From the NCBI GenBank assembly GCA_963762145.1, contig CAVXJS010000021.1, positions 256,001 through 320,000 on the forward strand: 64,000 nt of DNA, written 5' to 3'. The notes beneath the pieces were generated by a model. That model did no database searches and was not told the origin of the DNA. It was given only the letters and a program-made list of their open reading frames with translations. Source of the stretch: an uncultured Candidatus Rokubacteria bacterium. Lineage in GTDB: Bacteria > Methylomirabilota > Methylomirabilia > Rokubacteriales > CSP1-6. Shown here in pieces: positions 1-64,000 of the stretch. How positions within the stretch are numbered: the stretch's first letter is position 1; the number at the start of each line of letters is the position of its first letter. The translations under genes were made by a program, and so were the position numbers.

Positions 1-718
1 CCGCGTTGAAGGTCTTGCCCGCGATCAGGTCCGCCGGCATGTCGAGCAGCTCGACGTAGAGATCGCTGATGTCCTCGATGTGGATGTTGGGGCGCTTCTG
101 GGCCCCCCCGAAGATCGTGATGCGCCGCTGATTCACCGCGAGGCTCGTGAGGATGTTGACGGTCAGGTCGAGCCGCTGCCGCGGCGAGTAACCGCACACG
201 GTGGCGGGGCGGATGATCACGGTGGTGAAGTCCGGGGCCTGGTAGCCGAGCAGGATCGGCTCGCACATGCCCTTGTACTTGTTGTAGTCGGTGAGGGGCA
301 CGAGGGGATGGTCCTCGGTGACGTCCGGAGCGTCGCTGATCCCGTACACGCTCGACGTCGAGGCGTAGATGAACCGGCGCGCTCCCGCCCGGCGGGAGAT
401 GCTGACGAGCGGCTCGAAGCAGTCGTAGTTGATCGAGCGGCTCAGCCCCGGATTCAGCTCGAAGCTCGGATCGTTCGAGATGCACGCGAGATGGATGACC
501 GCGTCCACCCCCGCGGCGGCCTTGCCCAGCGCCTTCTGGTCCCGGATATCCGCCTTCACCAGCTCGAGCGACGGGTCGCGGGGCAGCACGTCGGTGCCGA
601 ACAGGAAGAGATCGATGACCCGGACCCGGTAGCCCTTGGCGAGCAGCTTCGGGACCAGCACCGCCCCCACGTATCCACCGCCGCCGGTCACCAGCACCGT
701 CGGACGCGTCGTCGCCAT
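1..718 (-). CDS. NAD-dependent epimerase/dehydratase (extended SDR), 3' end runs off the window
   Basis: Read manually: ATG at 718 gives MATTRPTVLVTGGGGYVGA (GxxGxxG Rossmann motif), with a downstream YNKYK (YxxxK) catalytic motif; absent from the ORF track because it is truncated. Confidence 0.9.
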   Translation of the reverse strand, partial: MATTRPTVLVTGGGGYVGAVLVPKLLAKGYRVRVIDLFLFGTDVLPRDPSLELVKADIRDQKALGKAAAGVDAVIHLACISNDPSFELNPGLSRSINYDCFEPLVSISRRAGARRFIYASTSSVYGISDAPDVTEDHPLVPLTDYNKYKGMCEPILLGYQAPDFTTVIIRPATVCGYSPRQRLDLTVNILTSLAVNQRRITIFGGAQKRPNIHIEDISDLYVELLDMPADLIAGKTFNA

Positions 719-719
719 C

Positions 720-1445
720 TCAGGTCCTCCGCGCCACCGGCTCGCGCCGGACGTGGATGGTCCACCACGTCTGCCCGATCGCCCGCAGCGCCTTCAGGAT
801 GTTCGTGATCGATACGGCCTTCGATCGGCCGTGGGTGCGGTCCACGTGGGTCAGCCCGACCTCGACATAGCTGTACCCGGCGTGGAGCGCGTGGATGAGC
901 ATCTGGGTCAGGAAGTAGAAGCCCCCCGCGCTCTTGGGGAGCGATCGCGCCAGCGCGACCGGATAGATGCAGGGCCCCTGGTAGTAGTGCATGTGCAGGC
1001 CGAAGAGCCGGTTGACGAGCGCGGTCGAGGCCCACGTCAGGAAGCGGCGATGGAGCTGGCGCGCCCCCGGATTCTGGTGGTACGGCGCCACGATGTCGGC
1101 CCGGCCGACCGCCGCGAAGATGTCGTGCACCGAGTCGCGCGCGATCTCGCCGTCGGCGGCGAGAAAGCTGAAGTGGTCCAGCTTCGCCTCGTCGAGAGCT
1201 CGCTCGTAGGCGGCCGCGATCCCCATGTTCCGCGGCTGGTGGACGGCGCGGATCCGCGGGTTCTCGCGGCCGAGGCGCTCGGCCAGCTCCCCGGTCCGGT
1301 CGGTGCTGCCGTCGTTGATGATCAGGATCTCGTACTCGCTGGTCACCCGCTCGGCGGCCCAGACGATGTCGGCCACCGACCGCTCGAGATTCCCCTCCTC
1401 GTTGTAGGCGGGGAGAAACACGCTGATCCGGCGCGCGATCGCCAT
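720..1445 (-). CDS. Glycosyltransferase family 2 (DPM1-like)
   Basis: PAYNEEGNL, INDGSTD and AADG (DxD-like) motifs. Confidence 0.9.
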   Translation of the reverse strand: MAIARRISVFLPAYNEEGNLERSVADIVWAAERVTSEYEILIINDGSTDRTGELAERLGRENPRIRAVHQPRNMGIAAAYERALDEAKLDHFSFLAADGEIARDSVHDIFAAVGRADIVAPYHQNPGARQLHRRFLTWASTALVNRLFGLHMHYYQGPCIYPVALARSLPKSAGGFYFLTQMLIHALHAGYSYVEVGLTHVDRTHGRSKAVSITNILKALRAIGQTWWTIHVRREPVARRT

Positions 1446-1446
1446 C

Positions 1447-2481
1447 TCAGTAGGGCCCCGCGAACGTCGCCTGCACGTCCGCGACGCCGGCCTCGAGCGG
1501 GGTGCCCGCCTTCAGCACGTCGAGGCAGGCCTGCGCGATGGTCAGCGGATTGGGATGGAACGCATCTTCCAGCGGCTTCGAGACCGGCGCGGGGCAGTCG
1601 GGCGGCGTGACCCGTCGCACCGGGGCCTTCAGATCGTGCCACCCCTTCTCGGCCGCGATCGCGGCCACCTCGGCGGAGAACCCGCAGAGGGCCCAGCTCG
1701 TGTCCGCGACCACCAGGCGTCCCGTCTTCCGGAGCGAGCGCAGGATGATCTCCTCGTCCAGCGGGCGGACGCTCCGCAGGTCGACGACCTCCGCGCTGAC
1801 GCCCTGCTCGGCCAGGATGTCGGCGGCCCGCGCCGCCTCGTAGGCCATCAGCGAGATCCCGACGATCGTGACGTCCGTGCCCGGCCGGACGATCCGGCCC
1901 TTCCCGAAGGGCACCGCCTCGAGTCCCTCCGGCACCTCGCCGTCGAGGTCGTAGAGGGCGCGGTTCTCGAGCAGCACGACCGGGCCGCTGCCCTGCAGCG
2001 CGCTGACCAGCATCCCCTTGGCGTCGGCGGGCGAAGCGGGAAGGCCCACGTAGAGGCCGGGGAAGTGGGCGAACACCGACTGCAGGCTCTGGGAGTGCGT
2101 CGCCCCCTGCCCCCATCCACGGCCGACGATGCCGCGGAATACCACCGGCACGCCGCCCCGGTTGCCGAACATGTACCGCCACTTGGCGGCCAGGTTGAGG
2201 AGCTGATCCATGCACAGGAACATGAAATCGTTCCGCGGATGCACGACCAGCGGCCGCTTTCCGACCGCGGCGGCCCCGATGGCGATGCCGGTCATCGCGT
2301 TCTCGCCGTTCGGGATGTCGAAGACGCGCGCGGGTCCGAAGCGCCGATGCGCCTCCGCGGTCGTGCCGAAGATGCCCTTGAAATCATCGACGCCGATCCC
2401 GGCGACGAAGATGCTCGGGTCCGCTTCCATGCACTGCACGGTCGCTTCGCTGATGGCCTGCCCGTAGGTCAGTCGTCTCAT
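1447..2481 (-). CDS. TPP-dependent dehydrogenase E1 beta subunit-like protein
   Basis: LTYGQAI, RVFDIPNGENAMTGIAIGAA, GATHSQS, EVVDLRSVRPLD. Confidence 0.9.
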   Translation of the reverse strand: MRRLTYGQAISEATVQCMEADPSIFVAGIGVDDFKGIFGTTAEAHRRFGPARVFDIPNGENAMTGIAIGAAAVGKRPLVVHPRNDFMFLCMDQLLNLAAKWRYMFGNRGGVPVVFRGIVGRGWGQGATHSQSLQSVFAHFPGLYVGLPASPADAKGMLVSALQGSGPVVLLENRALYDLDGEVPEGLEAVPFGKGRIVRPGTDVTIVGISLMAYEAARAADILAEQGVSAEVVDLRSVRPLDEEIILRSLRKTGRLVVADTSWALCGFSAEVAAIAAEKGWHDLKAPVRRVTPPDCPAPVSKPLEDAFHPNPLTIAQACLDVLKAGTPLEAGVADVQATFAGPY

Positions 2482-2487
2482 GGGTCC

Positions 2488-3450
2488 TCAGTACGCGCCG
2501 GTGGTGAGGTCCTCGACCGCCGGGAAGGACGCCGCGCGCGCCGCGACGACCGCCGCGTCCACCTCGGCCTGGCTCGCGCGCTCCATCGCGGTGATCGCGG
2601 CGGGCGTGCACGCGCCGTCCGCGACGAGGCGCTCGGACGCGCGCCGGATCGGGCAGCGGGCGACCCACGAATCCACCTCGGCCTTGGTGCGGTATCCCTT
2701 GTCGTGGTCCCACAGCGGTCCGACGTGCTCGCGCCACCGGTAGGTCGTGCACTCGAGGAAGAACGGGCCGTCTCCGCGCCGCAGGTGCGCCACCGCTTCT
2801 CGGGCCGCCTCGTGGACCGCGAAGACGTCGTTGCCGTCCACCAGGCGCGCCGGCATGCCGTAGGAGGCGGCCCGCGCGTGGATCGGCACCGTCGCGGGCT
2901 GGCGGACCTCGAGCCGGGTGTGGGTCGAGAACCCGTTGTTCTCGCACACGAAGAGCACGGGCGCGCGCCGCATCACCGCGAAGTTCAGCGTCTCGTGGAA
3001 GATGCCCTCCTCCACGGTGCCGTCACCGAAGAAGCTCGCCGCGATCCGATCCCGGCCGTCCATCGTGAAGGCGAGCGCGGTTCCCACCGCGACCGCCATG
3101 GTCTGGCCGAGAATCGCGGAGGACGCGATGATGCCCGCGTCGGGATCGTTGAGGTGGACGGAGCCGCCCCGGCCCCGCGCGCAGCCCGTCTCGCGCCCAT
3201 ACAGCTCGGCCACCATTCCGGCGAGGTCGCCCCCCTTGGCCAGGTAGTGGGCGTGGCAGCGGTGACCGCTATAAATGATGTCGTCGCGTCGGAGGGCGCC
3301 GCACACACCGACCGCCACCGCCTCCTGGCCGATGGAGAAGTGCGTCGGCGTCCGCATCTCCTGCGACGGGTAGAGATCCGCGAGCGTCTCCTCGACGCGG
3401 CGGATGCGGAGCATGCCGCGCAGCAGGTCCACCCCGGAAGCGGTCGTCAT
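2488..3450 (-). CDS. TPP-dependent dehydrogenase E1 alpha subunit-like protein
   Basis: [25 protein letters not shown] motif GDG...CENN, TYRWREH; ATG at 3450 chosen for its purine-rich upstream sequence. Confidence 0.9.
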
Positions 3451-3680
3451 GGTCCCCACCTATCTCCAATGTCCAGAGCTGCTCATGGTCCGAGCTACGA
3501 GGAGCGTCTCGGCAACGACGCTCTTGGTCACCAGCCGGCCGCCTTCTGGCGGTCCGGCAGCGACTCCGACGCGGAGGTCTATGTCTATATTGTCCTTTTT
3601 TATTAAATGTTTATGTGACACAACGGCTGCTGGTCCCGCTGCGGCTGATCCTCGACGGGCGTCGTTAGGCACGAACAATT

Positions 3681-3696
3681 TGCATCGGGCATGCCA
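3681..3696 (-). promoter_or_regulatory. Putative sigma-54 (-24/-12) promoter for the sugar cluster
   Basis: Minus strand TGGCATGCCCGATGCA = GG-N10-GC, close to consensus TGGCAC-N5-TTGCA; an AT-rich tract lies at 3580-3620. Confidence 0.5.
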
Positions 3697-3749
3697 AGGG
3701 GTCCTCGTCGTCGCCCTCCAGGGGCCCGCTGTTCGACGCCATGGGGCCT

Positions 3750-3758
3750 TGCTAGAAT
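3750..3758 (+). promoter_or_regulatory. Extended -10 element directly upstream of purE (possibly leaderless)
   Basis: TGCTAGAAT ends 8 nt before the ATG at 3767; no Shine-Dalgarno. Confidence 0.45.
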
Positions 3759-3766
3759 GGGCCGCC

Positions 3767-4270
3767 ATGACACCCGGCTCCGCTCCACCGCTCGTCGGCA
3801 TCCTCATGGGATCGAAGTCCGACTGGGACACGATGCTGAACGCGGCCAAGGCGCTCGACGCGCTCGGCATCTCCTACGAGGTCAACGTGATGTCCGCCCA
3901 CCGCACGCCCGCGCTCGTGGACGAGTACGTGAGCGGCGCCGAGGCGCGCGGCCTCGAGGTCATCATCGCGGGAGCCGGCGGAGCCGCCCATCTGGCGGGA
4001 GTGAGCGCGGCGCGGACCCTGCTGCCGGTCCTCGGGGTGCCCATCCAGTCCAAGGCCCTGAACGGGATGGATTCCCTGCTCTCGACGGTGCAGATGCCGG
4101 CGGGCATCCCGGTCGGCACGCTGGCGATCGGCAACGCGGGGGCCACCAACGCGGGCCTGCTCGCCGCCGCCATCCTGGCCAACAAGCATCCCCACATCCG
4201 CGCCGCGCTCCGGAAGTACCGGGACGCGCAGACGCAGGCCCTCGCAGGCCAGACGGATCCGCGCACGTAG
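3767..4270 (+). CDS. purE: N5-carboxyaminoimidazole ribonucleotide mutase
   Basis: [40 protein letters not shown]. Confidence 0.97.
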
Positions 4271-4294
4271 CGCGATCCCGCACGGAGGCACGCC

Positions 4295-4978
4295 ATGACG
4301 ACCATGAGCCCGTTCCGGATCCAGCTCGAGCAGGCGGTCAACGCCCGCCACAGCCGGATGAATCCGTTCACCGAGAAGTGGGTCAACGGCGAGCTGACCC
4401 GGGCCCAGCTCGGCCAGTGGGTGTGCCAGCACTACCAGTACGTCTCGCAGTTCTCGCGCTGGTGCGCGCTGGTGTACGGCGGCTGCCCGGATCCGGACGC
4501 CTGTGACTTCCTGCTCGAGAACATCATCGAGGAGGAGTCCGGCACCAAGCACGTGGATCTCCTCATCCGCTTCGGCGAAGCGTGCGGGGTGAGCCGGACC
4601 GAGGTCGAGACCACGCGGCAGCTTCCGAGCACCCGCGGCCTGACCGCGTGGTGCTACGAGACGGCGCGCAAGCCCTTCCACGTCGCGGCGGCCGGGCTGC
4701 TGGTGGGGCTCGAGTCGCAGGTGCCCGGCATCTACAAGCGCAACCTGCCGCCACTCAAGACCCACTACGGGTTCACCGACCACGAGGTGGAGTTCTTCGC
4801 GATCCACATCGAGGCCGACGAGATCCACGGCGAACGGGGCTACCAGATCGTGGAGCGTCACAGCACGACGCCCGAGAGGCAGCGCGACGCCGCGGAGGCG
4901 GTGCGCGAGGCGACCGAGATGCGCTGGCAGTACATGACCGGGCTCCACCGCGCCTTCGTCCTCAAGGAAGACGCGTGA
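4295..4978 (+). CDS. Heme-oxygenase-like diiron protein (CADD/PqqC/TenA superfamily)
   Basis: EEE-x4-H, ESQVP and H-IEA-D-EI-H metal-ligand pattern; W-x2-GEL N-terminus. Confidence 0.8.
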   Translation: MTTMSPFRIQLEQAVNARHSRMNPFTEKWVNGELTRAQLGQWVCQHYQYVSQFSRWCALVYGGCPDPDACDFLLENIIEEESGTKHVDLLIRFGEACGVSRTEVETTRQLPSTRGLTAWCYETARKPFHVAAAGLLVGLESQVPGIYKRNLPPLKTHYGFTDHEVEFFAIHIEADEIHGERGYQIVERHSTTPERQRDAAEAVREATEMRWQYMTGLHRAFVLKEDA

Positions 4979-5286
4979 GCGGGCCCCGGCAGGTCGCCTC
5001 GCTGGACGAGGTGCCGGCCGGGCAGCTGAAGCTCGTGGAGCTCGACGGCACCCGGATCGTGCTCGCCCGGATCGGCGACGCGGTCTACGCGTGCGGGGAT
5101 GTCTGCACGCACCGCGGCGGTCCCCTGAGCCAGGGCAAGCTCAACGGGAGCCGGCTCGCCTGCCCGTGGCACGGCTGGATGTACGACGTGCGCACCGGCC
5201 AGTGCCTCTTTCCGGGCCGGGGCGCGAGCGTGCCGGTCTATCCGGTGCGCCTGGACGACGGCGCGATCTTCGTGGAGCTGCCGTGA
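4975..5286 (+). CDS. Rieske [2Fe-2S] ferredoxin
   Basis: CTH...CPWHG; GTG start overlaps the upstream TGA. Confidence 0.93.
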   Translation: MSGPRQVASLDEVPAGQLKLVELDGTRIVLARIGDAVYACGDVCTHRGGPLSQGKLNGSRLACPWHGWMYDVRTGQCLFPGRGASVPVYPVRLDDGAIFVELP

Positions 5287-5723
5287 TCACGGTCAAGCGG
5301 CTCACCCTGGAGGACGCCCTCGTGCTGCTCGCCGCGGCCGAGGCGAAGGCGCGCGAGATCGGCGTCACCGAGACGATCTGCATCTGCGACGACGGCGGCC
5401 ATCCGATCGCGCTCCACCGCATGACCGGCGCGCGCATCACCGGCGTGGAGATCGCGATCGCCAAGGCCTTCACCGCCGCCGGTCACCGGCGCGCGACGCA
5501 CAAGTTCAATCAGGCCCCCGCCGGGCCCGCCCTGCCCGGCAACGAGGCCTTCGGCATCCACGCGATGCATCCCGGCCGCTTCGCGGTCTTCGTGGGAGGC
5601 TTCCCCATCGAGGTGGACGGCGACGTGGTCGGCGGGATCGGCATCAGCGGCGGAAACGGGGAGCAGGACACCGCCGTCGGCGCGGCCGCCCTGGAGGCGT
5701 TCCAGCGCCACGTCGCCGGCTGA
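5283..5723 (+). CDS. GlcG/HbpS family heme-binding protein
   Basis: ICICDDGG, RMTGA, IAIAKAFTA, GGFPI...VGGIGISGG...QD. Confidence 0.88.
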   Translation: MITVKRLTLEDALVLLAAAEAKAREIGVTETICICDDGGHPIALHRMTGARITGVEIAIAKAFTAAGHRRATHKFNQAPAGPALPGNEAFGIHAMHPGRFAVFVGGFPIEVDGDVVGGIGISGGNGEQDTAVGAAALEAFQRHVAG

Positions 5724-5750
5724 CACCCGCGTGATCGGCGGGGGTGCGGC

Positions 5751-7625
5751 CTAGCGAACCACGGTCGGCGCGGCCGCCCTCGGGTCCAGCCGACGGAGCG
5801 CCGCGAGCTCCCCCTCGGCCCGCGCGGTCTGTCCCGCTCCCTGGTACGCGTGCGCGAGCCACAATCGGAAGCTGGGCGCCGAGGGATAGAGCTGCACCGC
5901 GCGCGCGAGCGGGACGATCGCGTCGCCCGCCCGGCCCTGTTCGAGCAGGGCCTGGCCGAGGAATCGGAGGGTCTCGCCATCGCGGATCAGGTCTGCCGCG
6001 GCCGTGAGGTCGTCGCGGGCCCCGTCGGACCGGGAAATGCCACGGGCCCGGCGCAGGAGCGGGATCGCCTCGTCGGATCGCCCCTGGACGAGGTAAAGCA
6101 CGGCGAGCCGCTCGGCCCCGTCCGGAGCATCCGGCTGCCGCGCCACGTAGCTCCGCAAGGCAACCTCCGCCTCTCCGTAGCGTCCACGGAGCAGCGCGAC
6201 CGTGCCGAGGTTGAGGTGGCTCAGGGCGTACGTGGGCCGGAGCGCCACCGCCTGACGGAGATGGTCCTCCGCCTCGCTCAGGCCCTGCGGGTCTCGACGG
6301 TCGTGCATGAGCGCCACGCCCAGGTTGTTGTGGCAGCGGGAGCAGCGGGGATCCAGCTCCACCGCCCATCGCCAGAGCGTCTCGGGGTCTCGCCACACGT
6401 AGGTCTGGCTCCACGTCAGCAGCGCGAGGGCTCCGAGCATCAGCACGATTCCGCCGCTCGCCATCGTCATGGCCGCGCGCCGCACCCGGCCCGTCCGGTG
6501 GAGTTCGAGCAGGCGCACGAGCCCGTAGCCGGCCAGGACGACGAATCCGACCTGGGCGAGATAGCTGTAGCGATCCGCGACCATCTGGATGCCCGAGTGC
6601 ACGACCCCGCTGACCGGCGCGACGAAGTCGGCGGCGTGCGCCCACGCGGCGAGCGCGCCCGGCGCGCGACGCCGGAGCGCGAGCAGGACGCCGGTCACCG
6701 CGAGCAGGGCGAGCAGCGGCACCAGGAAGCGGGGATCCAGGAGGCTCACCTGGCTGGGCGCCTCGTAGAGCGGGGACAGATCGGCCGGCCACACGAGCTT
6801 CAACGGGGAGAAGCACACGCTGTACGCGATCAGCCCGATGCGCGCCGCGGTGCCGTACCCGCCGTAGTCGCTGAACTCCGCCCCCTGGGCCCGCGCCCAC
6901 GCCGCCACCACCGCGCCCGCCGCCGCCAGCGCGCAGTACGGCAGCTTCTCAATGAGCACACGGCGCCACCCCGTTCCCCACCTCCGGAGGGGGTATGCGT
7001 CGAGGATCAGGAGCGTGATCGGGAGGGTCATGGCCATCCCCTTGGACAGGAGCGCCGCCGCGAAGGCCACGACGGAGGCGACACTCCACCACGTGCGATG
7101 CGGGCCGTCCGGGCCCCCGACCGCGCGCAGATAGGCCAGGACCGCGAGGAGGTAGAACGCCGCGCACAGCAGGGTGGCCCGATCGGAAACCCACGCGACG
7201 GATTCGGCCCGCTGGGGATGGAGCGCGAAGAGCAGCGCGGCCAGCGCGGCGCCCAGCCTGACGTCCGCGGCGGTCTCCACGGGAGATGGCCGCGCGACGG
7301 CCAACAGCCGCCGCGCCACCCAGTAGACGAGCACCGCGTTGACGGCGTGCAGCAGCAGGCTGGCGAGGTGATATCCCCACGGGTCCATCCGGCCGAGAGC
7401 GTGGTCGAGGGCGAAGGTCAGCCACGTGAACGGCATGTAGTGGCCCATCAGGGTGTTGGTGAACATCCACCCGATCTGGCTCGCGTCGAATCCCCGGTAC
7501 CTGAGATTCGTCACCAGGTTGATGTCGTCGTCCCAATTGAATCCGCCCTGGAGGGCGGGCCAGAAGGCGGCGCACGTCACCAGGAAGATGCCGACCGGGA
7601 ACAGGGCGGCGGGGAGCTTGCGCAT
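5751..7625 (-). CDS. TMTC-like GT-C membrane protein with C-terminal TPRs
   Basis: FNWDD, HPQRAESVAWVSDR, LLSK, ADRYSY, ~11 hydrophobic segments, HNNLG TPR repeats. Confidence 0.82.
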   Translation of the reverse strand: MRKLPAALFPVGIFLVTCAAFWPALQGGFNWDDDINLVTNLRYRGFDASQIGWMFTNTLMGHYMPFTWLTFALDHALGRMDPWGYHLASLLLHAVNAVLVYWVARRLLAVARPSPVETAADVRLGAALAALLFALHPQRAESVAWVSDRATLLCAAFYLLAVLAYLRAVGGPDGPHRTWWSVASVVAFAAALLSKGMAMTLPITLLILDAYPLRRWGTGWRRVLIEKLPYCALAAAGAVVAAWARAQGAEFSDYGGYGTAARIGLIAYSVCFSPLKLVWPADLSPLYEAPSQVSLLDPRFLVPLLALLAVTGVLLALRRRAPGALAAWAHAADFVAPVSGVVHSGIQMVADRYSYLAQVGFVVLAGYGLVRLLELHRTGRVRRAAMTMASGGIVLMLGALALLTWSQTYVWRDPETLWRWAVELDPRCSRCHNNLGVALMHDRRDPQGLSEAEDHLRQAVALRPTYALSHLNLGTVALLRGRYGEAEVALRSYVARQPDAPDGAERLAVLYLVQGRSDEAIPLLRRARGISRSDGARDDLTAAADLIRDGETLRFLGQALLEQGRAGDAIVPLARAVQLYPSAPSFRLWLAHAYQGAGQTARAEGELAALRRLDPRAAAPTVVR

Positions 7626-7690
7626 CGCGAACCCATTGTCGCCCGGTCGATTTTTGGGGTCGATGGTTTTTCGGCTCGGGTAGACTGATC

Positions 7691-9526
7691 GTGATGTTGC
7701 GTCCCGCCTGGCGAGTTGCGCCCTTCGCTCTCGCGCTCGTGACCGCCGTGGTCTTCGCCCCCGTCCTCCGCGGCGGCTTCCTCGACTGGGACGACCCCAT
7801 CAATTTCCTGGAGAACCCCTACTATCGGGGGCTCGGCTGGCCGCAGCTCCGGTGGATGCTGACCGCGAGCGTCATGGGCCACTGGATCCCGGTGACCTGG
7901 CTGACGCTCGGCGCCGACTTCGCGGTGTGGGGCATGAACCCGTTCGGCTATCACCTCACGAATCTCCTGCTGCACGCGGTGAGCGCCGCGCTCTTCTATC
8001 TCGTTGCACAGCGTCTGCTCGGGCTCGCGATGCCGGCGGCCTCGCCCGGCACCGCGAGCCTGGGCGCGGCCGTCGCCGCGCTCTACTTCGCGGTGCATCC
8101 GCTGCGCGTGGAGTCCGTCGCGTGGATCACCGAGCGCCGTGATCTCACGTCGGGCCTGTTCTTTCTCCTCGCGATCCTCGCGTACCTGAAGGCCCACGAG
8201 CGGCCGCCCGCGGTGGCGACGGGCTGGCGCTGGGTCTCGCTCGCCGCCGCGGCGCTGGCGCTGGCCTCCAAGTCCATCGTGATGGGCCTGCCGCTGGTGC
8301 TGCTCATCCTCGATCTCTATCCGCTGGGCCGCCTCGGGCACCGCGTCAGGGACTGGTGGAGCCCCCCGGCCCGGCGGGTCTGGCGCGAGAAAATTCCGTT
8401 CGCGCTCCTCGCGGCCGCGACGGGCGCCGCGGCGTACCTGGTCCAGCGGAACGCCGGCTACCTGACGCCGGCGGATCCGGCCGGGCGGATCGGCATGGTC
8501 GCGTACAACGTCTGGTTCCACGTCTGGAAGACGGTGGCGCCGCTCGACCTCGCCCCCATCTACGAGCTGCCCTCGCGCGTGAATCCGCTCGAGGTGCCCT
8601 ACCTGCTGAGCGCGGCCGGCGCCCTCGCGATCACCGTCGCGGTCTGGCTCCTGCGGCGGCGCTGGCCGGCCGGTCTCGCCATCTGGGCCTTCTACCTGGT
8701 GACGCTGGCGCCGGTGGCCGGAGTCGTCCACACCGGCAATCATCTCGGCGCGGATCGCAACACCTACGTGCCCGGCATGGCGTTCGCCCTGCCGATCGGG
8801 GCGCTGGCGATGGCCATCGTGCTGGCGCGGCGACGGGGTCTGCTGCGCGCCTCCATCGCGGCCATGGCCCTCGCCGCGGTGGCGATGTGGATCGGCGGCC
8901 TCGCGCTCGCGGCCCGGGCCCAGTCCTTCATCTGGCACGACTCGGAAACCCTCTGGCGCTACGCCATCGAGGTCGAGCCCGCCTGCGCCATCTGCCACCA
9001 CAACCTCGGCACCAACGTGGCCCGGCGCGGGGACTGGATCCAGGCGCAGGCGCTCCTCGACCGGGCCATCGCGCTGCGCCCCGACCGGTCGGAGTTCCAG
9101 GGCACCTACGGGCCGATCCTGATCCAGATGGGCCGGCGCGCGGAGGGCGTGGCCAAGCTTCGCTACCGCCTCGACCGGGAGCCGCGCGACGTCACCGCCC
9201 GCGTCAACCTGGCGATCGCCCTCATCGAGGACGGCCAGCCCGGCGAGGCGATCGCCGAGCTCGAGCAGGCGCTTCGCGTCAAATCGGACTCGGTGCCGGC
9301 CCTGACCTCGCTCGGCCGGGCGCTGCTCGCCGAAGGCCGCGCCGAGCCGGCCCAGGCGGCCTTCGAGCGGGCGCTCCGATCCGATCCGGCGGACCCCGTC
9401 GCCCATCTCGGGCTCGCCCGCGCGCACCTCGCGCGCGGCGATCGCGCGGCCGCTCGGGAACAGATCCCGCTCCTGGATCGTCTCGATCCCCGCCTCGCTC
9501 GTATTCTCGAGCAGGAGATCCGGTAG
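7691..9526 (+). CDS. TMTC-like GT-C membrane protein with C-terminal TPRs
   Basis: LDWDD, HPLRVESVAWITERR, ASK, ADRNTY, TPRs; divergent paralog of 5751-7625. Confidence 0.82.
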   Translation: MMLRPAWRVAPFALALVTAVVFAPVLRGGFLDWDDPINFLENPYYRGLGWPQLRWMLTASVMGHWIPVTWLTLGADFAVWGMNPFGYHLTNLLLHAVSAALFYLVAQRLLGLAMPAASPGTASLGAAVAALYFAVHPLRVESVAWITERRDLTSGLFFLLAILAYLKAHERPPAVATGWRWVSLAAAALALASKSIVMGLPLVLLILDLYPLGRLGHRVRDWWSPPARRVWREKIPFALLAAATGAAAYLVQRNAGYLTPADPAGRIGMVAYNVWFHVWKTVAPLDLAPIYELPSRVNPLEVPYLLSAAGALAITVAVWLLRRRWPAGLAIWAFYLVTLAPVAGVVHTGNHLGADRNTYVPGMAFALPIGALAMAIVLARRRGLLRASIAAMALAAVAMWIGGLALAARAQSFIWHDSETLWRYAIEVEPACAICHHNLGTNVARRGDWIQAQALLDRAIALRPDRSEFQGTYGPILIQMGRRAEGVAKLRYRLDREPRDVTARVNLAIALIEDGQPGEAIAELEQALRVKSDSVPALTSLGRALLAEGRAEPAQAAFERALRSDPADPVAHLGLARAHLARGDRAAAREQIPLLDRLDPRLARILEQEIR

Positions 9527-9591
9527 GCGGACCGCTTTCGGTGTAGACTTCCCCTCGCAGCGACAGCGATTCCCCACATGAGGTCAGCGAC

Positions 9592-11710
9592 ATGACGGCC
9601 AGCTCCAATCCCTCGCGGATCGGCGTGGACATCGGCGGCACCTTCACCGACCTGGTCTGGGTGGACGAGACCACCGGCGCCGTCCGCGTCGGCAAGGTCC
9701 TGACCACCCCGAAGGACCCGTCGCAGGCGGTGGAGGAAGGCGTGGTGACGCTGCTGCACGAGGCGGGCGCCGCCACCACCGCCGTACGCGCGCTGATCCA
9801 CGGCACCACGCTGGTCACCAACGCGCTGATCGAGCGCAAGGGCGCGCGGGCGGGGCTGCTCACGACCGCGGGCTTCCGGGACGCGGTCGAGATCGGGCGG
9901 GAAGGCCGCTACGACATGTACGATCTCTTCATCGACCCGCCGGTGCCGCTCGTGCCGCGCCAGCTCCGCGTGCGAGGTGTCCGAGCGCGTGCAGGCCGAC
10001 GGATCCGTCCTCCGGCCGCTCGACCTGGCCCAGGCGCGTGCCGCGGTGGCCGAGCTCGGCGCCCTGGGGGTGGAGGCCATCGCGGTCTGCCTGCTCCACG
10101 CCTACCGCAACCCGGCGCACGAGCGGGCGCTCGCCCGGCTCTGCGCCGAGCTCGCCCCCGGCGTCCCGGTGTCGCTGCTCCTCCGATGTGGTGCCCGAGA
10201 TCCGCGAGTACGAGCGCACCTCGACGACCACCGCCAACGTGTACGTGATGCCGCTGATGTCGCGGTATCTCGACGATCTCGAGCGCAAGCTGCCAGGGGC
10301 TCGGCGTCCCGGGCCGGCTGTACGTCATGCTGTCGGCCGGCGGCATCGCGACGCCCGAGACCGCCAAGCGCGTGCCGATCCGGCTCGTGGAATCGGGGCC
10401 GGCGGCGGGCGCGCTCGCGGCGGCGCGCTACGGCCCGCCGAGTCGGCATGGACCGCGTGCTGTCCTTCGACATGGGCGGCACCACCGCCAAGGCCTGCGT
10501 CATCGACCGGGGCGAGCCGCTGCTCGCGCGCGAGTTCGAGGTCGCGCGGGCGTATCGGTTCAAGAAGGGCTGGGGCCTGCCGATCCGCGTTCCGGTCGTG
10601 GAGCTGATCGAGATCGGCGCGGGCGGCGGCTCCATCGCCCGGGTCGACCGCTGGGCCTGCTCAAGGTCGGCCCGGACAGCGCCGGGGCGGATCCGGGCCC
10701 GGCCTGCTACGGGCTGGGCGGCCGCGAGCCCACCGTCACCGACGCCGACCTGCTCCTGGGTTATCTCGACGCCGAGTTCTTCCTGGGCGGCCGCATGCGG
10801 CTCGACGTGGAGGCCGCCCGGCGAGCCGTCGAGGAGCGCGTGGCCCGGCCGATGGGCCTCGAGCTGATCGACGCGGCCTGGGGCATTCACCGCGTGGTCA
10901 ACGAGAACATGGCGGGCGCCGCGCGCGTCCACGCCATCGAGCGCGGCAAGGACCTGCGCGGCTATCCGCTCTTCGCGTTCGGCGGCGCGGGACCGGTGCA
11001 CGCCTGGGAGGTGGGCCGCATCCTGCGCGTGCCGCGCGTGCTCGTGCCGTTCGGGGCGGGCGCGCTCTCGGCCTACGGGCTCCTGGCCGCGCCACTCGCC
11101 TTCGACTTCGTGCGCACCGCGCCGCAGCGCATGGCCGCGGCGGACTGGGCGCAGATCAACCGGCTCTTCGACGAGATGGAAGCGGAAGGCCGCCGCATCG
11201 TGCGCGGCGCCGGCGTGGCCGAGCGGGACATCAGCGTGCGCCGCACCGCCGAGATGCGCTACCTGGGCCAGGGCCACGAGGTGGACGTGGAGATTCCGGC
11301 CGGTCCGCTCGGGCCCGAGAGCCTGAGCGCGATCACCGCCGCGTTCGAGGCAGCCTATCGCCTCCTCTATAGCCGCACGCCCGCAGGGCGGTGCCGCTGG
11401 AGGCGCTCAACTGGCGCGCCGTCGTCTCCGGCCCGCGCCCGGATCTCACCATCAGCGGCGGGATGGCAGCCCGGCGCAGCCGTCACGCCCGGCCCCAAGA
11501 AGCACCGGGCCGCCTACTTTCCGGAGGCCCGTGGCTACGTCGAGACCCCGGTGTACGACCGCTACGCGCTGGGCCCGGGCGTGCGCCTCGCGGGGCCGGC
11601 CATCGTCGAGGAGCGCGAGTCCACCGCCGTCATCGGCCCGGGGGCGGTGATCACGGTGGACGACCACCGTACGCTCATCGCCGAGCCGGCGAGCCACGGA
11701 GGTGCGGTGA
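9592..11710 (+). pseudogene. Hydantoinase A/5-oxoprolinase (HyuA-like) subunit, multiply frameshifted (probably sequencing errors)
   Basis: GVDIGGTFTD, HGTTLVTNA, REYERTSTT, ESGPAAG, DMGGTTAK, IGAGGGSIA, GPACYG, AFGGAGPVH are spread over different frames. Confidence 0.85.
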
Positions 11711-13347
11711 TGGATCCGATCACGCTCGACATCTGCTGGAACCGGCTGATCGGGGTGGTCAACGAGCAGGCGGCCGCGCTCGATGCGCACCTCGTTCACC
11801 TCGATCGTGCGCGAGGCGGGCGACCTCTCGGCCGGCGTCTTCGACCGGCGCGGCTACATGATCGCCCAGGCGGTCACCGGCACGCCCGGGCACATCAACT
11901 CGATGGCACCTGCCATGAAGCACTTCCTGGCCGCGTACCCGATCGAGCCGCTGCGGCCGGGCGACGTGCTGATCACCAACGACCCCTGGAAGACCTCCGG
12001 GCATCTCAACGACGTCACGGTCGTGCACTCCGGTCTTCCGCGGGCCGGACTGCGTCGCGTTCTTCGGCATCCACCTGCCACAGCGCCGACATCGGCGGCC
12101 GCGTGCTCTCGCGCGGAGGCCCGCGAGGTGTACGAGGAAGGCCTGTTCATCCCGATCATGAAGCTGTACGACGCGGCGGCCGGCTCGACGACTCGCTCGC
12201 CGCGATCATCCGCGCCAACGTGCGCGTCGCCCGACGAGGTGCTGGGCGACTTCCACGCGCAGGTCGCGGGCGGCAACCGTCGGCGGGCGAGCGCCTGCTC
12301 GAGTTCATGGACGAGTTCGGCCTCGAGCGGCATCGAGCCGCTCGCCGACGAGATCATCTCCCGCACCGAGCGCGGCCATGCGCGAGGCGATCGCCGCGCT
12401 TCGGCCGACGGCGACTACCGGTACTGCATCACCTCGGACGGCTTCGACGAGCCGATCACGCATCGCGGTCGCGGTGCGCGATCGAGGGCGACGATCTCGC
12501 TGGTGGACTACACGGGCTCCTCGCCCGCCAGCCGGCGCGGGCATCAACGTCGTGATGAACTACACCGACGGCCTACACGACCTACGGGGTCAAGGTCATC
12601 GTGAGCCCCGACGTGCCCAACAACGAGGGCGCCTTCCGGGTCCTTCGCATCACCGCGCCCGAGGGCTCCATCCTGAACGTGCAGCCTCCCGCGCCGGTCG
12701 CGGCCCGTCACATCGTCGGCCACTTCCTGCCCCACGCGGTGGCGGGCGCCCTCAAGGAGGCGCTGCCCGATCGGGTGATGGCCGAGGGCTCCGCGAACAT
12801 CTGGGGTCTCCAGCTCACCGGCAAGAACCCCGACCGCACGCCCTGGGTCTACACGTTCTTCAGCTCGGGCGGCACCGGGGCGCGACCCCAGCAGGACGGG
12901 CTGTCGGCGACCGCGTTCCCGTCGGGCGTGCTCGGCACCCCGGTGGAGGTCGTCGAGTCGCTCGCCCCGCTGCTGATCGAGCGCAAGGCTCTCCGGGGCG
13001 GCTCGGGCGGCGACGGGCGCCAGCGCGGCGGCCTCGGCCAGGTGATCGCCTTCCGGGTCCGCTCCGACGAGCCGGCCACGTGCTCGGTCCTCTGCGATCG
13101 CACGCAGACCCCGGCGCAGGGATTCTTCGGCGGCCGACCCGGCATGACCGGGCAGGTGCTGATCAACGGTCGCGCGCCCGCCAATCCGAAGGCCGAGCAG
13201 ACGCTGCGCCCGGGCGATCTGGTCGAGATCCTGCTGCCGGGCGGCGGCGGCTACGGCGATCCCGCGGAGCGGGATCCGGCCCTCCGCGCGCGAGACCTGC
13301 AGCAAGGCTACGTCCTGGGCGCGGAGCGAGGGATCGCGGCGGGCTGA
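11710..13347 (+). pseudogene. Hydantoinase B/5-oxoprolinase (HyuB-like) subunit, multiply frameshifted in its 5' half
   Basis: MDPITL after GGAGGT, RTSFTSIVREAGD, NDPW..SGHLND, EEGLFIP, GSGGDGRQRGGLG, PGGGGYGDP. Confidence 0.85.
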
Positions 13348-13375
13348 TCCCGCTCGCCCCCGGTAGCCTGCCCGC

Positions 13376-15277
13376 TCAGTCGCGCCGAGCGGGGTCGCGC
13401 GGCGAGGTCTTGCCGAGCCGTTGCGCGGCGCGGGCGAGCTCGGCCGCGAGGGCAGGATCGAGCGGGCCGGCCCCCTGCAGCCGCGCGACGTAGCGCTCCC
13501 AGGCCGCCCGGGCGCGCGCGGGATCCCGCCCCGCGGTCACCTCCGCGGTGACCCGGTCCGCGAGCGGCAGCTCCGGGCTCATGAGCCGGACCAGCGCGAG
13601 CGCGCGCTCGAGCTGCGCCTCGGCCGGCTCCGCCTGACCGACCCACGCGAGCGCGAGGGCGCGGTTCAGCGCCGCGTGGACCTGGTTGGGCTTGGTCCGG
13701 AGCGATTCGGTGAGCTCGGGCAGCGCCAGCGCCGGCTCGCCGCGCTGGAGGTACAGCGCGCCCAGCGACGCCAGCACGTCCGCGTTCCCCGGCGCGAGCG
13801 CGCGCGCCTCGAGCCCGTGCCGGAGCCCCGCCTCGCGCTCCCCGAGGATGGTCTCGGTAAGTCCGAGCCCCGCGTTCGCCCTCGGGCTCCCGGGCGCGAG
13901 GCGCACCGCCTCGCGCAGGTGCTGGTTGGCCGGGCCGATCTCGCCACGGGCGAGCTGGGTGAACGCCAGGTTGAGGTGGGGCATCGCGGCGGCCGGCTCG
14001 GTCTCGACCATCCGCGAGTAGAGCCGGTACTCATCGCGCCAGTCCTCGTTACGCCAGAGGGTGAGGACCGCGTAGGCGAGCAGGACCGCCGCGAGGCCGA
14101 GGGACGGGATCGGGCGGATCTGAGTGGTACGGCCCCACGCCAGCGGGCCGAGCAGGCGGCCCGCGCCCCAGCCGAGGGCGAGAGAGAAGCCCACCGTGGG
14201 GAGGTAGAGGAAGCGCTCCGCCATGACCGCGCTCGGCAGGGGCAGCAGGTTCACCGCGATGGACGGCGCGAGCGTGATCCAGAACCAGAGCGCGCCGAAC
14301 CCGGCGGCGGGCGCTCGGCGAGCCGCCCAGATCGTCGCACCTAGCATGGCCATCAGACCGGCCAGCGCCAGCCACCACCCCAGGTCCGGCGGCACGGTCT
14401 CGGGGGCGATCGCATGGTAGGGACGGGTGGGATACGGAACGATCGTGAGCCAGGCGTACGCGGCCACGATCCGGACGGTGGTCAGGATCCGTTCGAGAAG
14501 GGAGCCCCACGCCTCTCCGCCGGGCTCGAGCCCGGCGAGCGCGAAGACGCGCAGGCCGAGATACAGCGCGGTGACCGCACCGTACGCGGCATAGCGACCG
14601 GCCGCCCGCCACGCGGCCCCACGGTCCCGCAGGTCGCCACGAACGAGCCCGTCCCAGAGCGCCAGCACGACCGGCAGCGTGATCGCCACTTCCTTGGCGA
14701 GTAGCGCGAGCAGGTAGGCCGCGAGCGACCACGCCAGCGGCCCCCACCGCTCTCGCGCGCGGCTCCGGTCGTAGGCGAGCAGGGCCAGCAGGAAGAAGAA
14801 GGTGGCGACGACGTCGGTCCGGCCCGAGACGAAGCTCACCGATTCCGTGTGGAGCGGGTGCAGTGCGAACACGAGCGCGCAGATCGCGACGGCGGGTCCG
14901 CCGCCCAGGGCCAGCCGCGCCACCGCGAGCACCGCCACGGTCACCGCCGCGTGAGCGATGACGTTCGTGAGATGGAACCCGAGCGGGTGGAGTCCCCAGA
15001 TCTGCACGTCCAGGAAGAAGGTCAACGTGATCAGGGGCCGATAGTAGCGACTCGCTTCCCCGACCTCGGCCCAGAAGTGCGAGGAGAGCAACGAGGGCAG
15101 CGCCTGCCAGTGATGCAGGCGCCAGCTCTGCTGGATGAGGAGCGTGTCGTCCCAGACGAGATCGTACCCGAGCGTCGCGGCGTAAGCGGCCACGGCCACG
15201 AGAGCCACGAACGCGGAGACCGCGAGCCGGCCCGGCGTGGCCCGCGACGGATCTGGGGGTGCGGAGGCCCCGGTCAT
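13376..15277 (-). CDS. TMTC-like GT-C membrane protein with C-terminal TPRs
   Basis: VWDD, YYRPL, HPLHTESVSFVSGR, AKE, AERFLYLP (DUF1736-like), TPRs. Confidence 0.85.
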   Translation of the reverse strand: MTGASAPPDPSRATPGRLAVSAFVALVAVAAYAATLGYDLVWDDTLLIQQSWRLHHWQALPSLLSSHFWAEVGEASRYYRPLITLTFFLDVQIWGLHPLGFHLTNVIAHAAVTVAVLAVARLALGGGPAVAICALVFALHPLHTESVSFVSGRTDVVATFFFLLALLAYDRSRARERWGPLAWSLAAYLLALLAKEVAITLPVVLALWDGLVRGDLRDRGAAWRAAGRYAAYGAVTALYLGLRVFALAGLEPGGEAWGSLLERILTTVRIVAAYAWLTIVPYPTRPYHAIAPETVPPDLGWWLALAGLMAMLGATIWAARRAPAAGFGALWFWITLAPSIAVNLLPLPSAVMAERFLYLPTVGFSLALGWGAGRLLGPLAWGRTTQIRPIPSLGLAAVLLAYAVLTLWRNEDWRDEYRLYSRMVETEPAAAMPHLNLAFTQLARGEIGPANQHLREAVRLAPGSPRANAGLGLTETILGEREAGLRHGLEARALAPGNADVLASLGALYLQRGEPALALPELTESLRTKPNQVHAALNRALALAWVGQAEPAEAQLERALALVRLMSPELPLADRVTAEVTAGRDPARARAAWERYVARLQGAGPLDPALAAELARAAQRLGKTSPRDPARRD

Positions 15278-15353
15278 ACACGATCAGGTTCTCACGACCG
15301 CAATTCACGCCCGGGCTGTATTCCACCGCCGCCCGGGAGGGTCCACGGCGCTG

Positions 15354-15362
15354 TGCTAGAAT
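15354..15362 (+). promoter_or_regulatory. Extended -10 element for the ABC transporter operon
   Basis: TGCTAGAAT ~75 nt upstream of the ATG, which has an AAGGAG Shine-Dalgarno. Confidence 0.4.
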
Positions 15363-15435
15363 CCCGCCAGTCGTCGCCCCCGGTCAGTGCCGACCTCGTA
15401 GGCTCAACCAGACGAAGAGGAAGGAGCTCTCGACC

Positions 15436-16728
15436 ATGAAGGCACCTCGGCTCCGCGCGCTCACCGGCCTGCTCGCCGCCCTCCTGATCGGCCCGCTCGC
15501 GGGCTCCGTCGAGGCCCAGGCGCCGCGCGAGATCGTGATCGGCGTCATCTACCCGCTGAGCGGCAACCTCGCCCAGATCGGCATCGACTCGGTCACCGCG
15601 ATCCGGATGGCGACCGACATCTACAACGGTCGGTCCGAGCTGAACCTGCCATCGGCCCGGAAGGCCACCGACGGGCTGCCCGGTCTCGGGGGCGCCCGGG
15701 TCCGCCTCGTCGTCGTCGATCATCAGGGCAAGCCCGAGCTGGGCCAGGCGGAAGCGGAGCGGCTGATCACCCAGGAGAAGGTCAGCGCGCTGATCGGCTG
15801 CGTGCACTCGAGCGTCACCGCCACCGCGAGCCAGGTGGCCGAGCGGTACGGGGTACCGTTCATGAACGGGGAGTCGTCCTCGCCCACCCTCACCGAGCGC
15901 GGATTCAAGTGGTTCTTCCGCACCTCGCCGCACGACGGCCACTTCAGCCAGGCGATGTTCGACTTCATCGGAGACTTCGAGAAGAAGCGCGGCGTCAAGG
16001 TGAAGACGCTCGGAATCCTGCACGAGGACACGCTCTTCGGCGCCGACTCCGCCAAGGTGCAGGACGACCTCGCCAGGCGCGGCGGCTACGAGGTCGTCGC
16101 CAAACTGGCCTACCGTTCGCGCACGACGAGCCTCGACGCGGAGGTGACGCGCCTGAAGGCGGCCAACCCGGACGTCTTCCTGCCGACGTCCTACACCACC
16201 GACGCGACGCTGTACGTCAAGACCGCCAAGACGCTCGACTACGTCCCGAAGATGCTCATCGCCCAGAACGCGGGCTGGGTGGATCCCGCCTTCGTCCAGG
16301 AGATGCGCGCGGACATCGAGGGCCACATCACCCGATCCCCCTTCGCGCTCGATCTCCAGGCGAAGAAGCCGCTGATCCGCGAGGTCAACGAGCTCTTCAA
16401 GAAACAGAAGGACAACCCGGGCGGGCGTGACATCTCGGAGGCTCCGACCCGTGCCCTCACCGCGTTCACCGTGCTCATGGACGCCATCAATCGCGCCCGA
16501 TCCACCGGACCCGAGGAGATCCGGAAGGCGCTCGCGGCCGCCAACGTGCCGGCCGATCAGCTCCTCATGCCCTGGACCGGCGTCCGGTTCGACGAGAGAG
16601 GCCAGAACACGGGCGTGCGCGCGATTCTCCAGCAGATCCAGAAGGGAGCGTACGCGACGGTCTACCCCTTCGACCTCGCGGCGGCCGACGTGATCTACCC
16701 GCTCCCCGGCTACCGGGAAAAGAAGTAG
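15436..16728 (+). CDS. Branched-chain amino acid-type ABC substrate-binding protein (LivK-like)
   Basis: Signal peptide, IGVIYPLSG, LTERGFKWFFRTSP; AAGGAG upstream of the ATG. Confidence 0.9.
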   Translation: MKAPRLRALTGLLAALLIGPLAGSVEAQAPREIVIGVIYPLSGNLAQIGIDSVTAIRMATDIYNGRSELNLPSARKATDGLPGLGGARVRLVVVDHQGKPELGQAEAERLITQEKVSALIGCVHSSVTATASQVAERYGVPFMNGESSSPTLTERGFKWFFRTSPHDGHFSQAMFDFIGDFEKKRGVKVKTLGILHEDTLFGADSAKVQDDLARRGGYEVVAKLAYRSRTTSLDAEVTRLKAANPDVFLPTSYTTDATLYVKTAKTLDYVPKMLIAQNAGWVDPAFVQEMRADIEGHITRSPFALDLQAKKPLIREVNELFKKQKDNPGGRDISEAPTRALTAFTVLMDAINRARSTGPEEIRKALAAANVPADQLLMPWTGVRFDERGQNTGVRAILQQIQKGAYATVYPFDLAAADVIYPLPGYREKK

Positions 16729-16752
16729 ACCGGTCCCGGTCGCCCGGTCGCC

Positions 16753-17619
16753 ATGACCGCCGAGGTCCTCCTGCAGGGCATCGTCAGCGGTCTGCTCATG
16801 GGCCTCGTCTACGCGCTGATCGCGGCCGGACTCTCGCTGATCTTCGGGCTGATGGAGATCGTCAACTTCGCTCACGGCGAGTTCCTGATGGTCGCCATGT
16901 TCACGAGCTACTGGGCGTGGGCGCTCTGGCGTCTCGATCCGCTCGTCTCGCTGCCCCTCACCGTCTGCCTGCTCTTCGCGCTCGGGGCCGCGACCTACTG
17001 GGGCCTGATCCGCTGGATCCTCGACGCCCCGATGCTGGCCCAGATCTTCGCCACCTTCGGGCTCGCGGTGTTCCTGCGCTCCGCGGCCCAGGCCCTCTGG
17101 GGCGTGGACTTCCTGGTGGTCAAGAACCCCCTCGTCGAGGGCCGGATCTCGGTGAGCGGGCTCTTCCTGGGCCTGCCGCAGCTCGTGGCCAGCGCGGGCT
17201 CTCTCGCCGCCTTCGCGGGGCTGCACTGGTTCATCAGCCGCACCGAGACCGGCCTCGCGCTGCAGGCGACCGCCCAGGACCGGCAGGCCGCTTCGCTGAT
17301 GGGCATCGACACCCAGCGCATGTTCGCGCTGGGCTGGGGCATCGGGGCCGGCTGCGTGGGCGTGGCGGGGGCGCTGCTCTCGATGTTCTTCTACATCTTC
17401 CCCGAGGTGGGCGCCACCTTCGCCCTGCTCGCCTACGTGACGGTGGCGCTCGGCGGCTTCGGCAACGTGCCGGGGACGCTGGTGGCCGGGGTGGTCGTGG
17501 GCCTGGTGGAGGTCCTGGGAGGCCTGCTGATCGCGCCCGCCCTCAAGTACGCGGTGGTCTTCGCGATCTATCTCGTCGTCGTCCTCTGGCGGCCTCAGGG
17601 CCTCTTCGGCCGCTTCTGA
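16753..17619 (+). CDS. ABC permease, LivH-like
   Basis: GLSLIFG...VNFAHGE, LGGFGN, RPQGLFG. Confidence 0.92.
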   Translation: MTAEVLLQGIVSGLLMGLVYALIAAGLSLIFGLMEIVNFAHGEFLMVAMFTSYWAWALWRLDPLVSLPLTVCLLFALGAATYWGLIRWILDAPMLAQIFATFGLAVFLRSAAQALWGVDFLVVKNPLVEGRISVSGLFLGLPQLVASAGSLAAFAGLHWFISRTETGLALQATAQDRQAASLMGIDTQRMFALGWGIGAGCVGVAGALLSMFFYIFPEVGATFALLAYVTVALGGFGNVPGTLVAGVVVGLVEVLGGLLIAPALKYAVVFAIYLVVVLWRPQGLFGRF

Positions 17620-18590
17620 TGCGATCGCGCCTCGGCCCCCTCGCGGCCTGGGTGTTGCTGGGAGCGGCGCTCGCTTTCCCGCTCGTGTTCACGCTGCCGT
17701 ATCCGCGCGACGTGATGATCCGGATCTTCCTCTACGCGATGCTCGCCACCGCCTGGAACCTGCTCGCGGGCTACTGCGGCCAGATCTCGCTCGGCCACGC
17801 GGTGTTCTTCGGCACCGGAGCCTACACGTCCACCGTGCTGCTCCGGCAGGACTGGCTCGGCGTCTGGGCGAGCCCGTGGATCGGCATGGCGCTGGGTGCG
17901 CTCCTCGCCGCGCTGCTCTCGCAGGTCATCGGCTTTCCGGTGTTCCGGCTGCGCGGGCACTACTTCGCGATCGCCACCATCGCGGTGGGAGAGATCGTGC
18001 AGACCATCGTGATCAACTGGGACGCGGTCGGCGGCGCGCGCGGCCTCTTCGTGCCGATCAAGCGGCCCGACTCGTTCCTCAACTTTCAGTTCCACGAGAG
18101 CAAGCAGACCTACTACTACATCGCGCTCGCCCTGCTCGTGCTGGCGGTCGGGATCAGCCGGTCGATCGTCCACTCCCGCACCGGCTACTACTTCCGCGCC
18201 ATCCGGGAGGACCAGGACGCGGCCGCCGCGCTCGGGATCCCGGTGGCCCGCTACAAGCAGCGCGCGATGGCGATCTCGGCGGCCCTGACCGCGCTGGGCG
18301 GGACGTTCTACGCCCAGTACGTCTTGTTCATCGACCCCGAGTCGGTGCTTCCGCTGTCCCTCTCGATCCTCGTCTGCCTGGTGGCGGTGCTGGGCGGGGT
18401 CGGCACGCTGTGGGGCCCCATCCTCGGCGCCGCCATCCTGGTCCCGCTGGGTGAGGTCACGCGGGTCCAGTTCGGCGGCACCGGCAAGGCCCTCGACCTG
18501 GTCATCTACGGGCTGCTGATCATGATCGTCTCGGTGGTGCAGCCCGGCGGCATCATGGCTCTGCTCGAGCGCGGGTCCCGCCGCTCGTGA
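17619..18590 (+). CDS. ABC permease, LivM-like
   Basis: WNLLAGYCGQISLGHAVFFGTGAY, LRGHYFAIAT, GGVGTLWGP. Confidence 0.92.
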   Translation: MRSRLGPLAAWVLLGAALAFPLVFTLPYPRDVMIRIFLYAMLATAWNLLAGYCGQISLGHAVFFGTGAYTSTVLLRQDWLGVWASPWIGMALGALLAALLSQVIGFPVFRLRGHYFAIATIAVGEIVQTIVINWDAVGGARGLFVPIKRPDSFLNFQFHESKQTYYYIALALLVLAVGISRSIVHSRTGYYFRAIREDQDAAAALGIPVARYKQRAMAISAALTALGGTFYAQYVLFIDPESVLPLSLSILVCLVAVLGGVGTLWGPILGAAILVPLGEVTRVQFGGTGKALDLVIYGLLIMIVSVVQPGGIMALLERGSRRS

Positions 18591-19315
18591 CGCCCCCCGT
18601 CCTCGATATCCGGGGGGTGACCAAGCGCTTCGGCGGGCTCGTGGCCAACCGCGAGATCTCGTTCCAGGTCGGTCCGGGCGAGCTGGTCGGCGTGATCGGA
18701 CCGAACGGCGCCGGCAAGTCCACGCTGTTCGATCTGCTCACCGGCTTCCAGACTCCCGACGCCGGTCACATCCGGCTCGACGGGATCGACATCGCGGGGC
18801 TGCGCCCGGACGAGATCAGCCGCCGCGGGGTCGGCCGCACGTTCCAGAAGCTCAAGCCGTTCGGCGGCATGACCGTGCTGGAGAACGTGATGGTCGGCGC
18901 GTTCCAGAAGACGGCGGACCCACGGCGCGCCCGCGCGGAAGCCGAGCGGACGCTCGCGAGCGTGGGGCTCGCCGACCGCGCGGGCGCGCACGCGCGGGTG
19001 CTCTCGACCGGGCAGCGCAAGCGGCTCGAGATGGCGCGCGCCCTCGCGACGCGCCCGCGGCTCCTGCTGCTCGACGAGATCACCGGCGGAGTGGACCAGC
19101 GCAGCATCCCCGCGCTCGTCGAGCTGGTGCGCCAGCTCCACGCCGGCGGCACCGCGCTCATCGTCATCGAGCACAACATGCGCGTGATCATGGGGATCTC
19201 CCAGCGGGTGGTCGCGCTCCACCTGGGCGAGGTCATCGCGGTCGGCTCCCCCGCCGCGGTGACGAGCGACGCGCGGGTGATCGAGGCGTACCTGGGGCGT
19301 GCCTATGGCGGCTGA
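18587..19315 (+). CDS. ABC ATP-binding protein, LivG-like
   Basis: FGGLVA, GPNGAGKST, LLLLDE, VIEAYLG. Confidence 0.93.
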   Translation: MTPPVLDIRGVTKRFGGLVANREISFQVGPGELVGVIGPNGAGKSTLFDLLTGFQTPDAGHIRLDGIDIAGLRPDEISRRGVGRTFQKLKPFGGMTVLENVMVGAFQKTADPRRARAEAERTLASVGLADRAGAHARVLSTGQRKRLEMARALATRPRLLLLDEITGGVDQRSIPALVELVRQLHAGGTALIVIEHNMRVIMGISQRVVALHLGEVIAVGSPAAVTSDARVIEAYLGRAYGG

Positions 19316-20039
19316 GCCGCGCCGCGATGCCCTGCTGGAGGCCGACGCCGTCGACGTGCTGTACGGCGACTACCAGGTCCTCTGGGGCGCGCGCCTCCGC
19401 GTGGAGCCGGGGGAGGTGGTGGCGTTGCTCGGGCCGAACGGCGCCGGCAAGTCGACGCTCATGAACACGCTGTCGGGGCTCGTGCGGGCGCAGCGCGGCG
19501 CCGTCACGTTCCGCGGCCAGCGGATCGAGCGGCTGCCGGCCCATCGGATCGTGGACCTGGGGATGGCGCATGTCCTCGAGCGCCGACGGCTGTTTCCGTA
19601 CCTGACGGTCGGCCAGAACGTCCTCCTGGGCGCCTACCCACCCGCGGCGCGGGCTCGGCGGGCTGCCACGCTGCGCGAGGTCGAGGCCCTCTTCCCCCTG
19701 CTCCGGGCCCGCTGGGGACAGCCCGCCCATACCCTTTCGGGGGGCGAGCAGCAGATGGTCGCGATCGCGCGCGGCCTCATGGCTTGCCCGACCCTCCTGA
19801 TGATCGATGAGCCGTTCCTGGGGCTCGCCCCCCAGGTCGTCGCGCAGATCTCCCAGGTGATCACCCGGCTCAACCGGGAGCGCGGGCTGACCATCGTGTT
19901 CATCGAGCAGAACGTGGAGATGGCCCTGGGCCTGGCCCATCGCGGGTACGTGCTCGAATCCGGCCGGAACGTCCTCGACGGGCCCTCGGCGGCCCTGCTC
20001 CAGTCGGCCGAGGTAAAGCGTATCTTCCTCGGGACTTAG
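19305..20039 (+). CDS. ABC ATP-binding protein, LivF-like
   Basis: GPNGAGKST, LSGGEQQM, EQNV, GYVLESG. Confidence 0.93.
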   Translation: MAAEPRRDALLEADAVDVLYGDYQVLWGARLRVEPGEVVALLGPNGAGKSTLMNTLSGLVRAQRGAVTFRGQRIERLPAHRIVDLGMAHVLERRRLFPYLTVGQNVLLGAYPPAARARRAATLREVEALFPLLRARWGQPAHTLSGGEQQMVAIARGLMACPTLLMIDEPFLGLAPQVVAQISQVITRLNRERGLTIVFIEQNVEMALGLAHRGYVLESGRNVLDGPSAALLQSAEVKRIFLGT

Positions 20040-20075
20040 ACCGGCCCCGAGTTTGGATGCCCCTCCGAGCTCGCA

Positions 20076-20084
20076 TGCTATGAT
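20076..20084 (+). promoter_or_regulatory. Extended -10 element upstream of the TPR/Roadblock pair
   Basis: TGCTATGAT ~55 nt upstream of the GTG at 20140. Confidence 0.4.
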
Positions 20085-20139
20085 GAACGGCAGTGATTGA
20101 TCTCCTGGCTGGGCAGCCCTTGACGAGGGGGGTCGGCGA

Positions 20140-20922
20140 GTGGGCCTAGCGACGTTCCTTGAGCGCACGTGGAGCGGCATCGCCGGGCTCGTCAAGCCAC
20201 GCTCGGCCTCCTCTCTCTTTCGGCTGGCCGACCAGTATCGCCACGAAGGGCGTTACGAGGACGCGGCCGAGCTGATCACCGAGGGGCTGCGCGTCTCGCC
20301 TAACATCGCGGTCGGTCACCTGCTGGACGCCTACCTTCACGTGGTGTTCCGCGAGATGCCCGCGGCCAAGGCTTCATTCCGGCGCGTCCTCGGGCTCGAT
20401 CCCTACCACCCGCGTGCCCTGTTTGGGCTCGCGCGCATCGCGCTGGAAGAGGGCGACATCGAGGGATGCCGGCCCTTCCTCGACCGGGCGATCCAGTACT
20501 TCCCGGATTTCCCGGAAGCAAAGGCGCTGCAGGAGATGGTGGCCACCTGGACCGCCCCCGCCCCGGGAGCCTCGACGGCGATCGGGGCGATCTCCACCGA
20601 GCGGCTTCGGCTGCCTCCGGGCGCCCAGGACCTCGTGCTGACGCGCGCGGACGGCAAACTCGTGTTCGCGCAGGGGAGCGAGGAGCGGCAGAAGCACCTC
20701 GGGCTGCACATGACGCAGGTCTACCGGATCGCGTCCGCCACGCTGGCCCGGGCCGGGCTCGGCGCGATGCGACGGGGCGTCATCGAGGGCGCTGAGGAGA
20801 CGACCTTTCTCCGCAGCGACGGCGGCGTGATCCTGGGTGTCGCGCTCGCGCGTGAGGTCGAGGTGGGAGCGGGACTGGTGCAGGTCGGACGCTTGTGGAC
20901 GGATCTCAACATCAAGGCCTGA
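20140..20922 (+). CDS. TPR protein with a C-terminal degenerate Roadblock-like domain
   Basis: Three TPR-like helical repeats, then VLTRADGKLV...GVIEG...VILGVAL...VGAGLVQV following the Roadblock secondary-structure pattern. Confidence 0.65.
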   Translation: MGLATFLERTWSGIAGLVKPRSASSLFRLADQYRHEGRYEDAAELITEGLRVSPNIAVGHLLDAYLHVVFREMPAAKASFRRVLGLDPYHPRALFGLARIALEEGDIEGCRPFLDRAIQYFPDFPEAKALQEMVATWTAPAPGASTAIGAISTERLRLPPGAQDLVLTRADGKLVFAQGSEERQKHLGLHMTQVYRIASATLARAGLGAMRRGVIEGAEETTFLRSDGGVILGVALAREVEVGAGLVQVGRLWTDLNIKA

Positions 20923-20926
20923 GCCG

Positions 20927-21361
20927 ATGGCCGACCCGCAGACCACCGCCGATTCGACGCCTCCGGGCGGCACGCCGGCCCCGCGCCCATCGCGGGCGCA
21001 GGCCTTCCGCGAGACTCTGTCCGAGCTGACCCGGCTCGATGGCGTGCGCGGGGGGCTCATCGTGACGCCGGATGGCCTCGTCATCACGTCGGAGCTGCCC
21101 CCCCGCTTCCCGGTGGAGGCGCTCGCCGCGCTCGCGGCCACCCTCGGGCGTGAGCTGGAGCTGGGAGCGAGCCGGCTGGAGCGGGGCGCCTTCCGCACCG
21201 CGCTCTTCTCGGCGGACGACGGGACCGTCTTCGTGGGGGGCAGCCCGGTCGGCTACGTGACCCTCGTCGCGGACCGCAACGTGAACAACGAGGGGGTTCG
21301 CACCGCACTCGGCCGCGCAGTGGATCGCCTGCGCGGCACCTGGCGCACCCCGTCCCCTTAG
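20927..21361 (+). CDS. Roadblock/LC7 (MglB-like) protein
   Basis: LDGVRGGLIVTPDGLVI...LAALAA...YVTLVA. Confidence 0.88.
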   Translation: MADPQTTADSTPPGGTPAPRPSRAQAFRETLSELTRLDGVRGGLIVTPDGLVITSELPPRFPVEALAALAATLGRELELGASRLERGAFRTALFSADDGTVFVGGSPVGYVTLVADRNVNNEGVRTALGRAVDRLRGTWRTPSP

Positions 21362-21460
21362 GGGAGCGCGTCCGAGTCACCTCGTTCGAGCGCCGGCTTC
21401 GCCGGCGCAACTCGTTCTGGGGGAGGCTCGGAGGGGGCCGCCGAGGCCCCCTTCGATGAC
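21362..21460. repeat. REP-like double hairpin between convergent genes (possible bidirectional terminator)
   Basis: GCGCCGGC-TTC-GCCGGCGC (21390-21408) and TCGGAGGGGGCC-GCCGA-GGCCCCCTTCGA (21428-21456). Confidence 0.7.
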
Positions 21461-23527
21461 TTATCCCATCGTCACTCGAATCACTTCCTCCACCGTCGTC
21501 ACGCCATCCACCACCTTCTGCAGCGCGTTCTGTCGCAGCGTCTTCATGCCCTGCGAGCAGGCGGTCTCGCGGATCTCGGCGGTGGTCGCGTTGCGCAGCA
21601 TGAGATCCCGGAGCTCGGAGGTGATCGGCATCACCTCGTAGATGGCCACCCGGCCCTTCATGCCCGTGAAGTTGCACGTCTGGCAGCCCTTGCCCTTGTA
21701 GAAATTGACGTTGCCGAGCCCCTGGGACACGTGCCCGTAGGGGACCAGGCTCTCCTCGTTCGCCTCGTAGGGCTCCTTGCAGTCCTTGCAGATCTTCCGT
21801 CCGAGCCGCTGGGCCAGGATCAGCTGGAGCGAGGACGAGACGAGGAAGGGCGGGATACCCATGTCGAGGAGCCGCGCGGGAGTGGACGGGCAGTCGTTGG
21901 TGTGCAGCGTGGAGAGCACGAGGTGGCCGGTGAGGGCGGCGCGGATACCGATCTGGGCCGTCTCCAGGTCTCGGGTCTCGCCGACCAGGATCACGTCCGG
22001 GTCCTGCCGCAGGAAGCTCCGCAGGCACGCCGCGAAGGTGCGGCCGATCTCGTCGTTGACCTGCACCTGGTTGACGCCCTTCAGGTTGTACTCGACCGGG
22101 TCCTCGGCGGTCATGATGTTGATGTCCGGCGAGTTGATGGTGTGGATCGCCGAGTACAGCGTGGTGGTCTTGCCGGAGCCGGTCGGGCCGGTGATCAGGA
22201 TCATGCCGTAGGGGCTGTGGATCGCCTTGCTGAACTGCTCGAGGCTCCACGGGTCGAAGCCGAGAGCCCCCATGTCGAGCTGGAGCGCTTCCTTGTCCAG
22301 GATACGCATGACGGTCTTCTCGCCGAAGATCGTCGGCAGCGTCGAGACCCGGAAGTCGATCTCCCGCTGGTGGTAGCGCAGCTTGATGCGGCCGTCCTGG
22401 GGGAGCCGGCGCTCCGCGATGTCCATCGTGGCCATGATCTTCACGCGCGAGGTCAGGGCCGCCTCGAGGCGCTTGGGCGGCGTCATGATCTCGTGTAGCA
22501 CACCGTCGATGCGGAACCGGACCCGGAAGACCTTCTCGTACGGCTCGAGGTGGATGTCGGAGGCGCCCCGCCGGATGGCGTCGGTCAGGATCATGTTGAT
22601 GAGCCGGACCACCGGCGCCTCGTCGGCCGACTCCTTGAGGTCGAAGACGTCGGCCTTGCTGAAGGCGGCCTCGCCGTCCTCGACGACCTCGACGTCGGTG
22701 TCGGCCTCCTCCAGCTCGCTCATCATGTCGTTGACGCTGGCGCCCGTCTCGTAGAGACGCTCGAAGGCCTTGCGGATCGCCGCCTCGGAGGCGACCACCG
22801 GCTGGATCTGCAGGCCGGTCATGAACCCGACGTCGTCGAGCGCGAAGACGTTGGTGGGATCCGCCATCGCGAGGGTGAGGACGTTCCCGATCCGCTTGAT
22901 CGGGAGCACGCTGTGCTTCTTGGCGATCTGCTCGGGCACGAGCTTGAGCACGTCCGGATCCGGATCCACCTGCGCCACCGTGATCGCGGGCATGGCGTAC
23001 TGCTTCGACAGGAACGAGACGAGGCTGTCCTCGGTGATGAACTGCAGGCGCACCAGGATCGTCCCGAGCTTGTCGGCGCTGCCCTTCTGCTCGGCGAGCG
23101 CGCGCTGGAGCTGCTCCGGGCTGATGAGCTTCTCGGCCACTAGCCGGTCCCCGAGACGCGACAGGCTGCCCTGGCGACGCTCGATCGAGGAGACCCCGCC
23201 CCGCTTGCCCGCCAACGGGGTCGGCGCGACCTCGATGGACGCGGCGAGCGCCTCCATCTCCTCGGTCGCCGGCACCCGACCGGCCGCGGGCTCCGGGGTC
23301 GGCGCCACGCTCGCGGACGGCCGTCCTCCCACCGTACCGGCAAGGCGCGCCACGACCCGGGCCAGGCTCTCCCGATCACCCAGCTTGGTGTAGATCTCCT
23401 TCAGGGTCTCGAGCGCCCCGGTGTCCGACGGGTTGGCCTCCACGATCATCTCGCAGAGTCGGGCCGACTCGGCCAGGGATCGCTTCTCTTCCGAGGACAG
23501 CGAGATCTTGTTGTCGGTCTGCGCCAT
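21461..23527 (-). CDS. pilB: Type IV pilus extension ATPase PilB (GspE/PulE family) with an N-terminal extension
   Basis: ERRLPQDGR, GPTGSGKT, TAEDPVEY, LRQDPDVILVGE, TGHLVLSTLH, CKDC...CQTC Zn site, MshEN-like RLG repeat. Confidence 0.9.
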   Translation of the reverse strand: MAQTDNKISLSSEEKRSLAESARLCEMIVEANPSDTGALETLKEIYTKLGDRESLARVVARLAGTVGGRPSASVAPTPEPAAGRVPATEEMEALAASIEVAPTPLAGKRGGVSSIERRQGSLSRLGDRLVAEKLISPEQLQRALAEQKGSADKLGTILVRLQFITEDSLVSFLSKQYAMPAITVAQVDPDPDVLKLVPEQIAKKHSVLPIKRIGNVLTLAMADPTNVFALDDVGFMTGLQIQPVVASEAAIRKAFERLYETGASVNDMMSELEEADTDVEVVEDGEAAFSKADVFDLKESADEAPVVRLINMILTDAIRRGASDIHLEPYEKVFRVRFRIDGVLHEIMTPPKRLEAALTSRVKIMATMDIAERRLPQDGRIKLRYHQREIDFRVSTLPTIFGEKTVMRILDKEALQLDMGALGFDPWSLEQFSKAIHSPYGMILITGPTGSGKTTTLYSAIHTINSPDINIMTAEDPVEYNLKGVNQVQVNDEIGRTFAACLRSFLRQDPDVILVGETRDLETAQIGIRAALTGHLVLSTLHTNDCPSTPARLLDMGIPPFLVSSSLQLILAQRLGRKICKDCKEPYEANEESLVPYGHVSQGLGNVNFYKGKGCQTCNFTGMKGRVAIYEVMPITSELRDLMLRNATTAEIRETACSQGMKTLRQNALQKVVDGVTTVEEVIRVTMG

Positions 23528-23546
23528 GGTCGTCGATGTCCGTCAG

Positions 23547-24035
23547 CTAGACCGGACGCTCCCGCAGCGAGGACTGCACCTCGTCCTTGTGGAGCGGCGT
23601 CGACAGCACGCCGGTGCGCTGCGGCCGCGTCCGGGTCTCGGCCAGGATGGCCCCGATCGCGGTGCCCGCCTCCTTGGCGAAGAGACGGACCATGCCCACG
23701 GTGGTCCGGCTGTCGAAGATGGCGAGCAGGATCGCGTGCTCGTCCACCGCGGCGACGTGGATGCTCTCCTTGACGCCCTGATGAAACAGCATCGTGAACT
23801 CGGTCTCGCCGAGCAGCCGCGCCATCGCGGCGGTCGAGCTGAACGCGCCCGCGGCGAGCGCGGAGAGCGACACGGTGTCGAGCGACCGTGAAGCGCCTCC
23901 GCGAGCCAGGAGCTGTCCGCTCCGATCGATCAGGAGCGATTCCATCGCTCCCGATTCGCCCAGGAAGTGCAGGAGAACGCCGTTGATCCGCTGCGCGTCA
24001 TCCTCGTGGATGGCCAGGTTGTCATTTAGACTCAT
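23547..24035 (-). CDS. mglB: MglB (Roadblock/LC7), cognate GAP candidate for MglA
   Basis: LLIDRSGQLL, SLSALAAG, EFTMLFHQG..ESIH, IFDSRTTVGMVRL; adjacent to mglA. Confidence 0.9.
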   Translation of the reverse strand: MSLNDNLAIHEDDAQRINGVLLHFLGESGAMESLLIDRSGQLLARGGASRSLDTVSLSALAAGAFSSTAAMARLLGETEFTMLFHQGVKESIHVAAVDEHAILLAIFDSRTTVGMVRLFAKEAGTAIGAILAETRTRPQRTGVLSTPLHKDEVQSSLRERPV

Positions 24036-24639
24036 TGAGCGCCCCCTGTTCTTGTCCGAACCCGGCGACGAGAACCATGCGAGAGACGGTGTTGAGCGTA
24101 TCGAACACGCCCTTGCCCTCGACGGCGACCGATTCGAAGTACGGAACCCGCCGGCTCTTCCGGTTCAGCATGTATTCGAGGTACTCCACCGGAGCCACGT
24201 TGGGCAGGTCCCGCTTGTTGTACTGGATCACGTACGGGATCTCGTCAAGATTGTACCCGTATTCCTTGAGATTCTCTTCGAGGTTTCTGAAGCTCTCCAC
24301 GTTCTCGGGCAGGCGATCCCACTGCGAGTCCGCGACGAAGACGATGCCGTCGACGCCCCGCAGCACCAGCTTGCGCGTCATGTTGTAGTAAATCTGGCCC
24401 GGCACCGTGTAGAGCTGGAACTTGGCCACGAAGTTCCGCACCGTCACCGCGGAGACCGGCAGGAAGTCGAAGAAGAGCGTCCGATCGTCTCCCGTCGCGA
24501 GCGACACCATGTTGCCGCGGTTGACGTCCGGGAGGCCGCGGTAGATGTACTGGAGGTTGGCGGTCTTCCCGGCCACCCCGGTGCCGTAGTAGACGATCTT
24601 GAAGCTGATCTCTTTTTGCGCGTAGTTGATGATCGACAT
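24022..24639 (-). CDS. mglA: MglA Ras-like small GTPase
   Basis: KIVYYGTGVAGKT (G1), DRTLFFDFLP (G2 with Arg), TVPGQ (G3), NKRD (G4), GVFDTL. Confidence 0.95.
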   Translation of the reverse strand: MSIINYAQKEISFKIVYYGTGVAGKTANLQYIYRGLPDVNRGNMVSLATGDDRTLFFDFLPVSAVTVRNFVAKFQLYTVPGQIYYNMTRKLVLRGVDGIVFVADSQWDRLPENVESFRNLEENLKEYGYNLDEIPYVIQYNKRDLPNVAPVEYLEYMLNRKSRRVPYFESVAVEGKGVFDTLNTVSRMVLVAGFGQEQGALNESK

Positions 24640-24648
24640 CGAGTCGCC

Positions 24649-27624
24649 TCAGGCCGACATCAGCGTCGCCGCTGCGCGCTCGACCTGGCGGTAGGCCAGG
24701 CCGGGCCGGGTGACGGATCCACCCGCGACGATGACGATCGACCGCCCGTGCCCGATCTCTTCGGGCTGGATGACGAGGAGCGTGTCGCCGGATCGCAGGA
24801 TCGCGGTCCGGAACACGGCGCCTGACCCCGCCGCCTTGCGCATCACGGCGTGGAGGTCCTGCGCGAACGCTCCCACCGCAGGCACGTCGTCTCCCGCCGG
24901 CAGGAAGAAGTAGAGGACCGCTTCGCTTTCCGCGTCTCTCAGCACCGACGCGGTGACGTCACCGAACGCGGTCAGCCCTCCCGTGAGGACCGCCGCCCGA
25001 CTCGGCACCGCGGCCGTCGCCAGGCTGGAGCTGGCCGCCGGAACCACGTCCTGACCGGGGCCCGCGGTACGCGCGCCGCGGTCGGCTGCGGCGCGCCGGC
25101 AGAGGATCTCGAGCAGCGCGAGCGTGCCGCCGCGAGGCGCCGCGGCCGCGAGAACCGGTCCCCGGTCGGCCGGACCGCCGAGCGGCGTCAGCACGACGGC
25201 CGTCTCCGGCCCGCGCAGGGTGATCTGATCGACCGGCCAGGACGGACGGCGATCCGTGAACAGCGGCAGGGCGAGGCCCGCCACCGCGACCGCGGTTTCA
25301 TGGGCGACCGTCGGCGCGGCCATCGCAAAGACGGTGACGCCCTCGACCGCCTGGACGCTCACGTCGAAGGACGCGATCGGCGCCAGCAGCGCGACGATAC
25401 GTCGGGCCTCCGCCGCCTCCGCGGCCCCGGGAACGAGCGCGGCGGGAGTCGGGGCGGCCGGCGCCGGCTCGGCCCAGGCGGCGACGGCGGCCCGGGCGGG
25501 AGAAGGCTTGGGCCAGGCGAACGCGGGCGGGGCTGGCGGCACCGAGGGCGGTGCGACCACCGGGGTCGGAACGGTCACGTGCGGCTCCGGCTGCGCGAGC
25601 ACTGGCCGCGTCTCGAGATCGCGGGGGCGGTCCAGCTCGACCCTCGCGACGACCGGAAGCTCCTCCGGCCGCTCCTCGATCGGATCCGGCACCGGATCGA
25701 TGCGGGGCGCATCGGCCATGACGGGCTCAGGTTCCGGGAGCGACGCGATGGCGGGTTCTGGCTCCAGCACGGTCTCCCGCGGCGACTCCTCGGCAGCGAC
25801 CGGCTGCGGCTCGGGCTCGGGGGCGGCCGCCGCTTCAACCGACGCCTCGGGCGCCGGATCCGACACGAGCGGCTGAAAGGGCGCCGGGAAGGACTCGATG
25901 CCGCGGACGTCGACGGCCGGGCCGGCGGCGGCCAAGAACAGGTCCAGCGGGACCTGCCGGACGACCTCGTCGAGCGGGAGGCGCAGGCCGTTCGGCAGAC
26001 GCTCGGTCATCTCCGCGTCCGAGACGGCCATCGCCTCCTGGGGGAATTGCGGCGCGATCACGTCCCAGCCGATGCGAATCAAGCCCTCCGCGAGCTGAGG
26101 CAGCACGAGCGACTGCGGGATCAGCAGCGCCCCGGGCTGCCGCATCCGCTCGGCCACCTCGTCGAGCGGAACGCGGAACGCTTCCACGGGAAGCTCGGCC
26201 GCCACGCGACTCCACGAGATACGCACGATGGGCTCGTCGGTGCCAGGCGCGGCGGCGGCCGAGAGCTCGAGCGCGGCCGGCTCGGGCTTCCTCACCGGCT
26301 CCGGCGTGACCGTCATCGCCGGCTCGATCGGCCGGGGCGCGGCGAGGGGCCGGATCGCCACGGGCTCGGCCGGCTCCGCCGGCTGTGACGCCGACGGCAC
26401 CGCGAGCGGGATCGGAGCGGGGGCGCGCGGCGCCTCCGGCGGCGGCGTCGGCCTGACCGCCGGGGCCGGTGCGATCTCGGGCTCCGGCTGCCTCACTGCC
26501 GCAGCCTCGGTCGGTGCCTGGGACTCGTCCATCGGGTGGAACGGCACCGGGATCCGGTGGAGCCCGTGGATCTCGACCTCGGGGGTATCCGCGACGAACA
26601 GCTCCTGTGGCAGCTGGCGGATCACCTCGTCGATGGGGAGCCTCAAGCCTTCGTCCAGGTGCTCGGCGATCTCGGCCTTGCTCAATCCCACCAGGTGGGC
26701 CGGGAACTGATCGGCGATATCGCTCCACGCGACCCGTGCCATCCCCTCCGATAGCTGGGTGACCACGAGCTCGCCGGAGATCCGGAGGAACCCGGGCTCG
26801 GCGAGGCTTGCCGCCACCTCGTCCTCCGGCGCGAGAAAAGTGCCGGGAGGGAGCTGGTCCATGACGCGGTCGAGCGCGATGCGCAGCACGACTTCCGATC
26901 GGCCGGGCACGCGGGCCGGCTCGGCGTCGCGCCGGCGCTTTGCCGCCGCGGCGCGGCGCCGACGGGGCTCCTCGTCCGGTGCCGGAACGGGCGCAGGCGG
27001 TGGGGGCGGCGCCACCGGGGGGACAGGAGCTGACATCACGCCGGGCTCGGGAGCCGGCTCGGCTCGCGAGAGCAGCGCGTCGCTCAGGGAGCCGCTCCCC
27101 TCGAGCGCAGGCGCGCTCGGCACGCGAGTGGGTGTGGCAGACCGGGCCCGACTCACCGACGAGCGCGCGGTCGAGGCACCCCGCTCGCGGGGAAGACGGG
27201 CGGGCGCGTGCAGCAGGTCACGGAGCGGCACCAGGAGCAGCATCACGCCGAGGAGCTCCGGCAAGGGCGGCGGCAGCATCCAGGGCAGGGCGCGGCCCGC
27301 GAGCGCCGGATCGAGCAACGCGCTGAGCGGCTCTCGGGACATGCTCAGCAAGACGTGGAGTCCGCTCAGGAGCGCGGTGCCCACGAGCCATCGCACGATG
27401 GATGGACGGCGAACCCAGAGCCAGACCAGCAAGCCGTACACCACCGGCGGAATGCTCGCGACCGCCCACTTCGGCAACGGCACCTCGAACTGGAGAGGGA
27501 CGAGGGTCAGGAGGTAGATGACGCCGACATACGCGGCGAGGCCCAGCACCGCCATGAGCCAGGACGAGAGCCGCTGGGCGCTGGACACGAAATGATGGGA
27601 CGTTCTCATGGAGGAAGGCCTCAC
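24649..27624 (-). CDS. Unknown 991-aa membrane-anchored protein: N-terminal TM helices, two ~120-aa repeat domains, Pro/Ala linkers, C-terminal tandem Roadblock-like domains
   Basis: Hydrophobic N-terminus, visible internal duplication, position within the gene string with an overlapping start. Confidence 0.75.
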   Translation of the reverse strand: MRPSSMRTSHHFVSSAQRLSSWLMAVLGLAAYVGVIYLLTLVPLQFEVPLPKWAVASIPPVVYGLLVWLWVRRPSIVRWLVGTALLSGLHVLLSMSREPLSALLDPALAGRALPWMLPPPLPELLGVMLLLVPLRDLLHAPARLPRERGASTARSSVSRARSATPTRVPSAPALEGSGSLSDALLSRAEPAPEPGVMSAPVPPVAPPPPPAPVPAPDEEPRRRRAAAAKRRRDAEPARVPGRSEVVLRIALDRVMDQLPPGTFLAPEDEVAASLAEPGFLRISGELVVTQLSEGMARVAWSDIADQFPAHLVGLSKAEIAEHLDEGLRLPIDEVIRQLPQELFVADTPEVEIHGLHRIPVPFHPMDESQAPTEAAAVRQPEPEIAPAPAVRPTPPPEAPRAPAPIPLAVPSASQPAEPAEPVAIRPLAAPRPIEPAMTVTPEPVRKPEPAALELSAAAAPGTDEPIVRISWSRVAAELPVEAFRVPLDEVAERMRQPGALLIPQSLVLPQLAEGLIRIGWDVIAPQFPQEAMAVSDAEMTERLPNGLRLPLDEVVRQVPLDLFLAAAGPAVDVRGIESFPAPFQPLVSDPAPEASVEAAAAPEPEPQPVAAEESPRETVLEPEPAIASLPEPEPVMADAPRIDPVPDPIEERPEELPVVARVELDRPRDLETRPVLAQPEPHVTVPTPVVAPPSVPPAPPAFAWPKPSPARAAVAAWAEPAPAAPTPAALVPGAAEAAEARRIVALLAPIASFDVSVQAVEGVTVFAMAAPTVAHETAVAVAGLALPLFTDRRPSWPVDQITLRGPETAVVLTPLGGPADRGPVLAAAAPRGGTLALLEILCRRAAADRGARTAGPGQDVVPAASSSLATAAVPSRAAVLTGGLTAFGDVTASVLRDAESEAVLYFFLPAGDDVPAVGAFAQDLHAVMRKAAGSGAVFRTAILRSGDTLLVIQPEEIGHGRSIVIVAGGSVTRPGLAYRQVERAAATLMSA

Positions 27625-28505
27625 ACGGCCCGGACCAGGTCCGGGAGCGCTTTCTTCACGTGGTATCGCACCTTGCCGAGCACCGCCGAATCGCCAAGCA
27701 CCACCGCGAGCATCGCGCCCGCGCCCACGGCATTCAGCAGCACGACACCCGCGTCGTATTCGAGGATCAAGCTCTGGAGGCGCCCCTGGGTCAGGGCCCG
27801 TCCCACTCCGTCGGTCACTTCGACCAGACAGGCGGCGAGGGCGCCCGCGAGCTCGGCTTCGGGAAGGAGCCCACCCGCGACCTCCATCAGGGCTCCCTCG
27901 CGGTCGATCAGCGCGGTCAGGGAGACCCCGGCCAGCTCGGCCACCCCGGCGAGCAGCGCCTTGAGGTCGGGAGTCGGTGCCGCCGCGGCGACCGCAACCG
28001 GCTCCGCGACCGGCGCCGGCGGCTCGGGCTGAGGCACGCGGCGTTCGGGGGCCGTGACCGGCGCGGCGACCGGAGCGGCGGAAGCCGCCGGGACCACCGC
28101 GCGGGCCGGCGGGGACGCGACCGCGGGCGCGGGCCGCCCCGCGGCCGGCAACAGGCTCTCGATGCGATGCAGGAGCTCGTCGGCCGCGAAGGGCTTTCGC
28201 ATCACGTCGTCCGACCGCACCTTGGCCGCACGCTCCATCACGGTGCTGTTGACGATGCCCGAGATCAGCAGCACCGGCGTGTGTCCGAGAGTCGGGTGCT
28301 TCTTGACGAAGTCACAGATCTGGTAGCCGTCCATGTCCGGCATGATCACGTCACAGACGATGAGATCGGGCGTCTCGCGCGCGATCTGCTCCATCGCCTC
28401 GGTGCCCGAGGCGGCCGACAGCACCTCGATGCGCTTCGACTCCAGGGCCCGCTGCACGACCTTCCGGACGCTGAGACTGTCGTCTACGACCAGTACCTTG
28501 GGCAT
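27621..28505 (-). CDS. Response regulator receiver fused to a Roadblock/LC7 domain
   Basis: VLVVDD...LIVCD..MP.MDG...ISG...KPF; Pro/Ala linker; AGVSLTALIDREGAL...LILEY...LGKVRY. Confidence 0.88.
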   Translation of the reverse strand: MPKVLVVDDSLSVRKVVQRALESKRIEVLSAASGTEAMEQIARETPDLIVCDVIMPDMDGYQICDFVKKHPTLGHTPVLLISGIVNSTVMERAAKVRSDDVMRKPFAADELLHRIESLLPAAGRPAPAVASPPARAVVPAASAAPVAAPVTAPERRVPQPEPPAPVAEPVAVAAAAPTPDLKALLAGVAELAGVSLTALIDREGALMEVAGGLLPEAELAGALAACLVEVTDGVGRALTQGRLQSLILEYDAGVVLLNAVGAGAMLAVVLGDSAVLGKVRYHVKKALPDLVRAV

Positions 28506-28508
28506 GAT

Positions 28509-29402
28509 CTATCCGTCCCGCCTCGGTCCACGAGCGGCCGCGGCCTCGCGGCGCCCGTCGGCGCTCTGGGTTCCCTCGTCGATCGCTTGCGCCACGCTCA
28601 AGAGGAGCTGCTCCACGCTGCGCGAGATGGTGCGCGGTCGTCCCGCCAGGCTCTCGCGCTCGGCGCGGTTGAAGCAGAAGCGCGCCTCGCCTTCCCGCTG
28701 GGAGGCGCCTACCATCGCGGCGAAGGCGGGCTCGCCCGTCTTCCCGGAGAAGTCGGCGTGGATGACCCGACCGGCCTCGAAGAGGATGCTCCCCTCGCCG
28801 CCCGACAGCGAGAGCAGCAGCTCGCCGGTCTTGACTCCGAGCGAGATGACCTGGGTGAGCTCGGTCAGGTCCATCACGCCGAGCGAGCCCTGGAAGCTGC
28901 TGCGCCCCGGCTCGGCCGCGGCCCTTGCGGCCGGCGCCGCGACGGCGGGAGCGGCCGGGGGCCGCGGCGGCATCTTCGCGGGCCCCTTGGCCGCCACCGG
29001 CGGCTCCGGGCGGCGCACGGGGGCGACGGGGGGCTCCTCTCCGAGCAGCTCCTTGATGCGCGCCATCACGGTGGCCAGGGTGAAGTCGCCGGTGACCGTC
29101 ATGTCCACGCCGGCCTCGGTGGCGGCCAGCGCGATGGGCCGATCGCGACCGGCCAGGAGCAGGAACGGCGTGTCCTTCGTCGCCGGATCGCGCCGCACCA
29201 TCGTGAACAGCTCATAGCCGTCCATGTCCTGCACCTTGGCGTAGCTCACGATCAGGTCGGGCTGCTCCCATTCGAGCATGGTCAGCGCGAACGAGCCGCT
29301 CGTCGCGACCGCCGCTTCGTATCCGGCTTCCGCGAGAGCGTGGGCCAGCGCGACCCGGCTGTCCTGGTTGGCATCCACCACGAGCACCTTGGCGTCGGCC
29401 AT
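28509..29402 (-). CDS. Pseudo-receiver plus DUF4388 (PATAN-like) domain protein
   Basis: REC fold without the phosphoacceptor (LIVSY); C-terminal FQGSLGVMDLTELTQVISLGVKTGEL...GRVIHA...LLL. Confidence 0.82.
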   Translation of the reverse strand: MADAKVLVVDANQDSRVALAHALAEAGYEAAVATSGSFALTMLEWEQPDLIVSYAKVQDMDGYELFTMVRRDPATKDTPFLLLAGRDRPIALAATEAGVDMTVTGDFTLATVMARIKELLGEEPPVAPVRRPEPPVAAKGPAKMPPRPPAAPAVAAPAARAAAEPGRSSFQGSLGVMDLTELTQVISLGVKTGELLLSLSGGEGSILFEAGRVIHADFSGKTGEPAFAAMVGASQREGEARFCFNRAERESLAGRPRTISRSVEQLLLSVAQAIDEGTQSADGRREAAAARGPRRDG

Positions 29403-29405
29403 CGC

Positions 29406-32336
29406 CTACTCCACCAGGCTCCCGCCGTGGGCGGAGCCGGCGACTTCGAGTGCCCGCTCCCCCGAGACGATCGATTCGACGATCCGCACGAAACTCTGCT
29501 CGTCCACCGGCTTCGTGACGTAGTGGCGCACGCCCAGGCGCCGGGCCAGGTCGACGTGCTTCGCGCCGGCGCGCGTCGTCATCACGATCACCGGAACCTC
29601 GCGGGTCGCCGGCCGCCGCCGCAGGTCCTCGATCAGGCCGTACCCGTTGAGCCGCGGCATCTCGAGATCGGTGACGACCACGTCCACGTTCCGCTCCACG
29701 AGCTGCGCGAGCGCGTCCTGGCCGTCGATCGCGGTGACGACCTGGAAGCCGGCCTTCTCCAGCATCTGACCGACGAACTTCCGGATGCTCACCGAATCGT
29801 CCACCAGCATGACGGTGGGCCGACGCTCCGCGGGGTCGAGCGGAGCCGGCTCGCGCACCGGGGCGGCTGGATGCCGCGTCGCCGCCTCGCGCAGAAGGGT
29901 CGGGTCGAGGAGCAGGATCACGCGGCCTTCGCCCGAGATCGTGGCGCCCGAGAACGGACCCACCCCCTCGACCAGCGCGCCCAGGCTCTTGATGACGATC
30001 TCTTCCTTGCCCAGGAGCTCGTCCACCACCACGCCGAAGGGCTTGCCACCACCCCGCATCACCACCACCGGCAGACGCGAGGGCGGCGGAGACGGGACCA
30101 GACCCAGCGCCCGATCGAGGCGGACGAGCTCGATCGTCCGGTCGTCGAGCGACACGGTCTCCCGCCCGCCCGCGACCTGGATCTCGCGCGGCGCGACCGA
30201 CCGCATCGCGCTCACCCCGGTGAGCGGGAACGCCACCGTCTCCGGCCCGCACCGCACCATCAGCGCGTCCGCGATCGCCATCGTGACGGGCAGCTTCAGG
30301 ACGAAGCGCGTCATGCGCCCGGCCTCCGTCTCGACGTGGATCTCTCCGTTGAGCCGGCTGACGTTGGTGCGCACGACGTCGAGGCCGACTCCGCGACCGG
30401 CGGTCTGGGTCACCGAGGACGCGGTGCTGAAGCCCGCCACGAAGATGAGGTTCAGGATCTCGCCCTCGGGCAGCGTGGCCGCCTCGGCCGGGGGCAGGAA
30501 CCCGCGCTCCACCGCGTGCCGCCGCAGCACCTCGGTATCGATCCCGCGCCCGTCGTCCTCCACCACCACCAGGATGAAGCTGCCCTCCTGGGACGCGGAC
30601 AGAGTCACGTGGCCGGCCGCCGCCTTGCCGCGGCTCTCGCGCTCCGGGGCCGGCTCGATGCCGTGCGCCACCGCGTTCTGGATCAGGTGCAGCAACGGGT
30701 CGGCGATCTGCTCGATGATCCCGTTGTCCACCTCCACCGACTCCCCGCGCACCGTGAGGCTCACCGACTTGCCGGTGGCCCGGGCCGTCTCCCGCACCTG
30801 CTGGGCCACCCGCGCGAAGAGCCGGCCGATGGGCACCATGCGCGCGCGCGTGATCTCCTTGCGGAGGGCCGCGGTCAGCCGCTGGATCTGCACCGTGTCT
30901 TCCCGGATGTTGCGCAGGAGGGTCGCGTGCTGGCTCTGCACCTCGGCCACGTCCGCGGACATCTCGGTCACGCTGCGGGCCAGGATATTGATGTCGTCGT
31001 AGCGGTCGAACTCGAGCTCGGCGAAGAGATCGGAGATGTCGCGCAGCTTCCCTGCCGCGTCGCGCTCGGCGCCGCGGCCGTCGCGGGGCATCGTGGGCGC
31101 CTGCTGGCGGAACTCGAAGTCGCGGCCGACCTGGCCGAGGCGCGTGCGGCTGGCGAGGAGCAGATCGCTCACCTGGTCGAGCTGGGCCAGCCGCCGGTCG
31201 AGGCGGCTCCGCGCGATCATCAGCTCCCCCACCAGGTTCATGAGCGTGTCCAGCCGCTCCACCGGCACCCGGATGCTGGGCCCGGAGGTCGCCGCGCTCG
31301 AGGCGCGGAGGGCCGGCCGCGGCAGAGCCTCGAGCCGGGCCAGGAACTCGGGGCGCACGAACGGCGGCAGCTCCAGCGAGGGCGTCCGCGCGAGATCCGG
31401 CGCCTCGGGGGCGACGACCGGATCGGGAGCCTCGACCGCGGGCGGAATGGCCGGGCGCTCGGGCAGGCTCTCCGAGGCCGCCAGGAGGCGCAGGTCGCGC
31501 GTCGCGCGCTCGAGCGCCTCCGCCGCCTCCTCGGACACCGCGGCCCCGGACTGGAGCACCCGCTTGATGGCCGCGGCTCCCGAGAAGATCGCCTCGGTCA
31601 CCGCCGGTGTGGCGGGAAGCCGCTGCTCGCGCAGTACGCCGAGAAGATCCTCGATGTAGTGCGTGGCGTCGCCGAGCGGGGCGCATCCGACCGTGTACGC
31701 CGCGCCCTTGAGCGTGTGAGCGGCCCGGAAAACGGTCGCCAGCGTGTCCTCGTCGCGCGCGCCGCCCTCGATGGCGAGCAGGGCGGTGGTCATCGACTCC
31801 AGGTGCTCGGCGGCCTCGGGCACGAAGTACTCGAGAACCTCGCCGCCCTCGGCGAAGAACCGCCGCAGGTCGGCGAGCAGCGGTGAGATCGGAGCCGGCG
31901 GCAGGGCGATCGCGGGCTCCGGGTCGGGCGCGGCGGCCGGCGAGGCGAAGAACGCGGGATGACGGGACTTGAAGTCCGCGATACGGGCCGAGTCCTCGTT
32001 CCCGACTGCGCTGATGCCGTCGAAGACCTCCTTCAGGAGGTCGACGAGGCCTTCCAGGAAGACGGCCGATCCGACCCGCTCGTCGGCCGACGCGGTCGGG
32101 GCCCGCTCGAGCAGGCGCTCGGTGCCCGCGGCGAGCTCCGAGACGCCGGGGAACCCGTGAAGGGCGGCCGAGCCCTTCAGACGGTGCGCGAAGACGACGA
32201 GTGTCGCGAGAGCCTCCGCGGTCGGATTCTCCGGAGCGGTGAGCAGGCCGAGCTCGTCCTCGATGGCCCCGGCGGTATCCCAGGCCTCCATCAGGAAGAT
32301 GCCCAGCAGCAGCTCGCGCTCGCGACGATCGGCCAT
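29406..32336 (-). CDS. cheA: Hybrid chemosensory histidine kinase (CheA/ChpA-like): 2 HPt, HATPase, CheW, REC
   Basis: AHRLKG and AHTLKG HPt motifs; IRVPVERLD.LMNLVGEL; NAVAHG, DDGRG, GFST, GRGVGLDVV; C-terminal DD...TDLEMP...KP. Confidence 0.95.
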   Translation of the reverse strand: MADRRERELLLGIFLMEAWDTAGAIEDELGLLTAPENPTAEALATLVVFAHRLKGSAALHGFPGVSELAAGTERLLERAPTASADERVGSAVFLEGLVDLLKEVFDGISAVGNEDSARIADFKSRHPAFFASPAAAPDPEPAIALPPAPISPLLADLRRFFAEGGEVLEYFVPEAAEHLESMTTALLAIEGGARDEDTLATVFRAAHTLKGAAYTVGCAPLGDATHYIEDLLGVLREQRLPATPAVTEAIFSGAAAIKRVLQSGAAVSEEAAEALERATRDLRLLAASESLPERPAIPPAVEAPDPVVAPEAPDLARTPSLELPPFVRPEFLARLEALPRPALRASSAATSGPSIRVPVERLDTLMNLVGELMIARSRLDRRLAQLDQVSDLLLASRTRLGQVGRDFEFRQQAPTMPRDGRGAERDAAGKLRDISDLFAELEFDRYDDINILARSVTEMSADVAEVQSQHATLLRNIREDTVQIQRLTAALRKEITRARMVPIGRLFARVAQQVRETARATGKSVSLTVRGESVEVDNGIIEQIADPLLHLIQNAVAHGIEPAPERESRGKAAAGHVTLSASQEGSFILVVVEDDGRGIDTEVLRRHAVERGFLPPAEAATLPEGEILNLIFVAGFSTASSVTQTAGRGVGLDVVRTNVSRLNGEIHVETEAGRMTRFVLKLPVTMAIADALMVRCGPETVAFPLTGVSAMRSVAPREIQVAGGRETVSLDDRTIELVRLDRALGLVPSPPPSRLPVVVMRGGGKPFGVVVDELLGKEEIVIKSLGALVEGVGPFSGATISGEGRVILLLDPTLLREAATRHPAAPVREPAPLDPAERRPTVMLVDDSVSIRKFVGQMLEKAGFQVVTAIDGQDALAQLVERNVDVVVTDLEMPRLNGYGLIEDLRRRPATREVPVIVMTTRAGAKHVDLARRLGVRHYVTKPVDEQSFVRIVESIVSGERALEVAGSAHGGSLVE

Positions 32337-32340
32337 CGGG

Positions 32341-34207
32341 TCAGCTCGCCAGCTTGAAGCGGGATAGCTTGGCGGTCAGCTCTTCCGCCAGGTGGGCCAG
32401 CTGCTCGACGTTCTTCCGGCTCTGCTGCACGCCCTGCTCGGCCTTCACCGCCGCGCCCGCAATCGCCTGCACCGCCCCCGCGGCGGCCTCGGCGCCCCGG
32501 ACCTGCGTCTGCGAGGCGTGGGAGATCTCGGCCGCGAGCTCGGCGGACGTCTGCGAGATCTTCCCGATCTCCTGGAGGGCCTCCTCCGCCTTGAGACTCA
32601 CCTCGTACCCGGACTCGACCTCCCGGGTGCCGGCCTCCATCGCCACCACCGCCTCCTGGGTCTCCACCTGCACGCCCTTGATGAGCGTGCCGATGTCCCG
32701 GGTGGCCTGGGTGGCCCGCTCGGCCAGCTTGCGCACCTCGTCGGCCACGACCGAGAACCGCAGCCCCGCCTCGCCCGCACCCGCCGCTTCGATCGAAGCG
32801 TTCAGGGCGAGCAGGTGCGTCTGGGCCGCGATGTCCTGGATGGTGTTCACGATATTCGAGATCTCGAGCGAGCGGTCGCCGAGGGACTTGATCTTCTTGG
32901 AGATCGTCTGCACCTCGGCCCGGATCTGCTGCATGCTCGCCAGGCTGTTGCGTACCGCTCCCTCGCCCTTGCTCGCGGCCTGGAGCACCTGGCGTGCCGC
33001 CTTCGCGCTCTGGTCGGCACTGTCCGCGACCTGGCGCACCGAGACCGTCACGTCCGCCACCGAGCGGGTCACGCTCACCGCGTCGCGGGTCTGGGCCTGC
33101 GCCGCCTCCGCGAGCTCGCCGGTGATGCGGATGGTGTCCTGCGAGCCCGAGGCCACGCGGAGGGCGGCCTGCCGCACGTCGCCGACGACCGAGGAGATCT
33201 CCTCGACCATCAGGTTGATCGCGTCCACCACGTTGCCGAGCACGTCCCAGCTCACCTCGCCGCGCCGGGTGAGGTCGCCCTTGCCGATCTCCACCACCGT
33301 GTCGAGGAACGTGATGATGTTCTGCTGCAGGTCCTCGCGCTTGCGGCGCTCCTCGTCGCGGTCGGTCTCGGTCTGGACCAGCGAGCGGAGCCGCACGATG
33401 GACTCGTTGAAGGTGACCGCCATCTGACCGATCTCGTCGCGCGACGTGACCGGCACCAGCTGGGAGAGGTCGCCCCGGCCCACGCGCTCGGCCACGCTCA
33501 CGAGGGCATTGACCGGACGCGTGATGCGCTGGGCGAAGATCACGCCCGCGAGCACCGCGACCGCCGCGATCCCCCCCAGCACCAGGAGCAGGAAGTTGCC
33601 GGCCCCGACCGCCGCGGTGCGGATGATCGACTTGTCCATGCCCACCCGCACGGTCCCGAGGCGGCCGCCCAGCATGGGCACGCCAATGTCGATGATCTCG
33701 CGCTCGCTCCCGCCGCGGGGATCGGAGATAGGTGAGCTCCTGGACCTGCGGCCGGGAGGCCTGCCCCGGCACCACGTTCTTCTCGATGATGCCCTTGGGC
33801 ACCACCGGGGCGAAGGTGTGGGCCACGAGTGCGCGCTGGGGATCGTAGACCATGACGTAGGCCACGCCGGAGATCTTGGCGAACTCGTCCACCTGGGCCT
33901 GCACGGTGGATGCGTCACGATTGACCACGAGGTCCGCCGCGGAGCTCGACAGGCTGTTGGCGATGGCGCTGCCCTTGTCGGTGAACTCGCGGGTGAGATT
34001 CTCCTGCAGCGACCGATAGGCGATGGTCCAGCTCGCGATCGCCACCGGCAGCAGGACCAGCACGAGGAAGATGGTGATCTTGCCCAGCAGGCCGAACCGC
34101 GCCCGGGAGACCGGAACGGGTGCGGCCTCGACGGGGGATCCCTCCGCGCCCTTCCTCGACCCGTGCCTTCTCCAGCCTCGCTTCAAGCCGTCCATGCCCA
34201 TGTTCAT
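32341..34207 (-). CDS. Methyl-accepting chemotaxis protein (PilJ-like), with one frameshift near 33727
   Basis: TM-periplasmic domain in one frame; TM-HAMP (SRDEIGQMA..FN) and QTHLLALNASIEAA...FSVVADEVRKLAE in another; removing 1 nt joins ELTY to SDPRGG. Confidence 0.9.
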
Positions 34208-35454
34208 GCCTTGACCGCGGCGGCCCAGTCGGCGACCGGCACCCAGCGATCGCCCTCGACCCGCGTGAAGTAGACGCTGTCCAGCCCCTGGTGCCGCTCG
34301 GCGCTGAAGGTGAGCGGCGCGCCGATTCCGAGGTCGAGGCCGCGGAGCGATTCCAGCGCCTGCCGGAAGGACGGCCGCCCCGCGTTGGACCCCGCCCGAC
34401 GCAACGCCTCGACGATCACCCGCGCGTTCACGTATCCCTCGAGGCTGATGAAGCTGTACTTCTGCGGCGCGTAGGCGGCGTCGCGAAGTGCCTCGGGCAC
34501 CTGCGGGTTTTGCTTGTCCATGAGGGCCCGGTACTCGAGGACGCCCGGCAGCACGGTATCGTCGTAGCTCGGCACCACCTGGGAGTTGATCAGCGCGCGC
34601 GTGTAGTCACGGCCCTTCGCGCGACCGTGCTTGGCCAGCAGGCCGAGCATGGCGTCCGATCCCACGAACGAGACGTTGGAGATCGGCGCGGTCCAGCCCG
34701 CGTCGCGCGCGGAACGCACGAAGGCAGCGCAGCCCTGGTAGGCCCCGGTGCAGAGCACGACCTCGCTGCCCGCCTCGCGGAGGGCCTGGACCGCGATCGT
34801 CATGTCCTCCTCGAACTTGGCGTTGCGGACGTAGGTGGCCTCCGCCACGATCTTGGCGTTGCGCGCGGCGAGGGCCCGAGCGACCCCGTCGGTCCCGCTG
34901 CGCCCGTAGGCGTCGATCTGGTAGTACACGCCGAAGCGCCGCGCCCCCGCCTGCCAGAAGCGCTCCACCAGCGCCGACATCTCCTGGCGATAGGAGGCTC
35001 GGACGTTGAAGACCTGATCGACGTAGGGAGTCTCGCGCTGGGGCTGAGCGCCGGTGAAGTTGCCTACCAGGACCACGCCCTGATCCGCGTACTGCTTGAT
35101 CACGGGCAGCGCGCGCGTGAGGGTCGGCGTGCCCACGTAGTTCGAGAGCAGGAACACCTTCTCTCGGTCCAGCAGCTGGATAGTGTTGCGGATGCACGGG
35201 TCCGGGTTGTAGCCGTCGTCGAGCGCGACCACCGTGATCTGCCGCCCGAAGAGGCCGCCGCGCGCGTTGATCTCACTGTAGTAGGCCTGCGCGCCCCGGT
35301 AGAGCTCGCTGCCGAGGCCCGCCGCGGCGCCCCGGAACGCCGCGCTCATGCCGATCCGGATCTCGCCCGCCTGGGCCCGCGCTGCGGTCCGCGGCAGCAC
35401 GACACTCGCGAGGCCGGTCGAGAGGACGCTGCCGATGAAGCCTCTCCGGTTCAC
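34204..35454 (-). CDS. Tat-exported periplasmic binding protein (type I, Liv-like), with no permease genes
   Basis: NRRGFI twin-arginine signal, IRIGMSA, LDDGYNP, VGTPT, FNVRASY, SLEGY. Confidence 0.85.
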   Translation of the reverse strand: MNRRGFIGSVLSTGLASVVLPRTAARAQAGEIRIGMSAAFRGAAAGLGSELYRGAQAYYSEINARGGLFGRQITVVALDDGYNPDPCIRNTIQLLDREKVFLLSNYVGTPTLTRALPVIKQYADQGVVLVGNFTGAQPQRETPYVDQVFNVRASYRQEMSALVERFWQAGARRFGVYYQIDAYGRSGTDGVARALAARNAKIVAEATYVRNAKFEEDMTIAVQALREAGSEVVLCTGAYQGCAAFVRSARDAGWTAPISNVSFVGSDAMLGLLAKHGRAKGRDYTRALINSQVVPSYDDTVLPGVLEYRALMDKQNPQVPEALRDAAYAPQKYSFISLEGYVNARVIVEALRRAGSNAGRPSFRQALESLRGLDLGIGAPLTFSAERHQGLDSVYFTRVEGDRWVPVADWAAAVKA

Positions 35455-35966
35455 GCGGATACCTCCTGCGCGATCGTCGAAGTCGAGGGTCGAAGGGCGG
35501 CCAGGATCTTCGGAACGTCGAGCAGCGGCACGGTCTCCCCGGCCCAGTGGATCCAGCCCGCCATCACCGGACGGGGTCCCGACATCCGCGCGGCGGTCGG
35601 GCTGTCGACCGGCGCCACGTCCTCGTAGGGCTCGAGCCCGAGCACGGTGTCCACGACCAGCGCGGCCTGCACGGCGCCGTCGCGCACCACCAGCGTGCGG
35701 AGGGTACGACCGGGGCGGGCGTCCGCCAGTCCCAGCAGGTCCCGGACATCGACGATCGGCATCACGGTGCCCCGGAGGTTCGCCACGCCGACCAGATGCC
35801 GGGGGGCGCGGGGGACCGCGGTGAACTCGTCGAAGAGCACGACTTCTCGGGCGCTCCGGACGTCCACCGCGAAACGGGCCCCGGCCAGCGCGAACAGGCA
35901 GGCGCGCGGCGCCGGAGGGGCGTCCGGAGCAGCCGGCAGGACGGGGATCACGGGAGTCGGCGTCAT
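35451..35966 (-). CDS. cheW: CheW adaptor (PilI-like)
   Basis: VPRAPRHLVGVANLRGTVMPIVD, ALVVDTV, LLDV. Confidence 0.92.
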   Translation of the reverse strand: MTPTPVIPVLPAAPDAPPAPRACLFALAGARFAVDVRSAREVVLFDEFTAVPRAPRHLVGVANLRGTVMPIVDVRDLLGLADARPGRTLRTLVVRDGAVQAALVVDTVLGLEPYEDVAPVDSPTAARMSGPRPVMAGWIHWAGETVPLLDVPKILAALRPSTSTIAQEVSA

Positions 35967-35970
35967 CGCG

Positions 35971-36333
35971 CTATTTCACGAACTGGCGCACCATGCCGAG
36001 AAGCTGGTCCGCGGTGAAAGGCTTGGCCAGGTAGTCCGCGGCGCCCTGTCGCTGCCCCCACAGGCGATCGCTCTCCTGATTCTTGGAGCTCACGAACACC
36101 ACCGGGGTGTCCTTGGTGCGGGGGTCGCGCCGGAGCCCGCGCAGCACCTCGTAGCCGTTGCGCTTGGGCATCACGATGTCCAGGAGCAGCAGGTCCGGCC
36201 GCTCCTCCACGACCCGATCCTCCAGGAGCTCGCCGTGATCGTACGACACCACCTGATGCCCGGCCGCCTTGAGGATGCCCTCGATCAGTTTCAGCTCTGA
36301 CACGGCGTCATCGACAACCATCACTTTGCCCAC
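35971..36333 (-). CDS. Single-domain response regulator (CheY/PilH-like)
   Basis: GTG start after GAGGAGG; VVDD...LLDIVMP..NGY...SSK..ESDRLWG.RQGA..YLAKPF. Confidence 0.92.
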   Translation of the reverse strand: MGKVMVVDDAVSELKLIEGILKAAGHQVVSYDHGELLEDRVVEERPDLLLLDIVMPKRNGYEVLRGLRRDPRTKDTPVVFVSSKNQESDRLWGQRQGAADYLAKPFTADQLLGMVRQFVK

Positions 36334-36393
36334 GAAGCGACCCTCCTCGACTGCGAGTGCACCTGGCCATAGCTTTTCGGGGGGTTCATCTAC

Positions 36394-36409
36394 TGCAAAC
36401 CCCCTACCA
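36394..36409 (-). promoter_or_regulatory. Putative sigma-54 promoter of the chemosensory-Mgl-PilB gene string
   Basis: Minus strand TGGTAGGGGGTTTGCA = GG-N10-GC with TTGCA, ~60 nt upstream of the first gene. Confidence 0.55.
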
Positions 36410-36746
36410 ACCGATGTTTTCCGCCGTCTTGGGCGCCGTTCAGCACTCGTCCGGGTCAATGCCGTGGATTCAAGGCTTTCCGGCCCTCCGGGGTCGTTTT
36501 GGGGACCGCCGTGGCAGGGTGACACCGGGCGGACGTCCGGTAGGTGACGCCTACTGTCAGAAGGACTGCCCCGAACCGTCGGCTGGACTGCCCAGTCCGC
36601 CGGGCACGGGCCGTCCTCCGGGCCCGGGGCCGGGGGTCAACTTGCGATGATGGGGGGGCTATGCTAGCGTGGCGGTGCGTTTTTTATGGAACTCTCACCC
36701 GCTGTCCCGCACCAGTCCTGCCCGACCATAAGGAGACCTTGGATCA

Positions 36747-37073
36747 ATGTCCGATAGCACGCTCCATCTCACCGAGGCCAGCTTCGATACGGAACTGGGC
36801 AAGCATGCCGAGCTGCTGATGGTGGACTTCTGGGCCGAGTGGTGCGCCCCCTGCCGCGCGATCGCCCCCACGCTCGAAGAGCTGGTGCGGGAAGGAAACG
36901 GCTCGGTGACCCTCGCGAAGGTGAACGTGGACGAGCAGCCGGCCCTGGCGGCTCGCTACGGGATCCGTTCCATCCCGACGATCCTGTTCGTCAAGGGCGG
37001 CAAGGTGATGGACCAGGTGATCGGCGCGGTTCCGAAGGCGCAGCTCAAGAAGAAGCTGGACGCGAACGCCTGA
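36747..37073 (+). CDS. trxA: Thioredoxin
   Basis: DFWAEWCAPC, IRSIPT; AAGGAG Shine-Dalgarno. Confidence 0.97.
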   Translation: MSDSTLHLTEASFDTELGKHAELLMVDFWAEWCAPCRAIAPTLEELVREGNGSVTLAKVNVDEQPALAARYGIRSIPTILFVKGGKVMDQVIGAVPKAQLKKKLDANA

Positions 37074-37084
37074 GCGGCTCATCC

Positions 37085-38619
37085 ATGTCGACGGTGGGGC
37101 CGGGTCTCCCCCCGCTCTCTCCTACGCGGGAGGAGTTTCGCACCCTGGCCGGGCAGGGCAACCTGATCCCGGTCTTCGCCGAGCTGGCCGCCGACCTCGA
37201 TACTCCGCTGTCCGCCTTCCTCCGGCTCCGGCCCGGCGCGTACGCCTTCCTGCTGGAGTCGGTCGAGGGCGGCGAGAAGTGGGCCCGCTACTCCTTCCTC
37301 GGCTCGGACCCCCTGATGGTCTTCACCGCAAAGGGCAAGCGGATCAGCGTCCGCCGGGCCGACGGCACCATCGAGCTGCTGCCGGGCTCGGACCCGTTCA
37401 CGGCGCTCCGGGATCTGCTGGCCCAGTTCAAGCCGGTCCCGGTGCCGGGGCTGCCGCGCTTCCAGGGCGGGGCGGTGGGCTTTCTGTCCTACGACATGAT
37501 CCGGCACGTCGAGCGGCTTCCGACCCTGACCGCCGACGATCAGAAGCTGCCCGACGCGGTGTTCATGTTCACCGACACCCTGCTGGTATTCGACAACCTG
37601 CGCCACCGGCTGCTGGTCATCGCGAATGCCCACGTCGCCCAGACCGATCCCGCCTCTCTCGACCGCGCGTACGACGCGGCCGCGGTCAAGATCGGCATGC
37701 TGCTGGGCAACCTGCGGCGGCCGGCCCGCTCCCCCGCCCCGCTCACGCTGCCGCCGGTCGAGCCGCTCGTGGCCCTGGGTGACGAGGGATTCACCTCGAC
37801 GATGGACGAGGCCGCCTTCACGGACGGGGTGCGCCGGGCGAAGGAGTTCATCGCCGCGGGTGACGCCTATCAGGTGGTGCTGTCGCGCCGCCTCGACACC
37901 GAGCTGCGGGCCGACCCCTTCACGGTCTATCGCGCGCTCCGCACGGTCAACCCGTCGCCCTACCTCTTCTTCCTGCGCCTCGGCAAGACCAGCATCGTGG
38001 GATCCTCTCCGGAGGTGCTGGTACGGCTCGAGGACGATCGGGTCGAGGAGCGGCCCATCGCGGGAACGCATCCGCGGGGGCGGACCGACGAGGAGGACGC
38101 CCGCCTGGCGGAGGAGATGCGCGCAGATCCGAAGGAGCGGGCCGAGCACGTGATGCTGGTGGATCTCGGCCGCAACGACGTGGGCCGGGTGAGCCGCCTC
38201 GGCACCGTCGAGGTCTCCGAGTTCATGGTGGTGGAGCGCTACTCGCACGTCATGCACCTGGTGAGTCACGTGCGAGGCCGGCTCGAGCCGGGCAAGGACG
38301 CCTTCGACGTGCTGGCCGCGTGCTTCCCCGCCGGGACCCTGACCGGGGCGCCCAAGATCCGCGCCATGGAGATCATCGAGGAGCTCGAGCCGACCCGCCG
38401 GGGCCCCTACGGGGGCGCGGTCGGCTACATCTCCTACTCGGGCAACCTCGACTCCTGCATCACGATTCGCACCGTGGTCTGCCACGGCCGCCGTGCGTCC
38501 ATCCAGGTCGGCGCCGGCATCGTGGCCGACTCCGATCCGAAGACGGAGTGGCTCGAAACGGCCTCGAAGGCGCGCGGCATGATCCTGGCGCTCCGCATCG
38601 CGGCGCAGGAGCAGCCCGC

Positions 38620-38623
<4 letters not shown>
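37085..38623 (+). CDS. trpE: Anthranilate synthase component I
   Basis: FLLESVEGG...[41 protein letters not shown]. Confidence 0.9.
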
Positions 38624-39200
<577 letters not shown>

Positions 39201-39204
<4 letters not shown>

Positions 39205-40253
39205 ACGCGGAGCCACCCGAACGGGTGCGCCTGGGGAAACTGGGCGAGCTCGGCCTGATCCGTCGCATCCGGAGCCGTGCCGCCACGACCGACGCCGCGC
39301 CCGGCGTGGAGGTCGGCATCGGCGACGACACCGCGGTCCTCGCGGTGCCGCCCGGTCACAAGCTGCTCGCCACCACCGATCTCCTGATCGAGGACGTTCA
39401 CTTCCGCCGGGTCTCCGCCGCGCCCTCCGACATCGGCTGGAAGGCCCTGGCGGTCAACCTCTCCGACATCGCGGCGATGGGCGGCATCCCGCGCTGGGCG
39501 CTGGTGGCGCTGGCCGTTCCGGCCGACACCCCGGTGGACGAGGTGGACGCCTTCTACGCGGGCATGGCGGAGGCCGGCGCGCCGCACGGCGTGACCGTCG
39601 TCGGCGGCGACACGTCCGCGACTCCGGGTGGGTGGACGGTGAACGTCACGCTCCTCGGGATCCATCCAGGCGAGCCGCGGCTTCGCTCGCACGCCCGCGC
39701 CGGCGACGCGGTGGCGGTGACGGGCAGCCTGGGCAGCTCCGCCGCCGGCCTCCACGCGCTCGAGCGCGGGCTCGATCGCTCCCGGGACGCCGGCCTCGCC
39801 GGCGCGCGGCTGGCCGAGATCACGCGGGCGCATCTCCGGCCCCGGGCGCGCGTGGCGGAGGGGCGCTGGCTGGGCCATGCGCCCGGAGTCCACGCGATGA
39901 TGGACTGCTCCGACGGGCTCGCCACCGACCTCGCGCACATCTGCCGGGAGAGCGGGTCGAGCGCCCGGGTCCAGCTCGATGGCGTTCCGGTCGCGGCGGC
40001 CGCGCGCGAGGCGGCGCGCGCCCTCGGGGGCGACGCGCGCGAGTGGGCGGTGAACGGCGGTGAGGACTACGAGCTCCTGCTCACGTGTGACCCCGCCGCG
40101 GCCGACCGGCTCATCGCGGGCCTCGCGGAGGCGACCGGCACCGCGCTCACCGTGATCGGACGGATCGAGGGGGCGCCCGGCGAGGTCGTCTTCGTGGACG
40201 CCGACGGTGCGCCGGTTGCGATGCGCGGGGGGTTCGAGCACTTCCATGGATAA
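39201..40253 (+). CDS. thiL: Thiamine-monophosphate kinase
   Basis: [36 protein letters not shown]. Confidence 0.95.
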
Positions 40254-41526
40254 CCGGCTGCTCCTCGAGCTGTGCGCCCTCGGGATCCTGGTCCTGCTCT
40301 CCGCGCTGCTCTCCGGCTCGGAGGCGGCCTACTTCTCGCTGGGGCGAACGCGGCTGAAGGAGCTGGCGGAGCAGCAGGGCAGGACGCCCGGCCCCCTCGC
40401 CCCGCTGCTCGCACAGCCCAACGAGCTGCTCGTCACGCTCCTGGTCGGCATCACGGTGGTGAACATCGGGGCCTCCGCGCTCGCGGCCGCCATCGCCGAG
40501 CGGCTCTTCGGCGGCATCGGTCTCCCCATCGCCATCGGCGCCATGGTGTTCCTGCTGACCGTATTCGGCGAGGTGCTGCCCATGACGCTGGCGGTGGAAC
40601 ACCCGCTGCGGTTCGCGAGCTGGGTGAACCGGCCGGTGGCGTGGCTCTCCGTCCTCCTGAAGCCGATCCGGGTCGGACTCGGCGCCTTCACCGCGGTCAC
40701 CCTCCGCCTGGTCGGCTCCGAGCGGCGCACCGGGCGGCCCGAGATCTCCGAGGAGGAGCTCCGCACGCTGGTGGACGTGGGCGCGCGCGAGGGCGTGGTG
40801 GACCGGACCGAGCGCGAGATGATCCACAAGGTGTTCGAGCTGGAAGACACCCTGGTGCGCGAGGTGATGGTGCCGCGTCCGGACATGTTCTGCCTCGACA
40901 CGTCCATGCCGTCGGACGAGATCCTGCCGCTGCTCCGCGAGCATCTCCACTCCCGCGTGCCGGTTTTCGAGGAGACCATCGACCAGATCGTCGGGGTGCT
41001 CTACACCAAGGACCTCCTCCCGCATCTCGACGGGCTGCCGCCCACCTTCGACCTTCGCGCGCACCTCCACCCGCCCTACTTCGTGCCGGAGTCGAAGCGA
41101 GCCGACGCGCTGCTCCGCGAGTTCCAGGCCAAGAAGCTGCACCTGGCCATCGTGGTGGACGAGTACGGGGGCACCGCGGGCCTCGTCACCCTCGAGGACC
41201 TGCTCGAGGAGCTGGTCGGAGAGATCCGCGACGAGTACGACGAGGACGAGCGCCTGATCCAGCGCGTCGGCCCGCGGACCTTCCGGGTCTCCGGGCGCCT
41301 GCCCATCCACGAGCTGAACACCGCCGTCGGTCTCGCGATCCCCGACGAATCTTTCGACACGGTGGGCGGCTGGGTGCTCGATCTCTTCGGTCGCGTGCCC
41401 CACCGGGGCGAGAAGAAGGAGACCGAGGGTGGCGTCCGCGTGTCGGTGGAGAAGGTGGAGCGGACGCGCGTGCTCGAGGTGATCGTCGCGCTGCCCGAAG
41501 CTCCCGGGGCGCCGGAGGGCGCGTGA
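40246..41526 (+). CDS. CNNM/hemolysin family protein (DUF21-CBS-CorC)
   Basis: [43 protein letters not shown]. Confidence 0.92.
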   Translation: MDNRLLLELCALGILVLLSALLSGSEAAYFSLGRTRLKELAEQQGRTPGPLAPLLAQPNELLVTLLVGITVVNIGASALAAAIAERLFGGIGLPIAIGAMVFLLTVFGEVLPMTLAVEHPLRFASWVNRPVAWLSVLLKPIRVGLGAFTAVTLRLVGSERRTGRPEISEEELRTLVDVGAREGVVDRTEREMIHKVFELEDTLVREVMVPRPDMFCLDTSMPSDEILPLLREHLHSRVPVFEETIDQIVGVLYTKDLLPHLDGLPPTFDLRAHLHPPYFVPESKRADALLREFQAKKLHLAIVVDEYGGTAGLVTLEDLLEELVGEIRDEYDEDERLIQRVGPRTFRVSGRLPIHELNTAVGLAIPDESFDTVGGWVLDLFGRVPHRGEKKETEGGVRVSVEKVERTRVLEVIVALPEAPGAPEGA

Positions 41527-42785
41527 TCTACGTCTGGCTCATCGGCCTGTCGCTGCTGGTGACCGCGCTCTTCTCGGCCGCCGAGATGTCGTTCATCGCG
41601 GCGAACCGGCTCCGGCTGCGCCACATGGCGGAGGGTGGGCACCGGACCGCCATTCGCTATCTGGAAGCGTTCCGGAGCCCGGAGCGGCTCCTCTCCACCG
41701 CCATGATGGGCGTCACCATCGCCCACATCACCGCCTCCAGCGTGGCGACCTGGGCGCTCATCCCGCTGGTGGGCAGCGGGGCGGCGATCCTGGTCACCGC
41801 CGTCCTCACCCCGCTGATGCTCGTCTTGGGCGAGGTGATCCCGAAGGCGGTGGCCCGGGAGCGCGCGACCGGGCTCATCCTGATCCTGTTCCCGGTGGTG
41901 GAGATGCTGGGCAAGATCCTGGCTCCCCTCACCTGGGGCGCCAACGCCCTGGTGGGGCGCGCGCTGGCCCTGGTGGGACGCCAGCCCACCGGAGCCCGCC
42001 AGTTCGTGTCGCGCGAGGAGCTGAAGCTGCTGCTGCAGATGGAGCCGGAAGAGGCGGACGTCACGGTCACCGAGGCCGAGATGATCGACAAGATCTTCGA
42101 CCTGGGGGAGACCGCGGCGCGGGAGGTAATGGTCCCGCTGGTGGACGTGGCCGCGCTGCCCGACACCGCCTCGCCCGCGGACGCGCTCCGTCTCATCCAG
42201 GAGCGGGGCTTCTCCCGCATTCCCGTCTTCACCGACCGCGCGTTCAACATCGTGGGCGTCATCACCAGCATGGATCTCTTCAGCCGGGGCGTGCGGGCGC
42301 CGGACGTGCGCTCGCTGATGCGCCCCGCCACCTACGTCCCGGAGACCAAGCGCATCGACGAGCTGCTGCGCGAGATGCAGAAGAATCGCGTGCAGCTCGC
42401 GGTGGTGGTGGACGAGTACGGCGGCGCGGTCGGCATCGTCACGGTGGAGGACATCGTCGAGGAGATCGTGGGCGAGATCCGGGACGAGCACGACCGGACT
42501 CCCGACACCGTGGAGCGCCTGCCCGACGGCAGCTACCGCGTCGCGGGCCGCGCTGGCATCGACGAGGTCAACGAGGCACTCGACTGGAACCTGCCCAAGG
42601 GCGACTTCGAGACGATGGCGGGCCTCGTGCTCGCCACCCTGCATCGCATCCCCCTGGTCGGCGAGGTGTTCCGGGTCGGGCGCTACGCCTTCACGGTGCT
42701 CGAGGCCGACACGCGCCGCGTCCTCACCGTCCGCGTCACCCCCGGCCCCCTCACGAAGCCCACCCCCGACAAGCCCGAACCCTAG
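41523..42785 (+). CDS. CNNM/hemolysin family protein (DUF21-CBS-CorC), tandem paralog
   Basis: [34 protein letters not shown]; GTG overlaps the upstream TGA. Confidence 0.92.
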
Positions 42786-43000
42786 CGCTTGCGCGAAGCA
42801 GCAGAACCGTTAGACTAGACGCCGCCAGCGCGAAACACGGCGTCAGGGCTACCCGGTCCTCGTAACGCGAGGCAGGTCGGATGAGCGCTGGCGCAAAGAA
42901 GCCCAACCGCCAAACCAGGAGTCCACACGAGCGAACCGGCGCAAGGCGAAGCAGGTCGGATGAGCGCTTGCGCGAAGGAGCCGAACCGCCAACCGAAGTC
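42784..43000. repeat. Imperfect ~55-bp direct repeats (two copies plus one partial)
   Basis: GCGA(G/A)GCAGGTCGGATGAGCGCT(G/T)GCGC(A/G)AAG(A/G)AGCC(C/G)AACCGCCAA at 42867-42923 and 42946-43000; partial copy at 42784-42809. Confidence 0.75.
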
Positions 43001-43033
43001 ATCTACATTTAACCTCGAGAAGGAGAAACAGAG

Positions 43034-43708
43034 ATGGCCGGCACGATGGTCGAGTTCCCCAGCAACGGGCACACCGCGAAGGGCTATCTGGCCACTCCCG
43101 CCTCCGGCAAGGGCCCGGGCGTCCTCGTCATCCAGGAGTGGTGGGGCCTGGTGGGCCACATCAAGAACGTGTGTGATCGCTTCGCGGCCGCCGGCTTCTC
43201 GGCACTGGCCCCCGATCTCTACCATGGCCAGACCGCGACCGAGCCGGACGCGGCGGGCAAGCTCTTCATGGCCTTGAACATCGAGCGGGCCGAGAAGGAT
43301 CTCTCGGGCGCCGCGAAGTACCTGGCCGGCCATTCCTCGACGGCCAAGCTCGGGGCGGTGGGCTTCTGCATGGGCGGACAGCTCGCCCTCTTCGCCGGTT
43401 GCACGAACGCGAACGTGGGCGCGGTGGTGGACTTCTACGGCATCCACCCAAACGTCAAGCCGGACTACACCAAGCTGAGCGGCCCCGTGCTGGGGCTCTT
43501 CGCCGAGAAGGACGGCTTCGTGACGCCGCAGACCGCCCGCGAGGTGGAGGCCGCCATCAAGAAGGCGGGCAAGACGGTCGAGATCAACATCTATCCGGGA
43601 GTGGACCACGGCTTCTTCAACGACGAGCGGGCCGACGTCTACAACAAGCCCGCCGCCGAGGACGCCTGGCGCCGCACCCTGGACCTGTTCAAGAAACACC
43701 TGAAATAG
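43034..43708 (+). CDS. Dienelactone hydrolase family protein
   Basis: IQEWWGL, APDLY, GFCMGG, HGFFN, AWRRT. Confidence 0.93.
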   Translation: MAGTMVEFPSNGHTAKGYLATPASGKGPGVLVIQEWWGLVGHIKNVCDRFAAAGFSALAPDLYHGQTATEPDAAGKLFMALNIERAEKDLSGAAKYLAGHSSTAKLGAVGFCMGGQLALFAGCTNANVGAVVDFYGIHPNVKPDYTKLSGPVLGLFAEKDGFVTPQTAREVEAAIKKAGKTVEINIYPGVDHGFFNDERADVYNKPAAEDAWRRTLDLFKKHLK

Positions 43709-43757
43709 ACCGAGGGAGCGCAACAGGCAGCAAACGGGAGTCCGCAGACTGGGGGAG

Positions 43758-43784
43758 TGCGGGGGCCATTTCTGGGCCCCCGCA
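43758..43784. terminator. GC hairpin between convergent DLH and rplQ genes
   Basis: TGCGGGGGCC-ATTTCTG-GGCCCCCGCA, perfect 10-bp stem. Confidence 0.6.
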
Positions 43785-43872
43785 TTTCAACAGAGCCTAA
43801 AGAACTAAACGGAAGACAGCGGAACGGAAGACACCGGAACGGCACACAGCAGAAAGGCAGCCCGCAACACCA

Positions 43873-44367
43873 CTACCCCGCCGCGGCAGCCGCCTTCTTG
43901 CGCCGGCCCTTGGCTGCGCCCGCGGAGGCCTCACCCTTGCCGGCCTTCTTGTCTTCCTTGGGCGCCTTCTCGGCCTTGGCGTCCTTCTTCCCCTTCTCCT
44001 TGGGCTCTTCGGGCCGATCCACCAGCTCCAGCACCACCATCTGCGCGCGATCGCCGGGCCGCAGGCCCGCCTTCATGATGCGCGTGTAGCCGCCGTGCCG
44101 CTCGCTGAAGCGGGCCGCGATCGTGTCGAAGAGCTTCTTCACCACGACCGCGTCCGGCACCATGCTCAGCACCTGCCGGCGCGCGTGCAGGTCGTCGCGC
44201 TTGGCGAGGGTCACCATGTGGTCGGCGAGGCCGCGGACCGCCTTGGCCTTGGCCTCGGTGGTCATGATGCGCTCGTGCCGGAAGAGGGCGACGAGCAGGT
44301 TCCGGAACAGCGCCCAGCGGTGAGCGGTGACCCGCCCGAGCTTGAAGCCCGCCTTGCCGTGCCTCAT
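43873..44367 (-). CDS. rplQ: 50S ribosomal protein L17 with a Lys/Ala-rich tail
   Basis: [25 protein letters not shown]. Confidence 0.97.
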
Positions 44368-45350
44368 TTCGTCCCTCCGCGGCCGATCGCGCCCAGCAGA
44401 TTCGGATCGATGCGCATGCCGAGCGACAGTCCAAGCGCCGCGAGCGCGATCTTGATCTCCTCGATCGACTTGGAGCCGAGGTTCTTGACCGACTCGAGAT
44501 CCTCGTCGGTCTTCTGGACCAGGTCCGCGACCATCAGGATCTCGTGGTTCTTCAGCGCGTTGATCGCCCGCGCGGGGAGCGGCAGCTCCTCGAGCGGCTT
44601 GGAGAGGCTCTCCTGCAGGAAGCCCTCGCCGGTGGCCTCCACCTCTTCCTCCTCCTCCTCGCGCCCCTCGGGAGCCAGGTGAGAGAAGTGCGACTGTAGG
44701 TGCCGCGCCGCCCGCGACAGCGCGTCGTCGGGAGATACCGCTCCGTTGGTCCAGATCTCGAGGATGAGCTTCTCGTAGTCGGTGACCTTGCCGAGCCGCG
44801 CGTTCTCCACCCCGTAGGCCACGCGCTGGATCGGCGAGAAGGCCGAGTCTAGCGCGATCGCGCCGTCGGGCACGGTTCCCGCGAGATGCCGGTCGGCCGC
44901 CACGTAGCCGCGGCCCGCTCCGATTCCGAGGTCAATCGCGAGACTGGCGCCCGCGGCCAGCGTCGCGATGTGGATCTCCGGGTTCAGCACCTCGACGCCG
45001 CTCGCCTCCGATACGTCGGCCCCGGTGACCTGCTTGGGCCCGGTCGCCTCCAGCCGGGTCTCGGTCGGCTCGCCGGAGGGAACGCTCACCGCCAGCTTCT
45101 TCACGTTCAGCAGCACGTCGGTCGTGTCTTCCTGCACGCCGGGGATCTGGGTCCCCATGTCCTTCACCCCCGGGATCCGAACCCACGACACCGCCGAGCC
45201 CGGCACGATGGCCAGGAGGGTGCGGCGCAGGGAATGCCCGACGGTGAGGGCGTAACCCTTCTCGAACGGCTCGGCTACCAGCCGCCCGTAGCGATCGGAG
45301 AGAATCTCCCACTGGATCGACTTCGGCTTCTGAAACGGCGTTCTGGCCAT
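44364..45350 (-). CDS. rpoA: RNA polymerase alpha subunit
   Basis: EPFEKG...LRR, GRGYVAA, FSPI.RV, DYEKL.LEIWTNG, alpha-CTD NLGSKS; lies between rpsD and rplQ. Confidence 0.95.
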
Positions 45351-45378
45351 ATGCCCCTTCTGGCGGCGAGTCCGCCGC

Positions 45379-46002
45379 CTACTTCGAGAACAACTCGACG
45401 ATGAGCTGCTCCTGCACCGGGATCTGGATGTCCTCCCGCAGCGGAAGCCCACGCACCGTGCCCTTCTTCTCGTTGATGTCCAGGTCCAGCCACGGCGGTA
45501 CCGGCGAGCGCCCCGCCCCGAGGTTGTCGGCGACCCGCTCCTGCATCTTCGAGGTCGTCCGCAGCTGGACCACCTCACCCACCTTGACGATGAAGGACGG
45601 GATCGACACCTTCCGCCCGTTCACCTGGATGTGGCCGTGGCCGATCATCTGCCGGGCCTCCCGGCGGGACGCGGCCATCCCGAGGCGGAACACCACGTTG
45701 TCGAGACGTCGCTCGAGGAACTTGAGCAGGTTCTCACCGGTGATGCCCTTCTCGGCTTCGGCCCACGCGAAGTAGCGGCGGAACTGGGCCTCCAGCACGC
45801 CGTAGATGCGCTTGGCCTTCTGCTTCTCCCGGAGCTGGATGCCGTACTGCGTCGGCTTCGTGCGCCCCAGGCCGTGCTGGCCGGGCGGATAGTTCCTCCG
45901 CTCGATCGCGCACTTGTCGGTGAAGCAGCGAGAGCCCTTCAGGAACAGCTTGATGCCTTCACGCCGGCACTGCCGGCAAACGGCGGCTCGATATCGTGCC
46001 AC
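45379..46002 (-). CDS. rpsD: 30S ribosomal protein S4
   Basis: [27 protein letters not shown]. Confidence 0.97.
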
Positions 46003-46014
46003 TTACGTCTCCTC

Positions 46015-46443
46015 CTACACGCGTCGCCGCTTGGGCGGCCGGCAGCCGTTGTGCGGAATCGGGGTCACGTCACGGATGGCGGTGATCTCCAGGCCCACCG
46101 CCTGGAGCGAGCGGATGGCCGCCTCGCGCCCGGCTCCCGGGCCGCGCACGAACACCTCCACCTGCTTGAGGCCCACTTCCATCGCCTTGCGGGCCGCGTT
46201 CTCGGCCGCGGTCTGGGCCGCGAAGGGCGTGCTCTTGCGGGAGCCCTTGAAGCCCACGCTGCCCGCGCTCGCCCACGAGACCACGTTGCCCATCTTGTCG
46301 GTCAGGGTCACGATCGTGTTGTTGAAGGTGGCCTGCACGTGGGCGATGCCCACGCGGACCTCCTTGCGCTCCCGCTTGCGCCCGCCCTTCCGGGGCGCAA
46401 CCGAGGCTTTCTCGTCCGGCTTCTGTTCCGCGGCGTCGGCCAT
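46015..46443 (-). CDS. rpsK: 30S ribosomal protein S11
   Basis: [34 protein letters not shown]. Confidence 0.98.
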
Positions 46444-46455
46444 CGACTCGGCTCC

Positions 46456-46860
46456 TTACTTTTTCGGCGGCGCGGATGGCGCGGCGGCCACCGGCTTCTT
46501 CTTCACCATCACGCCCTTGCTCTTGCCCTTGCGCGTGCGCGCGTTCGTGTGGGTCCGCTGCCCCCGAACCGGCAGGCCCTTGCGATGCCGGATGCCGCGG
46601 TAGCTTCCGATGTCCATCAGGCGCTTCACGCTCATCGAGACTTCGCGGCGAAGGTCACCCTCGACCTTGTATTCGCGCTCGATGATGTCGCGCACCCGAC
46701 CCGTCTCCTCGTCCGACCAGCTCTTGACCCGCTTGTCGGGATCCACCCGGGCATCGGCGAAGATCTTCCTCGAGGACGGGATCCCGATCCCGTAGATGTA
46801 CTGGACCGCGATCTGTCCCCGCTTGTCCCGCGGCAGGTCGACTCCGGCGATACGTGCCAT
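46456..46860 (-). CDS. rpsM: 30S ribosomal protein S13
   Basis: [28 protein letters not shown]. Confidence 0.97.
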
Positions 46861-46868
46861 GGTGGCTC

Positions 46869-46982
46869 CTATCCCTGGCGCTGCTTGTGGCGCGGGTTGG
46901 TGCAGATGATCCGCACGACACCTTCGCGGCGGACGACCTTGCAGTGCTCGCACCGAACCTTGATCGATGGACGTACTTTCAT
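46869..46982 (-). CDS. rpmJ: 50S ribosomal protein L36
   Basis: Read manually: [37 protein letters not shown] (too short for the ORF track). Confidence 0.97.
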
Positions 46983-47044
46983 ATGCTCCTCGGGCTTCTT
47001 ACCCTTGCCCCTCTATGCCAAACTCGAACACCTACCAACCCGTT

Positions 47045-47263
47045 CTATTTGAATCTGTAAGTGATCCGGCCGCGGGTGAGGTCGTAGGGCGACAGCTCCA
47101 CCTTCACCTTGTCGCCCGGCAGGATGCGGATGAAGTTCATCCGCATCTTGCCCGACACGTGGGCCAGCACCCGGTGACCATTCTCCAGCTCCACCCGGAA
47201 CATCGCGTTGGGCAGCGGCTCCACCACCGTGCCCTCCACCTCGATCGCATCTTCCTTGGCCAT
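47045..47263 (-). CDS. infA: Translation initiation factor IF-1
   Basis: [31 protein letters not shown]. Confidence 0.98.
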
Positions 47264-47279
47264 GGACTCGCGTTCCCCT

Positions 47280-48041
47280 CTAGGCCGCGCGATCCAGTCG
47301 CGTCAGCACCTCGGGGCCCGCGTCCGTGATGGCGATGGTGTCCTCGAAATGCGCGGCCCAGCTCCCGTCGGCGGTCACCGCCGTCCAGCGATCCTCCAGC
47401 ACGCGCACCTCCCAGGAGCCCATCGTGATCATGGGCTCGATGGCCAGCACCATGCCGGTCTTGATCACCGGGCCCCGGCCCGCATCCCCGAAATTGGGGA
47501 TCTGCGGCTCCTCGTGGAGATTCCGCCCGATCCCGTGGCCAACGAAGGCACGCACGACCCCGAAGCCGTGGCTCTCGCAGTGGGTCTGCACCGCGTGGGA
47601 GACGTCGCCCAGCCGGTTGCCGGGGCGGCACTGCACGATCGCCTTGTCCAGGCTCTCCTGGGTCACGTCCAGGAGCTCCTGAACCCGCGGGGCCACCGGC
47701 CCCACCGGGAGCGTGATCGCGCAGTCCGCGTAGTACCCTTCGACGATACACCCGAGGTCCAGCCCCACGATGTCCCCTTCGCGCAGCTTCCGCTTGGACG
47801 ACGGAATGCCGTGCACCACTTCCTCGTTGATCGAGATGCAGACGGTGGCCGGGAATCCGCGGTAGCCCTTGAAGGCCGAGGCCGCGCCGCGCGAGACGAT
47901 GAAGGCCTCCACGTCGGCATCGATCTCCTTGGTGGAGATCCCGGGCTTGACCATCACGCGCAGGCGGTCCTTGACCTCGGCGAGGATCCGCCCGGCCGCC
48001 CGCATGTGGCCGAGCTCGCGCGCCGACTTGAGGAGGATCAC
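47280..48041 (-). CDS. map: Methionine aminopeptidase type I
   Basis: [32 protein letters not shown]. Confidence 0.96.
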
Positions 48042-48697
48042 GAAGCCACCGGCTCCTCGACCGCCTTCCGGATCGCCTCGGCCACCCGATCCACCGGGCC
48101 CTCGCCGGCCACGCGCACCAGCAGGCCGCGGTTGCGGTAGTAGTCGAGCAGCGGCGCGGTCTGGGTCTGGTAGACGTCGAGCCGGCGTCCCACCGTGGCC
48201 TCCGCATCGTCGTCCCGCTGGTAGAGCTCGCCGCCGCACTGATCGCACCGGCCGGCCACCTTCGGCGGGGCCGAGACGAGGTGAAAGGCGGTGCCGCACT
48301 GCCGGCAGACCCGGCGCCCGGTCAGGCGGCGCACCAGCTCATCGCGCGAGACGTCGAAGAAGACCACCCGGTCGAGATCCTGGCCGAGTCGCCGCAGCAG
48401 CGTATCGAGGGCCTCGGCCTGGGGCACGGTGCGCGGGAAGCCGTCGAGCACGTAGCCCGGGCGCGCATCGGGTCGCGACAGGCGCTCGTCCACCAGACCG
48501 ATCACGACCTCGTCGGGCACCAGCGCGCCCTGGTCCATGAAGCGCTTGGCCTCGCGCCCGAGCGGCGTACCCGCGGCCACCGCCTCGCGGAGCATGTCCC
48601 CGGTGGCGACCTGGGGCACGCCGGAGCCCGCGGCCAGCCGCCGGGCCTGGGTGCCCTTGCCCGCGCCGGGGGCGCCGAGGAAGATCACGCGGCTCAT
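48038..48697 (-). CDS. adk: Adenylate kinase (Zn-binding LID)
   Basis: GAPGAGKGT, LDGFPRT, CRQC...CDQC, QRDDD. Confidence 0.97.
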   Translation of the reverse strand: MSRVIFLGAPGAGKGTQARRLAAGSGVPQVATGDMLREAVAAGTPLGREAKRFMDQGALVPDEVVIGLVDERLSRPDARPGYVLDGFPRTVPQAEALDTLLRRLGQDLDRVVFFDVSRDELVRRLTGRRVCRQCGTAFHLVSAPPKVAGRCDQCGGELYQRDDDAEATVGRRLDVYQTQTAPLLDYYRNRGLLVRVAGEGPVDRVAEAIRKAVEEPVAS

Positions 48698-50004
48698 GCG
48701 CCCTTGGCCTTCTTGCGCAGGAAGCCTTCGTAGTTGCGCATCAGCAGATGGGATTCCATCTGGCGCACCGTATCAAGCGCGACGCCGACCACGATCAGCA
48801 GGCTGGTCCCGCCGAAGTAGAACGGGGTGTTGAACCACTGGATCAGGAAGTCGGGAAGCACCGAGATCAAAGCCAGGAACATCGCTCCCGGCAGCGTGAT
48901 GCGGGTCAGCGTCCGGTCGATGTACTCTGCGGTCTTCTTGCCCGGTCGCACCCCGGGGATGAACCCGCCGTACTTCTTCATGTTGTCGGCGAGATCGACC
49001 GGGTTGAAGACGATCGCGGTGTAGAAGTAGGCGAAGAAGATGATCAGGGCGCAGTAGAGAACGGTGTAGGTGAAGTGCCCGGGCGACAGGGCCTCCGAGA
49101 TGTACTGCATCCACGGATGGTGGATGAAGCGCGTCAGGGTCGCCGGGAACAGGATCAGCGAGGAGGCGAAGATGACCGGGATGACCCCCGCGGTATTGAT
49201 GCGGAGCGGGATGTGGGTGGACTGCCCCCCGTACATCCGCCGCCCCACCACGCGCTTGGCGTACTGCACCGGAATCTTTCGTTGCCCCTCCTGCATCACC
49301 ACGACCGCCGCGGTCACCGCCACCATCATGATGATCAGGCCCAGAAACACGAAGAGCTTGAGCTCGCCGGTGGAGATGAGGGTGTACGACGACACGATCG
49401 CCGAGGGCAGCCGAACCACGATGCCCGCGAAGATGATGAGGGAGATCCCGTTGCCGATTCCCTTCTCGGAGATCTGCTCGCCCAGCCACATGATCAGCGC
49501 GGTCCCGGTGGTCAGGGTCAGCATGGTCAGGAGCCGGAAGCCCCAGCCCGGATCCGGGACGAGGACCGCGCCGGTCTGGCTCCGCATGCTCTCGAGACCC
49601 ACCGCGATGCCGAACGACTGCACGAGCGAGAGCCCGATGGTGCCGTAGCGCGTGTACTGGGTGATCTTCTTCTTGCCCGCCTCGCCTTCCTTGGCGAGGC
49701 GCTCGAGCGCGGGGATGACCACCGTGAGGAGCTGCAGGATGATCGACGCCGAGATGTACGGCATGATCCCGAGCGCGAACACGGTGAGCCGGCGCAGGTT
49801 GCCTCCCGAGAAGAGGTCCACCATGCCAAGCAGCGTGCCCTGTACCTGGTTGAAGAACTCCGCGAGGGCCGCCGCGTCGATGCCCGGAGTGGGCACGTGG
49901 GCGCCCAGCCGGTAAGCGGCGAGGAGCACCAGCGTCATGATGACGCGGCGCTTGAGCTCCGGAACCTTGAAGATGTTCTGGAAGCTCTGCAGCCCTTCGA
50001 TCAC
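48694..50004 (-). CDS. secY: Preprotein translocase SecY
   Basis: [42 protein letters not shown]. Confidence 0.98.
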
Positions 50005-50477
50005 TTGCGGGTCCCCGCGCCCTTGGCGGGCATCGCCTCGACGCGCCCACCCGCCGCCTCGAGCTTCTGCTTGGCCGCCCCGCTGACCTTGTGGACGCGC
50101 ACCGTGAGGGCGTGCGCGACGTCGCCGTCGCCCAGGACCTTGACCGCGCCCCGGCCCGACTTGCGGATCAGCCCGTTCATCACCAGCGTCTCCGGATCCA
50201 CGACGCTCCCCGCCGCGAAGCGGGTGGAGAGCTCGCCGACGTTGACGATGGCAAACTCGGTCTTGCCCCCGTAGGGCAGGAAGCCGCGCTTGGGCAGCCG
50301 GCGGTAGAGGGGCATCTGGCCGCCCTCGAAGCCCGGCCGCGCTCCGCCGCCGGACCGCGCCTTGAGTCCCTTGTGGCCCTTGCCCGACGTCTTGCCGTGG
50401 CCGGACCCCGGACCGCGGCCGATCCGCTTGCGCTTCTTGGTGGATCCCGGCGCCGGCTTCAGATCCTCGAGTCTCAT
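50001..50477 (-). CDS. rplO: 50S ribosomal protein L15
   Basis: [29 protein letters not shown]. Confidence 0.98.
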
Positions 50478-50743
50478 GACTGTTTCCTCGATCCGCTCGG
50501 CTCGATCCCTCTATTCGCTCGGCTCGCCTTCGGCTCACCTTGCTCTGCCCCGGCTGCGCCTCGCCCTTCTTCTACCTTGATGGCGAATACCACGTGGCTG
50601 ATCATGCCGCGGATGGTGGGCGTGTCGTCGTGCTCCACGCTCTGGCGGATGTGACGCAGACCGAGGGCGTGCACGGTGGCCTCCTGCTTCGGGGAGAGCC
50701 CGATGATGCTCCTCACCAACGTCACCCTAAGCTTCTTTGCCAC
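50474..50743 (-). CDS. rpmD: 50S ribosomal protein L30 with a ~30-aa repeat-derived C-terminal extension
   Basis: [12 protein letters not shown]...LGLR...IRGMI. Confidence 0.93.
50512..50566. repeat. Short interspersed repeat, copy 1 (inside the rpmD 3' end)
   Basis: TATTCGCTCGGCTCGCCTTCGGCT-(20 nt)-GCGCCTCGCCC matches 58908-58942. Confidence 0.75.
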
Positions 50744-51257
50744 CGGCCACCTCCTGCGCTTCACCTTCCATGGACCGCCGCCGCGCCGCGTACGTGGACT
50801 GCAGCCGCTTCAGGCGCCGGAACGCGTCCATCGTCGCCTTCAACACGTTGTGCGGGTTGTTGGTGCCGAGCGTCTTGGTGAGGATGTCCTGCACCCCCGC
50901 CGCCTCCAGCACCGGACGCACCGCTCCGCCCGCGATGACCCCTGTTCCCTGCGCGGCCGGCTTGAGATACACGCGCGCGGCCCCGAAGTGCCCGGTGATC
51001 TCACACGGAATCGTCGTGTTCTTGAGGGGCACCAGCAGCAAGTCCTTCTTGGCGTGCTCGACCGACTTGCGGATAGCCTCGGGAACCTCGCGGGCCTTGC
51101 CGAGCCCGACCCCCACGTGCCCCTGCCCGTCGCCCACCACCACCAGAGCCGTGAACGAGAACCGCCGGCCACCCTTGACCACCTTGGCCACCCGGTTGAT
51201 GGCAACCACCCGGTCGGTCAGGTCCAGTGAATTCGGATCAATCCGCGCTTCCGCCAC
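50727..51257 (-). CDS. rpsE: 30S ribosomal protein S5
   Basis: [24 protein letters not shown]. Confidence 0.98.
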
Positions 51258-51271
51258 TCGGTGCTCCTCTC

Positions 51272-51637
51272 CTAGAACGCAAGGCCGGCGGCGCGCGCCG
51301 CCTCGGCCAGGGCCTTCACACGCCCGTGGTACTGGTAGCCGCCGCGATCGAACACGACCTGCGTGATGCCGTGCGCCTTCGCGCGCTGGGCCAGCAGCTC
51401 TCCCACGATCTTGGCCGCGGCCACGTTGCCCCCCGCCTTCGCCTTCTGGCGGAAGTCGGGAGCACGGCTGTCCACCGCGGCAAGCGTGCGACCGGTGGTG
51501 TCGTCCACGACCTGGGCGTAGATGTGGTTCAGGCTCCGGAACACGGCGAGCCGCGGCCGCTCCGCGGTGCCGATCACCCGCGCGCGGATGCGGAGGTGCC
51601 GCACCTTCCGCCCCTGGACCTTCTGTCCGGTCAGCAT
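51272..51637 (-). CDS. rplR: 50S ribosomal protein L18
   Basis: [22 protein letters not shown]. Confidence 0.98.
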
Positions 51638-52179
51638 TACTTGGCCCCCGCCTTCTTGCCCACTTTTCTCCGGATGTGCTCGTCCGCGTACTTGATGCCC
51701 TTGCCCTTGTAGGGATCCGGCTTCCGCAAGGCCCGCAGCTTGGCCGCGGTCTGGCCCAGCAGGGCCTTGTCGGCGCCCCGCAGGGTGATCGAGACCTGCC
51801 GCTCCACCTCCGCCTGGATGCCCTCGGGAAGCGGGAAGATGACGGGGTGCGAGTACCCGAGGGCGAGCTGCAGGGCCTTGCCCTGGAGCTGGCAGCGATA
51901 ACCGATCCCGACGATCTCGAGCTTCCGCTCGAAGCCGTCCTTGACCCCGGTCACCATGTTGAAGATCAGCGACCGCGTCAGCCCGTGCAGGGCGCGGACG
52001 TTGCGATGGTCGGAGTCCCGGGCGACGGTGAGGACGTTGGAGTCCATCGACACCGAGACCCCGGACGGGATCGACTGGCTCAGCTTGCCCTTGGGCCCCT
52101 CCGCCTTCACGGTGGCGCCTTCCAGCGCGACCTTGACTCCCTGGGGGACCGGAATGGGCTTCTTACCGATTCGCGACAT
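51637..52179 (-). CDS. rplF: 50S ribosomal protein L6
   Basis: [24 protein letters not shown]. Confidence 0.98.
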
Positions 52180-52193
52180 GGCTCGGGTCACTC

Positions 52194-52586
52194 CTACCAG
52201 ACGTAGGCCAGCACTTCGCCGCCCAGGTGCTGCTTGCGCACCTGGCGGTCCGTCATCACTCCGGCGGAGGTGGAGAGAATCGCCACCCCCATGCCGCCCA
52301 GAATGGTGGGGATCTTGTCCTTGGTCACGTAGATACGCCGTCCCGGGCGCGACACCCGCACGATCCCGGAGATGATCTTCTCGCTGCCCACGTACTTGAG
52401 GTACACGCGCAGCGTGCCCTGCTTGTTGTCCTCGATGATCCGGAAGTTCTTGATGAACCCCTCGTCCTTCAGGATCTCGGCCATCCGCAGCTTGAGCTTC
52501 GACGACGGGATGTCCACCTTCTCATGCTCGGCGCGGCTCGCGTTGCGGATGCGCGTGAGGAAGTCGGCGATCGGATCGCTGTACAT
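52194..52586 (-). CDS. rpsH: 30S ribosomal protein S8
   Basis: [30 protein letters not shown]. Confidence 0.98.
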
Positions 52587-52590
52587 GGCG

Positions 52591-52776
52591 CTACCAGCTC
52601 GCCTTGATCACGCCGGGCACCTCGCCCTTGAGCGCGAGCTCTCGGAAGCAGATCCGGCACGTCTGGAACTTACGCAGGAAGCCGCGGGGCCGGCCGCAGA
52701 TCTTGCAGCGCGTGTAGGCGCGCGACTTGAACTTCGGCGGACGCTGCTGCTTCATGATGAGCGAGGTCTTGGCCAT
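52591..52776 (-). CDS. rpsN: 30S ribosomal protein S14 (short Zn-binding type)
   Basis: RCKICGR...[15 protein letters not shown]. Confidence 0.97.
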
Positions 52777-52778
52777 GA

Positions 52779-53492
52779 TCAGGCCTCCGCCGTCCGGAAC
52801 GGTACACCCAGGTGCGTCAAAAGGGCCTTCGCTTCCTCGTCGGTGCGCGCGGTCGTGACCATCGTGATATCCATGCCGCGGACCTTGTCCACCTTGTCGT
52901 ACACGATCTCGGGGAAGATGATCTGCTCCTTGAGTCCCATGTTGTAGTTGCCGCGGCCGTCGAAGCCCTTGGGGGGCACGCCCTTGAAATCCCGCACCCG
53001 CGGCAGCGCCACGTTGACGAGCCGGTCCAGGAACTCGTACATGCGCGGCCCGCGCAGAGTCACCTTGCAGCCGATCGGCACGTTCTCGCGCAGCTTGAAG
53101 TTGGCGATCGACTTCTTGGCGCGGGTGACGATCGGCTTCTGGCCCGCGATCGCCTGCAGGTCGGCGGTGGCGAAGTCCAGCACCTTCGCGTTCTCCTTGC
53201 CCTCGCCCACCCCCATGTTGATCACGACCTTCGACAGCCGCGGCACCTGGAACGGATTGCCGTAGCCGCGCTCCTTCATCATGGCCGGGACCACCGCGGT
53301 CCGGAACCGCTCCCGCATCCGGGGAGGCACCGCTCCGCTGACGCTGGCTCGCTTGGCCGGCTGTCCCGGAGCGTCGGTCGCGGGCGCGCCCTTGCCGCCC
53401 TTGGGGCGCGCGGGGGCCTGGCCTCCGCGTCCCGCTGCGGCTCCGCCGCCCTTCCCGCCCCCCGCCTTGTCCGCCTTCTTCGGCTCTGCCAT
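52779..53492 (-). CDS. rplE: 50S ribosomal protein L5 with a long N-terminal extension
   Basis: [30 protein letters not shown]. Confidence 0.96.
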
Positions 53493-53499
53493 CACGCCC

Positions 53500-53826
53500 T
53501 CACGCCTTGTCGAGCATCTCGCCCGACCGTCTGGCCACCCGGACCTTCTTGCCGTCGGACAGCGCCTTCATCCCGACGCGGGTCGGCTTGTTGCTGCCGG
53601 GATCCACCAGCATCACGTTGGAGAGGTGGATCGCCCCCTCGCGCTCGATGATCCCGCCCTGCCGGATCTTCTGGGTGGGCTTCTGGTGCTTCTTGATCAT
53701 GTTGATTCGCTCCACCACCACGCGGCCCTTCTCGGGGATCACGCGCAGCACCTTGCCCTTCTTGCCGCGCTCCTTCCCCGCCACCACCACCACCGTGTCG
53801 CCCTTCCGCACGTGCGCGATCGCCAT
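53500..53826 (-). CDS. rplX: 50S ribosomal protein L24
   Basis: [21 protein letters not shown]. Confidence 0.97.
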
Positions 53827-53834
53827 GGCGTCCT

Positions 53835-54203
53835 CTAGATGACCTCGGGGGCGAGGGAGATGATCTTGGTGAACTGCTTGTCCCGCAGCTCCCGCGCCAC
53901 CGGCCCGAAGATGCGCGTGCCCACCGGGTTGTCGTCGGCCTTGAGCAGCACCACCGCGTTCCGGTCGAAGCGGATGTAGGAGCCGTCGCGGCGTCCCACC
54001 TCCTTGACGGTGCGCACCACCACCGCGCGCGCCACCTCGCCCTTCTTCACGGTCCCGTCCGGCACCGCCTCCTTCACCGCCACCACCACCACGTCGCCGA
54101 GGGAGGCGTAGCGCTTGTTGGCGCCCCCCATGACCCGGATGCACTGGACCTTCTTGGCCCCCGAGTTGTCCGCGACGTCGAGCATCGAGCGGGGCTGGAT
54201 CAT
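53835..54203 (-). CDS. rplN: 50S ribosomal protein L14
   Basis: [21 protein letters not shown]. Confidence 0.98.
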
Positions 54204-54448
54204 GACGCGCTCGCCAGCACCTGCAGGATCCGCCACCGCTTTTCCTTCGACAGCGGCCGCGTCTCCTCGATCAGCACCCGGTCTCCGACCTTGCTCGCGT
54301 TCTGCTCGTCGTGCGCCTTCAGCCGCTTCGACCGGGTGATCACCCGCTCGTAGCGCGGATGACGGAACACGCGCTCGATGCGCACCACGCGCGTCTTGGT
54401 CATCTTGTCGCTGACCACCACGCCTTCCCGCCTCTTCTTCACACCCAC
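54200..54448 (-). CDS. rpsQ: 30S ribosomal protein S17
   Basis: [22 protein letters not shown]. Confidence 0.96.
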
Positions 54449-54470
54449 GATTCGCTCCTCCCCAACCCGG

Positions 54471-54677
54471 CTACGCCGGCCGCGGGATGCGCAGCGCCCG
54501 CTCCCGGAGAATGGTCTGGGCCCGGGCCAGATCCCGCCGGGCGATCGCCACCCGCGCCGGGTTCTTGGCCACGCCCATCGAAAGCTGGAACCGCAGGTTG
54601 AAGAGCTCCTCACCGAGCTCCTGGGCCTTCTGCTGCAGCTCGTCGTCGGACATCTCACGCCACTTGGCCGCCTTCAT
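54471..54677 (-). CDS. rpmC: 50S ribosomal protein L29
   Basis: [17 protein letters not shown]. Confidence 0.96.
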
Positions 54678-54692
54678 GGTCGCCTCAGTGCC

Positions 54693-55109
54693 TCACAGCG
54701 CTCGCACGCGGGTCACGAACTTGGTCTTGATGCCGATCTTCTGGGCGGCCAGGCGGAACCCCTCCTTGGCCGTCGCCTCGTCCACTCCTTCCATCTCGTA
54801 CATGATGCGACCGGGCTTGACCACCGCCACCCAGAACTCCGGGTTTCCCTTGCCCTTGCCCATCCGCGTCTCGGCGGGCTTCTTGGTCACCGGCTTGTCC
54901 GGGAAGATGCGGATGAAGATCTTCCCGCCCCGCTTCACGCTACGGGCCAGCGACACTCGGGCCGCCTCGATCTGCCGGTTGGTGACCCAGCCGGGCTCGA
55001 GCGCCTTGAGGCCGAACTCGCCGAAGGCCAGGGTGGAGCCGCGCTGCGCCTTGCCCCTCATCCGGCCGCGCTGGGCCTTGCGATACTTGACGCGCTTGGG
55101 CATCAGCAT
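54693..55109 (-). CDS. rplP: 50S ribosomal protein L16
   Basis: [17 protein letters not shown]. Confidence 0.98.
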
Positions 55110-55115
55110 GGCGAC

Positions 55116-55766
55116 TTAACCTTCGGCGACGACTTTCTGGGTGGGGAGCACCTCACCCTTGAAGATCCACACCTTCACTCCGATCGCCCCGAACGTGGTG
55201 TGCGCCTCGGCGAGCCCGTAGTCGATGTCGGCGCGGATGGTGTGCAGCGGCACCCGGCCGTCGCGGTACCACTCGCGCCGCGCGATCTCCGCGCCGCCCA
55301 GCCGGCCCGCGCAGGCGATCCGGATGCCGTCGGCGCCCAGGCGCAGGGCCGAGGTGACCGCCTTCTTCATCGCACGCCGGAAGGCCACCCGCTTCTGGAG
55401 CTGCAGGGCCACGTTCTCGGCCACCAGCTGCGCGTCCAGCTCGGGATGCACCACCTCTTCGATGTTGAGGTAGACCTCCTTGGCCGTCCGCATCTGGATC
55501 TCGTTCTTGAGCTTCTCGACCTCGGCCCCCTTGCGGCCGATGATGATGCCGGGCCGGGCCGTGAAGATGGTGATACGCGCCCGGTTGGCCGACCGCTCGA
55601 TGTCGATCCGCGAGATTCCCGCGTGATAGAGCGCCGACTTGATGTAGCGGCGGATCTTGTGGTCCTCGTGCAGCAGCCCCGCGTAGCCCTTGGTCGCGAA
55701 CCAGCGCGAGCTCCACGTGCGCGTGGTCCCCAGCCGGAATCCGATCGGATGTGTCTTCTGGCCCAT
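55116..55766 (-). CDS. rpsC: 30S ribosomal protein S3
   Basis: [30 protein letters not shown]. Confidence 0.98.
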
Positions 55767-55768
55767 GA

Positions 55769-56143
55769 CTACCTCTTGTCTCCCCGCGCCGCCGCGCGCC
55801 CGGCGACCGTCTCGTCGCTCAGCTCGATGGTGAGATGGCTCGTGCGATGCTTGATGAAGTAGGCGCGCCCCATCGCCCGCGGGGACACCCGCTTCATGGA
55901 CGGCCCGCCGTCGGCCACCGCCTTGACGACCCGGAGATCGTCCAGATTCCGCACCTGGTGGTTGTGCTCCGCGTTGGCGATGGCGGAGCGCAGCACCTTC
56001 TCTATGAGGCGGCCGGCCGCCTTCGGGGTGTACTGCAGGGTCGCGAGCGCCTCCCCCACCGACTTGCCGCGGATGTGGTCGAGCACGAGGCGGGCCTTCG
56101 AGGCGGGTACCCGGATGTAACGCGCGGTCGCGGTCGTGCGCAT
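55769..56143 (-). CDS. rplV: 50S ribosomal protein L22
   Basis: [23 protein letters not shown]. Confidence 0.97.
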
Positions 56144-56145
56144 GC

Positions 56146-56439
56146 TCAGGACTTCCCGGTCGGGGAGGCGGAAGCCTTCTCGGCCTGCCCGTGGGCCTTG
56201 AAGGTGCGGGTCAGCGCGAACTCGCCGAGGCGATGCCCGACCATGTTCTCGGTGATGTACACCGGGATGAACTTCTTGCCGTTGTGCACCGCGAGCGTGT
56301 GCCCCACGAACTCGGGGATGATGGTGGACCGCCGCGACCAGGTCTTCAGCACCTTCTTCTGGCGCGTGCGGTTCAGCTCCTCGACGCGCTTCTCGAGGCG
56401 CTCCTCGATGTACGGGCCCTTCTTGGTCGACCGTCCCAT
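56146..56439 (-). CDS. rpsS: 30S ribosomal protein S19
   Basis: [18 protein letters not shown]. Confidence 0.98.
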
Positions 56440-56454
56440 GGTCTGTCCCGCCCC

Positions 56455-57279
56455 CTATTTCGTCCGCCGGGTCACGATGTAGCGATCCGACGGTCGCGCC
56501 CCGCGCCGCGTCTTGTAGCCCTTGGTCGGCTTGCCCCAGGGGGTCATGGGATGGTTGCCCTTGCCCTTGCCCTCGCCGCCGCCCATCGGATGGTCCACCG
56601 GGTTCATCACGGTGCCCCGCACGGTCGGGCGGAATCCCTTCCACCGCACGCGCCCGGCCTTGCCGATGGACACGTTCTCGTGATCGAGGTTACCTACCTG
56701 ACCGATGGTGGCCATGCAGTCGAGCTTCACCTGCCGGACCTCGCCGGAGGGCAGCTTGATGTTCGCGTGGTCGCCTTCCTTGGCCAGAACCTGGGCGAGC
56801 GTCCCCGCGCTGCGGCAGAGCTGACCGCCCTTGCCGGGCTGCAGCTCCACGTTGTGCACGAGCGTGCCCAGCGGGATGTTCCGGATCGGCAGCGCGTTGC
56901 CGGGCAGGATGTCGGCCTGCGGCCCCGACATCAGGATGTCGCCCGGCTTGAGCCCGAGCGGCGCGATGATGTAGCGCTTCTCGCCGTCCCGGTAGTGGAG
57001 CAGGGCGATGCGCGCGGAGCGACCCGGATCGTACTCGATCCCCGCCACCTTGGCCGGGATCCCGAACTTCTCGCGGCGGAAATCGACGTCGCGGAGCATG
57101 CGCTTGGCCCCGCCGCCCCGGTGCCGCACCGTGATGCGGCCGTGAACGTTGCGCCCGTTGGTGCGCCGCTTGGGGCGCAGCAGGCTCTTCTCCGGCGTCT
57201 TCTTCGTGATGTCTTCGTTGGTGACGAAGGTCATGTAGCGCCGGGCCGGCGACGTGGGCTTGACGGTGCGGATTCCCAT
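56455..57279 (-). CDS. rplB: 50S ribosomal protein L2
   Basis: [21 protein letters not shown]. Confidence 0.98.
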
Positions 57280-57283
57280 GGTG

Positions 57284-57574
57284 CTAGGCGCCCTCCACGA
57301 GCTCGATCTTGTGACCGGGGGCCAGCGTGACCATGGCCTTCTTCCAGCTCCGGCGCCGCCCCTCGAACTTGCCCATGCGCTTCCACTTGCCCTCGCGGGC
57401 CTGGGTGCGCACGTCCGCGACCTTGACGTTGAAGACCTTCTCCACCGCGTGACGGATCTCGACCTTGTTGGCGTCGACCGCCACCTCGAAAGTCACGGTG
57501 TTGGTGACTTCCTTCTGCTGCATGCTCTTCTCCGTCATCAGGGGGCGAACGAGCACCGAGCGCGGATCCCTCAT
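57284..57574 (-). CDS. rplW: 50S ribosomal protein L23
   Basis: [21 protein letters not shown]. Confidence 0.97.
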
Positions 57575-58197
57575 GACTTGAGCGCCTCCTGCAGCGCGAG
57601 CAGCGCCGCCTTCTCGAACACCACCCGCTCGCTCCGGATCAGCTGGTAGACCGACACGTGCCCGGGCGTCTCCAGGGTGAGCCACGCCACGTTGCGCGCG
57701 GCGCGCTTGAGCCCGTCCGGCACCTCGGCAACCACCAGCAGGGTGGGCACCCCGACGATGCCCAGCCCCTTCAGCCGGGTGGCCAGGGTCTTGGTCTTGG
57801 CGTCGGTCACCGCGAACGTCTCCACCACCGCGAGCTCGCCGGCGTCCAGCTTCACCGCCACCGCTTCGCGCAGCGCGGCCCGGCGCATCTCGGTGGGCAG
57901 GCGCTTGTCGTACTTGCGCGGCCGGGGCCCGAACGGCTTGCCGCCGCCCTTCCACTGGGTGGCCCGGATCGATCCCTGCCGCGCCCGCCCGGTGCCCTTC
58001 TGCTTCCACGGCTTGCGTCCGCCGCCCGACACGTCGCTGCGCCCGCGCGTCGAATGCGTGCCCGCGCGCCGCGCGGCCAGCTCCTTCACCACCGCCTGGT
58101 GGAGCAGAGGAATGCGCGGGGTGCCGCCGAACACGTCGGCGGACAGCTCGAGGGTCTGGGCCTTGCCGGTGCCGCCGCTGACCGGAACGCTGGGCAT
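57571..58197 (-). CDS. rplD: 50S ribosomal protein L4
   Basis: KPWKQKGTGRARQGS, GGGKPFGP. Confidence 0.97.
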   Translation of the reverse strand: MPSVPVSGGTGKAQTLELSADVFGGTPRIPLLHQAVVKELAARRAGTHSTRGRSDVSGGGRKPWKQKGTGRARQGSIRATQWKGGGKPFGPRPRKYDKRLPTEMRRAALREAVAVKLDAGELAVVETFAVTDAKTKTLATRLKGLGIVGVPTLLVVAEVPDGLKRAARNVAWLTLETPGHVSVYQLIRSERVVFEKAALLALQEALKS

Positions 58198-58199
58198 GG

Positions 58200-58880
58200 C
58201 TACTTGGCCTCTCGCGCCTTCTGCTGCTGCGCCTTGGTCTGCTTCACGCTCTTGCGGATCACCACGAGCCCGCCGATCGCGCCCGGCACCGCGCCGCGGA
58301 GCAGGATCAGGTTCTGCTCGGGGAGCACGCGCGCCACCACCAGGTTGAGGACGGTGCGGCGATCGCCGCCCATCCGGCCCGGCAGGTGGTGGCCCGGCCA
58401 CACCCGCGACGGATCCGACGACGCACCTATCGAGCCCGGCCGGCGGTGGAACATGGAGCCGTGGGACGCGTCGCCGCCCGACCAGCCGTAGCGCTTGACG
58501 CCGCCCGCGAAGCCCTTGCCCTTGGTCACCCCCACCACGTCCACGAACTCGCCCGGAGTGAACAGGCCCACGGTGAGGGTCTGGCCGACCTGGTAGGCGC
58601 TCACCGCCTCGGTCTTCTGCAGCCGGATCTCCTGCAGCACCCGCATCGCTCCCGGCACGCCCGCCTTCTTGTAGAGGCCGGCCATCGCCTTGGTGACGTT
58701 CTTCTTGCGGGACTCGAAGCCGAGCTGGAGCGCGTCGTAGCCGTGGGTCGGCTTGGTGCGCAGGCCCACCACCGTGCAGGGGCCCGCCTCGACCACGGTC
58801 ACCGGGATGAGGTTGCCGTCCTCCCCGAAGACCTGGGTCATGCCCTTCTTGCGGCCGATCAGCCCCTCTTTCATCGCCAT
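58200..58880 (-). CDS. rplC: 50S ribosomal protein L3
   Basis: KKGMTQVF, KGKGFAG, PGRMGG, GAVPG. Confidence 0.98.
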   Translation of the reverse strand: MAMKEGLIGRKKGMTQVFGEDGNLIPVTVVEAGPCTVVGLRTKPTHGYDALQLGFESRKKNVTKAMAGLYKKAGVPGAMRVLQEIRLQKTEAVSAYQVGQTLTVGLFTPGEFVDVVGVTKGKGFAGGVKRYGWSGGDASHGSMFHRRPGSIGASSDPSRVWPGHHLPGRMGGDRRTVLNLVVARVLPEQNLILLRGAVPGAIGGLVVIRKSVKQTKAQQQKAREAK

Positions 58881-58907
58881 CGTCTTAGGTTCCTATCTTC
58901 TCTCTTG

Positions 58908-58942
58908 TATTCGCTCGTCTCGCCTTCGGCTGCGCCTCGCCC
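58908..58942. repeat. Short interspersed repeat, copy 2 (rpsJ-rplC spacer)
   Basis: TATTCGCTCGTCTCGCCTTCGGCTGCGCCTCGCCC matches 50512-50566. Confidence 0.75.
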
Positions 58943-58949
58943 AGCATTT

Positions 58950-59270
58950 CTAGAGCTTGATCTCGACGTCCACACCACTCGGGAGGTCGAGCTTCATCAG
59001 CGCGTCCACCGTCTGGGGAGTCGGATCCAGGATGTCGATCAGTCGCTTGTGCGTCCGCATCTCGAACTGCTCACGTGAGGTCTTGTCCACGTGGGGCGAG
59101 CGCAGCACTGTCCACCGGTTGATGATGGTGGGCAGCAGCACCGGCCCGGTCACGCGCGCACCGGTGCGGCGCACCGTCTCCACGATCTCCTTCATCGAGC
59201 GGTCCAGAAGACTGTGGTCGTAGGCCTTCAGGCGGATCCGGATCTTCTGGTCGGCGCTGACGGTAGCCAT
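58950..59270 (-). CDS. rpsJ: 30S ribosomal protein S10
   Basis: [31 protein letters not shown]. Confidence 0.98.
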
Positions 59271-59276
59271 GGCGTG

Positions 59277-60473
<1,197 letters not shown>

Positions 60474-60494
60474 GATTCGTTCTCCTGTAGCGGG

Positions 60495-62612
60495 CTAGCG
60501 GGAGCCGCCGCGGGTGGAGCCCCCCTCGCCGCGGCTCTTCGCCATGATCTCTTCGGCAAGGTTGCGGGGCACTTCCTCGTAGCGGGCGAACTGCATCGTA
60601 TACGTGGCCCGACCCTGGGTCATCGAGCGCACGTCGGTCGCGTACCCGAACATCTGGCCGAGCGGCACGTTGGCGCGGATCACCTGGGCGTTGGCGCGCG
60701 CCTCCATCGACAGGATCTTGCCGCGGCGGCTGTTGAGGTCGCCCACGACCGCTCCCTGGAACTCCGAGGGGGTCACCACCTCGACGTCCATCACCGGCTC
60801 CAGCAGGACGGGCTTGGCCTTGCGGCAGCCCTCCTTGAATCCCATGGAGGCGGCGATCTTGAAGGCCATCTCGTTCGAGTCCACTTCGTGATAGCTGCCG
60901 TCGGTCAGGGCAACCCGCACGTCCACCACCGGGTACCCGGCCAGCACGCCGGTCTCGGCCGCTTCCTTGATGCCCTTCTCCACCGCCGGCACGTACTCGC
61001 GGGGAATGGCGGGGCCCTTCAGCTCGTTCTCGAACACCACGCCCGAGCCCGGCTCGCCCGGCTCCACCTCGAGCCACACGTCGCCGTACTGGCCCCGGCC
61101 GCCGGTCTGGCGCACGAACCGCCCCTGGGCTTCCGCCTTCTGGCGGACCGTCTCCCGGTAGGCGACCTGCGGCTTGCCGACGTTGGCCTCGACCTTGAAC
61201 TCGCGCAGGAGGCGGTCGACGATGATCTCGAGGTGCAGCTCGCCCATGCCGTGGATCAGGGTCTGGTTGGTCTCCGGATCCACGTTGACCTTGAACGTCG
61301 GATCTTCCATCGCCAGGCGGGCGAGCGACTGCCCGAGCTTCTCCTCGTCCACCTTGGTCTTGGGCTCGATGGCCACCGCGATGACCGGGGTCGGGAAATC
61401 CATCGCCTCGAGCACCACCGGCTTGCCCGGGTCGCACAGGGTGTCGCCGGTGCGCGTATCCTTCAGCCCCACGACGGCCGCGATGTCGCCCGCCGAGATG
61501 GAGTCGATGTCCTCGCGCTTGTTGGCGTGCATGCGCAGCAGCCGGCCGATCCGCTCCTTCTTCTCGCGCGTGGAGTTGTAGACGCCGGTGCCCTGGTTGA
61601 GGGTGCCGGAGTACACGCGCACGAAGGTGAGCTGGCCCACGTGCTGGTCGTTCATGATCTTGAAGGCCAGCGCGGAGAAGGCAGCCTTGGGATCGGCGTC
61701 GCGGGTCTCCGGCTGGCCGTTGTCGGGATTCACGCCGGTCACCGGCGGAATGTCGATGGGCGAGGGCAGGTAATCCACCACCGCGTCCAGCATCGCCTGC
61801 ACGCCCTTGTTCTTGAACGAGGCCCCGCAGATCACCGGGAAGAGCTTCATGGTGATGGTGCCGGCGCGGACCGCGGCCTTGATCTCGGCCGGGGTGATCT
61901 TCTCGGTCTCACCGCCCAGGTACTTCTCCATGAGGTGGTCGTCAACCTCGGCGAGGCCCTCGATCATCTTCTCCCGGTATTCCTTCACCACGTCCCGCAT
62001 GTCGGCCGGGATCTCCACCGTGTTGAACGTCCCGCCTAGGTCCTCGGAGTCTTCCCACACGTAGGCGACCTGGTCGATCAGATCCACCAGGCCGAGGAAG
62101 CCGTCCTCGCGGCCGATGGGCACCTGGATCGGGACCGCGTGCGCGCCCAGCCGGTCCTTCAGCATGGCCAGGCACCGGTAGTAGTCGGCCCCGATGCGGT
62201 CCATCTTGTTGACGTAGACGATGCGCGGCACCTTGTACTTGTCGGCCTGCCGCCAGACCGTCTCGGTCTGGGGCTCGACCCCGGAGACCGCGTCCAGGAT
62301 GGCGAGCGCGCCGTCCAGCACCCGGAGGGACCGCTCGACTTCCATCGTGAAGTCCACGTGGCCCGGAGTGTCGATGATGTTGACCCGGCAGTCCTTCCAG
62401 AAGCAGGTGGTGGCCGCGGACGTGATGGTGATGCCGCGCTCCTGCTCCTGGACCATCCAGTCCATCGTGGCAGTCCCCTCGTGCACCTCGCCGATCTTGT
62501 AGGATCGGCCGGTGTAGTAGAGGACCCGCTCGGTGGTCGTGGTCTTCCCGGCATCGATGTGCGCCATGATGCCGATGTTCCGGGTCTTTTCCAGAGGGTA
62601 CTGCGCTTCCAC
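60495..62612 (-). CDS. fusA: Elongation factor G
   Basis: [29 protein letters not shown]. Confidence 0.99.
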
Positions 62613-62650
62613 TGCTTGTCTTCTCCCTAGTAGGGCCGGCGGCGGGACTC

Positions 62651-62685
62651 AAGAGAAGAGGGGGGCGAGGTCACCGCCCCCCTCT
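62651..62685 (-). terminator. Terminator-like hairpin between rpsG and fusA
   Basis: Perfect 11-bp stem AGAGGGGGGCG/CGCCCCCCTCT with a 7-nt loop, followed on the minus strand by TCTCTT. Confidence 0.55.
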
Positions 62686-62698
62686 GTGCATCTCGTCG

Positions 62699-63166
62699 CT
62701 ACCAGCGGTAATGCGCGAACGCCTTGTTGGCCTCCGCCATCTTGTGAGTGTCTTCTCGCTTCTTCACCGCGGTGCCGCGGTTGTTGGCGGCGTCCAGCAG
62801 CTCGGCGGCGAGCTTGTCGGCCATGCTGCGCTCCGCCCGGCGCCGCGCGGCGCCGATGAGCCACCGCATGCTGAGCGCGGTGCGCCGGTCCGGCCGCACC
62901 TCGACCGGGACCTGGTAGGTGGAGCCGCCGACCCGCCGCGATTTCACCTCGACGGCCGGCTTGCAGTTGTCCACCGCGCTCTTGAAGAGCTTGAGCGAGT
63001 CCTGGCGGGCGCGATCTTCCATCGCCTGGAGGGCGTCGTACATGATCCGCTCCGCCGTGCTCTTCTTGCCGCCGTACATCATCATGTTCACGAACTTCGC
63101 CACCAGCCGGCTCCCGTGCTTCGGGTCCGGAAGGATCTCCCGTCGTGCCGCCCCCGCCCGCCGCAT
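62699..63166 (-). CDS. rpsG: 30S ribosomal protein S7
   Basis: [25 protein letters not shown]. Confidence 0.98.
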
Positions 63167-63167
63167 C

Positions 63168-63551
63168 CTAGGCTCCGGAGCCCTTTGGCTGCTTGGCGCC
63201 GTACTTGGAGCGGCTCTGACGGCGTCCGGCCACCCCCGCGGTGTCCAGCGATCCCCGGATGATGTGATAGCGGATACCGGGCAGATCCTTCACTCGGCCG
63301 CCACGGATGAGCACGATCGAGTGCTCCTGCAGATTGTGGCCGACCCCGGGAATATAGGACGTCACCTCGAGCCCGTTGGTCAGGCGCACCCGCGCGACCT
63401 TCCGGAGGGCCGAGTTCGGCTTCTTCGGCGTCGTGGTGTACACGCGAATGCACACCCCACGCTTCTGGGGACAGGACTCCATGGCGGGCGTCTTGGACTT
63501 CTTGCGCACCGCCTCGCGGCCCTGCCGCACCAGCTGGTTAATCGTTGGCAT
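63168..63551 (-). CDS. rpsL: 30S ribosomal protein S12
   Basis: [28 protein letters not shown]. Confidence 0.99.
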
Positions 63552-63599
63552 AGTTCGTCATCGACTTTCTCATGGCCTCAATAGGGCCAAAACCCTAAC

Positions 63600-63628
63600 T
63601 TTATATCTGACGAGTGCACGTTTGTCAA
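63600..63628 (-). promoter_or_regulatory. Sigma-70 promoter of the str/S10 superoperon
   Basis: Minus strand TTGACA-N17-TATAAA. Confidence 0.85.
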
Positions 63629-63648
63629 TCGCCCCTTCCGGGCCGGTC

Positions 63649-64000
<352 letters not shown>

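Follow-up and report, generated by a model that had tools for sequence, protein, structure and literature searches.

A chemosensory pathway, the MglA/MglB switch and PilB in a single rokubacterial locus: a new and modular variant of proposed Che-MglAB-pilus control

A single locus within the window (the whole 64,000-nt stretch of DNA that was analysed) unites the genes of a chemosensory (Che) pathway, the polarity GTPase MglA with its partner MglB, and the pilus motor PilB, and represents a real and new variant of proposed Che-MglAB-pilus control. As the earlier note had stated, the host belongs to a non-model lineage, being an uncultured soil bacterium of the Methylomirabilota/Rokubacteria, and no characterised equivalent was found in the literature searched. 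On balance, we consider it probable that the locus operates as a single unit, from signalling to output, by which type IVa pili are steered. Observed features are the genes present and the identities of their domains, the residues that are catalytic or degenerate, the conserved order, the single-copy status and the distribution of the modules. As one operon, the locus would offer, in compact natural form, an illustration of how sensing may be coupled to movement by pili.

Domain searches recovered all 13 of the previously named genes in their places (Table 1). Eleven of these are co-oriented on the minus strand (within positions 20140-36333), with intergenic gaps of -14 to +19 nt, and are presumably co-transcribed; the TPR-Roadblock and Roadblock gene pair on the plus strand converges with this run. 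Since a promoter scan of 36334..36838 revealed no sigma-70-like site, the role of this region as the operon promoter is presumed. In the host genome (88% complete), searches for CheA, MCP, CheW, MglA and MglB yielded one copy each, including a single CheA core and a single MCPsignal match, while the three Robl_LC7 matches and the only DUF4388 match all lie inside the locus.

Table 1. Features of the locus, in window coordinates
Feature	Position	Strand	Description
Intergenic region, ~500 nt	36334..36838	.	Common to divergent anthranilate synthase gene; presumed operon promoter
CheY, single-domain	35971..36333	-	First gene of operon; Response_reg 1.2e-23; phospho-acceptor residues DD/D/S/K canonical
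CheW, coupling protein, 171 aa	35451..35966	-	Pfam CheW 1.7e-25
Periplasmic LivJ-type solute-binding protein	34204..35454	-	Peripla_BP_6 3e-49; twin-arginine-like leader
Transmembrane MCP	32341..34207	-	TM, sCache_3_2-like periplasmic domain, TM, HAMP, MCP signalling domain; two frames
CheA, hybrid (CheA-REC), 976 aa	29406..32336	-	Pfam: two Hpt stretches, dimerisation domain, HATPase_c, CheW-like domain, C-terminal canonical REC
REC-PATAN (DUF4388; pseudo-receiver), 297 aa	28509..29402	-	Response_reg 1.5e-12; DUF4388 3.6e-12 at C-terminus
REC-Roadblock response regulator, 294 aa	27621..28505	-	Response_reg 3.3e-25; Robl_LC7 1.8e-7
X991, 991-aa membrane protein	24649..27624	-	AlphaFold model; four TM helices (15-138), Pro/Ala-rich disordered linkers
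MglA, group-1 Ras-like GTPase, 205 aa	24022..24639	-	PDB 3t12 1.6e-71; 5ymx 4.7e-68
MglB, Roadblock GAP of MglA, 162 aa	23547..24035	-	Robl_LC7 1e-13; PDB MglB 6h5b 2e-24
PilB, type IVa pilus extension ATPase, 688 aa	21461..23527	-	TIGR02538 750.5 bits (cut-off 675.65)
TPR protein, 260 aa	20140..20922	+	Pfam TPR repeats 23-136; Roadblock-like C-terminal domain ~162-255
Small Roadblock/LC7 protein	20927..21361	+	Pfam Robl_LC7 1.8e-7; convergent with pilB

The chemosensory genes resemble Pil-Chp in their order and in the CheA-REC architecture; the proposed likeness did not extend to CheR and CheB, neither of which was detected in the host genome. The cheY gene, first taken to start at 36409, most likely starts at GTG 36333, as judged from the GAGGAGG that precedes this codon. 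The binding protein, which has an RRGF motif at its N-terminus, is probably a ligand-presenting partner of the MCP: the adjacent Liv ABC transporter possesses a separate binding protein of its own (15259-16728), and in one locus (L028) the binding-protein gene and the MCP sensor domain are missing together.

Downstream of cheA, two receiver fusions of opposite character were observed. The receiver of REC-PATAN is degenerate, the phospho-acceptor Asp being replaced by Tyr, T87 by Ala and K109 by Gly. The pseudo-receiver call thus stood: the fusion to PATAN was present in 20/20 orthologues, none of which (0/20) retained the Asp, and position 109 was Gly in 18/18. The receiver of REC-Roadblock is canonical; it is fused to Roadblock in 19 of 20 orthologues, with DD/D/S/K intact in all 19, and the protein matched MglB at 93.7% (hhalign). 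In a sister locus (L075), REC and Roadblock are encoded by separate neighbouring genes immediately before mglA. The PATAN domain (DUF4388) is described, in the available text of a Synechocystis study, as binding the PilB N-terminus and PilC (10.1101/2021.06.11.447907), which is the closest published link to the locus within the material available and one that the earlier note had not drawn.

The 991-aa protein was present as named and matched no entry in Pfam or NCBIfam; the description is corrected here in that it ends in two Roadblock-fold domains (734-853 and 868-991) according to the AlphaFold model. In VIA-align comparisons, residues 871-991 matched MP1-p14 (2zl1_B, Z 6.6, 110 aligned), an Asgard Roadblock (7yh1_D, Z 6.5) and MglB (3t1r_A, Z 5.9), and residues 735-855 matched 7f8m_A (Z 5.1) and MglC (7cy1_A, Z 4.8), so that the tandem Roadblock assignment is a model-based one with middling Z scores (4.8-6.6). 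The protein also contains two copies of an alpha/beta repeat of ~105 aa that is unmatched in Pfam (245-343 and 465-567; hhalign of copy 1 against copy 2, 100%), whose profile retrieved 269 representatives at E<=1e-3. This repeat tracks mglA: it occurred in the ORF directly upstream, ending <=200 nt from mglA, in 7/7 family-type loci and likewise in 18/27 of the other mglA-to-mglB loci for which >=1.5 kb of sequence upstream was available. It was absent from the mglB-to-mglA loci (0/9), from the loci of other families of the phylum (0/8) and from the MglA-less Che loci (0/5).

MglA carries the P-loop GxxxxGKT, an intrinsic Arg that precedes the G2 Thr, as well as TVPGQ, and its gene overlaps mglB by 14 nt; the MglB match to NF052242 (1.3e-22) was under the family cut-off. 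The small Roadblock ORF is open from 20837, with a likely ATG at 20927, 4 nt past the TPR stop. Its product matched the Roadblock part of REC-Roadblock at 95.2% (hhalign), and in 8 of the 12 family loci its gene lies next to that of the TPR protein. MglB and this small protein, together with REC-Roadblock, X991 and the TPR protein, account for the five Roadblock-fold genes counted previously. For the TPR protein the call is sustained by the AlphaFold topology (b-b-a-b-b-b-a at the C-terminus, pLDDT 83) and by relatives, 5 of 15 aligned family members matching Robl_LC7 and syntenic TPR+Robl_LC7 genes being present in L135 and L085. Pfam did not match the domain in the window's own copy, hhalign to Roadblock profiles remained <20%, and the fold search was filled with TPR matches. 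The protein is a candidate effector or adaptor of MglA. As described in the available portions of the Myxococcus reports, MglA-GTP and the TPR protein SgmX stimulate pilus formation (PMC7519303, PMC7668184). MglA is regulated, according to further reports, by two Roadblock proteins, MglB and MglC, as well as by RomR, which is a receiver protein (PMC9481161, PMC10329633).

PilB also exceeded the NF053729 cut-off (70 bits versus 38). Its N-terminus comprises an extension of ~120 aa (a helical hairpin and a Pro-rich linker) and an MshEN domain with the c-di-GMP-binding motif. This is the only PilB-grade match found in the genome; in G002 (100% complete) and G007, the sole match is likewise Mgl-linked. 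Its sequence, which shares 81% identity with the canonical PilB in a relative (G201), marks it as a recent paralogue of accessory nature; in genera g20 and g21, the locus (L049-L052) has no PilB. The remainder of the pilus machine, i.e., PilT, PilC, PilR, PilA and PilMNOQ, is encoded 60-75 kb away (C21:204-220 kb) in a set that is complete apart from pilB. The description of the system as self-contained consequently had to be abandoned, also in view of the separate occurrence of its modules described below.

The contacts among the proteins, the direction in which the signal travels and the resulting output are all matters that we infer from these features. In the proposed scheme, the periplasmic binding protein would hand its ligand to the only chemoreceptor of the genome, which would control the hybrid CheA through CheW, without methylation-based adaptation. 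Three canonical receivers would accept phosphate from CheA: the REC at the C-terminus of CheA itself, the free CheY, which would probably be a phosphate sink or antagonist, and REC-Roadblock. Phosphorylation of the latter may alter the pairing of its Roadblock domain with those of MglB, of the small Roadblock protein and of the TPR-Roadblock protein, and with the tandem Roadblock end of X991, and such pairing would set where and when MglA is GTP-bound. X991 would serve as an anchor of MglA and possibly as its exchange factor. MglA-GTP would then recruit or activate PilB on the distant pilus machine, assisted by the TPR-Roadblock protein, in a role likened to that of SgmX in Myxococcus, and by the pseudo-receiver-PATAN adaptor as a putative PilB binder of the PixG/PixE kind. 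PilB could in addition sense c-di-GMP through its N-terminus.

The wiring may be as proposed and its output other than directional twitching, namely the switching of pili on or off (for adhesion, aggregation, DNA uptake or predation-like contact) or the positioning of another envelope machine, which we regard as unlikely, although it is the strongest of the competing readings. The c-di-GMP-binding MshEN motif of PilB, a motif typical of surface-commitment control, is consistent with such an output, as is the ComEC gene that opens a Che-less relative locus (L104). A precedent is offered by Bdellovibrio, whose MglA is described in the available text as controlling pilus-dependent invasion, not motility (PMC3983030). 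On the other hand, a PilT-type retraction ATPase adjoins PilC in the pilus cluster, and navigation, more than an on/off switch, is what one would expect of a ligand-sensing chemoreceptor that has a binding protein dedicated to it; neither point is decisive.

Retention of the arrangement among relatives, set beforehand as a test that could refute the linkage, was then evident at several levels. The gene order is kept in all six full-length close loci, in G024 and, up to the contig edge that truncates it, in the locus of G023. The arrangement is not due to chance: all of the full-length related loci that were inspected share it. Upstream of mglA, Che genes were present in 11 of the 12 loci that represent nine further genera, and also in 4/4 family-type metagenome loci with at least 8 kb of upstream sequence. 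The cluster is conserved across all 12 family genera examined; among individual loci, L058 (G207) retains the membrane protein, MglA, MglB and PilB and lacks the upstream Che genes, and MglB was not seen in L056.

The system is nonetheless modular rather than self-contained, and its two halves might be independent neighbours that exchange no signal, the Che half serving another target, as it has to in the sister family f4, and MglA/MglB/PilB being a polarity module inserted downstream. Several observations favour this unlikely reading. All four loci of the sister family f4 encode Che proteins, a free pseudo-receiver, REC-Roadblock and a shorter X991-like protein, and lack MglA, MglB and PilB; of the 21 f4 genomes, a single one yielded MglA, with a partial match at 43%. 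An action on MglA is thus not a necessary function of REC-Roadblock or of the tandem-Roadblock protein. Conversely, other metagenomic lineages carry MglA/MglB with Roadblock, PATAN, TPR-Roadblock and PilB/PilT/PilC genes and no Che genes (L075, L085, L104, L135 and L077), and the family locus L058 is without Che genes as well. In the MglA tree (midpoint root only), all 15 of the Che-linked MglAs group in a single clade together with those of metagenomic mglA-to-mglB loci, and the six from other Methylomirabilota families stand apart. Against independence, the join has been retained in the same order and with tight spacing in the loci of the own genus, G024 and the further genera described above. 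Moreover, X991 has gained its repeat domain in the MglA-bearing family, whereas the f4 version is without it, and PATAN, elsewhere a partner of the Mgl module, is here fused to a receiver-like domain directly after cheA, in contrast to the unfused f4 pseudo-receiver. Finally, this is the sole Che pathway of the genome, whose searches located no further output such as flagella (FlhA, 0/5 genomes searched, 88-100% complete).

The mcp gene was present as reported and is broken in the assembly: HAMP and MCPsignal fall in the frame of 32341-33918 and a weak sCache_3_2 match in the frame opening at ATG 34207, the split resulting from one inserted nucleotide near 33724-33726, as judged against 4/4 aligned orthologues. 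That this marks a true pseudogene in a decaying locus, with sensing lost, is highly improbable, as both halves are open and 85-96% identical to orthologues, all remaining genes of the locus are intact, and the same assembly splits Hydantoinase_B (two ORFs), PilC (three frames) and a PilT-like gene, which indicates indel errors; the frameshift is thus probably an assembly error. The orthologues are intact (603-639 aa), and the receptor aligned with 6s18 over 298 aa without gaps, whereas alignment with Tsr required a 14-aa gap.

Open reading frame (ORF) listing and Pfam and NCBIfam scans, together with matches to PDB structures, confirmed the gene content and the position that an earlier note on this DNA had given for the locus, i.e., a chemosensory (Che), MglA/MglB and PilB gene set on the minus strand faced by a convergent TPR/Roadblock pair. 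Neighboring genes among the 11 of the minus strand are separated by -14 to +19 nt. Third-position G+C is 0.87-0.96 in all of the locus genes and similar in the flanking genes. In a scan for transcription signals, no promoter-like and three terminator-like sites were detected versus 3.5 expected, such a scan being uninformative at 70% GC (window G+C, 67-74%).

Genes of the locus and two related clusters elsewhere in its own genome (G000). Positions are those of the window, except for the last two rows, which give contig (C) positions. REC, receiver; Robl_LC7, Roadblock domain; DUF4388, PATAN domain.
Feature	Position	Strand	Basis and remarks
CheY	35971-36333	-	likely start GTG, GAGGAGG in front
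CheW	35451-35966	-	Pfam/NCBIfam
Solute-binding protein	34204-35454	-	Peripla_BP_6 (Pfam)
MCP	32341-34207	-	split over two frames
Hybrid CheA	29406-32336	-	two Hpt stretches, dimerisation domain, HATPase_c, CheW-like domain, C-terminal REC (842-953)
PseudoREC-PATAN	28509-29402	-	REC-DUF4388; DUF4388 46.8 bits versus cut-off 25
REC-Roadblock	27621-28505	-	REC-Robl_LC7 (Pfam)
991-aa ORF	24649-27624	-	without any family match
MglA	24022-24639	-	PDB matches, group-1 motifs
MglB	23547-24035	-	solved MglB, 2e-24
PilB	21461-23527	-	PilB equivalog TIGR02538
TPR protein	20140-20922	+	convergent on pilB
Robl_LC7 protein	20927-21361	+	likely start 20927; convergent on pilB
Type II secretion cluster (L029)	G000:C7:376000-396000		GspE, GspF, GspJ/K-like pseudopilins, PilM/N-like and GspL/M-like genes, GspD
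Pilus cluster (L147)	G000:C21:204500-220300		PilT, PilC (frameshifted), PilR, pilin, PilM, PilN, PilO, AMIN-secretin

The locus is adjoined by a complete LivJHMGF-type ABC transporter (window 15259-20039, plus strand), and LivG and LivF also flank it in five other loci (L021, L023, L051, L052 and L068). The binding protein of the che operon was considered as a part of this transporter and rejected, since the transporter encodes its own binding protein; the former is a separate paralogue of the latter.

Alignment of the four receivers revealed the canonical DD, D, S or T, and K residues in those of CheY, CheA and the REC-Roadblock protein, and Ala, Tyr, Ala and Gly at four of the five key positions in the receiver fused to DUF4388. 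All five key residues are kept in the 19 REC-Roadblock orthologues (19 of 19) having a receiver. The phospho-acceptor Asp occurs in none of 20 pseudoREC-PATAN orthologues, so the original designation of this module as a pseudo-receiver was correct. The Tfp class of chemosensory systems (Pil-Chp/Tax), in the scheme that Wuichet and Zhulin are said to have put forward in 2010, combines a CheA bearing several Hpt domains and a C-terminal receiver with a 40-heptad receptor; the Pfam architecture of the CheA described here is of this type. The MCP signalling domain aligned without gaps over 298 aa to that of a Pseudomonas receptor (6s18) and with a 14-residue gap to Tsr, which bears on the 40-heptad question through the heptad classes that we assume for these two structures.

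The MCP is encoded in two frames. That starting from ATG 34207, which overlaps the stop of the binding-protein gene by 4 nt, supplies a transmembrane (TM) segment and an sCache_3_2-like domain, and the other (32341-33918) supplies a second TM segment, HAMP and the signalling domain. Alignment with four orthologues placed one extra base near 33724-33726, and orthologous MCPs are intact (603-639 aa). The frameshift is read as an assembly error, because the same assembly also splits Hydantoinase_B (window 11783-13347, two ORFs) and PilC (three frames, G000:C21:205856-206839) and contains a PilT-like gene without its N-terminal part (G000:C9:536429-537253). The frame breaks across the assembly look like indel errors rather than biology.

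The 991-aa protein, encoded just before mglA, was analyzed further by structure prediction. Its AlphaFold model was based on a 19-row alignment and had a mean pLDDT of 66.7, with values of 80-96 in the structured parts. Four TM helices (residues 15-138) and long, disordered, Pro/Ala-rich linkers were predicted, together with an alpha/beta domain of ∼105 residues that occurs twice (245-343 and 465-567; the copies were related at 100% by hhalign) and two alpha/beta domains at the C-terminus. The C-terminal domains had no Pfam match and scored <20% against MglB in hhalign, and a Foldseek comparison of the whole model with the PDB returned nothing at E<=0.001. In a VIA-align fold search covering 48,161 chains, residues 871-991 matched MP1-p14 (2zl1_B) over the whole domain (Z 6.6, rmsd 2.9, 110 of 116 residues), an Asgard Roadblock (7yh1_D, Z 6.5), a Streptomyces Roadblock (Z 5.9) and MglB (3t1r_A, Z 5.9), and residues 735-855 matched a Thorarchaeota Roadblock (7f8m_A, Z 5.1), MP1-p14 (Z 4.9) and MglC (7cy1_A, Z 4.8). 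Both domains have the a-b-b-a-b-b-b fold of Roadblock proteins and superpose over their whole length, at middling Z. The remaining rows were helical-bundle matches to the TM part, and neither central repeat produced a row among the best 50 matches of the model.

The model of the TPR protein (pLDDT 83) predicts TPR helices at 23-136 and a C-terminal b-b-a-b-b-b-a domain, which would fit the Roadblock topology. Robl_LC7 was detected by Pfam in 5 of 15 aligned members of its family (best, 8.4e-8), the window copy giving no match at E<=1. All of the VIA-align matches of this model were TPR proteins, which filled the list. The syntenic genes in two Che-less loci (L135 and L085) encode TPR+Robl_LC7 proteins by Pfam, and the window protein aligned with that of L135 in the TPR part alone (BLASTP, E 5e-4). 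The hhalign scores of this C-terminus and of the 991-aa C-terminal domains versus MglB, REC-Roadblock and small-Roadblock profiles were all below ∼21%. An ESM Atlas match to a Melainabacteria Robl_LC7 protein (score 0.81) was also recorded. On the domain and fold evidence, therefore, five genes of the locus carry Roadblock folds, in six domains, that of the TPR protein being putative and the least supported; the number of genes is that claimed originally.

MglA matched the solved MglA structures from Thermus (3t12, 1.6e-71) and Myxococcus (5ymx, 4.7e-68). Alignment to both identified a GTGVAGKT P-loop, an intrinsic arginine (DDRT) beside the G2 threonine and YTVPGQ, i.e., the features by which group 1 is defined in PMC4316618. 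Its gene and that of the Roadblock protein MglB are arranged in tandem and overlap by 14 nt.

PilB scored 750.5 bits on the TIGR02538 equivalog (cut-off 675.65) and 625.3 on the GspE model, under the cut-off of the latter (630.25). Following an extra stretch of ∼120 residues, it contains an MshEN domain with the c-di-GMP-binding motif (70 bits, cut-off 38). Five T2SSE ATPases are encoded in the own genome; that on contig C7 was rejected as a second PilB on account of its GspE score (655 bits, cut-off 630) and its location in the type II secretion cluster, which adjoins cytochrome c maturation genes. A cognate pilus machine for PilB is encoded by the pilus cluster, located on the same contig as the locus and outside the window. 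This cluster is without pilB, MazG and Macro genes occupying its place. The same cluster in genome G201 (L148) starts with pilB, and pilS and pilD are also there.

The number of PilB-grade matches varied among the genomes: one each in G002 and G007 (from the window's genus), both adjoining mglA; two each in G201 and G172, one canonical and the other Mgl-linked; and one, canonical, in G135. Over residues 124-687, the window PilB shares 81% identity with the canonical PilB of G201; its identity with the Mgl-linked copy of that genome is 79%. The Mgl-linked copy can thus be described as a recent paralogue that has acquired an extra N-terminal part; in the window's genus, it is the sole extension motor (G002, G007) and seems to have replaced the canonical copy. 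The motor that the earlier note assigned to the locus is present, and the only one in the genus, and at the same time a recent add-on.

Loci with relatives of the 991-aa protein occurred in MAGs titled Methylomirabilota or Rokubacteria, a few having other labels. The whole gene order, including the convergent pair, is kept in all six of the six full-length loci and also in G024, from another genus; the locus of G023 ends at a contig edge. Conservation of synteny in relatives, which had been proposed at the outset as a way to check the claim, was therefore observed. One of the six full-length loci, L028 (2913-4044), is that of a close relative and has neither the binding protein nor the same N-terminal (sensor) part of the MCP, which suggests that the two are exchanged together.

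MglA was detected in 124 of 251 genomes of the phylum and in 77 of 158 in f1, the window's family (both tallies take in the unpublished genomes G233, G084 and G074). Further genera were sampled in 12 f1 loci from 9 genera. The Che genes, pseudoREC-PATAN, REC-Roadblock and the membrane protein were located upstream of mglA in 11 of the 12 (L058 was without Che), MglB followed mglA in 11 (none was seen in L056), and PilB followed MglB in 7 (not in L049, L050, L051, L052 or L056). The TPR/Roadblock pair was present in 8, in three different positions; of the other four, three are on contigs that end in pilB (L053, L054 and L058), and L056 showed no such pair. In eight loci from other Methylomirabilota families, the order was mglB-mglA, MglA was 52-57% identical, and no other locus genes occurred within 10 kb.

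The own genome (6.26 Mb, 25 contigs, 88% complete) contains one each of MglA, MglB, CheA core, CheW and MCP, and its three Robl_LC7 matches and one DUF4388 match are all inside the locus. CheR and CheB were not found in this 88%-complete genome. A search of five genomes (88-100% complete) for FlhA gave no match, and each of the five has exactly one MCP, always in this locus type. These observations suggest that non-flagellated, uncultured soil Rokubacteria navigate by pili with a single receptor.

Near-identical DNA is present in soil metagenomes. Metagenome contigs scanned with the MglA alignment yielded 80 loci, 8 of which were family-type, with a 991-aa-like gene, an MglA 73-100% identical, GC of 0.69-0.73 and, in all cases, the order mglA-mglB; CheA and MCP were present in 4 of the 4 family-type loci that had at least 8 kb upstream. 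Of the remaining 72 loci, 23 had at least 8 kb on one side, and one of these 23 (L132) contained a CheA core no more than 10 kb away. PilB was located near mglA in L077, L079, L080, L104 and L135.

Five Che-less modules were annotated by Pfam: L135 (DUF4388, TPR+Robl_LC7, an unknown gene, Robl_LC7, MglA, MglB, PilB and PilC), L104 (ComEC, DUF4388, two Robl_LC7, MglA, MglB, PilB, PilT and PilC), L077 (TPR+MshEN, PilB, an 830-aa protein with a terminal Robl_LC7, MglA and MglB), L085 (two PilT, TPR+Robl_LC7, a 1102-aa protein, two Robl_LC7, MglA, DUF4388+Robl_LC7 and MglB) and L075 (PilM to secretin, REC, Robl_LC7, MglA, MglB and DUF4388). Besides MglA and MglB, these modules have in common with the locus a PATAN protein, a TPR-Robl_LC7 protein, additional Roadblock genes (one or two) and, upstream, a large protein with the repeat and/or a C-terminal Roadblock, often with PilB, PilT and PilC alongside. 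In contrast to the locus, they contain no chemosensory genes, their receiver, Roadblock and PATAN domains are separate or recombined (PATAN-Roadblock in L085), and their GC is 0.51-0.67. In L135 (10001-11248), the MglA frame is open for 415 codons, and the mglA-mglB gap of L104 is similar (660 nt); this suggests an MglA with a C-terminal extension of ∼220 residues in L135, or a missed stop.

The ∼105-residue repeat of the 991-aa protein was traced with a profile (alignment A4), which matched 269 representatives among 1.84 billion proteins at E<=1e-3, 134 of them at E<=1e-30; none of 10 representatives scanned contained a Pfam domain. The profile was then run over six-frame translations of the loci with one round of re-building (domain E<1e-3). 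Because it was re-built on matches from the same loci, its E-values are somewhat inflated, the negatives being unaffected. The repeat was present in an ORF ending <200 nt from mglA in 7 of 7 family-type loci and in 18 of the 27 further mglA-mglB loci that extend at least 1.5 kb upstream (21 of 27 anywhere in the locus), and stood beside mglA in 4 of the 10 loci in which MglB was not detected. With the threshold relaxed to E<=10, no match was obtained in any of 9 mglB-mglA loci, 8 loci from other families of the phylum, 5 Che loci without MglA and 3 unrelated controls. A protein family without Pfam match tracks mglA well beyond Rokubacteria. In the loci numbered L077-L116 (GC 0.55-0.67), the repeat is located in the gene next upstream of mglA in the majority of those with the order mglA to mglB. 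The 1102-aa protein of L085 contains both the repeats and a domain like the second of the 991-aa Roadblock-like domains (domain B).

A phylogenetic tree built from 93 MglA rows grouped the 15 Che-linked MglAs in one clade (100/99), sister to L075 (98/89), and six MglAs from other Methylomirabilota families in a separate clade among the mglB-mglA loci. The tree is midpoint-rooted, so it carries no claim as to donor or direction.

It is conceivable, though we consider it rather doubtful, that the 991-aa protein is the founding member of a hitherto undescribed family of large MglA partners, with the repeat domain and Roadblock ends and membrane-anchored in the window copy, which would supply the missing anchor and exchange factor where RomR/RomX are absent and, in Rokubacteria, would be the hub joining the phosphorylated REC-Roadblock protein, Che, the GTPase and the motor. 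The same doubtful proposal, taken as a whole, includes a family encoded directly upstream of mglA throughout the mglA-to-mglB branch, in several phyla. If true, the 991-aa hub would be a hard-wired, minimal counterpart of the dispersed genes of Myxococcus.

The closest mechanisms, for which the earlier note had pointed to a Pil-Chp-like pathway, are revised here to Frz-MglAB-SgmX and the cyanobacterial PATAN regulators. The Frz-MglA/MglB/RomR-RomX/MglC-SgmX-PilB system of Myxococcus xanthus has the same succession of chemoreceptor, CheA-REC, receivers, group-1 MglA with a Roadblock GAP, and pilus extension; the MglA described here is ∼60% identical to that of Myxococcus, and in both systems MglA comes with further Roadblock proteins and a TPR protein. 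In Myxococcus, as described in PMC4316618, the genes are in separate loci, with mglA away from its partners, whereas here they are in one predicted operon, in the order mglA-mglB rather than mglB-mglA. The receiver and Roadblock functions, provided by RomR and MglC in Myxococcus, are combined here in one protein, the receptor is transmembrane with a binding-protein partner, and a membrane protein with repeat and tandem Roadblock domains precedes mglA. Frz (class ACF) has the cytoplasmic receptor FrzCD, the CheR/CheB proteins FrzF/FrzG and the dual-receiver protein FrzZ, according to PMC4546325. The present system is not of this type: its receptor has TM and periplasmic domains, CheR/CheB were not found in the 88%-complete genome, and no dual-REC gene occurs in the locus. 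We propose that the likeness of locus proteins to the effector SgmX and the exchange factor RomR/RomX may be one of functional analogy.

Cyanobacterial Tax/Pix systems (PixG/PixH/PixI/PixJ/PixL) share the same Che parts, the lack of CheR/CheB, the hybrid CheA-REC and the pairing of one plain CheY with one PATAN-containing regulator. PATAN binds PilB1 and PilC in Synechocystis, as stated in 10.1101/2021.06.11.447907. In contrast to the PatA-type regulator, which has an N-terminal PATAN and a phosphorylatable receiver, the order here is reversed (REC-PATAN versus PATAN-REC), and the receiver, without Asp, Thr/Ser and Lys, is not phosphorylatable (Asp in 0 of 20 orthologues). Unlike Tax/Pix, the locus contains no photoreceptor domain, and MglA/MglB and Roadblock proteins are added.

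The Pil-Chp system of Pseudomonas aeruginosa has the order CheY-CheW-MCP-CheA and a CheA with more than one Hpt and a C-terminal receiver, and it targets the extension motor; PilK and ChpB are its CheR and CheB, and its output is via PilG/PilH with FimV/FimL. Gene order and CheA architecture are alike, as would be the extension-motor target, whereas here no PilK/ChpB equivalents were found, a single plain CheY is present, and output would be via MglA, Roadblock and PATAN proteins. In eukaryotic Ragulator (LAMTOR)/Rag, membrane-anchored Roadblock sets likewise scaffold and regulate a small GTPase, a likeness that is architectural, with MP1-p14 as the best structural match of the last domain of the 991-aa protein, at middling Z and with no sequence relation shown.

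According to Wuichet and Sogaard-Andersen (PMC4316618), group 1 MglA neighborhoods vary widely and occasionally include PATAN genes, and the word 'CheA' does not occur in its main text. In a literature search in which most subscription journals were outside the scope, none of the texts described a Che-MglAB-PilB operon, a receiver-Roadblock regulator or the repeat family, although table S2 of PMC4316618 may list related neighborhoods. Nothing relevant was found on Rokubacteria or Methylomirabilota with MglA, pili or chemotaxis.

To our knowledge, the path from a Che kinase through MglA/MglB to the pilus motor has been worked out in Myxococcus xanthus alone, in which the players are scattered and the connecting steps debated. 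The present locus brings sensor, kinase, receivers, GTPase, GAP, Roadblock proteins, PATAN adaptor and PilB together in one conserved place, and is best read as one signalling-to-output unit. This unit would consist of the receptor with its binding protein, CheA, three true receivers, the Roadblock set around MglA/MglB, the PATAN adaptor and PilB. A step leading from Che to MglA is suggested by their conserved join, the receiver-Roadblock and pseudo-receiver-PATAN fusions, the lack of any other Che output and the finding that the membrane protein has the repeat in precisely those cases in which MglA occurs. That from MglA to PilB is suggested by their adjacency here and in other lineages, by the PATAN-PilB binding in Synechocystis, and by the work linking MglA and SgmX to pili in Myxococcus (PMC7519303 and PMC7668184). 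Guzzo et al. (PMC4546325) proposed that the regulation of pili in Deltaproteobacteria originated when MglAB was recruited to a chemosensory system; the locus is a genomic instance of such recruitment in another phylum. What is new is a variant of Che-MglAB-pilus control and a protein family without Pfam match. The receiver-Roadblock fusion names concrete candidates for the connecting steps, and all of the locus proteins are of a size or modularity that would allow in vitro reconstitution.

The main caution is provided by the sister family, f4, in which a REC-Roadblock and a tandem-Roadblock protein work without MglA, so that their target may be a different one. CheA orthologues of full length (51-59% identical) were found in 10 of 21 f4 genomes (a tally including the unpublished G233 and G074), and MglA in one of the 21, as a partial match. 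Internal stops noted in CheA matches of the f4-type search were not reproduced in the three loci checked. Four f4 loci (L149-L152, from G034, G031, G037 and G243) encode CheY, CheW, in some cases the binding protein, MCP, CheA, a free pseudo-receiver (125-153 aa), REC-Robl_LC7 and a shorter tandem-Roadblock membrane protein (621-675 aa), beyond which the genes are unrelated; no MglA, MglB, PATAN or PilB was found in the four. In the 621-675-aa proteins, the first of the 991-aa Roadblock-like domains (domain A) was matched in 4 of 4 and domain B in 2 of 4, and the repeat is absent. The f4 genome G034 has a single MCP and no FlhA.

The building blocks are accordingly three movable ones, i.e., Che with REC-Roadblock; MglA with its Roadblock, PATAN and TPR partners; and PilB. 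The description of the locus as self-contained was not borne out: it is modular, its pilus machine is encoded in the C21 cluster at ∼204-220 kb, and its PilB was added recently. A Che locus of the f4/f1 type (L153, CheA 54-56% identical) was also observed on a 10.9-kb contig of GC 0.75 (G054:C25) in a genome of another family, which also carries an MglA of the mglB-mglA type; this contig may be mis-binned.

Follow-up and report, generated by a model that had tools for sequence, protein, structure and literature searches.

A gene within a chemosensory operon of an uncultured Candidatus Rokubacteria bacterium encodes a protein in which an intact receiver domain is joined by a flexible tether to a Roadblock domain. 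Judging from its genomic context, this receiver-Roadblock protein probably relays the signal of the kinase to the MglA/MglB polarity switch and the pilus motor. It is tentatively viewed as a phosphorylation-controlled Roadblock adaptor, similar to RomR, MglC, or FrzX, in the output of a type-IV-pilus chemosensory system, and it is likely not acting as a second MglB. The fusion of a receiver to a Roadblock domain had already been noted in 2014, and no functional study of it was found in the literature.

Receiver, tether, and Roadblock domain

Within the window (the whole 64,000-nucleotide stretch of DNA analyzed), the gene and its domains are arranged as follows:

27621..28505, minus strand: receiver-Roadblock response regulator gene, 294 aa (ORF, translation, Pfam, AlphaFold2 model)
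28149..28505, minus strand: receiver domain, residues 1-119, with D8, D9, D52, S82, and K104 (Pfam, Foldseek)
27972..28148, minus strand: Ala/Pro-rich flexible tether, residues 120-178 (composition, pLDDT)
27624..27971, minus strand: Roadblock/LC7 domain, residues 179-294, with helix α3 as its last element (Pfam, PDB matches, hhalign, DSSP)

The ORF runs from an ATG at 28505 to a TGA at 27623-27621, and its codon usage (GC3 0.88, GC2 0.47) supports a real gene; the plus-strand reading of 27621-28505 is Arg/Gly/His-rich. The sequence-only reading had placed a receiver fused to a Roadblock domain at 27621..28505 without giving a strand. This fusion is confirmed on the minus strand, and all of the receiver motifs it described were found, namely VVDDS (D8 and D9), DLIVCDVIMPDMDG (D52), LLISG (S82), and KPF (K104-P105-F106).

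Pfam Response_reg covers residues 4-116 with E 3.3e-25 and 88.9 bits (cut-off 30.2), and the receiver adopts the (βα)5 fold at residues 1-119 of the AlphaFold2 model, for which the best Foldseek matches are receiver domains with TM(target) of 0.93-0.95. D8, D52, K104, and P105 are invariant in all 33 family members, which extend down to 32% identity, and D9 and S82 are present in 29/33 and 30/33, respectively. By tblastn, D8, D9, and D52 are present in 26 of 26 loci. Such conservation of the phospho-site down to this level of identity indicates that the receiver-Roadblock anatomy is more than chance. The family motifs also retrieved receiver-only relatives at 54 loci, and the two that were checked are both C-terminal receivers of multi-Hpt ChpA-like kinases.

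The Pro/Ala linker of the sequence-only reading corresponds to a tether of 59 residues, 63% of which are Ala or Pro (21 Ala, 16 Pro). It is predicted to be disordered, with pLDDT below 50 at residues 130-148. The AlphaFold2 model, for which the input alignment held 33 sequences, has a mean pLDDT of 86.9 with both domains confident. Its pTM of only 0.46, together with a tether length ranging from 11 to 105 residues across the family (median 47), argues against a fixed packing of receiver and Roadblock.

The Roadblock domain is likewise complete, as had been claimed: Pfam Robl_LC7 matches residues 184-269 (E 1.8e-7, 31.2 bits against a cut-off of 23), and all fold elements are present in the AlphaFold2 model as α-β-β-α-β-β-β-α at residues 181-293 (DSSP: H181-189, E194-201, E206-211, H214-237, E245-249, E254-260, E264-270, H273-293). 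Sequence matches in the PDB include CvnB5 (3leq, 1.2e-6, the best) and Thermus MglB (3t1r, 1.1e-4), and hhalign aligns the domain with the family of the operon's MglB at a probability of 96.5% (E 8.6e-10). G204, L238, E249, L276, and R280 are conserved at a level of at least 90% over three phyla. In the Deinococcota or Gemmatimonadota homologues scanned with Pfam, the C-terminal domain missed E 1e-3 in 4/4 cases; these homologues align through residue 290 by tblastn.

The chemosensory operon and its conservation

Around the receiver-Roadblock gene, the operon contains the following features:

35971..36327, minus strand: single-domain CheY-like receiver with intact DD, D, S, and K (provisional start within ORF 35971..36525; translation, alignment)
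35451..35966, minus strand: CheW (Pfam E 1.7e-25)
34204..35454, minus strand: periplasmic binding protein within the che operon (Peripla_BP_6, Pfam E 3e-49)
32341..34207, minus strand: MCP with HAMP and MCPsignal (Pfam, DNA alignment)
29406..32336, minus strand: hybrid CheA with two Hpt stretches, dimerization, HATPase, CheW-like, and C-terminal receiver regions (Pfam, NCBIfam CheA models)
28509..29402, minus strand: pseudo-receiver and PATAN (DUF4388) protein, 297 aa (Pfam, alignment)
24649..27624, minus strand: X991, a 991-aa unannotated membrane protein (hydrophobic segments, repeat, hhalign)
24022..24639, minus strand: MglA-type small GTPase (Pfam Arf/Ras, sequence)
23547..24035, minus strand: MglB, Roadblock, 162 aa (Pfam Robl_LC7 E 1e-13)
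21461..23527, minus strand: PilB type IV pilus extension ATPase with an MshE-type c-di-GMP motif (NCBIfam, Pfam T2SSE and MshEN)

The gene order is CheY, CheW, periplasmic binding protein, MCP, hybrid CheA, pseudo-receiver-PATAN, receiver-Roadblock, X991, MglA, MglB, and PilB. The genes abut or overlap, and no terminator-like sites occur between them, the single one lying inside X991. An MCP, CheW, a hybrid CheA with several Hpt and a C-terminal receiver, and adjoining pilus genes identify the system as Tfp-type, and a Pfam scan of 52 ORFs or fragments of the window found no CheB or CheR domain. PilB scores 750.5 bits against TIGR02538 (cut-off 675.65) and 70.1 bits against NF053729 (cut-off 38). 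MglA carries R53, L55, F56, F57, F59, and Q82, all in columns invariant in 11 orthologues, with their roles taken from PMC3199381. The best PDB match of MglB is M. xanthus MglB (6h5b, E 2e-24), and its C-terminal tail is about 30 aa long. Compared with two close relatives, the MCP gene has a 1-nt insertion near 33725 (DNA alignment), a frameshift that may leave this pathway impaired or may be an assembly error.

Three intact receivers are encoded in the operon: CheY, the C-terminus of CheA, and the receiver-Roadblock protein. In the pseudo-receiver-PATAN protein, Tyr takes the place of the phospho-acceptor Asp, and the five receiver sites read D-A, Y, A, G. The acceptor position is occupied by Y, R, G, K, A, T, V, or E, and is non-Asp in 24/24 loci. 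Since this partner cannot be phosphorylated there, the receiver-Roadblock protein and the small CheY are the only free-standing acceptors.

The GTG start of X991 overlaps the stop of the receiver-Roadblock gene. X991 has no match in Pfam or NCBIfam and carries an internal 125-aa repeat (E 2e-37). Its last 124 aa match the Roadblock family by hhalign with a score of 32.6 (E 3.6e-5), against a top score of 14.2 in 30 column shuffles, and its last domain therefore appears Roadblock-like, as judged from a profile match rather than a structure. The Roadblock-type domains of the operon number three, possibly four, and one belongs to a membrane protein. Features absent from the sequence-only reading are the PATAN protein's dead receiver, the separate intact CheY upstream, and the conserved X991.

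A comparison of 24 loci with a full-length homologue, drawn from three phyla, found the trio of CheA, pseudo-receiver-PATAN, and receiver-Roadblock in every locus, with CheA upstream in 24/24 and the pseudo-receiver-PATAN gene directly upstream in 24/24. Downstream, X991 is found in 17/24, MglB in 16/24, MglA in 15/24, and PilB in 10/24. None of these four is near the gene in the seven non-Rokubacteria loci, of which four are on contigs that stop within 1.3 kb and three have 10 kb of unrelated genes downstream. In Deinococcota, mglA and mglB are absent within 10 kb downstream in 3/3 loci with enough sequence. This lack of polarity genes near the non-Rokubacteria copies indicates that CheA, PATAN, and receiver-Roadblock form the conserved core, and that the tie to MglA is a lineage-specific adjacency.

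Proposed output of the receiver-Roadblock protein

An intact phospho-site in a multi-domain response regulator, the hybrid CheA gene two genes upstream, and an operon that includes MglA, MglB, and PilB make a link from kinase to polarity the most economical explanation. First, the hybrid CheA would phosphorylate D52. The Roadblock domain would dimerize and dock the protein onto further Roadblock modules in the polarity machinery, with MglB and/or the Roadblock-like end of X991 as candidate targets, and would not bind MglA in the manner of MglB. Once phosphorylated, the tethered receiver would alter this assembly, either by strengthening or breaking the Roadblock-Roadblock contact or by recruiting the pseudo-receiver-PATAN protein (putatively PilB-binding). 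The outcome would be a shift in where MglB holds MglA off, and with it the pole at which MglA-GTP and PilB build pili. One chain would thereby unite the jobs of FrzX or RomR (receiver) and of MglC (Roadblock adaptor) in M. xanthus, where the mechanism leading from Frz to polarity is called still unknown in a passage of a 2023 Nat Commun paper (PMC10329633).

The sequence-only reading had gone further, with the protein directly tuning the GAP or GEF activity of MglA. Here, the Roadblock dimer would bind MglA and, gated by phosphorylation, serve as its GAP, anti-GAP, or exchange factor, all in one polypeptide. The domain is a true Roadblock homologous to MglB, as the hhalign and PDB matches attest, and in 15/24 loci mglA lies two genes away. 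In addition, MglB contributes docking only and no catalytic residue (PMC3199381), so a divergent Roadblock could also dock. However, the protein was rejected as an MglB orthologue, scoring 19.6 bits against the cut-off of 200 of NCBIfam MglB (NF052242), a strict model given that the operon's own MglB, at 80.6 bits, is likewise under the cut-off. The exposed α2 stripe also differs. In 10 same-operon MglBs it is small and uncharged, with V/I55, S66, and A69, whereas the aligned positions in the receiver-Roadblock family are acidic: E/D218 in 29/33, E229 in 19/33, and D/E232 in 20/33. MglB S66 and A70 align with A68/A72 of Tt MglB (by an inferred PDB-to-native numbering), where Arg substitution at both sites cuts MglA affinity 10-fold (PMC3199381). 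The MglA-docking patch (Tt A68/A72, Mx A64/G68) is thus not reproduced, its positions being E229 (Glu in 19/33) and G233. In favor of docking, small α2 residues are retained at some stripe positions (A222 in 26/33, A/S225 in 26/33, G233 in 17/33), and with Glu at 229 in only 19/33, the non-MglB surface is a tendency and not a rule. Helix α3 is more basic (K278 23/33, R280 31/33, K/R284 26/33, K/R285 30/33), with mean net charges over 33 sequences of -2.4 for α2 and +3.0 for α3.

In both translation and model, the protein stops at α3 (residue 294) with no C-terminal tail after the Roadblock fold, and a passage of PMC6785124 ascribes the exchange activity of M. xanthus MglB to such a tail. The operon already has a canonical MglB adjoining MglA, MglC provides a precedent for Roadblock paralogues that lose MglA binding, and Deinococcota keep the gene without adjacent mglA or mglB. 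Together, these points make a direct GAP or GEF role unlikely. A probable link from the kinase through this protein to the polarity module is, by contrast, well supported by gene context, with CheA in 24/24 loci and an operon shared with MglA, MglB, and PilB.

Alternatively, the protein may bypass MglA and act directly on the pilus motor together with the pseudo-receiver-PATAN protein. The Roadblock would then be a module for dimerization and scaffolding, and the phospho-receiver would pair with the dead receiver of the PATAN protein to turn PilB on or off. The two genes are an invariant pair in 24/24 loci, even where mglA and mglB are not nearby, and in Synechocystis an isolated PATAN domain binds both PilB1 and PilC and suffices for output (bioRxiv 2021.06.11.447907). 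PATAN regulators of cyanobacterial chemosensory operons require their own phospho-Asp (bioRxiv 2021.06.11.447907); as this residue is missing from the PATAN protein here, some other protein has to supply the phospho-signal. In Rokubacteria, however, translational coupling ties the gene to X991, mglA-mglB follow, and Roadblock domains usually pair with small GTPases (Koonin and Aravind 2000, cited by PMC4316618), leaving an MglA-independent output improbable.

A more elaborate and unlikely arrangement is a membrane-anchored Roadblock stack (the X991 end, the receiver-Roadblock dimer, and MglB) that would hold or release MglA much as Ragulator does with Rag GTPases. Since one layer of this stack has its own receiver, CheA would flip the GTPase polarity switch through scaffold phosphorylation, and the stack, if real, would be a physical route for a chemosensory pathway into a Roadblock/GTPase polarity module. 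Very unlikely is a role as a phosphate sink or modulator of the pathway, in which the receiver would mainly drain phosphoryl groups from CheA, with the small CheY as the real output and the Roadblock only localizing the sink, for although the operon has three intact receivers and PMC10519157 and PMC11181946 describe two antagonistic regulators in type-IV-pilus chemosensory systems, the Roadblock has its own conserved residues across three phyla, beyond the needs of a sink.

Comparison with known systems

The receiver-Roadblock protein shares with MglB (Thermus 3T1Q family; M. xanthus 6H5B) a common fold, detectable homology, and a gene near mglA, but differs from it in missing the equivalog model, in its acidic α2 stripe, in the absence of a C-terminal tail, and in its fused receiver. 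Eukaryotic Ragulator-Rag, in which Roadblock modules stacked on a membrane anchor control a small GTPase (passages of PMC10329633), may be compared by analogy only, the Roadblock-like end of X991 being judged from a profile match. The Streptomyces conservons CvnA-D also couple a histidine kinase genetically to a Roadblock protein (CvnB) and an MglA-family GTPase (CvnD), with CvnC as the remaining member (PMC4316618), but they are without a receiver domain, chemosensory proteins, or pilus genes.

Cyanobacterial Tax1/Pix (PixG/PixH) and Pseudomonas Pil-Chp (PilG/PilH) resemble the operon in having a hybrid CheA that ends in a receiver, along with an MCP, CheW, and two regulators, along with a PATAN-type regulator that contacts PilB (bioRxiv 2021.06.11.447907). 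In contrast, the PATAN protein here has a reversed domain order and a dead receiver, the second regulator carries a Roadblock, and MglA and MglB are within the operon.

The adaptor reading draws on M. xanthus. In RomR/MglC/MglB, the RomR receiver and its Pro-rich linker are coupled to the Roadblock adaptor MglC, which binds MglB and RomR, not MglA, and docks on the MglB Roadblock dimer to set where MglA is excluded (passages of PMC4719450 and PMC10329633). MglC is also described as polar in charge, negative on its two-helix side and positive on its four-helix side (a passage of PMC10329633), and the α2 and α3 charges of the receiver-Roadblock protein resemble this polarity in charge pattern only. 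Unlike RomR/MglC, receiver, linker, and Roadblock here form one polypeptide inside a che operon. FrzE failed to phosphorylate RomR in vitro (bioRxiv 10.1101/137695), whereas the receiver here keeps every phospho-site residue. In this respect FrzX is similar, as a receiver phosphorylated by the CheA FrzE that goes to the pole in a way that depends on MglB, via MglB or an MglB-binding protein, and gates the polarity switch (bioRxiv 10.1101/137695). However, FrzX is a single-domain protein recruited only if phosphorylated, whereas here the Roadblock would be a built-in anchor.

The receiver-Roadblock gene and its operon

The open reading frame at 27621-28505 is a real gene, read on the minus strand from ATG at 28505 to TGA at 27623-27621, and encodes a protein of 294 aa. 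The sequence-only reading had described this protein as an intact receiver joined through a Pro/Ala linker to a Roadblock domain, and the description holds throughout. The receiver retains VVDDS (D8, D9), DLIVCDVIMPDMDG (D52), LLISG (S82), and KPF (K104). Pfam matches the receiver at residues 4-116 (E 3.3e-25) and Roadblock/LC7 at residues 184-269 (E 1.8e-7, exceeding the gathering score), and Ala and Pro make up 63% of the tether (residues 120-178). In an AlphaFold2 model made with a 33-sequence family alignment (mean pLDDT 86.9), a (beta-alpha)5 receiver is followed by a tether that is disordered and by a complete Roadblock domain, alpha-beta-beta-alpha-beta-beta-beta-alpha, which ends at residue 293. 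Since the pTM is 0.46, no fixed packing of the receiver against the Roadblock domain is predicted. A Foldseek search with the full model returned receiver matches only and was uninformative on the Roadblock half. Compared with PDB sequences, the C-terminal half matched CvnB5 (3leq, 1.2e-6), Thermus MglB (1.1e-4), and M. xanthus MglB (0.012).

The gene belongs to an operon read entirely from the minus strand, in which almost every gene touches or overlaps its neighbor.

Genes of the che-mgl-pilB operon in the window (coordinates, strand, product)
about 35971-36327, minus, CheY-like receiver with intact sites
35451-35966, minus, CheW
34204-35454, minus, LivJ-like periplasmic binding protein, inside the che operon
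32341-34207, minus, MCP with HAMP
29406-32336, minus, hybrid CheA with two Hpt stretches and a C-terminal receiver
28509-29402, minus, receiver and PATAN/DUF4388 protein
27621-28505, minus, receiver-Roadblock protein
24649-27624, minus, X991, 991 aa, with no Pfam or NCBIfam match
24022-24639, minus, small GTPase (MglA)
23547-24035, minus, Roadblock protein (MglB)
21461-23527, minus, PilB

The stop codon of the receiver-Roadblock gene and the start codon of X991, a GTG, overlap (GTGA). Further downstream, the GTPase carries R53, L55, F56, F57, F59, and Q82, and identically numbered residues of Thermus MglA are catalytic and MglB-contacting (Miertzschke et al., PMC3199381). The MglB of the window matches M. 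xanthus MglB (E 2e-24), and PilB reaches the TIGR02538 cut-off. In front of the MshEN domain, PilB also has a c-di-GMP-binding motif of the MshE type (NF053729, 70.1 bits, cut-off 38), which suggests that c-di-GMP feeds into this pilus motor as well. Converging on the end of pilB is a plus-strand gene for a TPR-repeat protein (20140-20922); SgmX, a TPR protein of M. xanthus, is reportedly an MglA effector for pili.

Compared with its counterparts in the close relatives L001 and L002, the MCP gene is longer by a single base near 33725, which places the TM/sensor part and the HAMP-MCPsignal part in different frames. This indel, which could be an artefact of assembly or a genuine frameshift, accounts for the apparent 286-nt gap ahead of the annotated MCP start. 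The LivJ-like binding protein of the che operon is kept in 15 Rokubacteria loci at 74-94% identity, and a Liv-type ABC transporter (binding protein, permease, and two ATPases) is encoded nearby on the plus strand at 15259-20039. Together, these genes hint at amino-acid sensing via the binding protein. The ribosomal-protein, SecY, RpoA, EF-Tu, and EF-G cluster at about 43873-63960 (minus strand) is ordinary housekeeping context.

The protein family and its relationship to MglB

Relatives of the fusion protein are numerous. Of 8000 candidates scored in a word-index search, 1795 proteins had E<=1e-3, and both Pfam domains are present in all 120 of the matches listed, at 81-100% identity to the window protein. 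JGI labels these relatives 'CheY-like chemotaxis protein/predicted regulator of Ras-like GTPase activity (Roadblock/LC7/MglB ...', and NCBI labels them 'response regulator', from Methylomirabilota or Candidatus Acidoferrum MAGs. An exhaustive search of 50%-identity representatives found 364 proteins at E<=1e-30. The family alignment combines 28 full-length matches out of 150 listed with five close relatives, giving 33 sequences that, apart from the window protein itself, are 32-92% identical to it. P0273 was excluded from this alignment, as its second half aligns as a receiver and not as a Roadblock domain. D8, D52, K104, and P105 are invariant across the alignment, D9 is kept in 29/33 and S82 in 30/33, and the tether varies from 11 to 105 residues (median 47). 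Three longer relatives (P0161, P0144, and P0147) carry two receiver domains ahead of the Roadblock domain, which in P0161 is matched by Robl_LC7 at residues 299-384. A search for stand-alone Roadblock proteins (<161 aa) gave 29 matches, 26 of them at 71-97% identity and two (P0415 and P0416) at 55-56%. These short matches, most of them on short contigs, read as truncated copies of the fused gene and not as evidence of a split one.

The Roadblock domain is homologous to the MglB family of the operon (hhalign probability 96.5%, E 8.6e-10). The NCBIfam MglB model scores the fusion protein at 19.6 bits against a cut-off of 200; this model is strict, since the operon's own MglB also falls below the cut-off (80.6 bits). 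Alignment by phmmer to Thermus MglB and by hhalign to operon MglBs agree in placing E229 and G233 of the fusion protein opposite S66 and A70 of the window MglB. These two residues would correspond to A68/A72 of Thermus MglB and A64/G68 of M. xanthus MglB, where native numbering was inferred from PDB chain numbering, as no other offset gives Ala/Ala and Ala/Gly at these positions. Double Arg substitution at A68/A72 of Thermus MglB lowers affinity for MglA about 10-fold (PMC3199381). In 10 MglBs, the exposed stripe of alpha2 reads V/I55, A59, A62, S66, A69, and A70, and in the 33 fusion proteins it reads E/D218 (29), A222 (26), A/S225 (26), E229 (19), D/E232 (20), and G233 (17). The fusion proteins, though not all of them, are thus acidic on the face where MglB has its hydrophobic patch. 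Their alpha3 is more basic than that of MglB (K278 in 23/33, R280 in 31/33, K/R284 in 26/33, and K/R285 in 30/33), with a mean net charge of +3.0 vs +2.1. The fusion protein also terminates at alpha3, and the window MglB extends about 30 residues further; according to PMC6785124, the C-terminal helix of M. xanthus MglB supplies exchange activity.

By these sequence comparisons, the domain fails the tests for being an MglB. The sequence-only reading had proposed that the protein, once phosphorylated by CheA, tunes the GAP or GEF activity of MglA directly. The homology to MglB speaks for that proposal; the low model score, the acidic stripe, and the missing tail speak against it. Direct action on MglA is an unlikely account of the protein.

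Conservation of the neighborhood, the PATAN protein, and X991

A species-representative genome collection was scanned with 13 closer family members, giving 80 loci, of which 24 hold a full-length homologue (L001-L022, L024, and L026). Record titles assign these to Rokubacteria/Methylomirabilota MAGs (15), other labels (2), Gemmatimonadaceae (1), Meiothermus (2), Deinococcota (2), and Trueperaceae (2). The two other labels, Candidatus Limnocylindria (L001) and the archaeon Nitrosotalea (L003), accompany a near-identical operon with an MglA 100% and 97% identical to that of the window, and these contigs are probably mis-binned Rokubacteria DNA. Two Nitrospirales loci (L023 and L025) were not counted as family, since they match only residues 1-151 and 1-172 and belong to a different system; in L025, the match is preceded by two CheW genes and followed by one for an Hpt protein. 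In 54 further loci only the receiver matches, and both of the two checked are C-terminal receivers of multi-Hpt ChpA-like kinases.

The ten window operon proteins were run by tblastn on L001-L026, with context counted over the 24 full-length loci. CheA is upstream in 24/24 and the PATAN protein immediately upstream in 24/24. X991, whose place is between the receiver-Roadblock gene and mglA, is conserved in 17/24, and MglA is found in 15/24, MglB in 16/24, and PilB in 10/24. D8, D9, and D52 of the homologue are kept in 26/26 loci and K104 in 25/26, the remaining alignment being split with K104 outside its coverage. The PATAN receiver, aligned with the other receivers of the operon, has a D-A acidic pair, Tyr at the acceptor position, Ala at the switch, and Gly in place of Lys, and the remaining three receivers have intact sites. 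Across 24/24 loci from three phyla, its acceptor position is never Asp (R in 11, Y in 4, T in 3, A in 2, and G, K, V, and E in one each); judged by these residues, it is a pseudo-receiver. The domain order is receiver then PATAN, whereas cyanobacterial PatA-type regulators have the reverse.

In the seven loci outside Rokubacteria, none of X991, MglA, MglB, or PilB was found, the contig ending within 1.3 kb in 4/7. L020, L021, and L024 have 10 kb of downstream sequence, and the genes there in L020 are unrelated (DUF418, LutB-like, and others). The che operon ends with the PATAN and receiver-Roadblock pair in L016, L017, L019-L022, and L024. Two MCP genes are present in the che operons of the Meiothermus, Deinococcota, and Trueperaceae loci, apart from L022, whose contig starts within cheA and shows no MCP, and the Gemmatimonadaceae operon (L016) has one MCP and one CheW. 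In 4/4 homologues scanned from these groups, the C-terminal domain is too diverged for Pfam Robl_LC7. The Deinococcota context favors a role directed at PATAN/PilB and independent of MglA, and a Synechocystis PATAN domain binds PilB1 and PilC (bioRxiv 2021.06.11.447907); we regard such a role as rather improbable.

All 120 of the X991 relatives listed are 'hypothetical' and without a Pfam domain. X991 has three hydrophobic segments within its first 134 residues, Pro-rich spacers, and two copies of an approximately 125-aa unknown domain (46% identical, E 2e-37). By hhalign, its last 124 residues align with the Roadblock domain of the fusion family over 104 columns (score 32.6, probability 71%, E 3.6e-5), against control scores of at most 14.2 in 30 column shuffles, 12.4 for the reversed sequence, and 10.7 for the receiver profile. 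The same C-terminus gave no match to the MglB family profile, and its HMM found chance-level pilin matches only in the PDB (E 0.6). The 140 residues ahead of the last domain resemble it weakly (E 0.0046) and did not match the Roadblock profile significantly (E 0.11). X991 is probably a membrane protein whose C-terminal end holds, according to hhalign, a Roadblock-like domain or possibly two.

The Roadblock layer as a candidate entry point for the kinase signal

A 2014 paper points out that Response_reg+Robl_LC7 fusions are listed in Pfam and that PATAN genes sometimes have MglA/MglB genes nearby (PMC4316618). Given this remark and automatic annotation that names both halves, the domain fusion itself was already known. 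A literature search for a studied receiver-Roadblock regulator brought up the 2014 remark but no functional study, and nothing was found tying Rokubacteria to MglA or DUF4388 to Roadblock. The conserved system around the fusion, including the dead PATAN receiver and X991, appears undescribed in the literature searched. Here, a fully phosphorylatable receiver is fused to a Roadblock domain; the gene lies downstream of the kinase and upstream of MglA-MglB-PilB, next to the gene for a PATAN protein with a dead receiver. This architecture points to the Roadblock layer as a likely entry point of the kinase signal, and offers a compact protein set for testing such entry. With it, control of pilus polarity by MglA would be extended to Methylomirabilota (Rokubacteria). 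Because cultivable Meiothermus strains also have homologues (L017; the other Meiothermus locus, L019, is from a MAG), the hypothesis is testable; signal entry through the Roadblock layer and carriage by these strains are the chief interest of the system. Overall, the observation made in the sequence-only reading is confirmed and its interpretation is supported in part.

In M. xanthus, the Roadblock paralogue MglC binds MglB and RomR and not MglA; it sits between RomR and MglB, and MglA-GTP breaks the RomR/MglC/MglB complex (PMC4719450; PMC10329633). RomR consists of a receiver, a Pro-rich linker, and an acidic tail (PMC4719450). The CheA-type kinase FrzE phosphorylates FrzX, and polar arrival of FrzX~P is MglB-dependent (bioRxiv 10.1101/137695). 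For M. xanthus, the best-studied case, PMC10329633 still describes as unknown the way in which Frz response regulators influence the MglA/MglB/MglC/RomR module. The sequences here establish the anatomy of the fusion protein, its operon and their conservation, the dead receiver of the PATAN partner, and a surface unlike that of MglB. By analogy with these published systems, the account to which we tentatively lean is that of a phosphorylation-controlled Roadblock adaptor, and a role as a localised phosphate sink is very improbable. As such an adaptor, the receiver-Roadblock protein would be phosphorylated at D52 by CheA, and its Roadblock dimer would dock on MglB, X991, or both. Depending on its phosphorylation, the tethered receiver would then alter this assembly or recruit the pseudo-receiver-PATAN/PilB arm. 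Set beside the M. xanthus proteins, the receiver-Roadblock protein resembles an MglC-like adaptor to which FrzX or RomR has been joined.

Follow-up and report, generated by a model that had tools for sequence, protein, structure and literature searches.

A membrane-anchored protein with a repeated, unrecognised domain and a candidate Roadblock-fold pair, encoded between chemosensory regulators and mglA in Rokubacteria

To our knowledge, nearly everything understood about polarity control by the Ras-like GTPase MglA and its Roadblock partner MglB comes from Myxococcus. In that organism, what connects the chemosensory system with the GTPase and the pilus motor is scattered across the genome and still under debate, and SgmX, a protein unrelated to the one described below, couples GTPase state to the pilus extension ATPase. 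The polar hubs FimV and HubP are membrane-anchored and carry long acidic or Pro-rich linkers, while MP1-p14 (LAMTOR3-LAMTOR2) of Ragulator is a membrane-held Roadblock heterodimer that scaffolds small GTPases. Published accounts describe SgmX as stimulating pilus formation together with MglA (PMC7519303, PMC7668184) and MglC as a non-GAP Roadblock protein of Myxococcus that acts via other polarity proteins (PMC7949163, PMC4719450). For cyanobacteria, chemotaxis-like Tax systems are described in which PATAN regulators contact the pilus motor (bioRxiv 10.1101/2021.06.11.447907), and one report notes MglA and MglB genes near PATAN genes (PMC4316618).

The window, meaning the whole stretch of 64,000 nucleotides that was analysed, holds an operon on the (-) strand headed by a gene for a methyl-accepting chemotaxis protein (MCP; 32341..33918; MCPsignal 2.6e-34, HAMP 1.2e-15). 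It continues with a CheA-CheW-receiver hybrid kinase (29406..32336; matches to Hpt, H-kinase_dim, HATPase_c, CheW and Response_reg), a response regulator-DUF4388 fusion identified by profile search (RR-DUF4388, 28509..29402) and a response regulator-Roadblock fusion (RR-Roadblock, 27621..28505; Response_reg 3.3e-25, Robl_LC7 1.8e-7). Directly downstream of the latter lies the gene for the membrane protein studied here, which we call X (24649..27609), its ATG 12 nt past the upstream gene's stop. A gap of 9 nt separates the stop codon of X from mglA (24022..24639; 97-100% identical among loci of the same genus), which lies immediately downstream as an initial, preliminary description of this DNA had it. 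The end of mglA is overlapped by the start of mglB (23547..24035), a Roadblock GAP homologue that matches Robl_LC7 at 1e-13 and the NCBIfam MglB model at 1.3e-22, under that model's curated cut-off, and a pilB-type type IV pilus ATPase gene with an MshEN domain follows (21461..23527; T2SSE 4.9e-145, MshEN 1.9e-24). Convergent on pilB, on the (+) strand, are one gene for a TPR protein (20140-20922) and one for a small stand-alone Roadblock protein (~20927-21361); this pair (20140..21361) stands beside the operon in 6 of 10 distant loci and in every close locus whose sequence extends to this point (11 of 11). The locus in the window encodes at least five Roadblock domains, and besides the canonical MglB there are at least two further Roadblock proteins that are possible alternative partners. 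We take the DUF4388 of RR-DUF4388 to be PATAN, and the comparison with PATAN regulators concerns this neighbour gene, not X.

The frame of X is open over 24649-27624 (-), and counted from the GTG at 27624, a start that overlaps the upstream gene's stop codon, it holds the 991 codons first reported for it. The frame stands, but the length probably does not: since MRTS, beginning at the ATG at 27609, is the N-terminus in 18 of 18 aligned homologues and GAGG is found 9-12 nt 5' of this ATG, the true protein is probably 986 aa. Near-length homologues number 180 at E<=1e-3, and the whole protein gave 0 Pfam matches at E<=0.1 and 0 NCBIfam matches. Four transmembrane (TM) helices, about the number noted at first, are predicted at 27223..27561 (-) from Kyte-Doolittle peaks near residues 26, 58, 83 and 119-127 (986-aa numbering), charge counts and a conserved block in alignment A1. 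Topology was read from hydropathy and the positive-inside rule, with no dedicated predictor. Lys and Arg residues number 2 in the N-terminus, 3 in loop 2 and 8 in the stretch after TM4, the other two loops have a net charge of 0, and the predicted periplasmic loops are short (9 and 23 residues). This charge distribution around the helices points to an N-in/C-in arrangement in which everything beyond TM4 would be cytoplasmic, so that the membrane anchor claimed earlier is retained, with a cytoplasmic body. The linkers contain 22-27% Pro and 20-25% Ala, matching their first characterization as long and rich in Pro, Ala and Glu. Like SgmX, the FimV/HubP-type polar hubs form a link between a polarity cue and the motor of type IV pili, and both can be seen as functional analogues of X. 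However, the FimV/HubP hubs have a periplasmic LysM domain, a single TM helix and a cytoplasmic TPR/FimV C-terminal domain, whereas four TM helices and short outer loops are predicted for X, and Pfam found no LysM, TPR or FimV domain in it (0 matches).

Beyond the anchor lie two copies of a domain of ~125 aa, D, each composed of four strand-helix units: D1 at 26527..26904 and D2 at 25861..26241 (both -). The preliminary description had proposed two homologous domains of ~120 aa with coordinates that proved right within a few codons, and BLASTP aligns D1 with D2 (residues ~241-366 and ~462-588) at 45% identity over 144 aa (E 4e-41). Its four-copy motif within each domain also held up, as one half of D aligns with the other half at an hhalign probability of 98.4% (E 4e-15, 142 domain instances), and whichever two of the four ~20-residue units are paired, the score exceeds those of column-shuffled controls (14.7-34.7 over the six pairings, the weakest being the b-c pair at 14.7, against control means of 6.4-8.0 and maxima of 11.0-14.1). 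In the AF2 model (core pLDDT 82-93) each motif forms a short strand and then a helix. A G-x(4)-P-x-P-F-x-P peptide, here called hPxPF, comes after D1 (26533..26565, -) and after D2 (25870..25902, -); the P-x-PF-x-P ending seen at the outset is conserved, all 28 rows of alignment A2 having the same G, P, P, F and P, though the peptide is predicted to be disordered (pLDDT <50).

D had been called unrecognised, and it remains so in profile searches, where it matched no Pfam or NCBIfam family, recurrent Pfam matches were absent across 28 of 28 D members, and 0 of 38 D-containing proteins matched Pfam at E<=1e-3. The best E value was only 0.51 in a PDB profile search and 2 when the D model was compared with the PDB by Foldseek, and VIA-align returned 0 of 48,161 chains at Z>=2. 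For the D units, the idea of an AbrB / swapped-hairpin or double-psi barrel was dropped, as VIA-align gave no match. An ESM Atlas search with D found only unnamed Verrucomicrobiota clusters, at scores of 0.79-0.86 that are under the informative level. The model was built on 28 sequences and, having no neighbours, could equally be wrong or incomplete, and the missing structural match leaves the status of D as a new fold unproven. No catalytic-looking conserved residues stand out; this, together with a variable copy number, lineage-specific duplication and the conserved disordered peptide, suggests that D behaves like a modular binding unit.

The last 259 residues of X were modelled confidently by AF2 (pLDDT 88, pTM 0.87), and DSSP reads alpha-beta-beta-alpha-beta-beta-beta-alpha twice in the model, at its residues 2-118 and 143-257. 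These two units, C1 (25072..25428, -; pLDDT ~90) and C2 (24652..25023, -), would have a fixed mutual arrangement, as implied by the pTM. All of the top seven VIA-align rows are Roadblock proteins, which align over 102-120 residues and cover nearly the entire target chain. Rows for C1 include 2zl1_B (Z 8.1, 112/116 aligned), 3t1r_A (MglB, Z 7.3), 6hjm_A (Z 6.9) and 7cy1_A (MglC, Z 6.8). C2 on its own matches three Roadblock entries, 7yh1_D (Z 6.3, 111/116 aligned), 9jue_D (Z 6.1) and 3kye_A (Z 5.8). The neighbours thus include MP1-p14, MglB, MglC and Asgard Roadblocks at Z 6-8, a range that VIA-align calls common for unrelated arrangements, and IclR and GAF-like effector domains come close behind (Z 6.6-5). 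With C2, the best named ESM Atlas cluster carries Robl_LC7 (score 0.90, 30% of cluster members), which we treat as a lead only. The Roadblock-style C-terminal domains suggested before are therefore borne out as a fold, the topology occurring twice and the nearest solved structures being Roadblock proteins, and this support, which comes from models, is at fold level and short of proven homology.

Sequence comparisons did not reach the same family. Pfam gave no match at E<=10 to the C1 and C2 halves of X or to any of 25 C-terminal homologues, the NCBIfam MglB model NF052242 did not match X, and a PDB profile search of the C-terminal region showed no Roadblock link. Aligned by hhalign with the MglB and RR-Roadblock profiles of the locus, the C-terminal profile gave P 0.047-0.74, against 88% probability for the control of RR-Roadblock with MglB. 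Foldseek against the PDB gave only HPPD-type rows for the C-terminal model (TM 0.11-0.16, rmsd ~19 A), which were treated as meaningless and probably reflect 3Di similarity of repeated beta-alpha-beta modules; a weak FosA3 match by sequence (E 0.37) was judged likewise.

Among described proteins the best structural neighbour is MP1-p14 of Ragulator (PDB 2zl1, 3cpt), with the Z of 8.1 and 112/116 alignment given above, and by analogy it would be the closest in logic to a membrane-tethered Roadblock pair encoded beside MglA. MP1-p14 is, however, eukaryotic, made of two chains, tethered by a lipidated partner and free of D, and its likeness to X is one of fold and concept only. MglB (PDB 3t1r, 6hjm) has the same alpha-bb-alpha-bbb-alpha fold as C1 and C2, and X, like MglB, is encoded next to mglA. 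It is nevertheless a soluble homodimer of ~160 aa recognised by Robl_LC7, whereas X carries two diverged copies per chain along with an anchor and extra domains, has no detectable sequence similarity to MglB, and has the true MglB two genes downstream. The fold of C1 is also found in MglC (PDB 7cy1), which unlike X is small, soluble and homodimeric and has no detected sequence relation to it, and X may plausibly work as MglC does. In the literature searched, no single-chain Roadblock pair from bacteria is described, and the modelled tail of X is a candidate for the first in bacteria.

The X family comprises 231 clusters at 50% identity with an architecture of TM helices, one to seven D copies and a Roadblock-like tail. 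Among 149 representatives, 114 have one D, 18 have two, 13 have three, three have four and one has seven, copy number having been altered by lineage-specific duplication. D2 is nearer than D1 to single-D relatives, and in 8 of 10 distant loci the D copies are closer to D2 (45-56% vs 36-46%), while those of L038 and L045 are about equally like both. All 16 loci from genome_contigs show the order MCP/CheA/RR-DUF4388/RR-Roadblock/X/MglA/MglB(/PilB), as far as the contigs reach, and 10 of 10 further genomes of other genera show it from MCP to MglB. Over the phylum, D is present in 86 of 251 genomes, one gene per genome: 84 of 158 in one family, 1 of 20 in another (with the window's own genome left out) and 0 elsewhere. 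Of 30 listed genera, the same 14 have both D and an MglA at least 68% identical, and the same 16 are without either. Other families of the phylum have a canonical mglB-mglA pair (MglA 51-57% identical) and none of the other operon genes, in five of five loci.

More distant relatives with three to seven D copies sit in MSHA-like clusters, between an ExeA/MshM-like ATPase gene and TPR, MshEN, PilB, PilC and PilS genes. Their tails match the C2 profile (P0146 at E 2e-9, P0206 at E 9e-8). Four such loci were taken from the 4-sequence alignment A6, and in the two long enough to judge (L054 and L055) there is no MglA or MglB within 8 kb of the multi-D gene. The proposed link to mglA consequently has two sides: in Rokubacteria the gene adjoins mglA and co-occurs with this mglA type genus by genus, but D is not mglA-linked in the two multi-D pilus clusters. 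As these relatives lack MglA nearby, MglA cannot, on gene context, be the universal partner of the X family. Two apparent matches were set aside here, since the operon TPR gene and the multi-D TPR gene have only generic TPR similarity (27% over 106 aa) and the weak Peptidase_U4 (SpoIIGA) rows that four multi-D proteins gave in their membrane region (E 0.05-0.85) were taken as hydrophobic noise.

Taken with its context, X is probably a new component of the machinery that sets crawling direction. We estimate at about one in two the probability that it is the hub of a polarity module with chemosensory, MglA and type IV pilus components, tethered to the membrane and facing the cytoplasm. The four-helix anchor would fix a long, flexible Pro/Ala/Glu-rich chain to the inner membrane, and this chain would bear at least one D module, each with its hPxPF docking peptide, followed by the single-chain Roadblock-fold pair. 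By analogy with MglB, MglC and MP1-p14, the pair may be a platform for MglA and/or the Roadblock proteins of the locus (MglB, RR-Roadblock and the small Roadblock protein); because the locus already encodes MglB, it does not need another Roadblock platform that binds MglA. The D modules could recruit a component common to the pilus clusters of the distant relatives, a PilB-type motor or its partner being the candidate. By phosphorylating both response regulators, the CheA hybrid would alter assembly on the tether and, with it, where or whether pili are extended. Architecture, folds, gene order, co-occurrence with mglA and the range of the family come from the data; the cytoplasmic topology of X, its binding partners, its polar localisation and the direction of regulation are inferred. 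The preliminary description had read X as a polar membrane scaffold presenting a single-chain Roadblock pseudo-dimer to MglA, which is supported in part, in that the two units may pack as an MglB-like pseudo-dimer and may bind MglA. A bolder version holds that D is a new four-unit fold that docks, with hPxPF, PilB/MshE-type motors or their partners, and that X couples GTPase state to the pilus ATPase. We regard this as doubtful, but if true, X would be a membrane-tethered line from a small GTPase, whose state a single-chain Roadblock platform would read as a bacterial counterpart of Ragulator, to the ATPase that drives pilus extension.

The C-terminal pair might instead partner other Roadblock proteins and not the GTPase, a reading to which we give a low probability. 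PilB-type pilus genes are the only functional neighbours common to both lineages examined, coming after MglB in most Rokubacterial loci and 0.2-1.9 kb after X in L054 and L055 with no MglA or MglB nearby, and the Roadblock domains of the window's locus offer several other partners. However, 2 of 10 distant Rokubacterial loci (L043 and L044) have no PilB after MglB and keep X-MglA-MglB intact, and within the phylum the genera that have X are exactly those that have this mglA type. The multi-D evidence comes from only two loci, and MglA could sit elsewhere in those genomes.

Enzymatic regulation of MglA by X itself, as a membrane-bound GAP co-factor or exchange factor acting with MglB or in its place, comparable to RomY or RomR/RomX, seems quite unlikely. 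The GAP MglB has Roadblock folds like those of X, X is tightly spaced directly upstream of mglA, and Roadblock-containing bipartite GAP complexes are described for Myxococcus (PMC9481161). Nevertheless, X has no sequence similarity to MglB and a canonical MglB is present in the locus, X evolves much faster than MglA (31-52% vs 73-89% identity in the same 10 loci), and D modules on long linkers resemble a tether and not an enzyme. That X is a sensor, its four-helix domain reading a membrane or envelope cue and feeding the Che/MglA module rather than acting as its output, is highly improbable. In the 18-sequence alignment no other long block is as well conserved as this domain, in which many Pro, Trp and Gly positions are invariant, but its periplasmic loops are short, Pfam finds no known sensor domain in X, and an MCP already heads the operon.

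D is a domain family absent from Pfam whose model is without a solved structural neighbour. In an uncultured soil phylum, a receptor, CheA, two output regulators, MglA, MglB and PilB are encoded in one tightly spaced operon, and X, conserved and membrane-anchored, sits exactly between the regulators and the GTPase; as a candidate for the physical link that is still missing, it is compact and testable.

Gene X, which encodes an unnamed membrane protein, occupies a single open frame of 991 codons on the minus strand (window 24649-27624) when counted from a GTG overlapping the upstream gene's stop codon. The frame is as the preliminary description gave it, but the length of 991 aa probably is not. 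An ATG five codons further in (27609) opens the MRTS start found in 18/18 aligned homologues of X and is preceded by GAGG 9–12 nt to its 5′ side, and for these reasons we take the protein to be probably 986 aa long. GC3 of X is 0.88 and GC2 is the lowest, and the neighbouring genes are alike. A collection of 5.8 billion proteins held 180 homologues of near equal length at E ≤ 1e-3, all of them unnamed or "hypothetical", and where organism names were given they were Methylomirabilota or Rokuibacteriota only. X is a real gene.

X lies within an operon on the minus strand headed by an MCP (32341-33918), with the order MCP, CheA-CheW-receiver hybrid, RR-DUF4388, RR-Roadblock, X, MglA, MglB and PilB with MshEN. 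The gaps flanking X are 12 nt upstream and 9 nt downstream, the latter placing mglA immediately after it as first described, and mglA and mglB overlap. The chemosensory set (29406-33918 (−)) looks minimal: a single MCP that has HAMP, and a CheA whose one chain carries two Hpt domains together with CheW and receiver domains. The ORFs scanned around the operon showed no separate cheW, cheB or cheR. The regulator at 28509-29402 (−) has a C-terminal DUF4388, which we take to correspond to PATAN. The one directly upstream of X (27621-28505 (−)) joins a response regulator to a Roadblock/LC7 domain through an Ala/Pro linker; as the output regulator of a CheA it is unusual. Adjoining the operon on the plus strand (20140-21361) are a 260-aa TPR gene (20140-20922) and, after it and convergent on pilB, a small stand-alone Roadblock/LC7 gene (20927-21361; about 144 aa from an internal Met), whose product could serve the module as a third, MglC-like Roadblock protein. 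By eye, the C-terminal ~110 residues of the TPR protein, past the TPR matches, read as a strand-strand-helix-strand alpha/beta unit, possibly a candidate further Roadblock-like domain. At least five Roadblock domains are encoded at the locus.

The gene order of the operon was found to the contig limits in 16/16 loci from one-genome-per-species contigs, and again in 10/10 genomes chosen to represent other genera and a further family. In these ten distant loci MglA is 73–89% identical compared with 31–52% for the X C-terminal region, and PilB does not follow MglB in two. The TPR and small Roadblock gene pair recurs in 11/11 close loci and in 6/10 of the distant ones. Some contigs (L001, L003, L004, L006 and L007) bearing this operon, which is typical of Rokubacteria, sit in MAGs labelled Acidoferrum, Deferrimicrobiaceae, Nitrosotalea, Limnocylindria or Dormiibacterota, which probably reflects mis-binning or mislabelling.

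The about four N-terminal transmembrane segments first noticed appear as four hydrophobic peaks in residues 1–130 of X in a simple hydropathy script. Lys and Arg number 2 on the N-terminus, 3 on the second loop and 8 on the stretch past helix 4, and the remaining loops, 9 and 23 residues long, carry a net charge of 0; on the positive-inside rule, both the N-terminus and the whole chain beyond helix 4 would be cytoplasmic. A basic Pro/Ala-rich linker leads from this anchor to D1 (residues ~241–366 in the 991-aa numbering), the first copy of repeat domain D, and 95 residues (27% Pro, 25% Ala, 12% Glu) separate it from D2 (residues ~462–588, same numbering). A linker of 144 residues with the same make-up precedes the C-terminal region of 259 residues, so that the long Pro/Ala/Glu linkers are as reported. 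In an alignment of 18 sequences the linkers vary in sequence and length, while the anchor, both D copies and the C-terminal region are conserved. Just N-terminal of D1 is a basic patch, an Arg run with Ala and Lys (residues ~220–240, window about 26905-26970 (−)), that is conserved in the two-D subgroup, with several Arg invariant in the same alignment.

The two homologous domains of ~120 aa hold up well, D1 and D2 sharing 45% identity across 144 residues (E 4e-41). With 142 instances drawn from the wider family, all near full length, the first half of D aligned with the second at an hhalign probability of 98.4% (E 4e-15, 47 columns). The four ~20-residue units scored 14.7–34.7 in all six of their pairings, against column-shuffled controls with means of 6.4–8.0 and maxima of 11.0–14.1, pair b-c being marginal. 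Since the halves align and every pairing outscores its shuffled controls, we regard the fourfold motif, which reads roughly h-R-h-x-h-x-x-h-h-x-Q-h-P, as real. In the AlphaFold2 model (mean pLDDT 78.5, pTM 0.65; residues ~6–104 at 82–93) every motif forms a short strand then a helix. The last 22 residues fall below pLDDT 50 and contain the P-x-PF-x-P ending, with G, P, P, F and P invariant in 28/28 rows of an alignment that takes in the two copies of the window and those of 13 related loci. This looks like a putative conserved linear docking peptide trailing every D copy.

D was rightly called unrecognised: it matched nothing in Pfam or NCBIfam, 0/38 D-containing proteins had any Pfam match at E ≤ 1e-3, and its profile found nothing convincing among PDB sequences (best E 0.51). 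Foldseek with the model reached E 2 and TM 0.16 at best, and VIA-align at Z ≥ 2 returned 0/48,161 representative chains, then 0/66 on a second look. Models with no Foldseek match usually still reach Z 7–8, making this null result an outlier. The model could represent a new or open fold, or could be missing a partner.

The C-terminal region was modelled with confidence from a 25-row alignment spanning identities down to 30% (pLDDT 88, pTM 0.87). The model has two units, C1 and C2, each of helix, two strands, helix, three strands and helix, which is the Roadblock/LC7 order in this AlphaFold2 prediction, with a disordered 13-residue loop between them. Its Foldseek rows were dismissed as meaningless. 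In an exhaustive VIA-align search, residues 1–124 of the region matched MP1-p14 (2zl1_B; Z 8.1, 112 aligned of 116), Thermus MglB (3t1r_A; 7.3), an Asgard Roadblock (9jq8_B; 7.1), Myxococcus MglB (6hjm_A; 6.9), MglC (7cy1_A; 6.8), MP1 (3cpt_A; 6.8) and a Thorarchaeal Roadblock (7f8m_A; 6.6), and residues 139–259 matched Roadblock entries 7yh1_D (Z 6.3, 111 aligned of 116), 9jue_D (6.1) and 3kye_A (5.8). IclR and GAF-type effector domains came next at Z 6.6–5 and just one chain reached Z ≥ 8, so we judge the match consistent and near full-length, but not strong. Pfam gave 0 matches on X and on 25/25 C-terminal homologues, and a PDB profile search of the region gave nothing relevant. Against the MglB and RR-Roadblock profiles of the locus, hhalign gave a best P of 0.047 (in register, 74 columns), these two profiles finding each other at 88% probability as a control; C1 against C2 gave P 0.019, also in register. 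An ESM Atlas feature search with C2 returned as a lead a top cluster bearing Robl_LC7 (0.90; 30% of members carry the family). C1 and C2 are thus both predicted to have the Roadblock fold, in line with the earlier reading of the tail. Common descent with MglB is likely though unproven, and pseudo-dimer packing of the two units is suggested only by the high pTM of the model.

Searching 1.84 billion representatives, the D profile found 231 clusters (50% identity) at E ≤ 1e-3 and 171 at E ≤ 1e-10. Among 149 proteins from the best 150 of the 231, 114, 18, 13, 3 and 1 had 1, 2, 3, 4 and 7 copies, respectively. Within those 149, the C profile matched 66/70 single-D proteins of at least 600 aa and, at E ≤ 1e-3, 0/17 proteins with at least three copies; the C2 half alone matches several multi-D tails (e.g., those of P0146 at 2e-9 and P0206 at 9e-8). 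In the D-copy tree the two copies of genus g8 pair together (support 99/93) and the same holds for the two of g21 (94/88), and therefore copy number changed by separate duplications. In one metagenome protein (P0137) an X-like gene call runs into MglA N-terminal sequence and then garbled text, which probably reflects a frameshift in the assembly and not a natural X-MglA fusion.

In the phylum of the window D was found in 86/251 genomes, always in a single gene (in the window's own genome, X alone), and MglA at E ≤ 1e-40 in 122/251. With the window's genome omitted, D occurs in 84/158 genomes of one family, 1/20 of another and 0 elsewhere. These tallies include unpublished genomes G217 (D and MglA), G044 and G034 (MglA); omitting them shifts counts by 1 to 3 and leaves the conclusions unchanged. 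An MglA type at least 68% identical adjoins D on the same contigs. The phylum holds two distinct MglA arrangements, since in other families 5/5 loci (L048-L052) have a plain mglB-then-mglA pair, with MglA 51–57% identical and none of the other operon genes (Che, X, PilB).

The preliminary description explained X through MglA alone, as a membrane scaffold presenting its Roadblock pair to that protein. In favour of a link, among the 30 genera listed the same 14 have both D and the MglA type at least 68% identical and the same 16 have neither, a co-occurrence that is descriptive only because kin are not independent. The multi-D relatives, which lie outside the phylum, differ in composition; the one named member is labelled Verrucomicrobia (1/3 matches), and an ESM Atlas lead agrees. 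Four multi-D metagenome loci were found, and in both that were long enough to read (L054 and L055) MglA and MglB are absent within 8 kb of X. Upstream are a radical-SAM gene, an AAA_22 and peptidoglycan-binding (ExeA/MshM-like) gene and an unknown gene, and downstream a TPR gene (one locus), an MshEN-only protein, PilB, PilC and a PilS-like kinase. The neighbours common to both lineages are type IV pilus genes, not MglA, and mainly for this reason we do not accept the MglA-only reading. The observations behind it (frame, D duplication, Roadblock-like tail and mglA neighbour) stand, and the interpretation is partly supported.

The seen parts of the main text of Wuichet and Sogaard-Andersen 2014 (PMC4316618) describe MglA groups 1, 4 and 5 with variable gene neighbourhoods and occasional PATAN genes, and do not mention the operon of the window. 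Twitching-motility and chemotaxis genes are noted for Rokubacteria, with no detail in the portions seen of Becraft et al. 2017 (PMC5712423), and in cyanobacteria PATAN regulators are reported to contact the pilus motor (bioRxiv 10.1101/2021.06.11.447907). Our literature search turned up no relevant work on Roadblock domains in tandem or in twos. With a Roadblock fold encoded next to mglA, X is a candidate partner that would bind MglA, as judged from the analogous MglB, MglC and MP1-p14. More tentatively, D may dock the pilus motor. X, with its unrecognised domain and cryptic single-chain Roadblock pair, adds a new and conserved member to an MglA/type IV pilus polarity operon; its own function is inferred.
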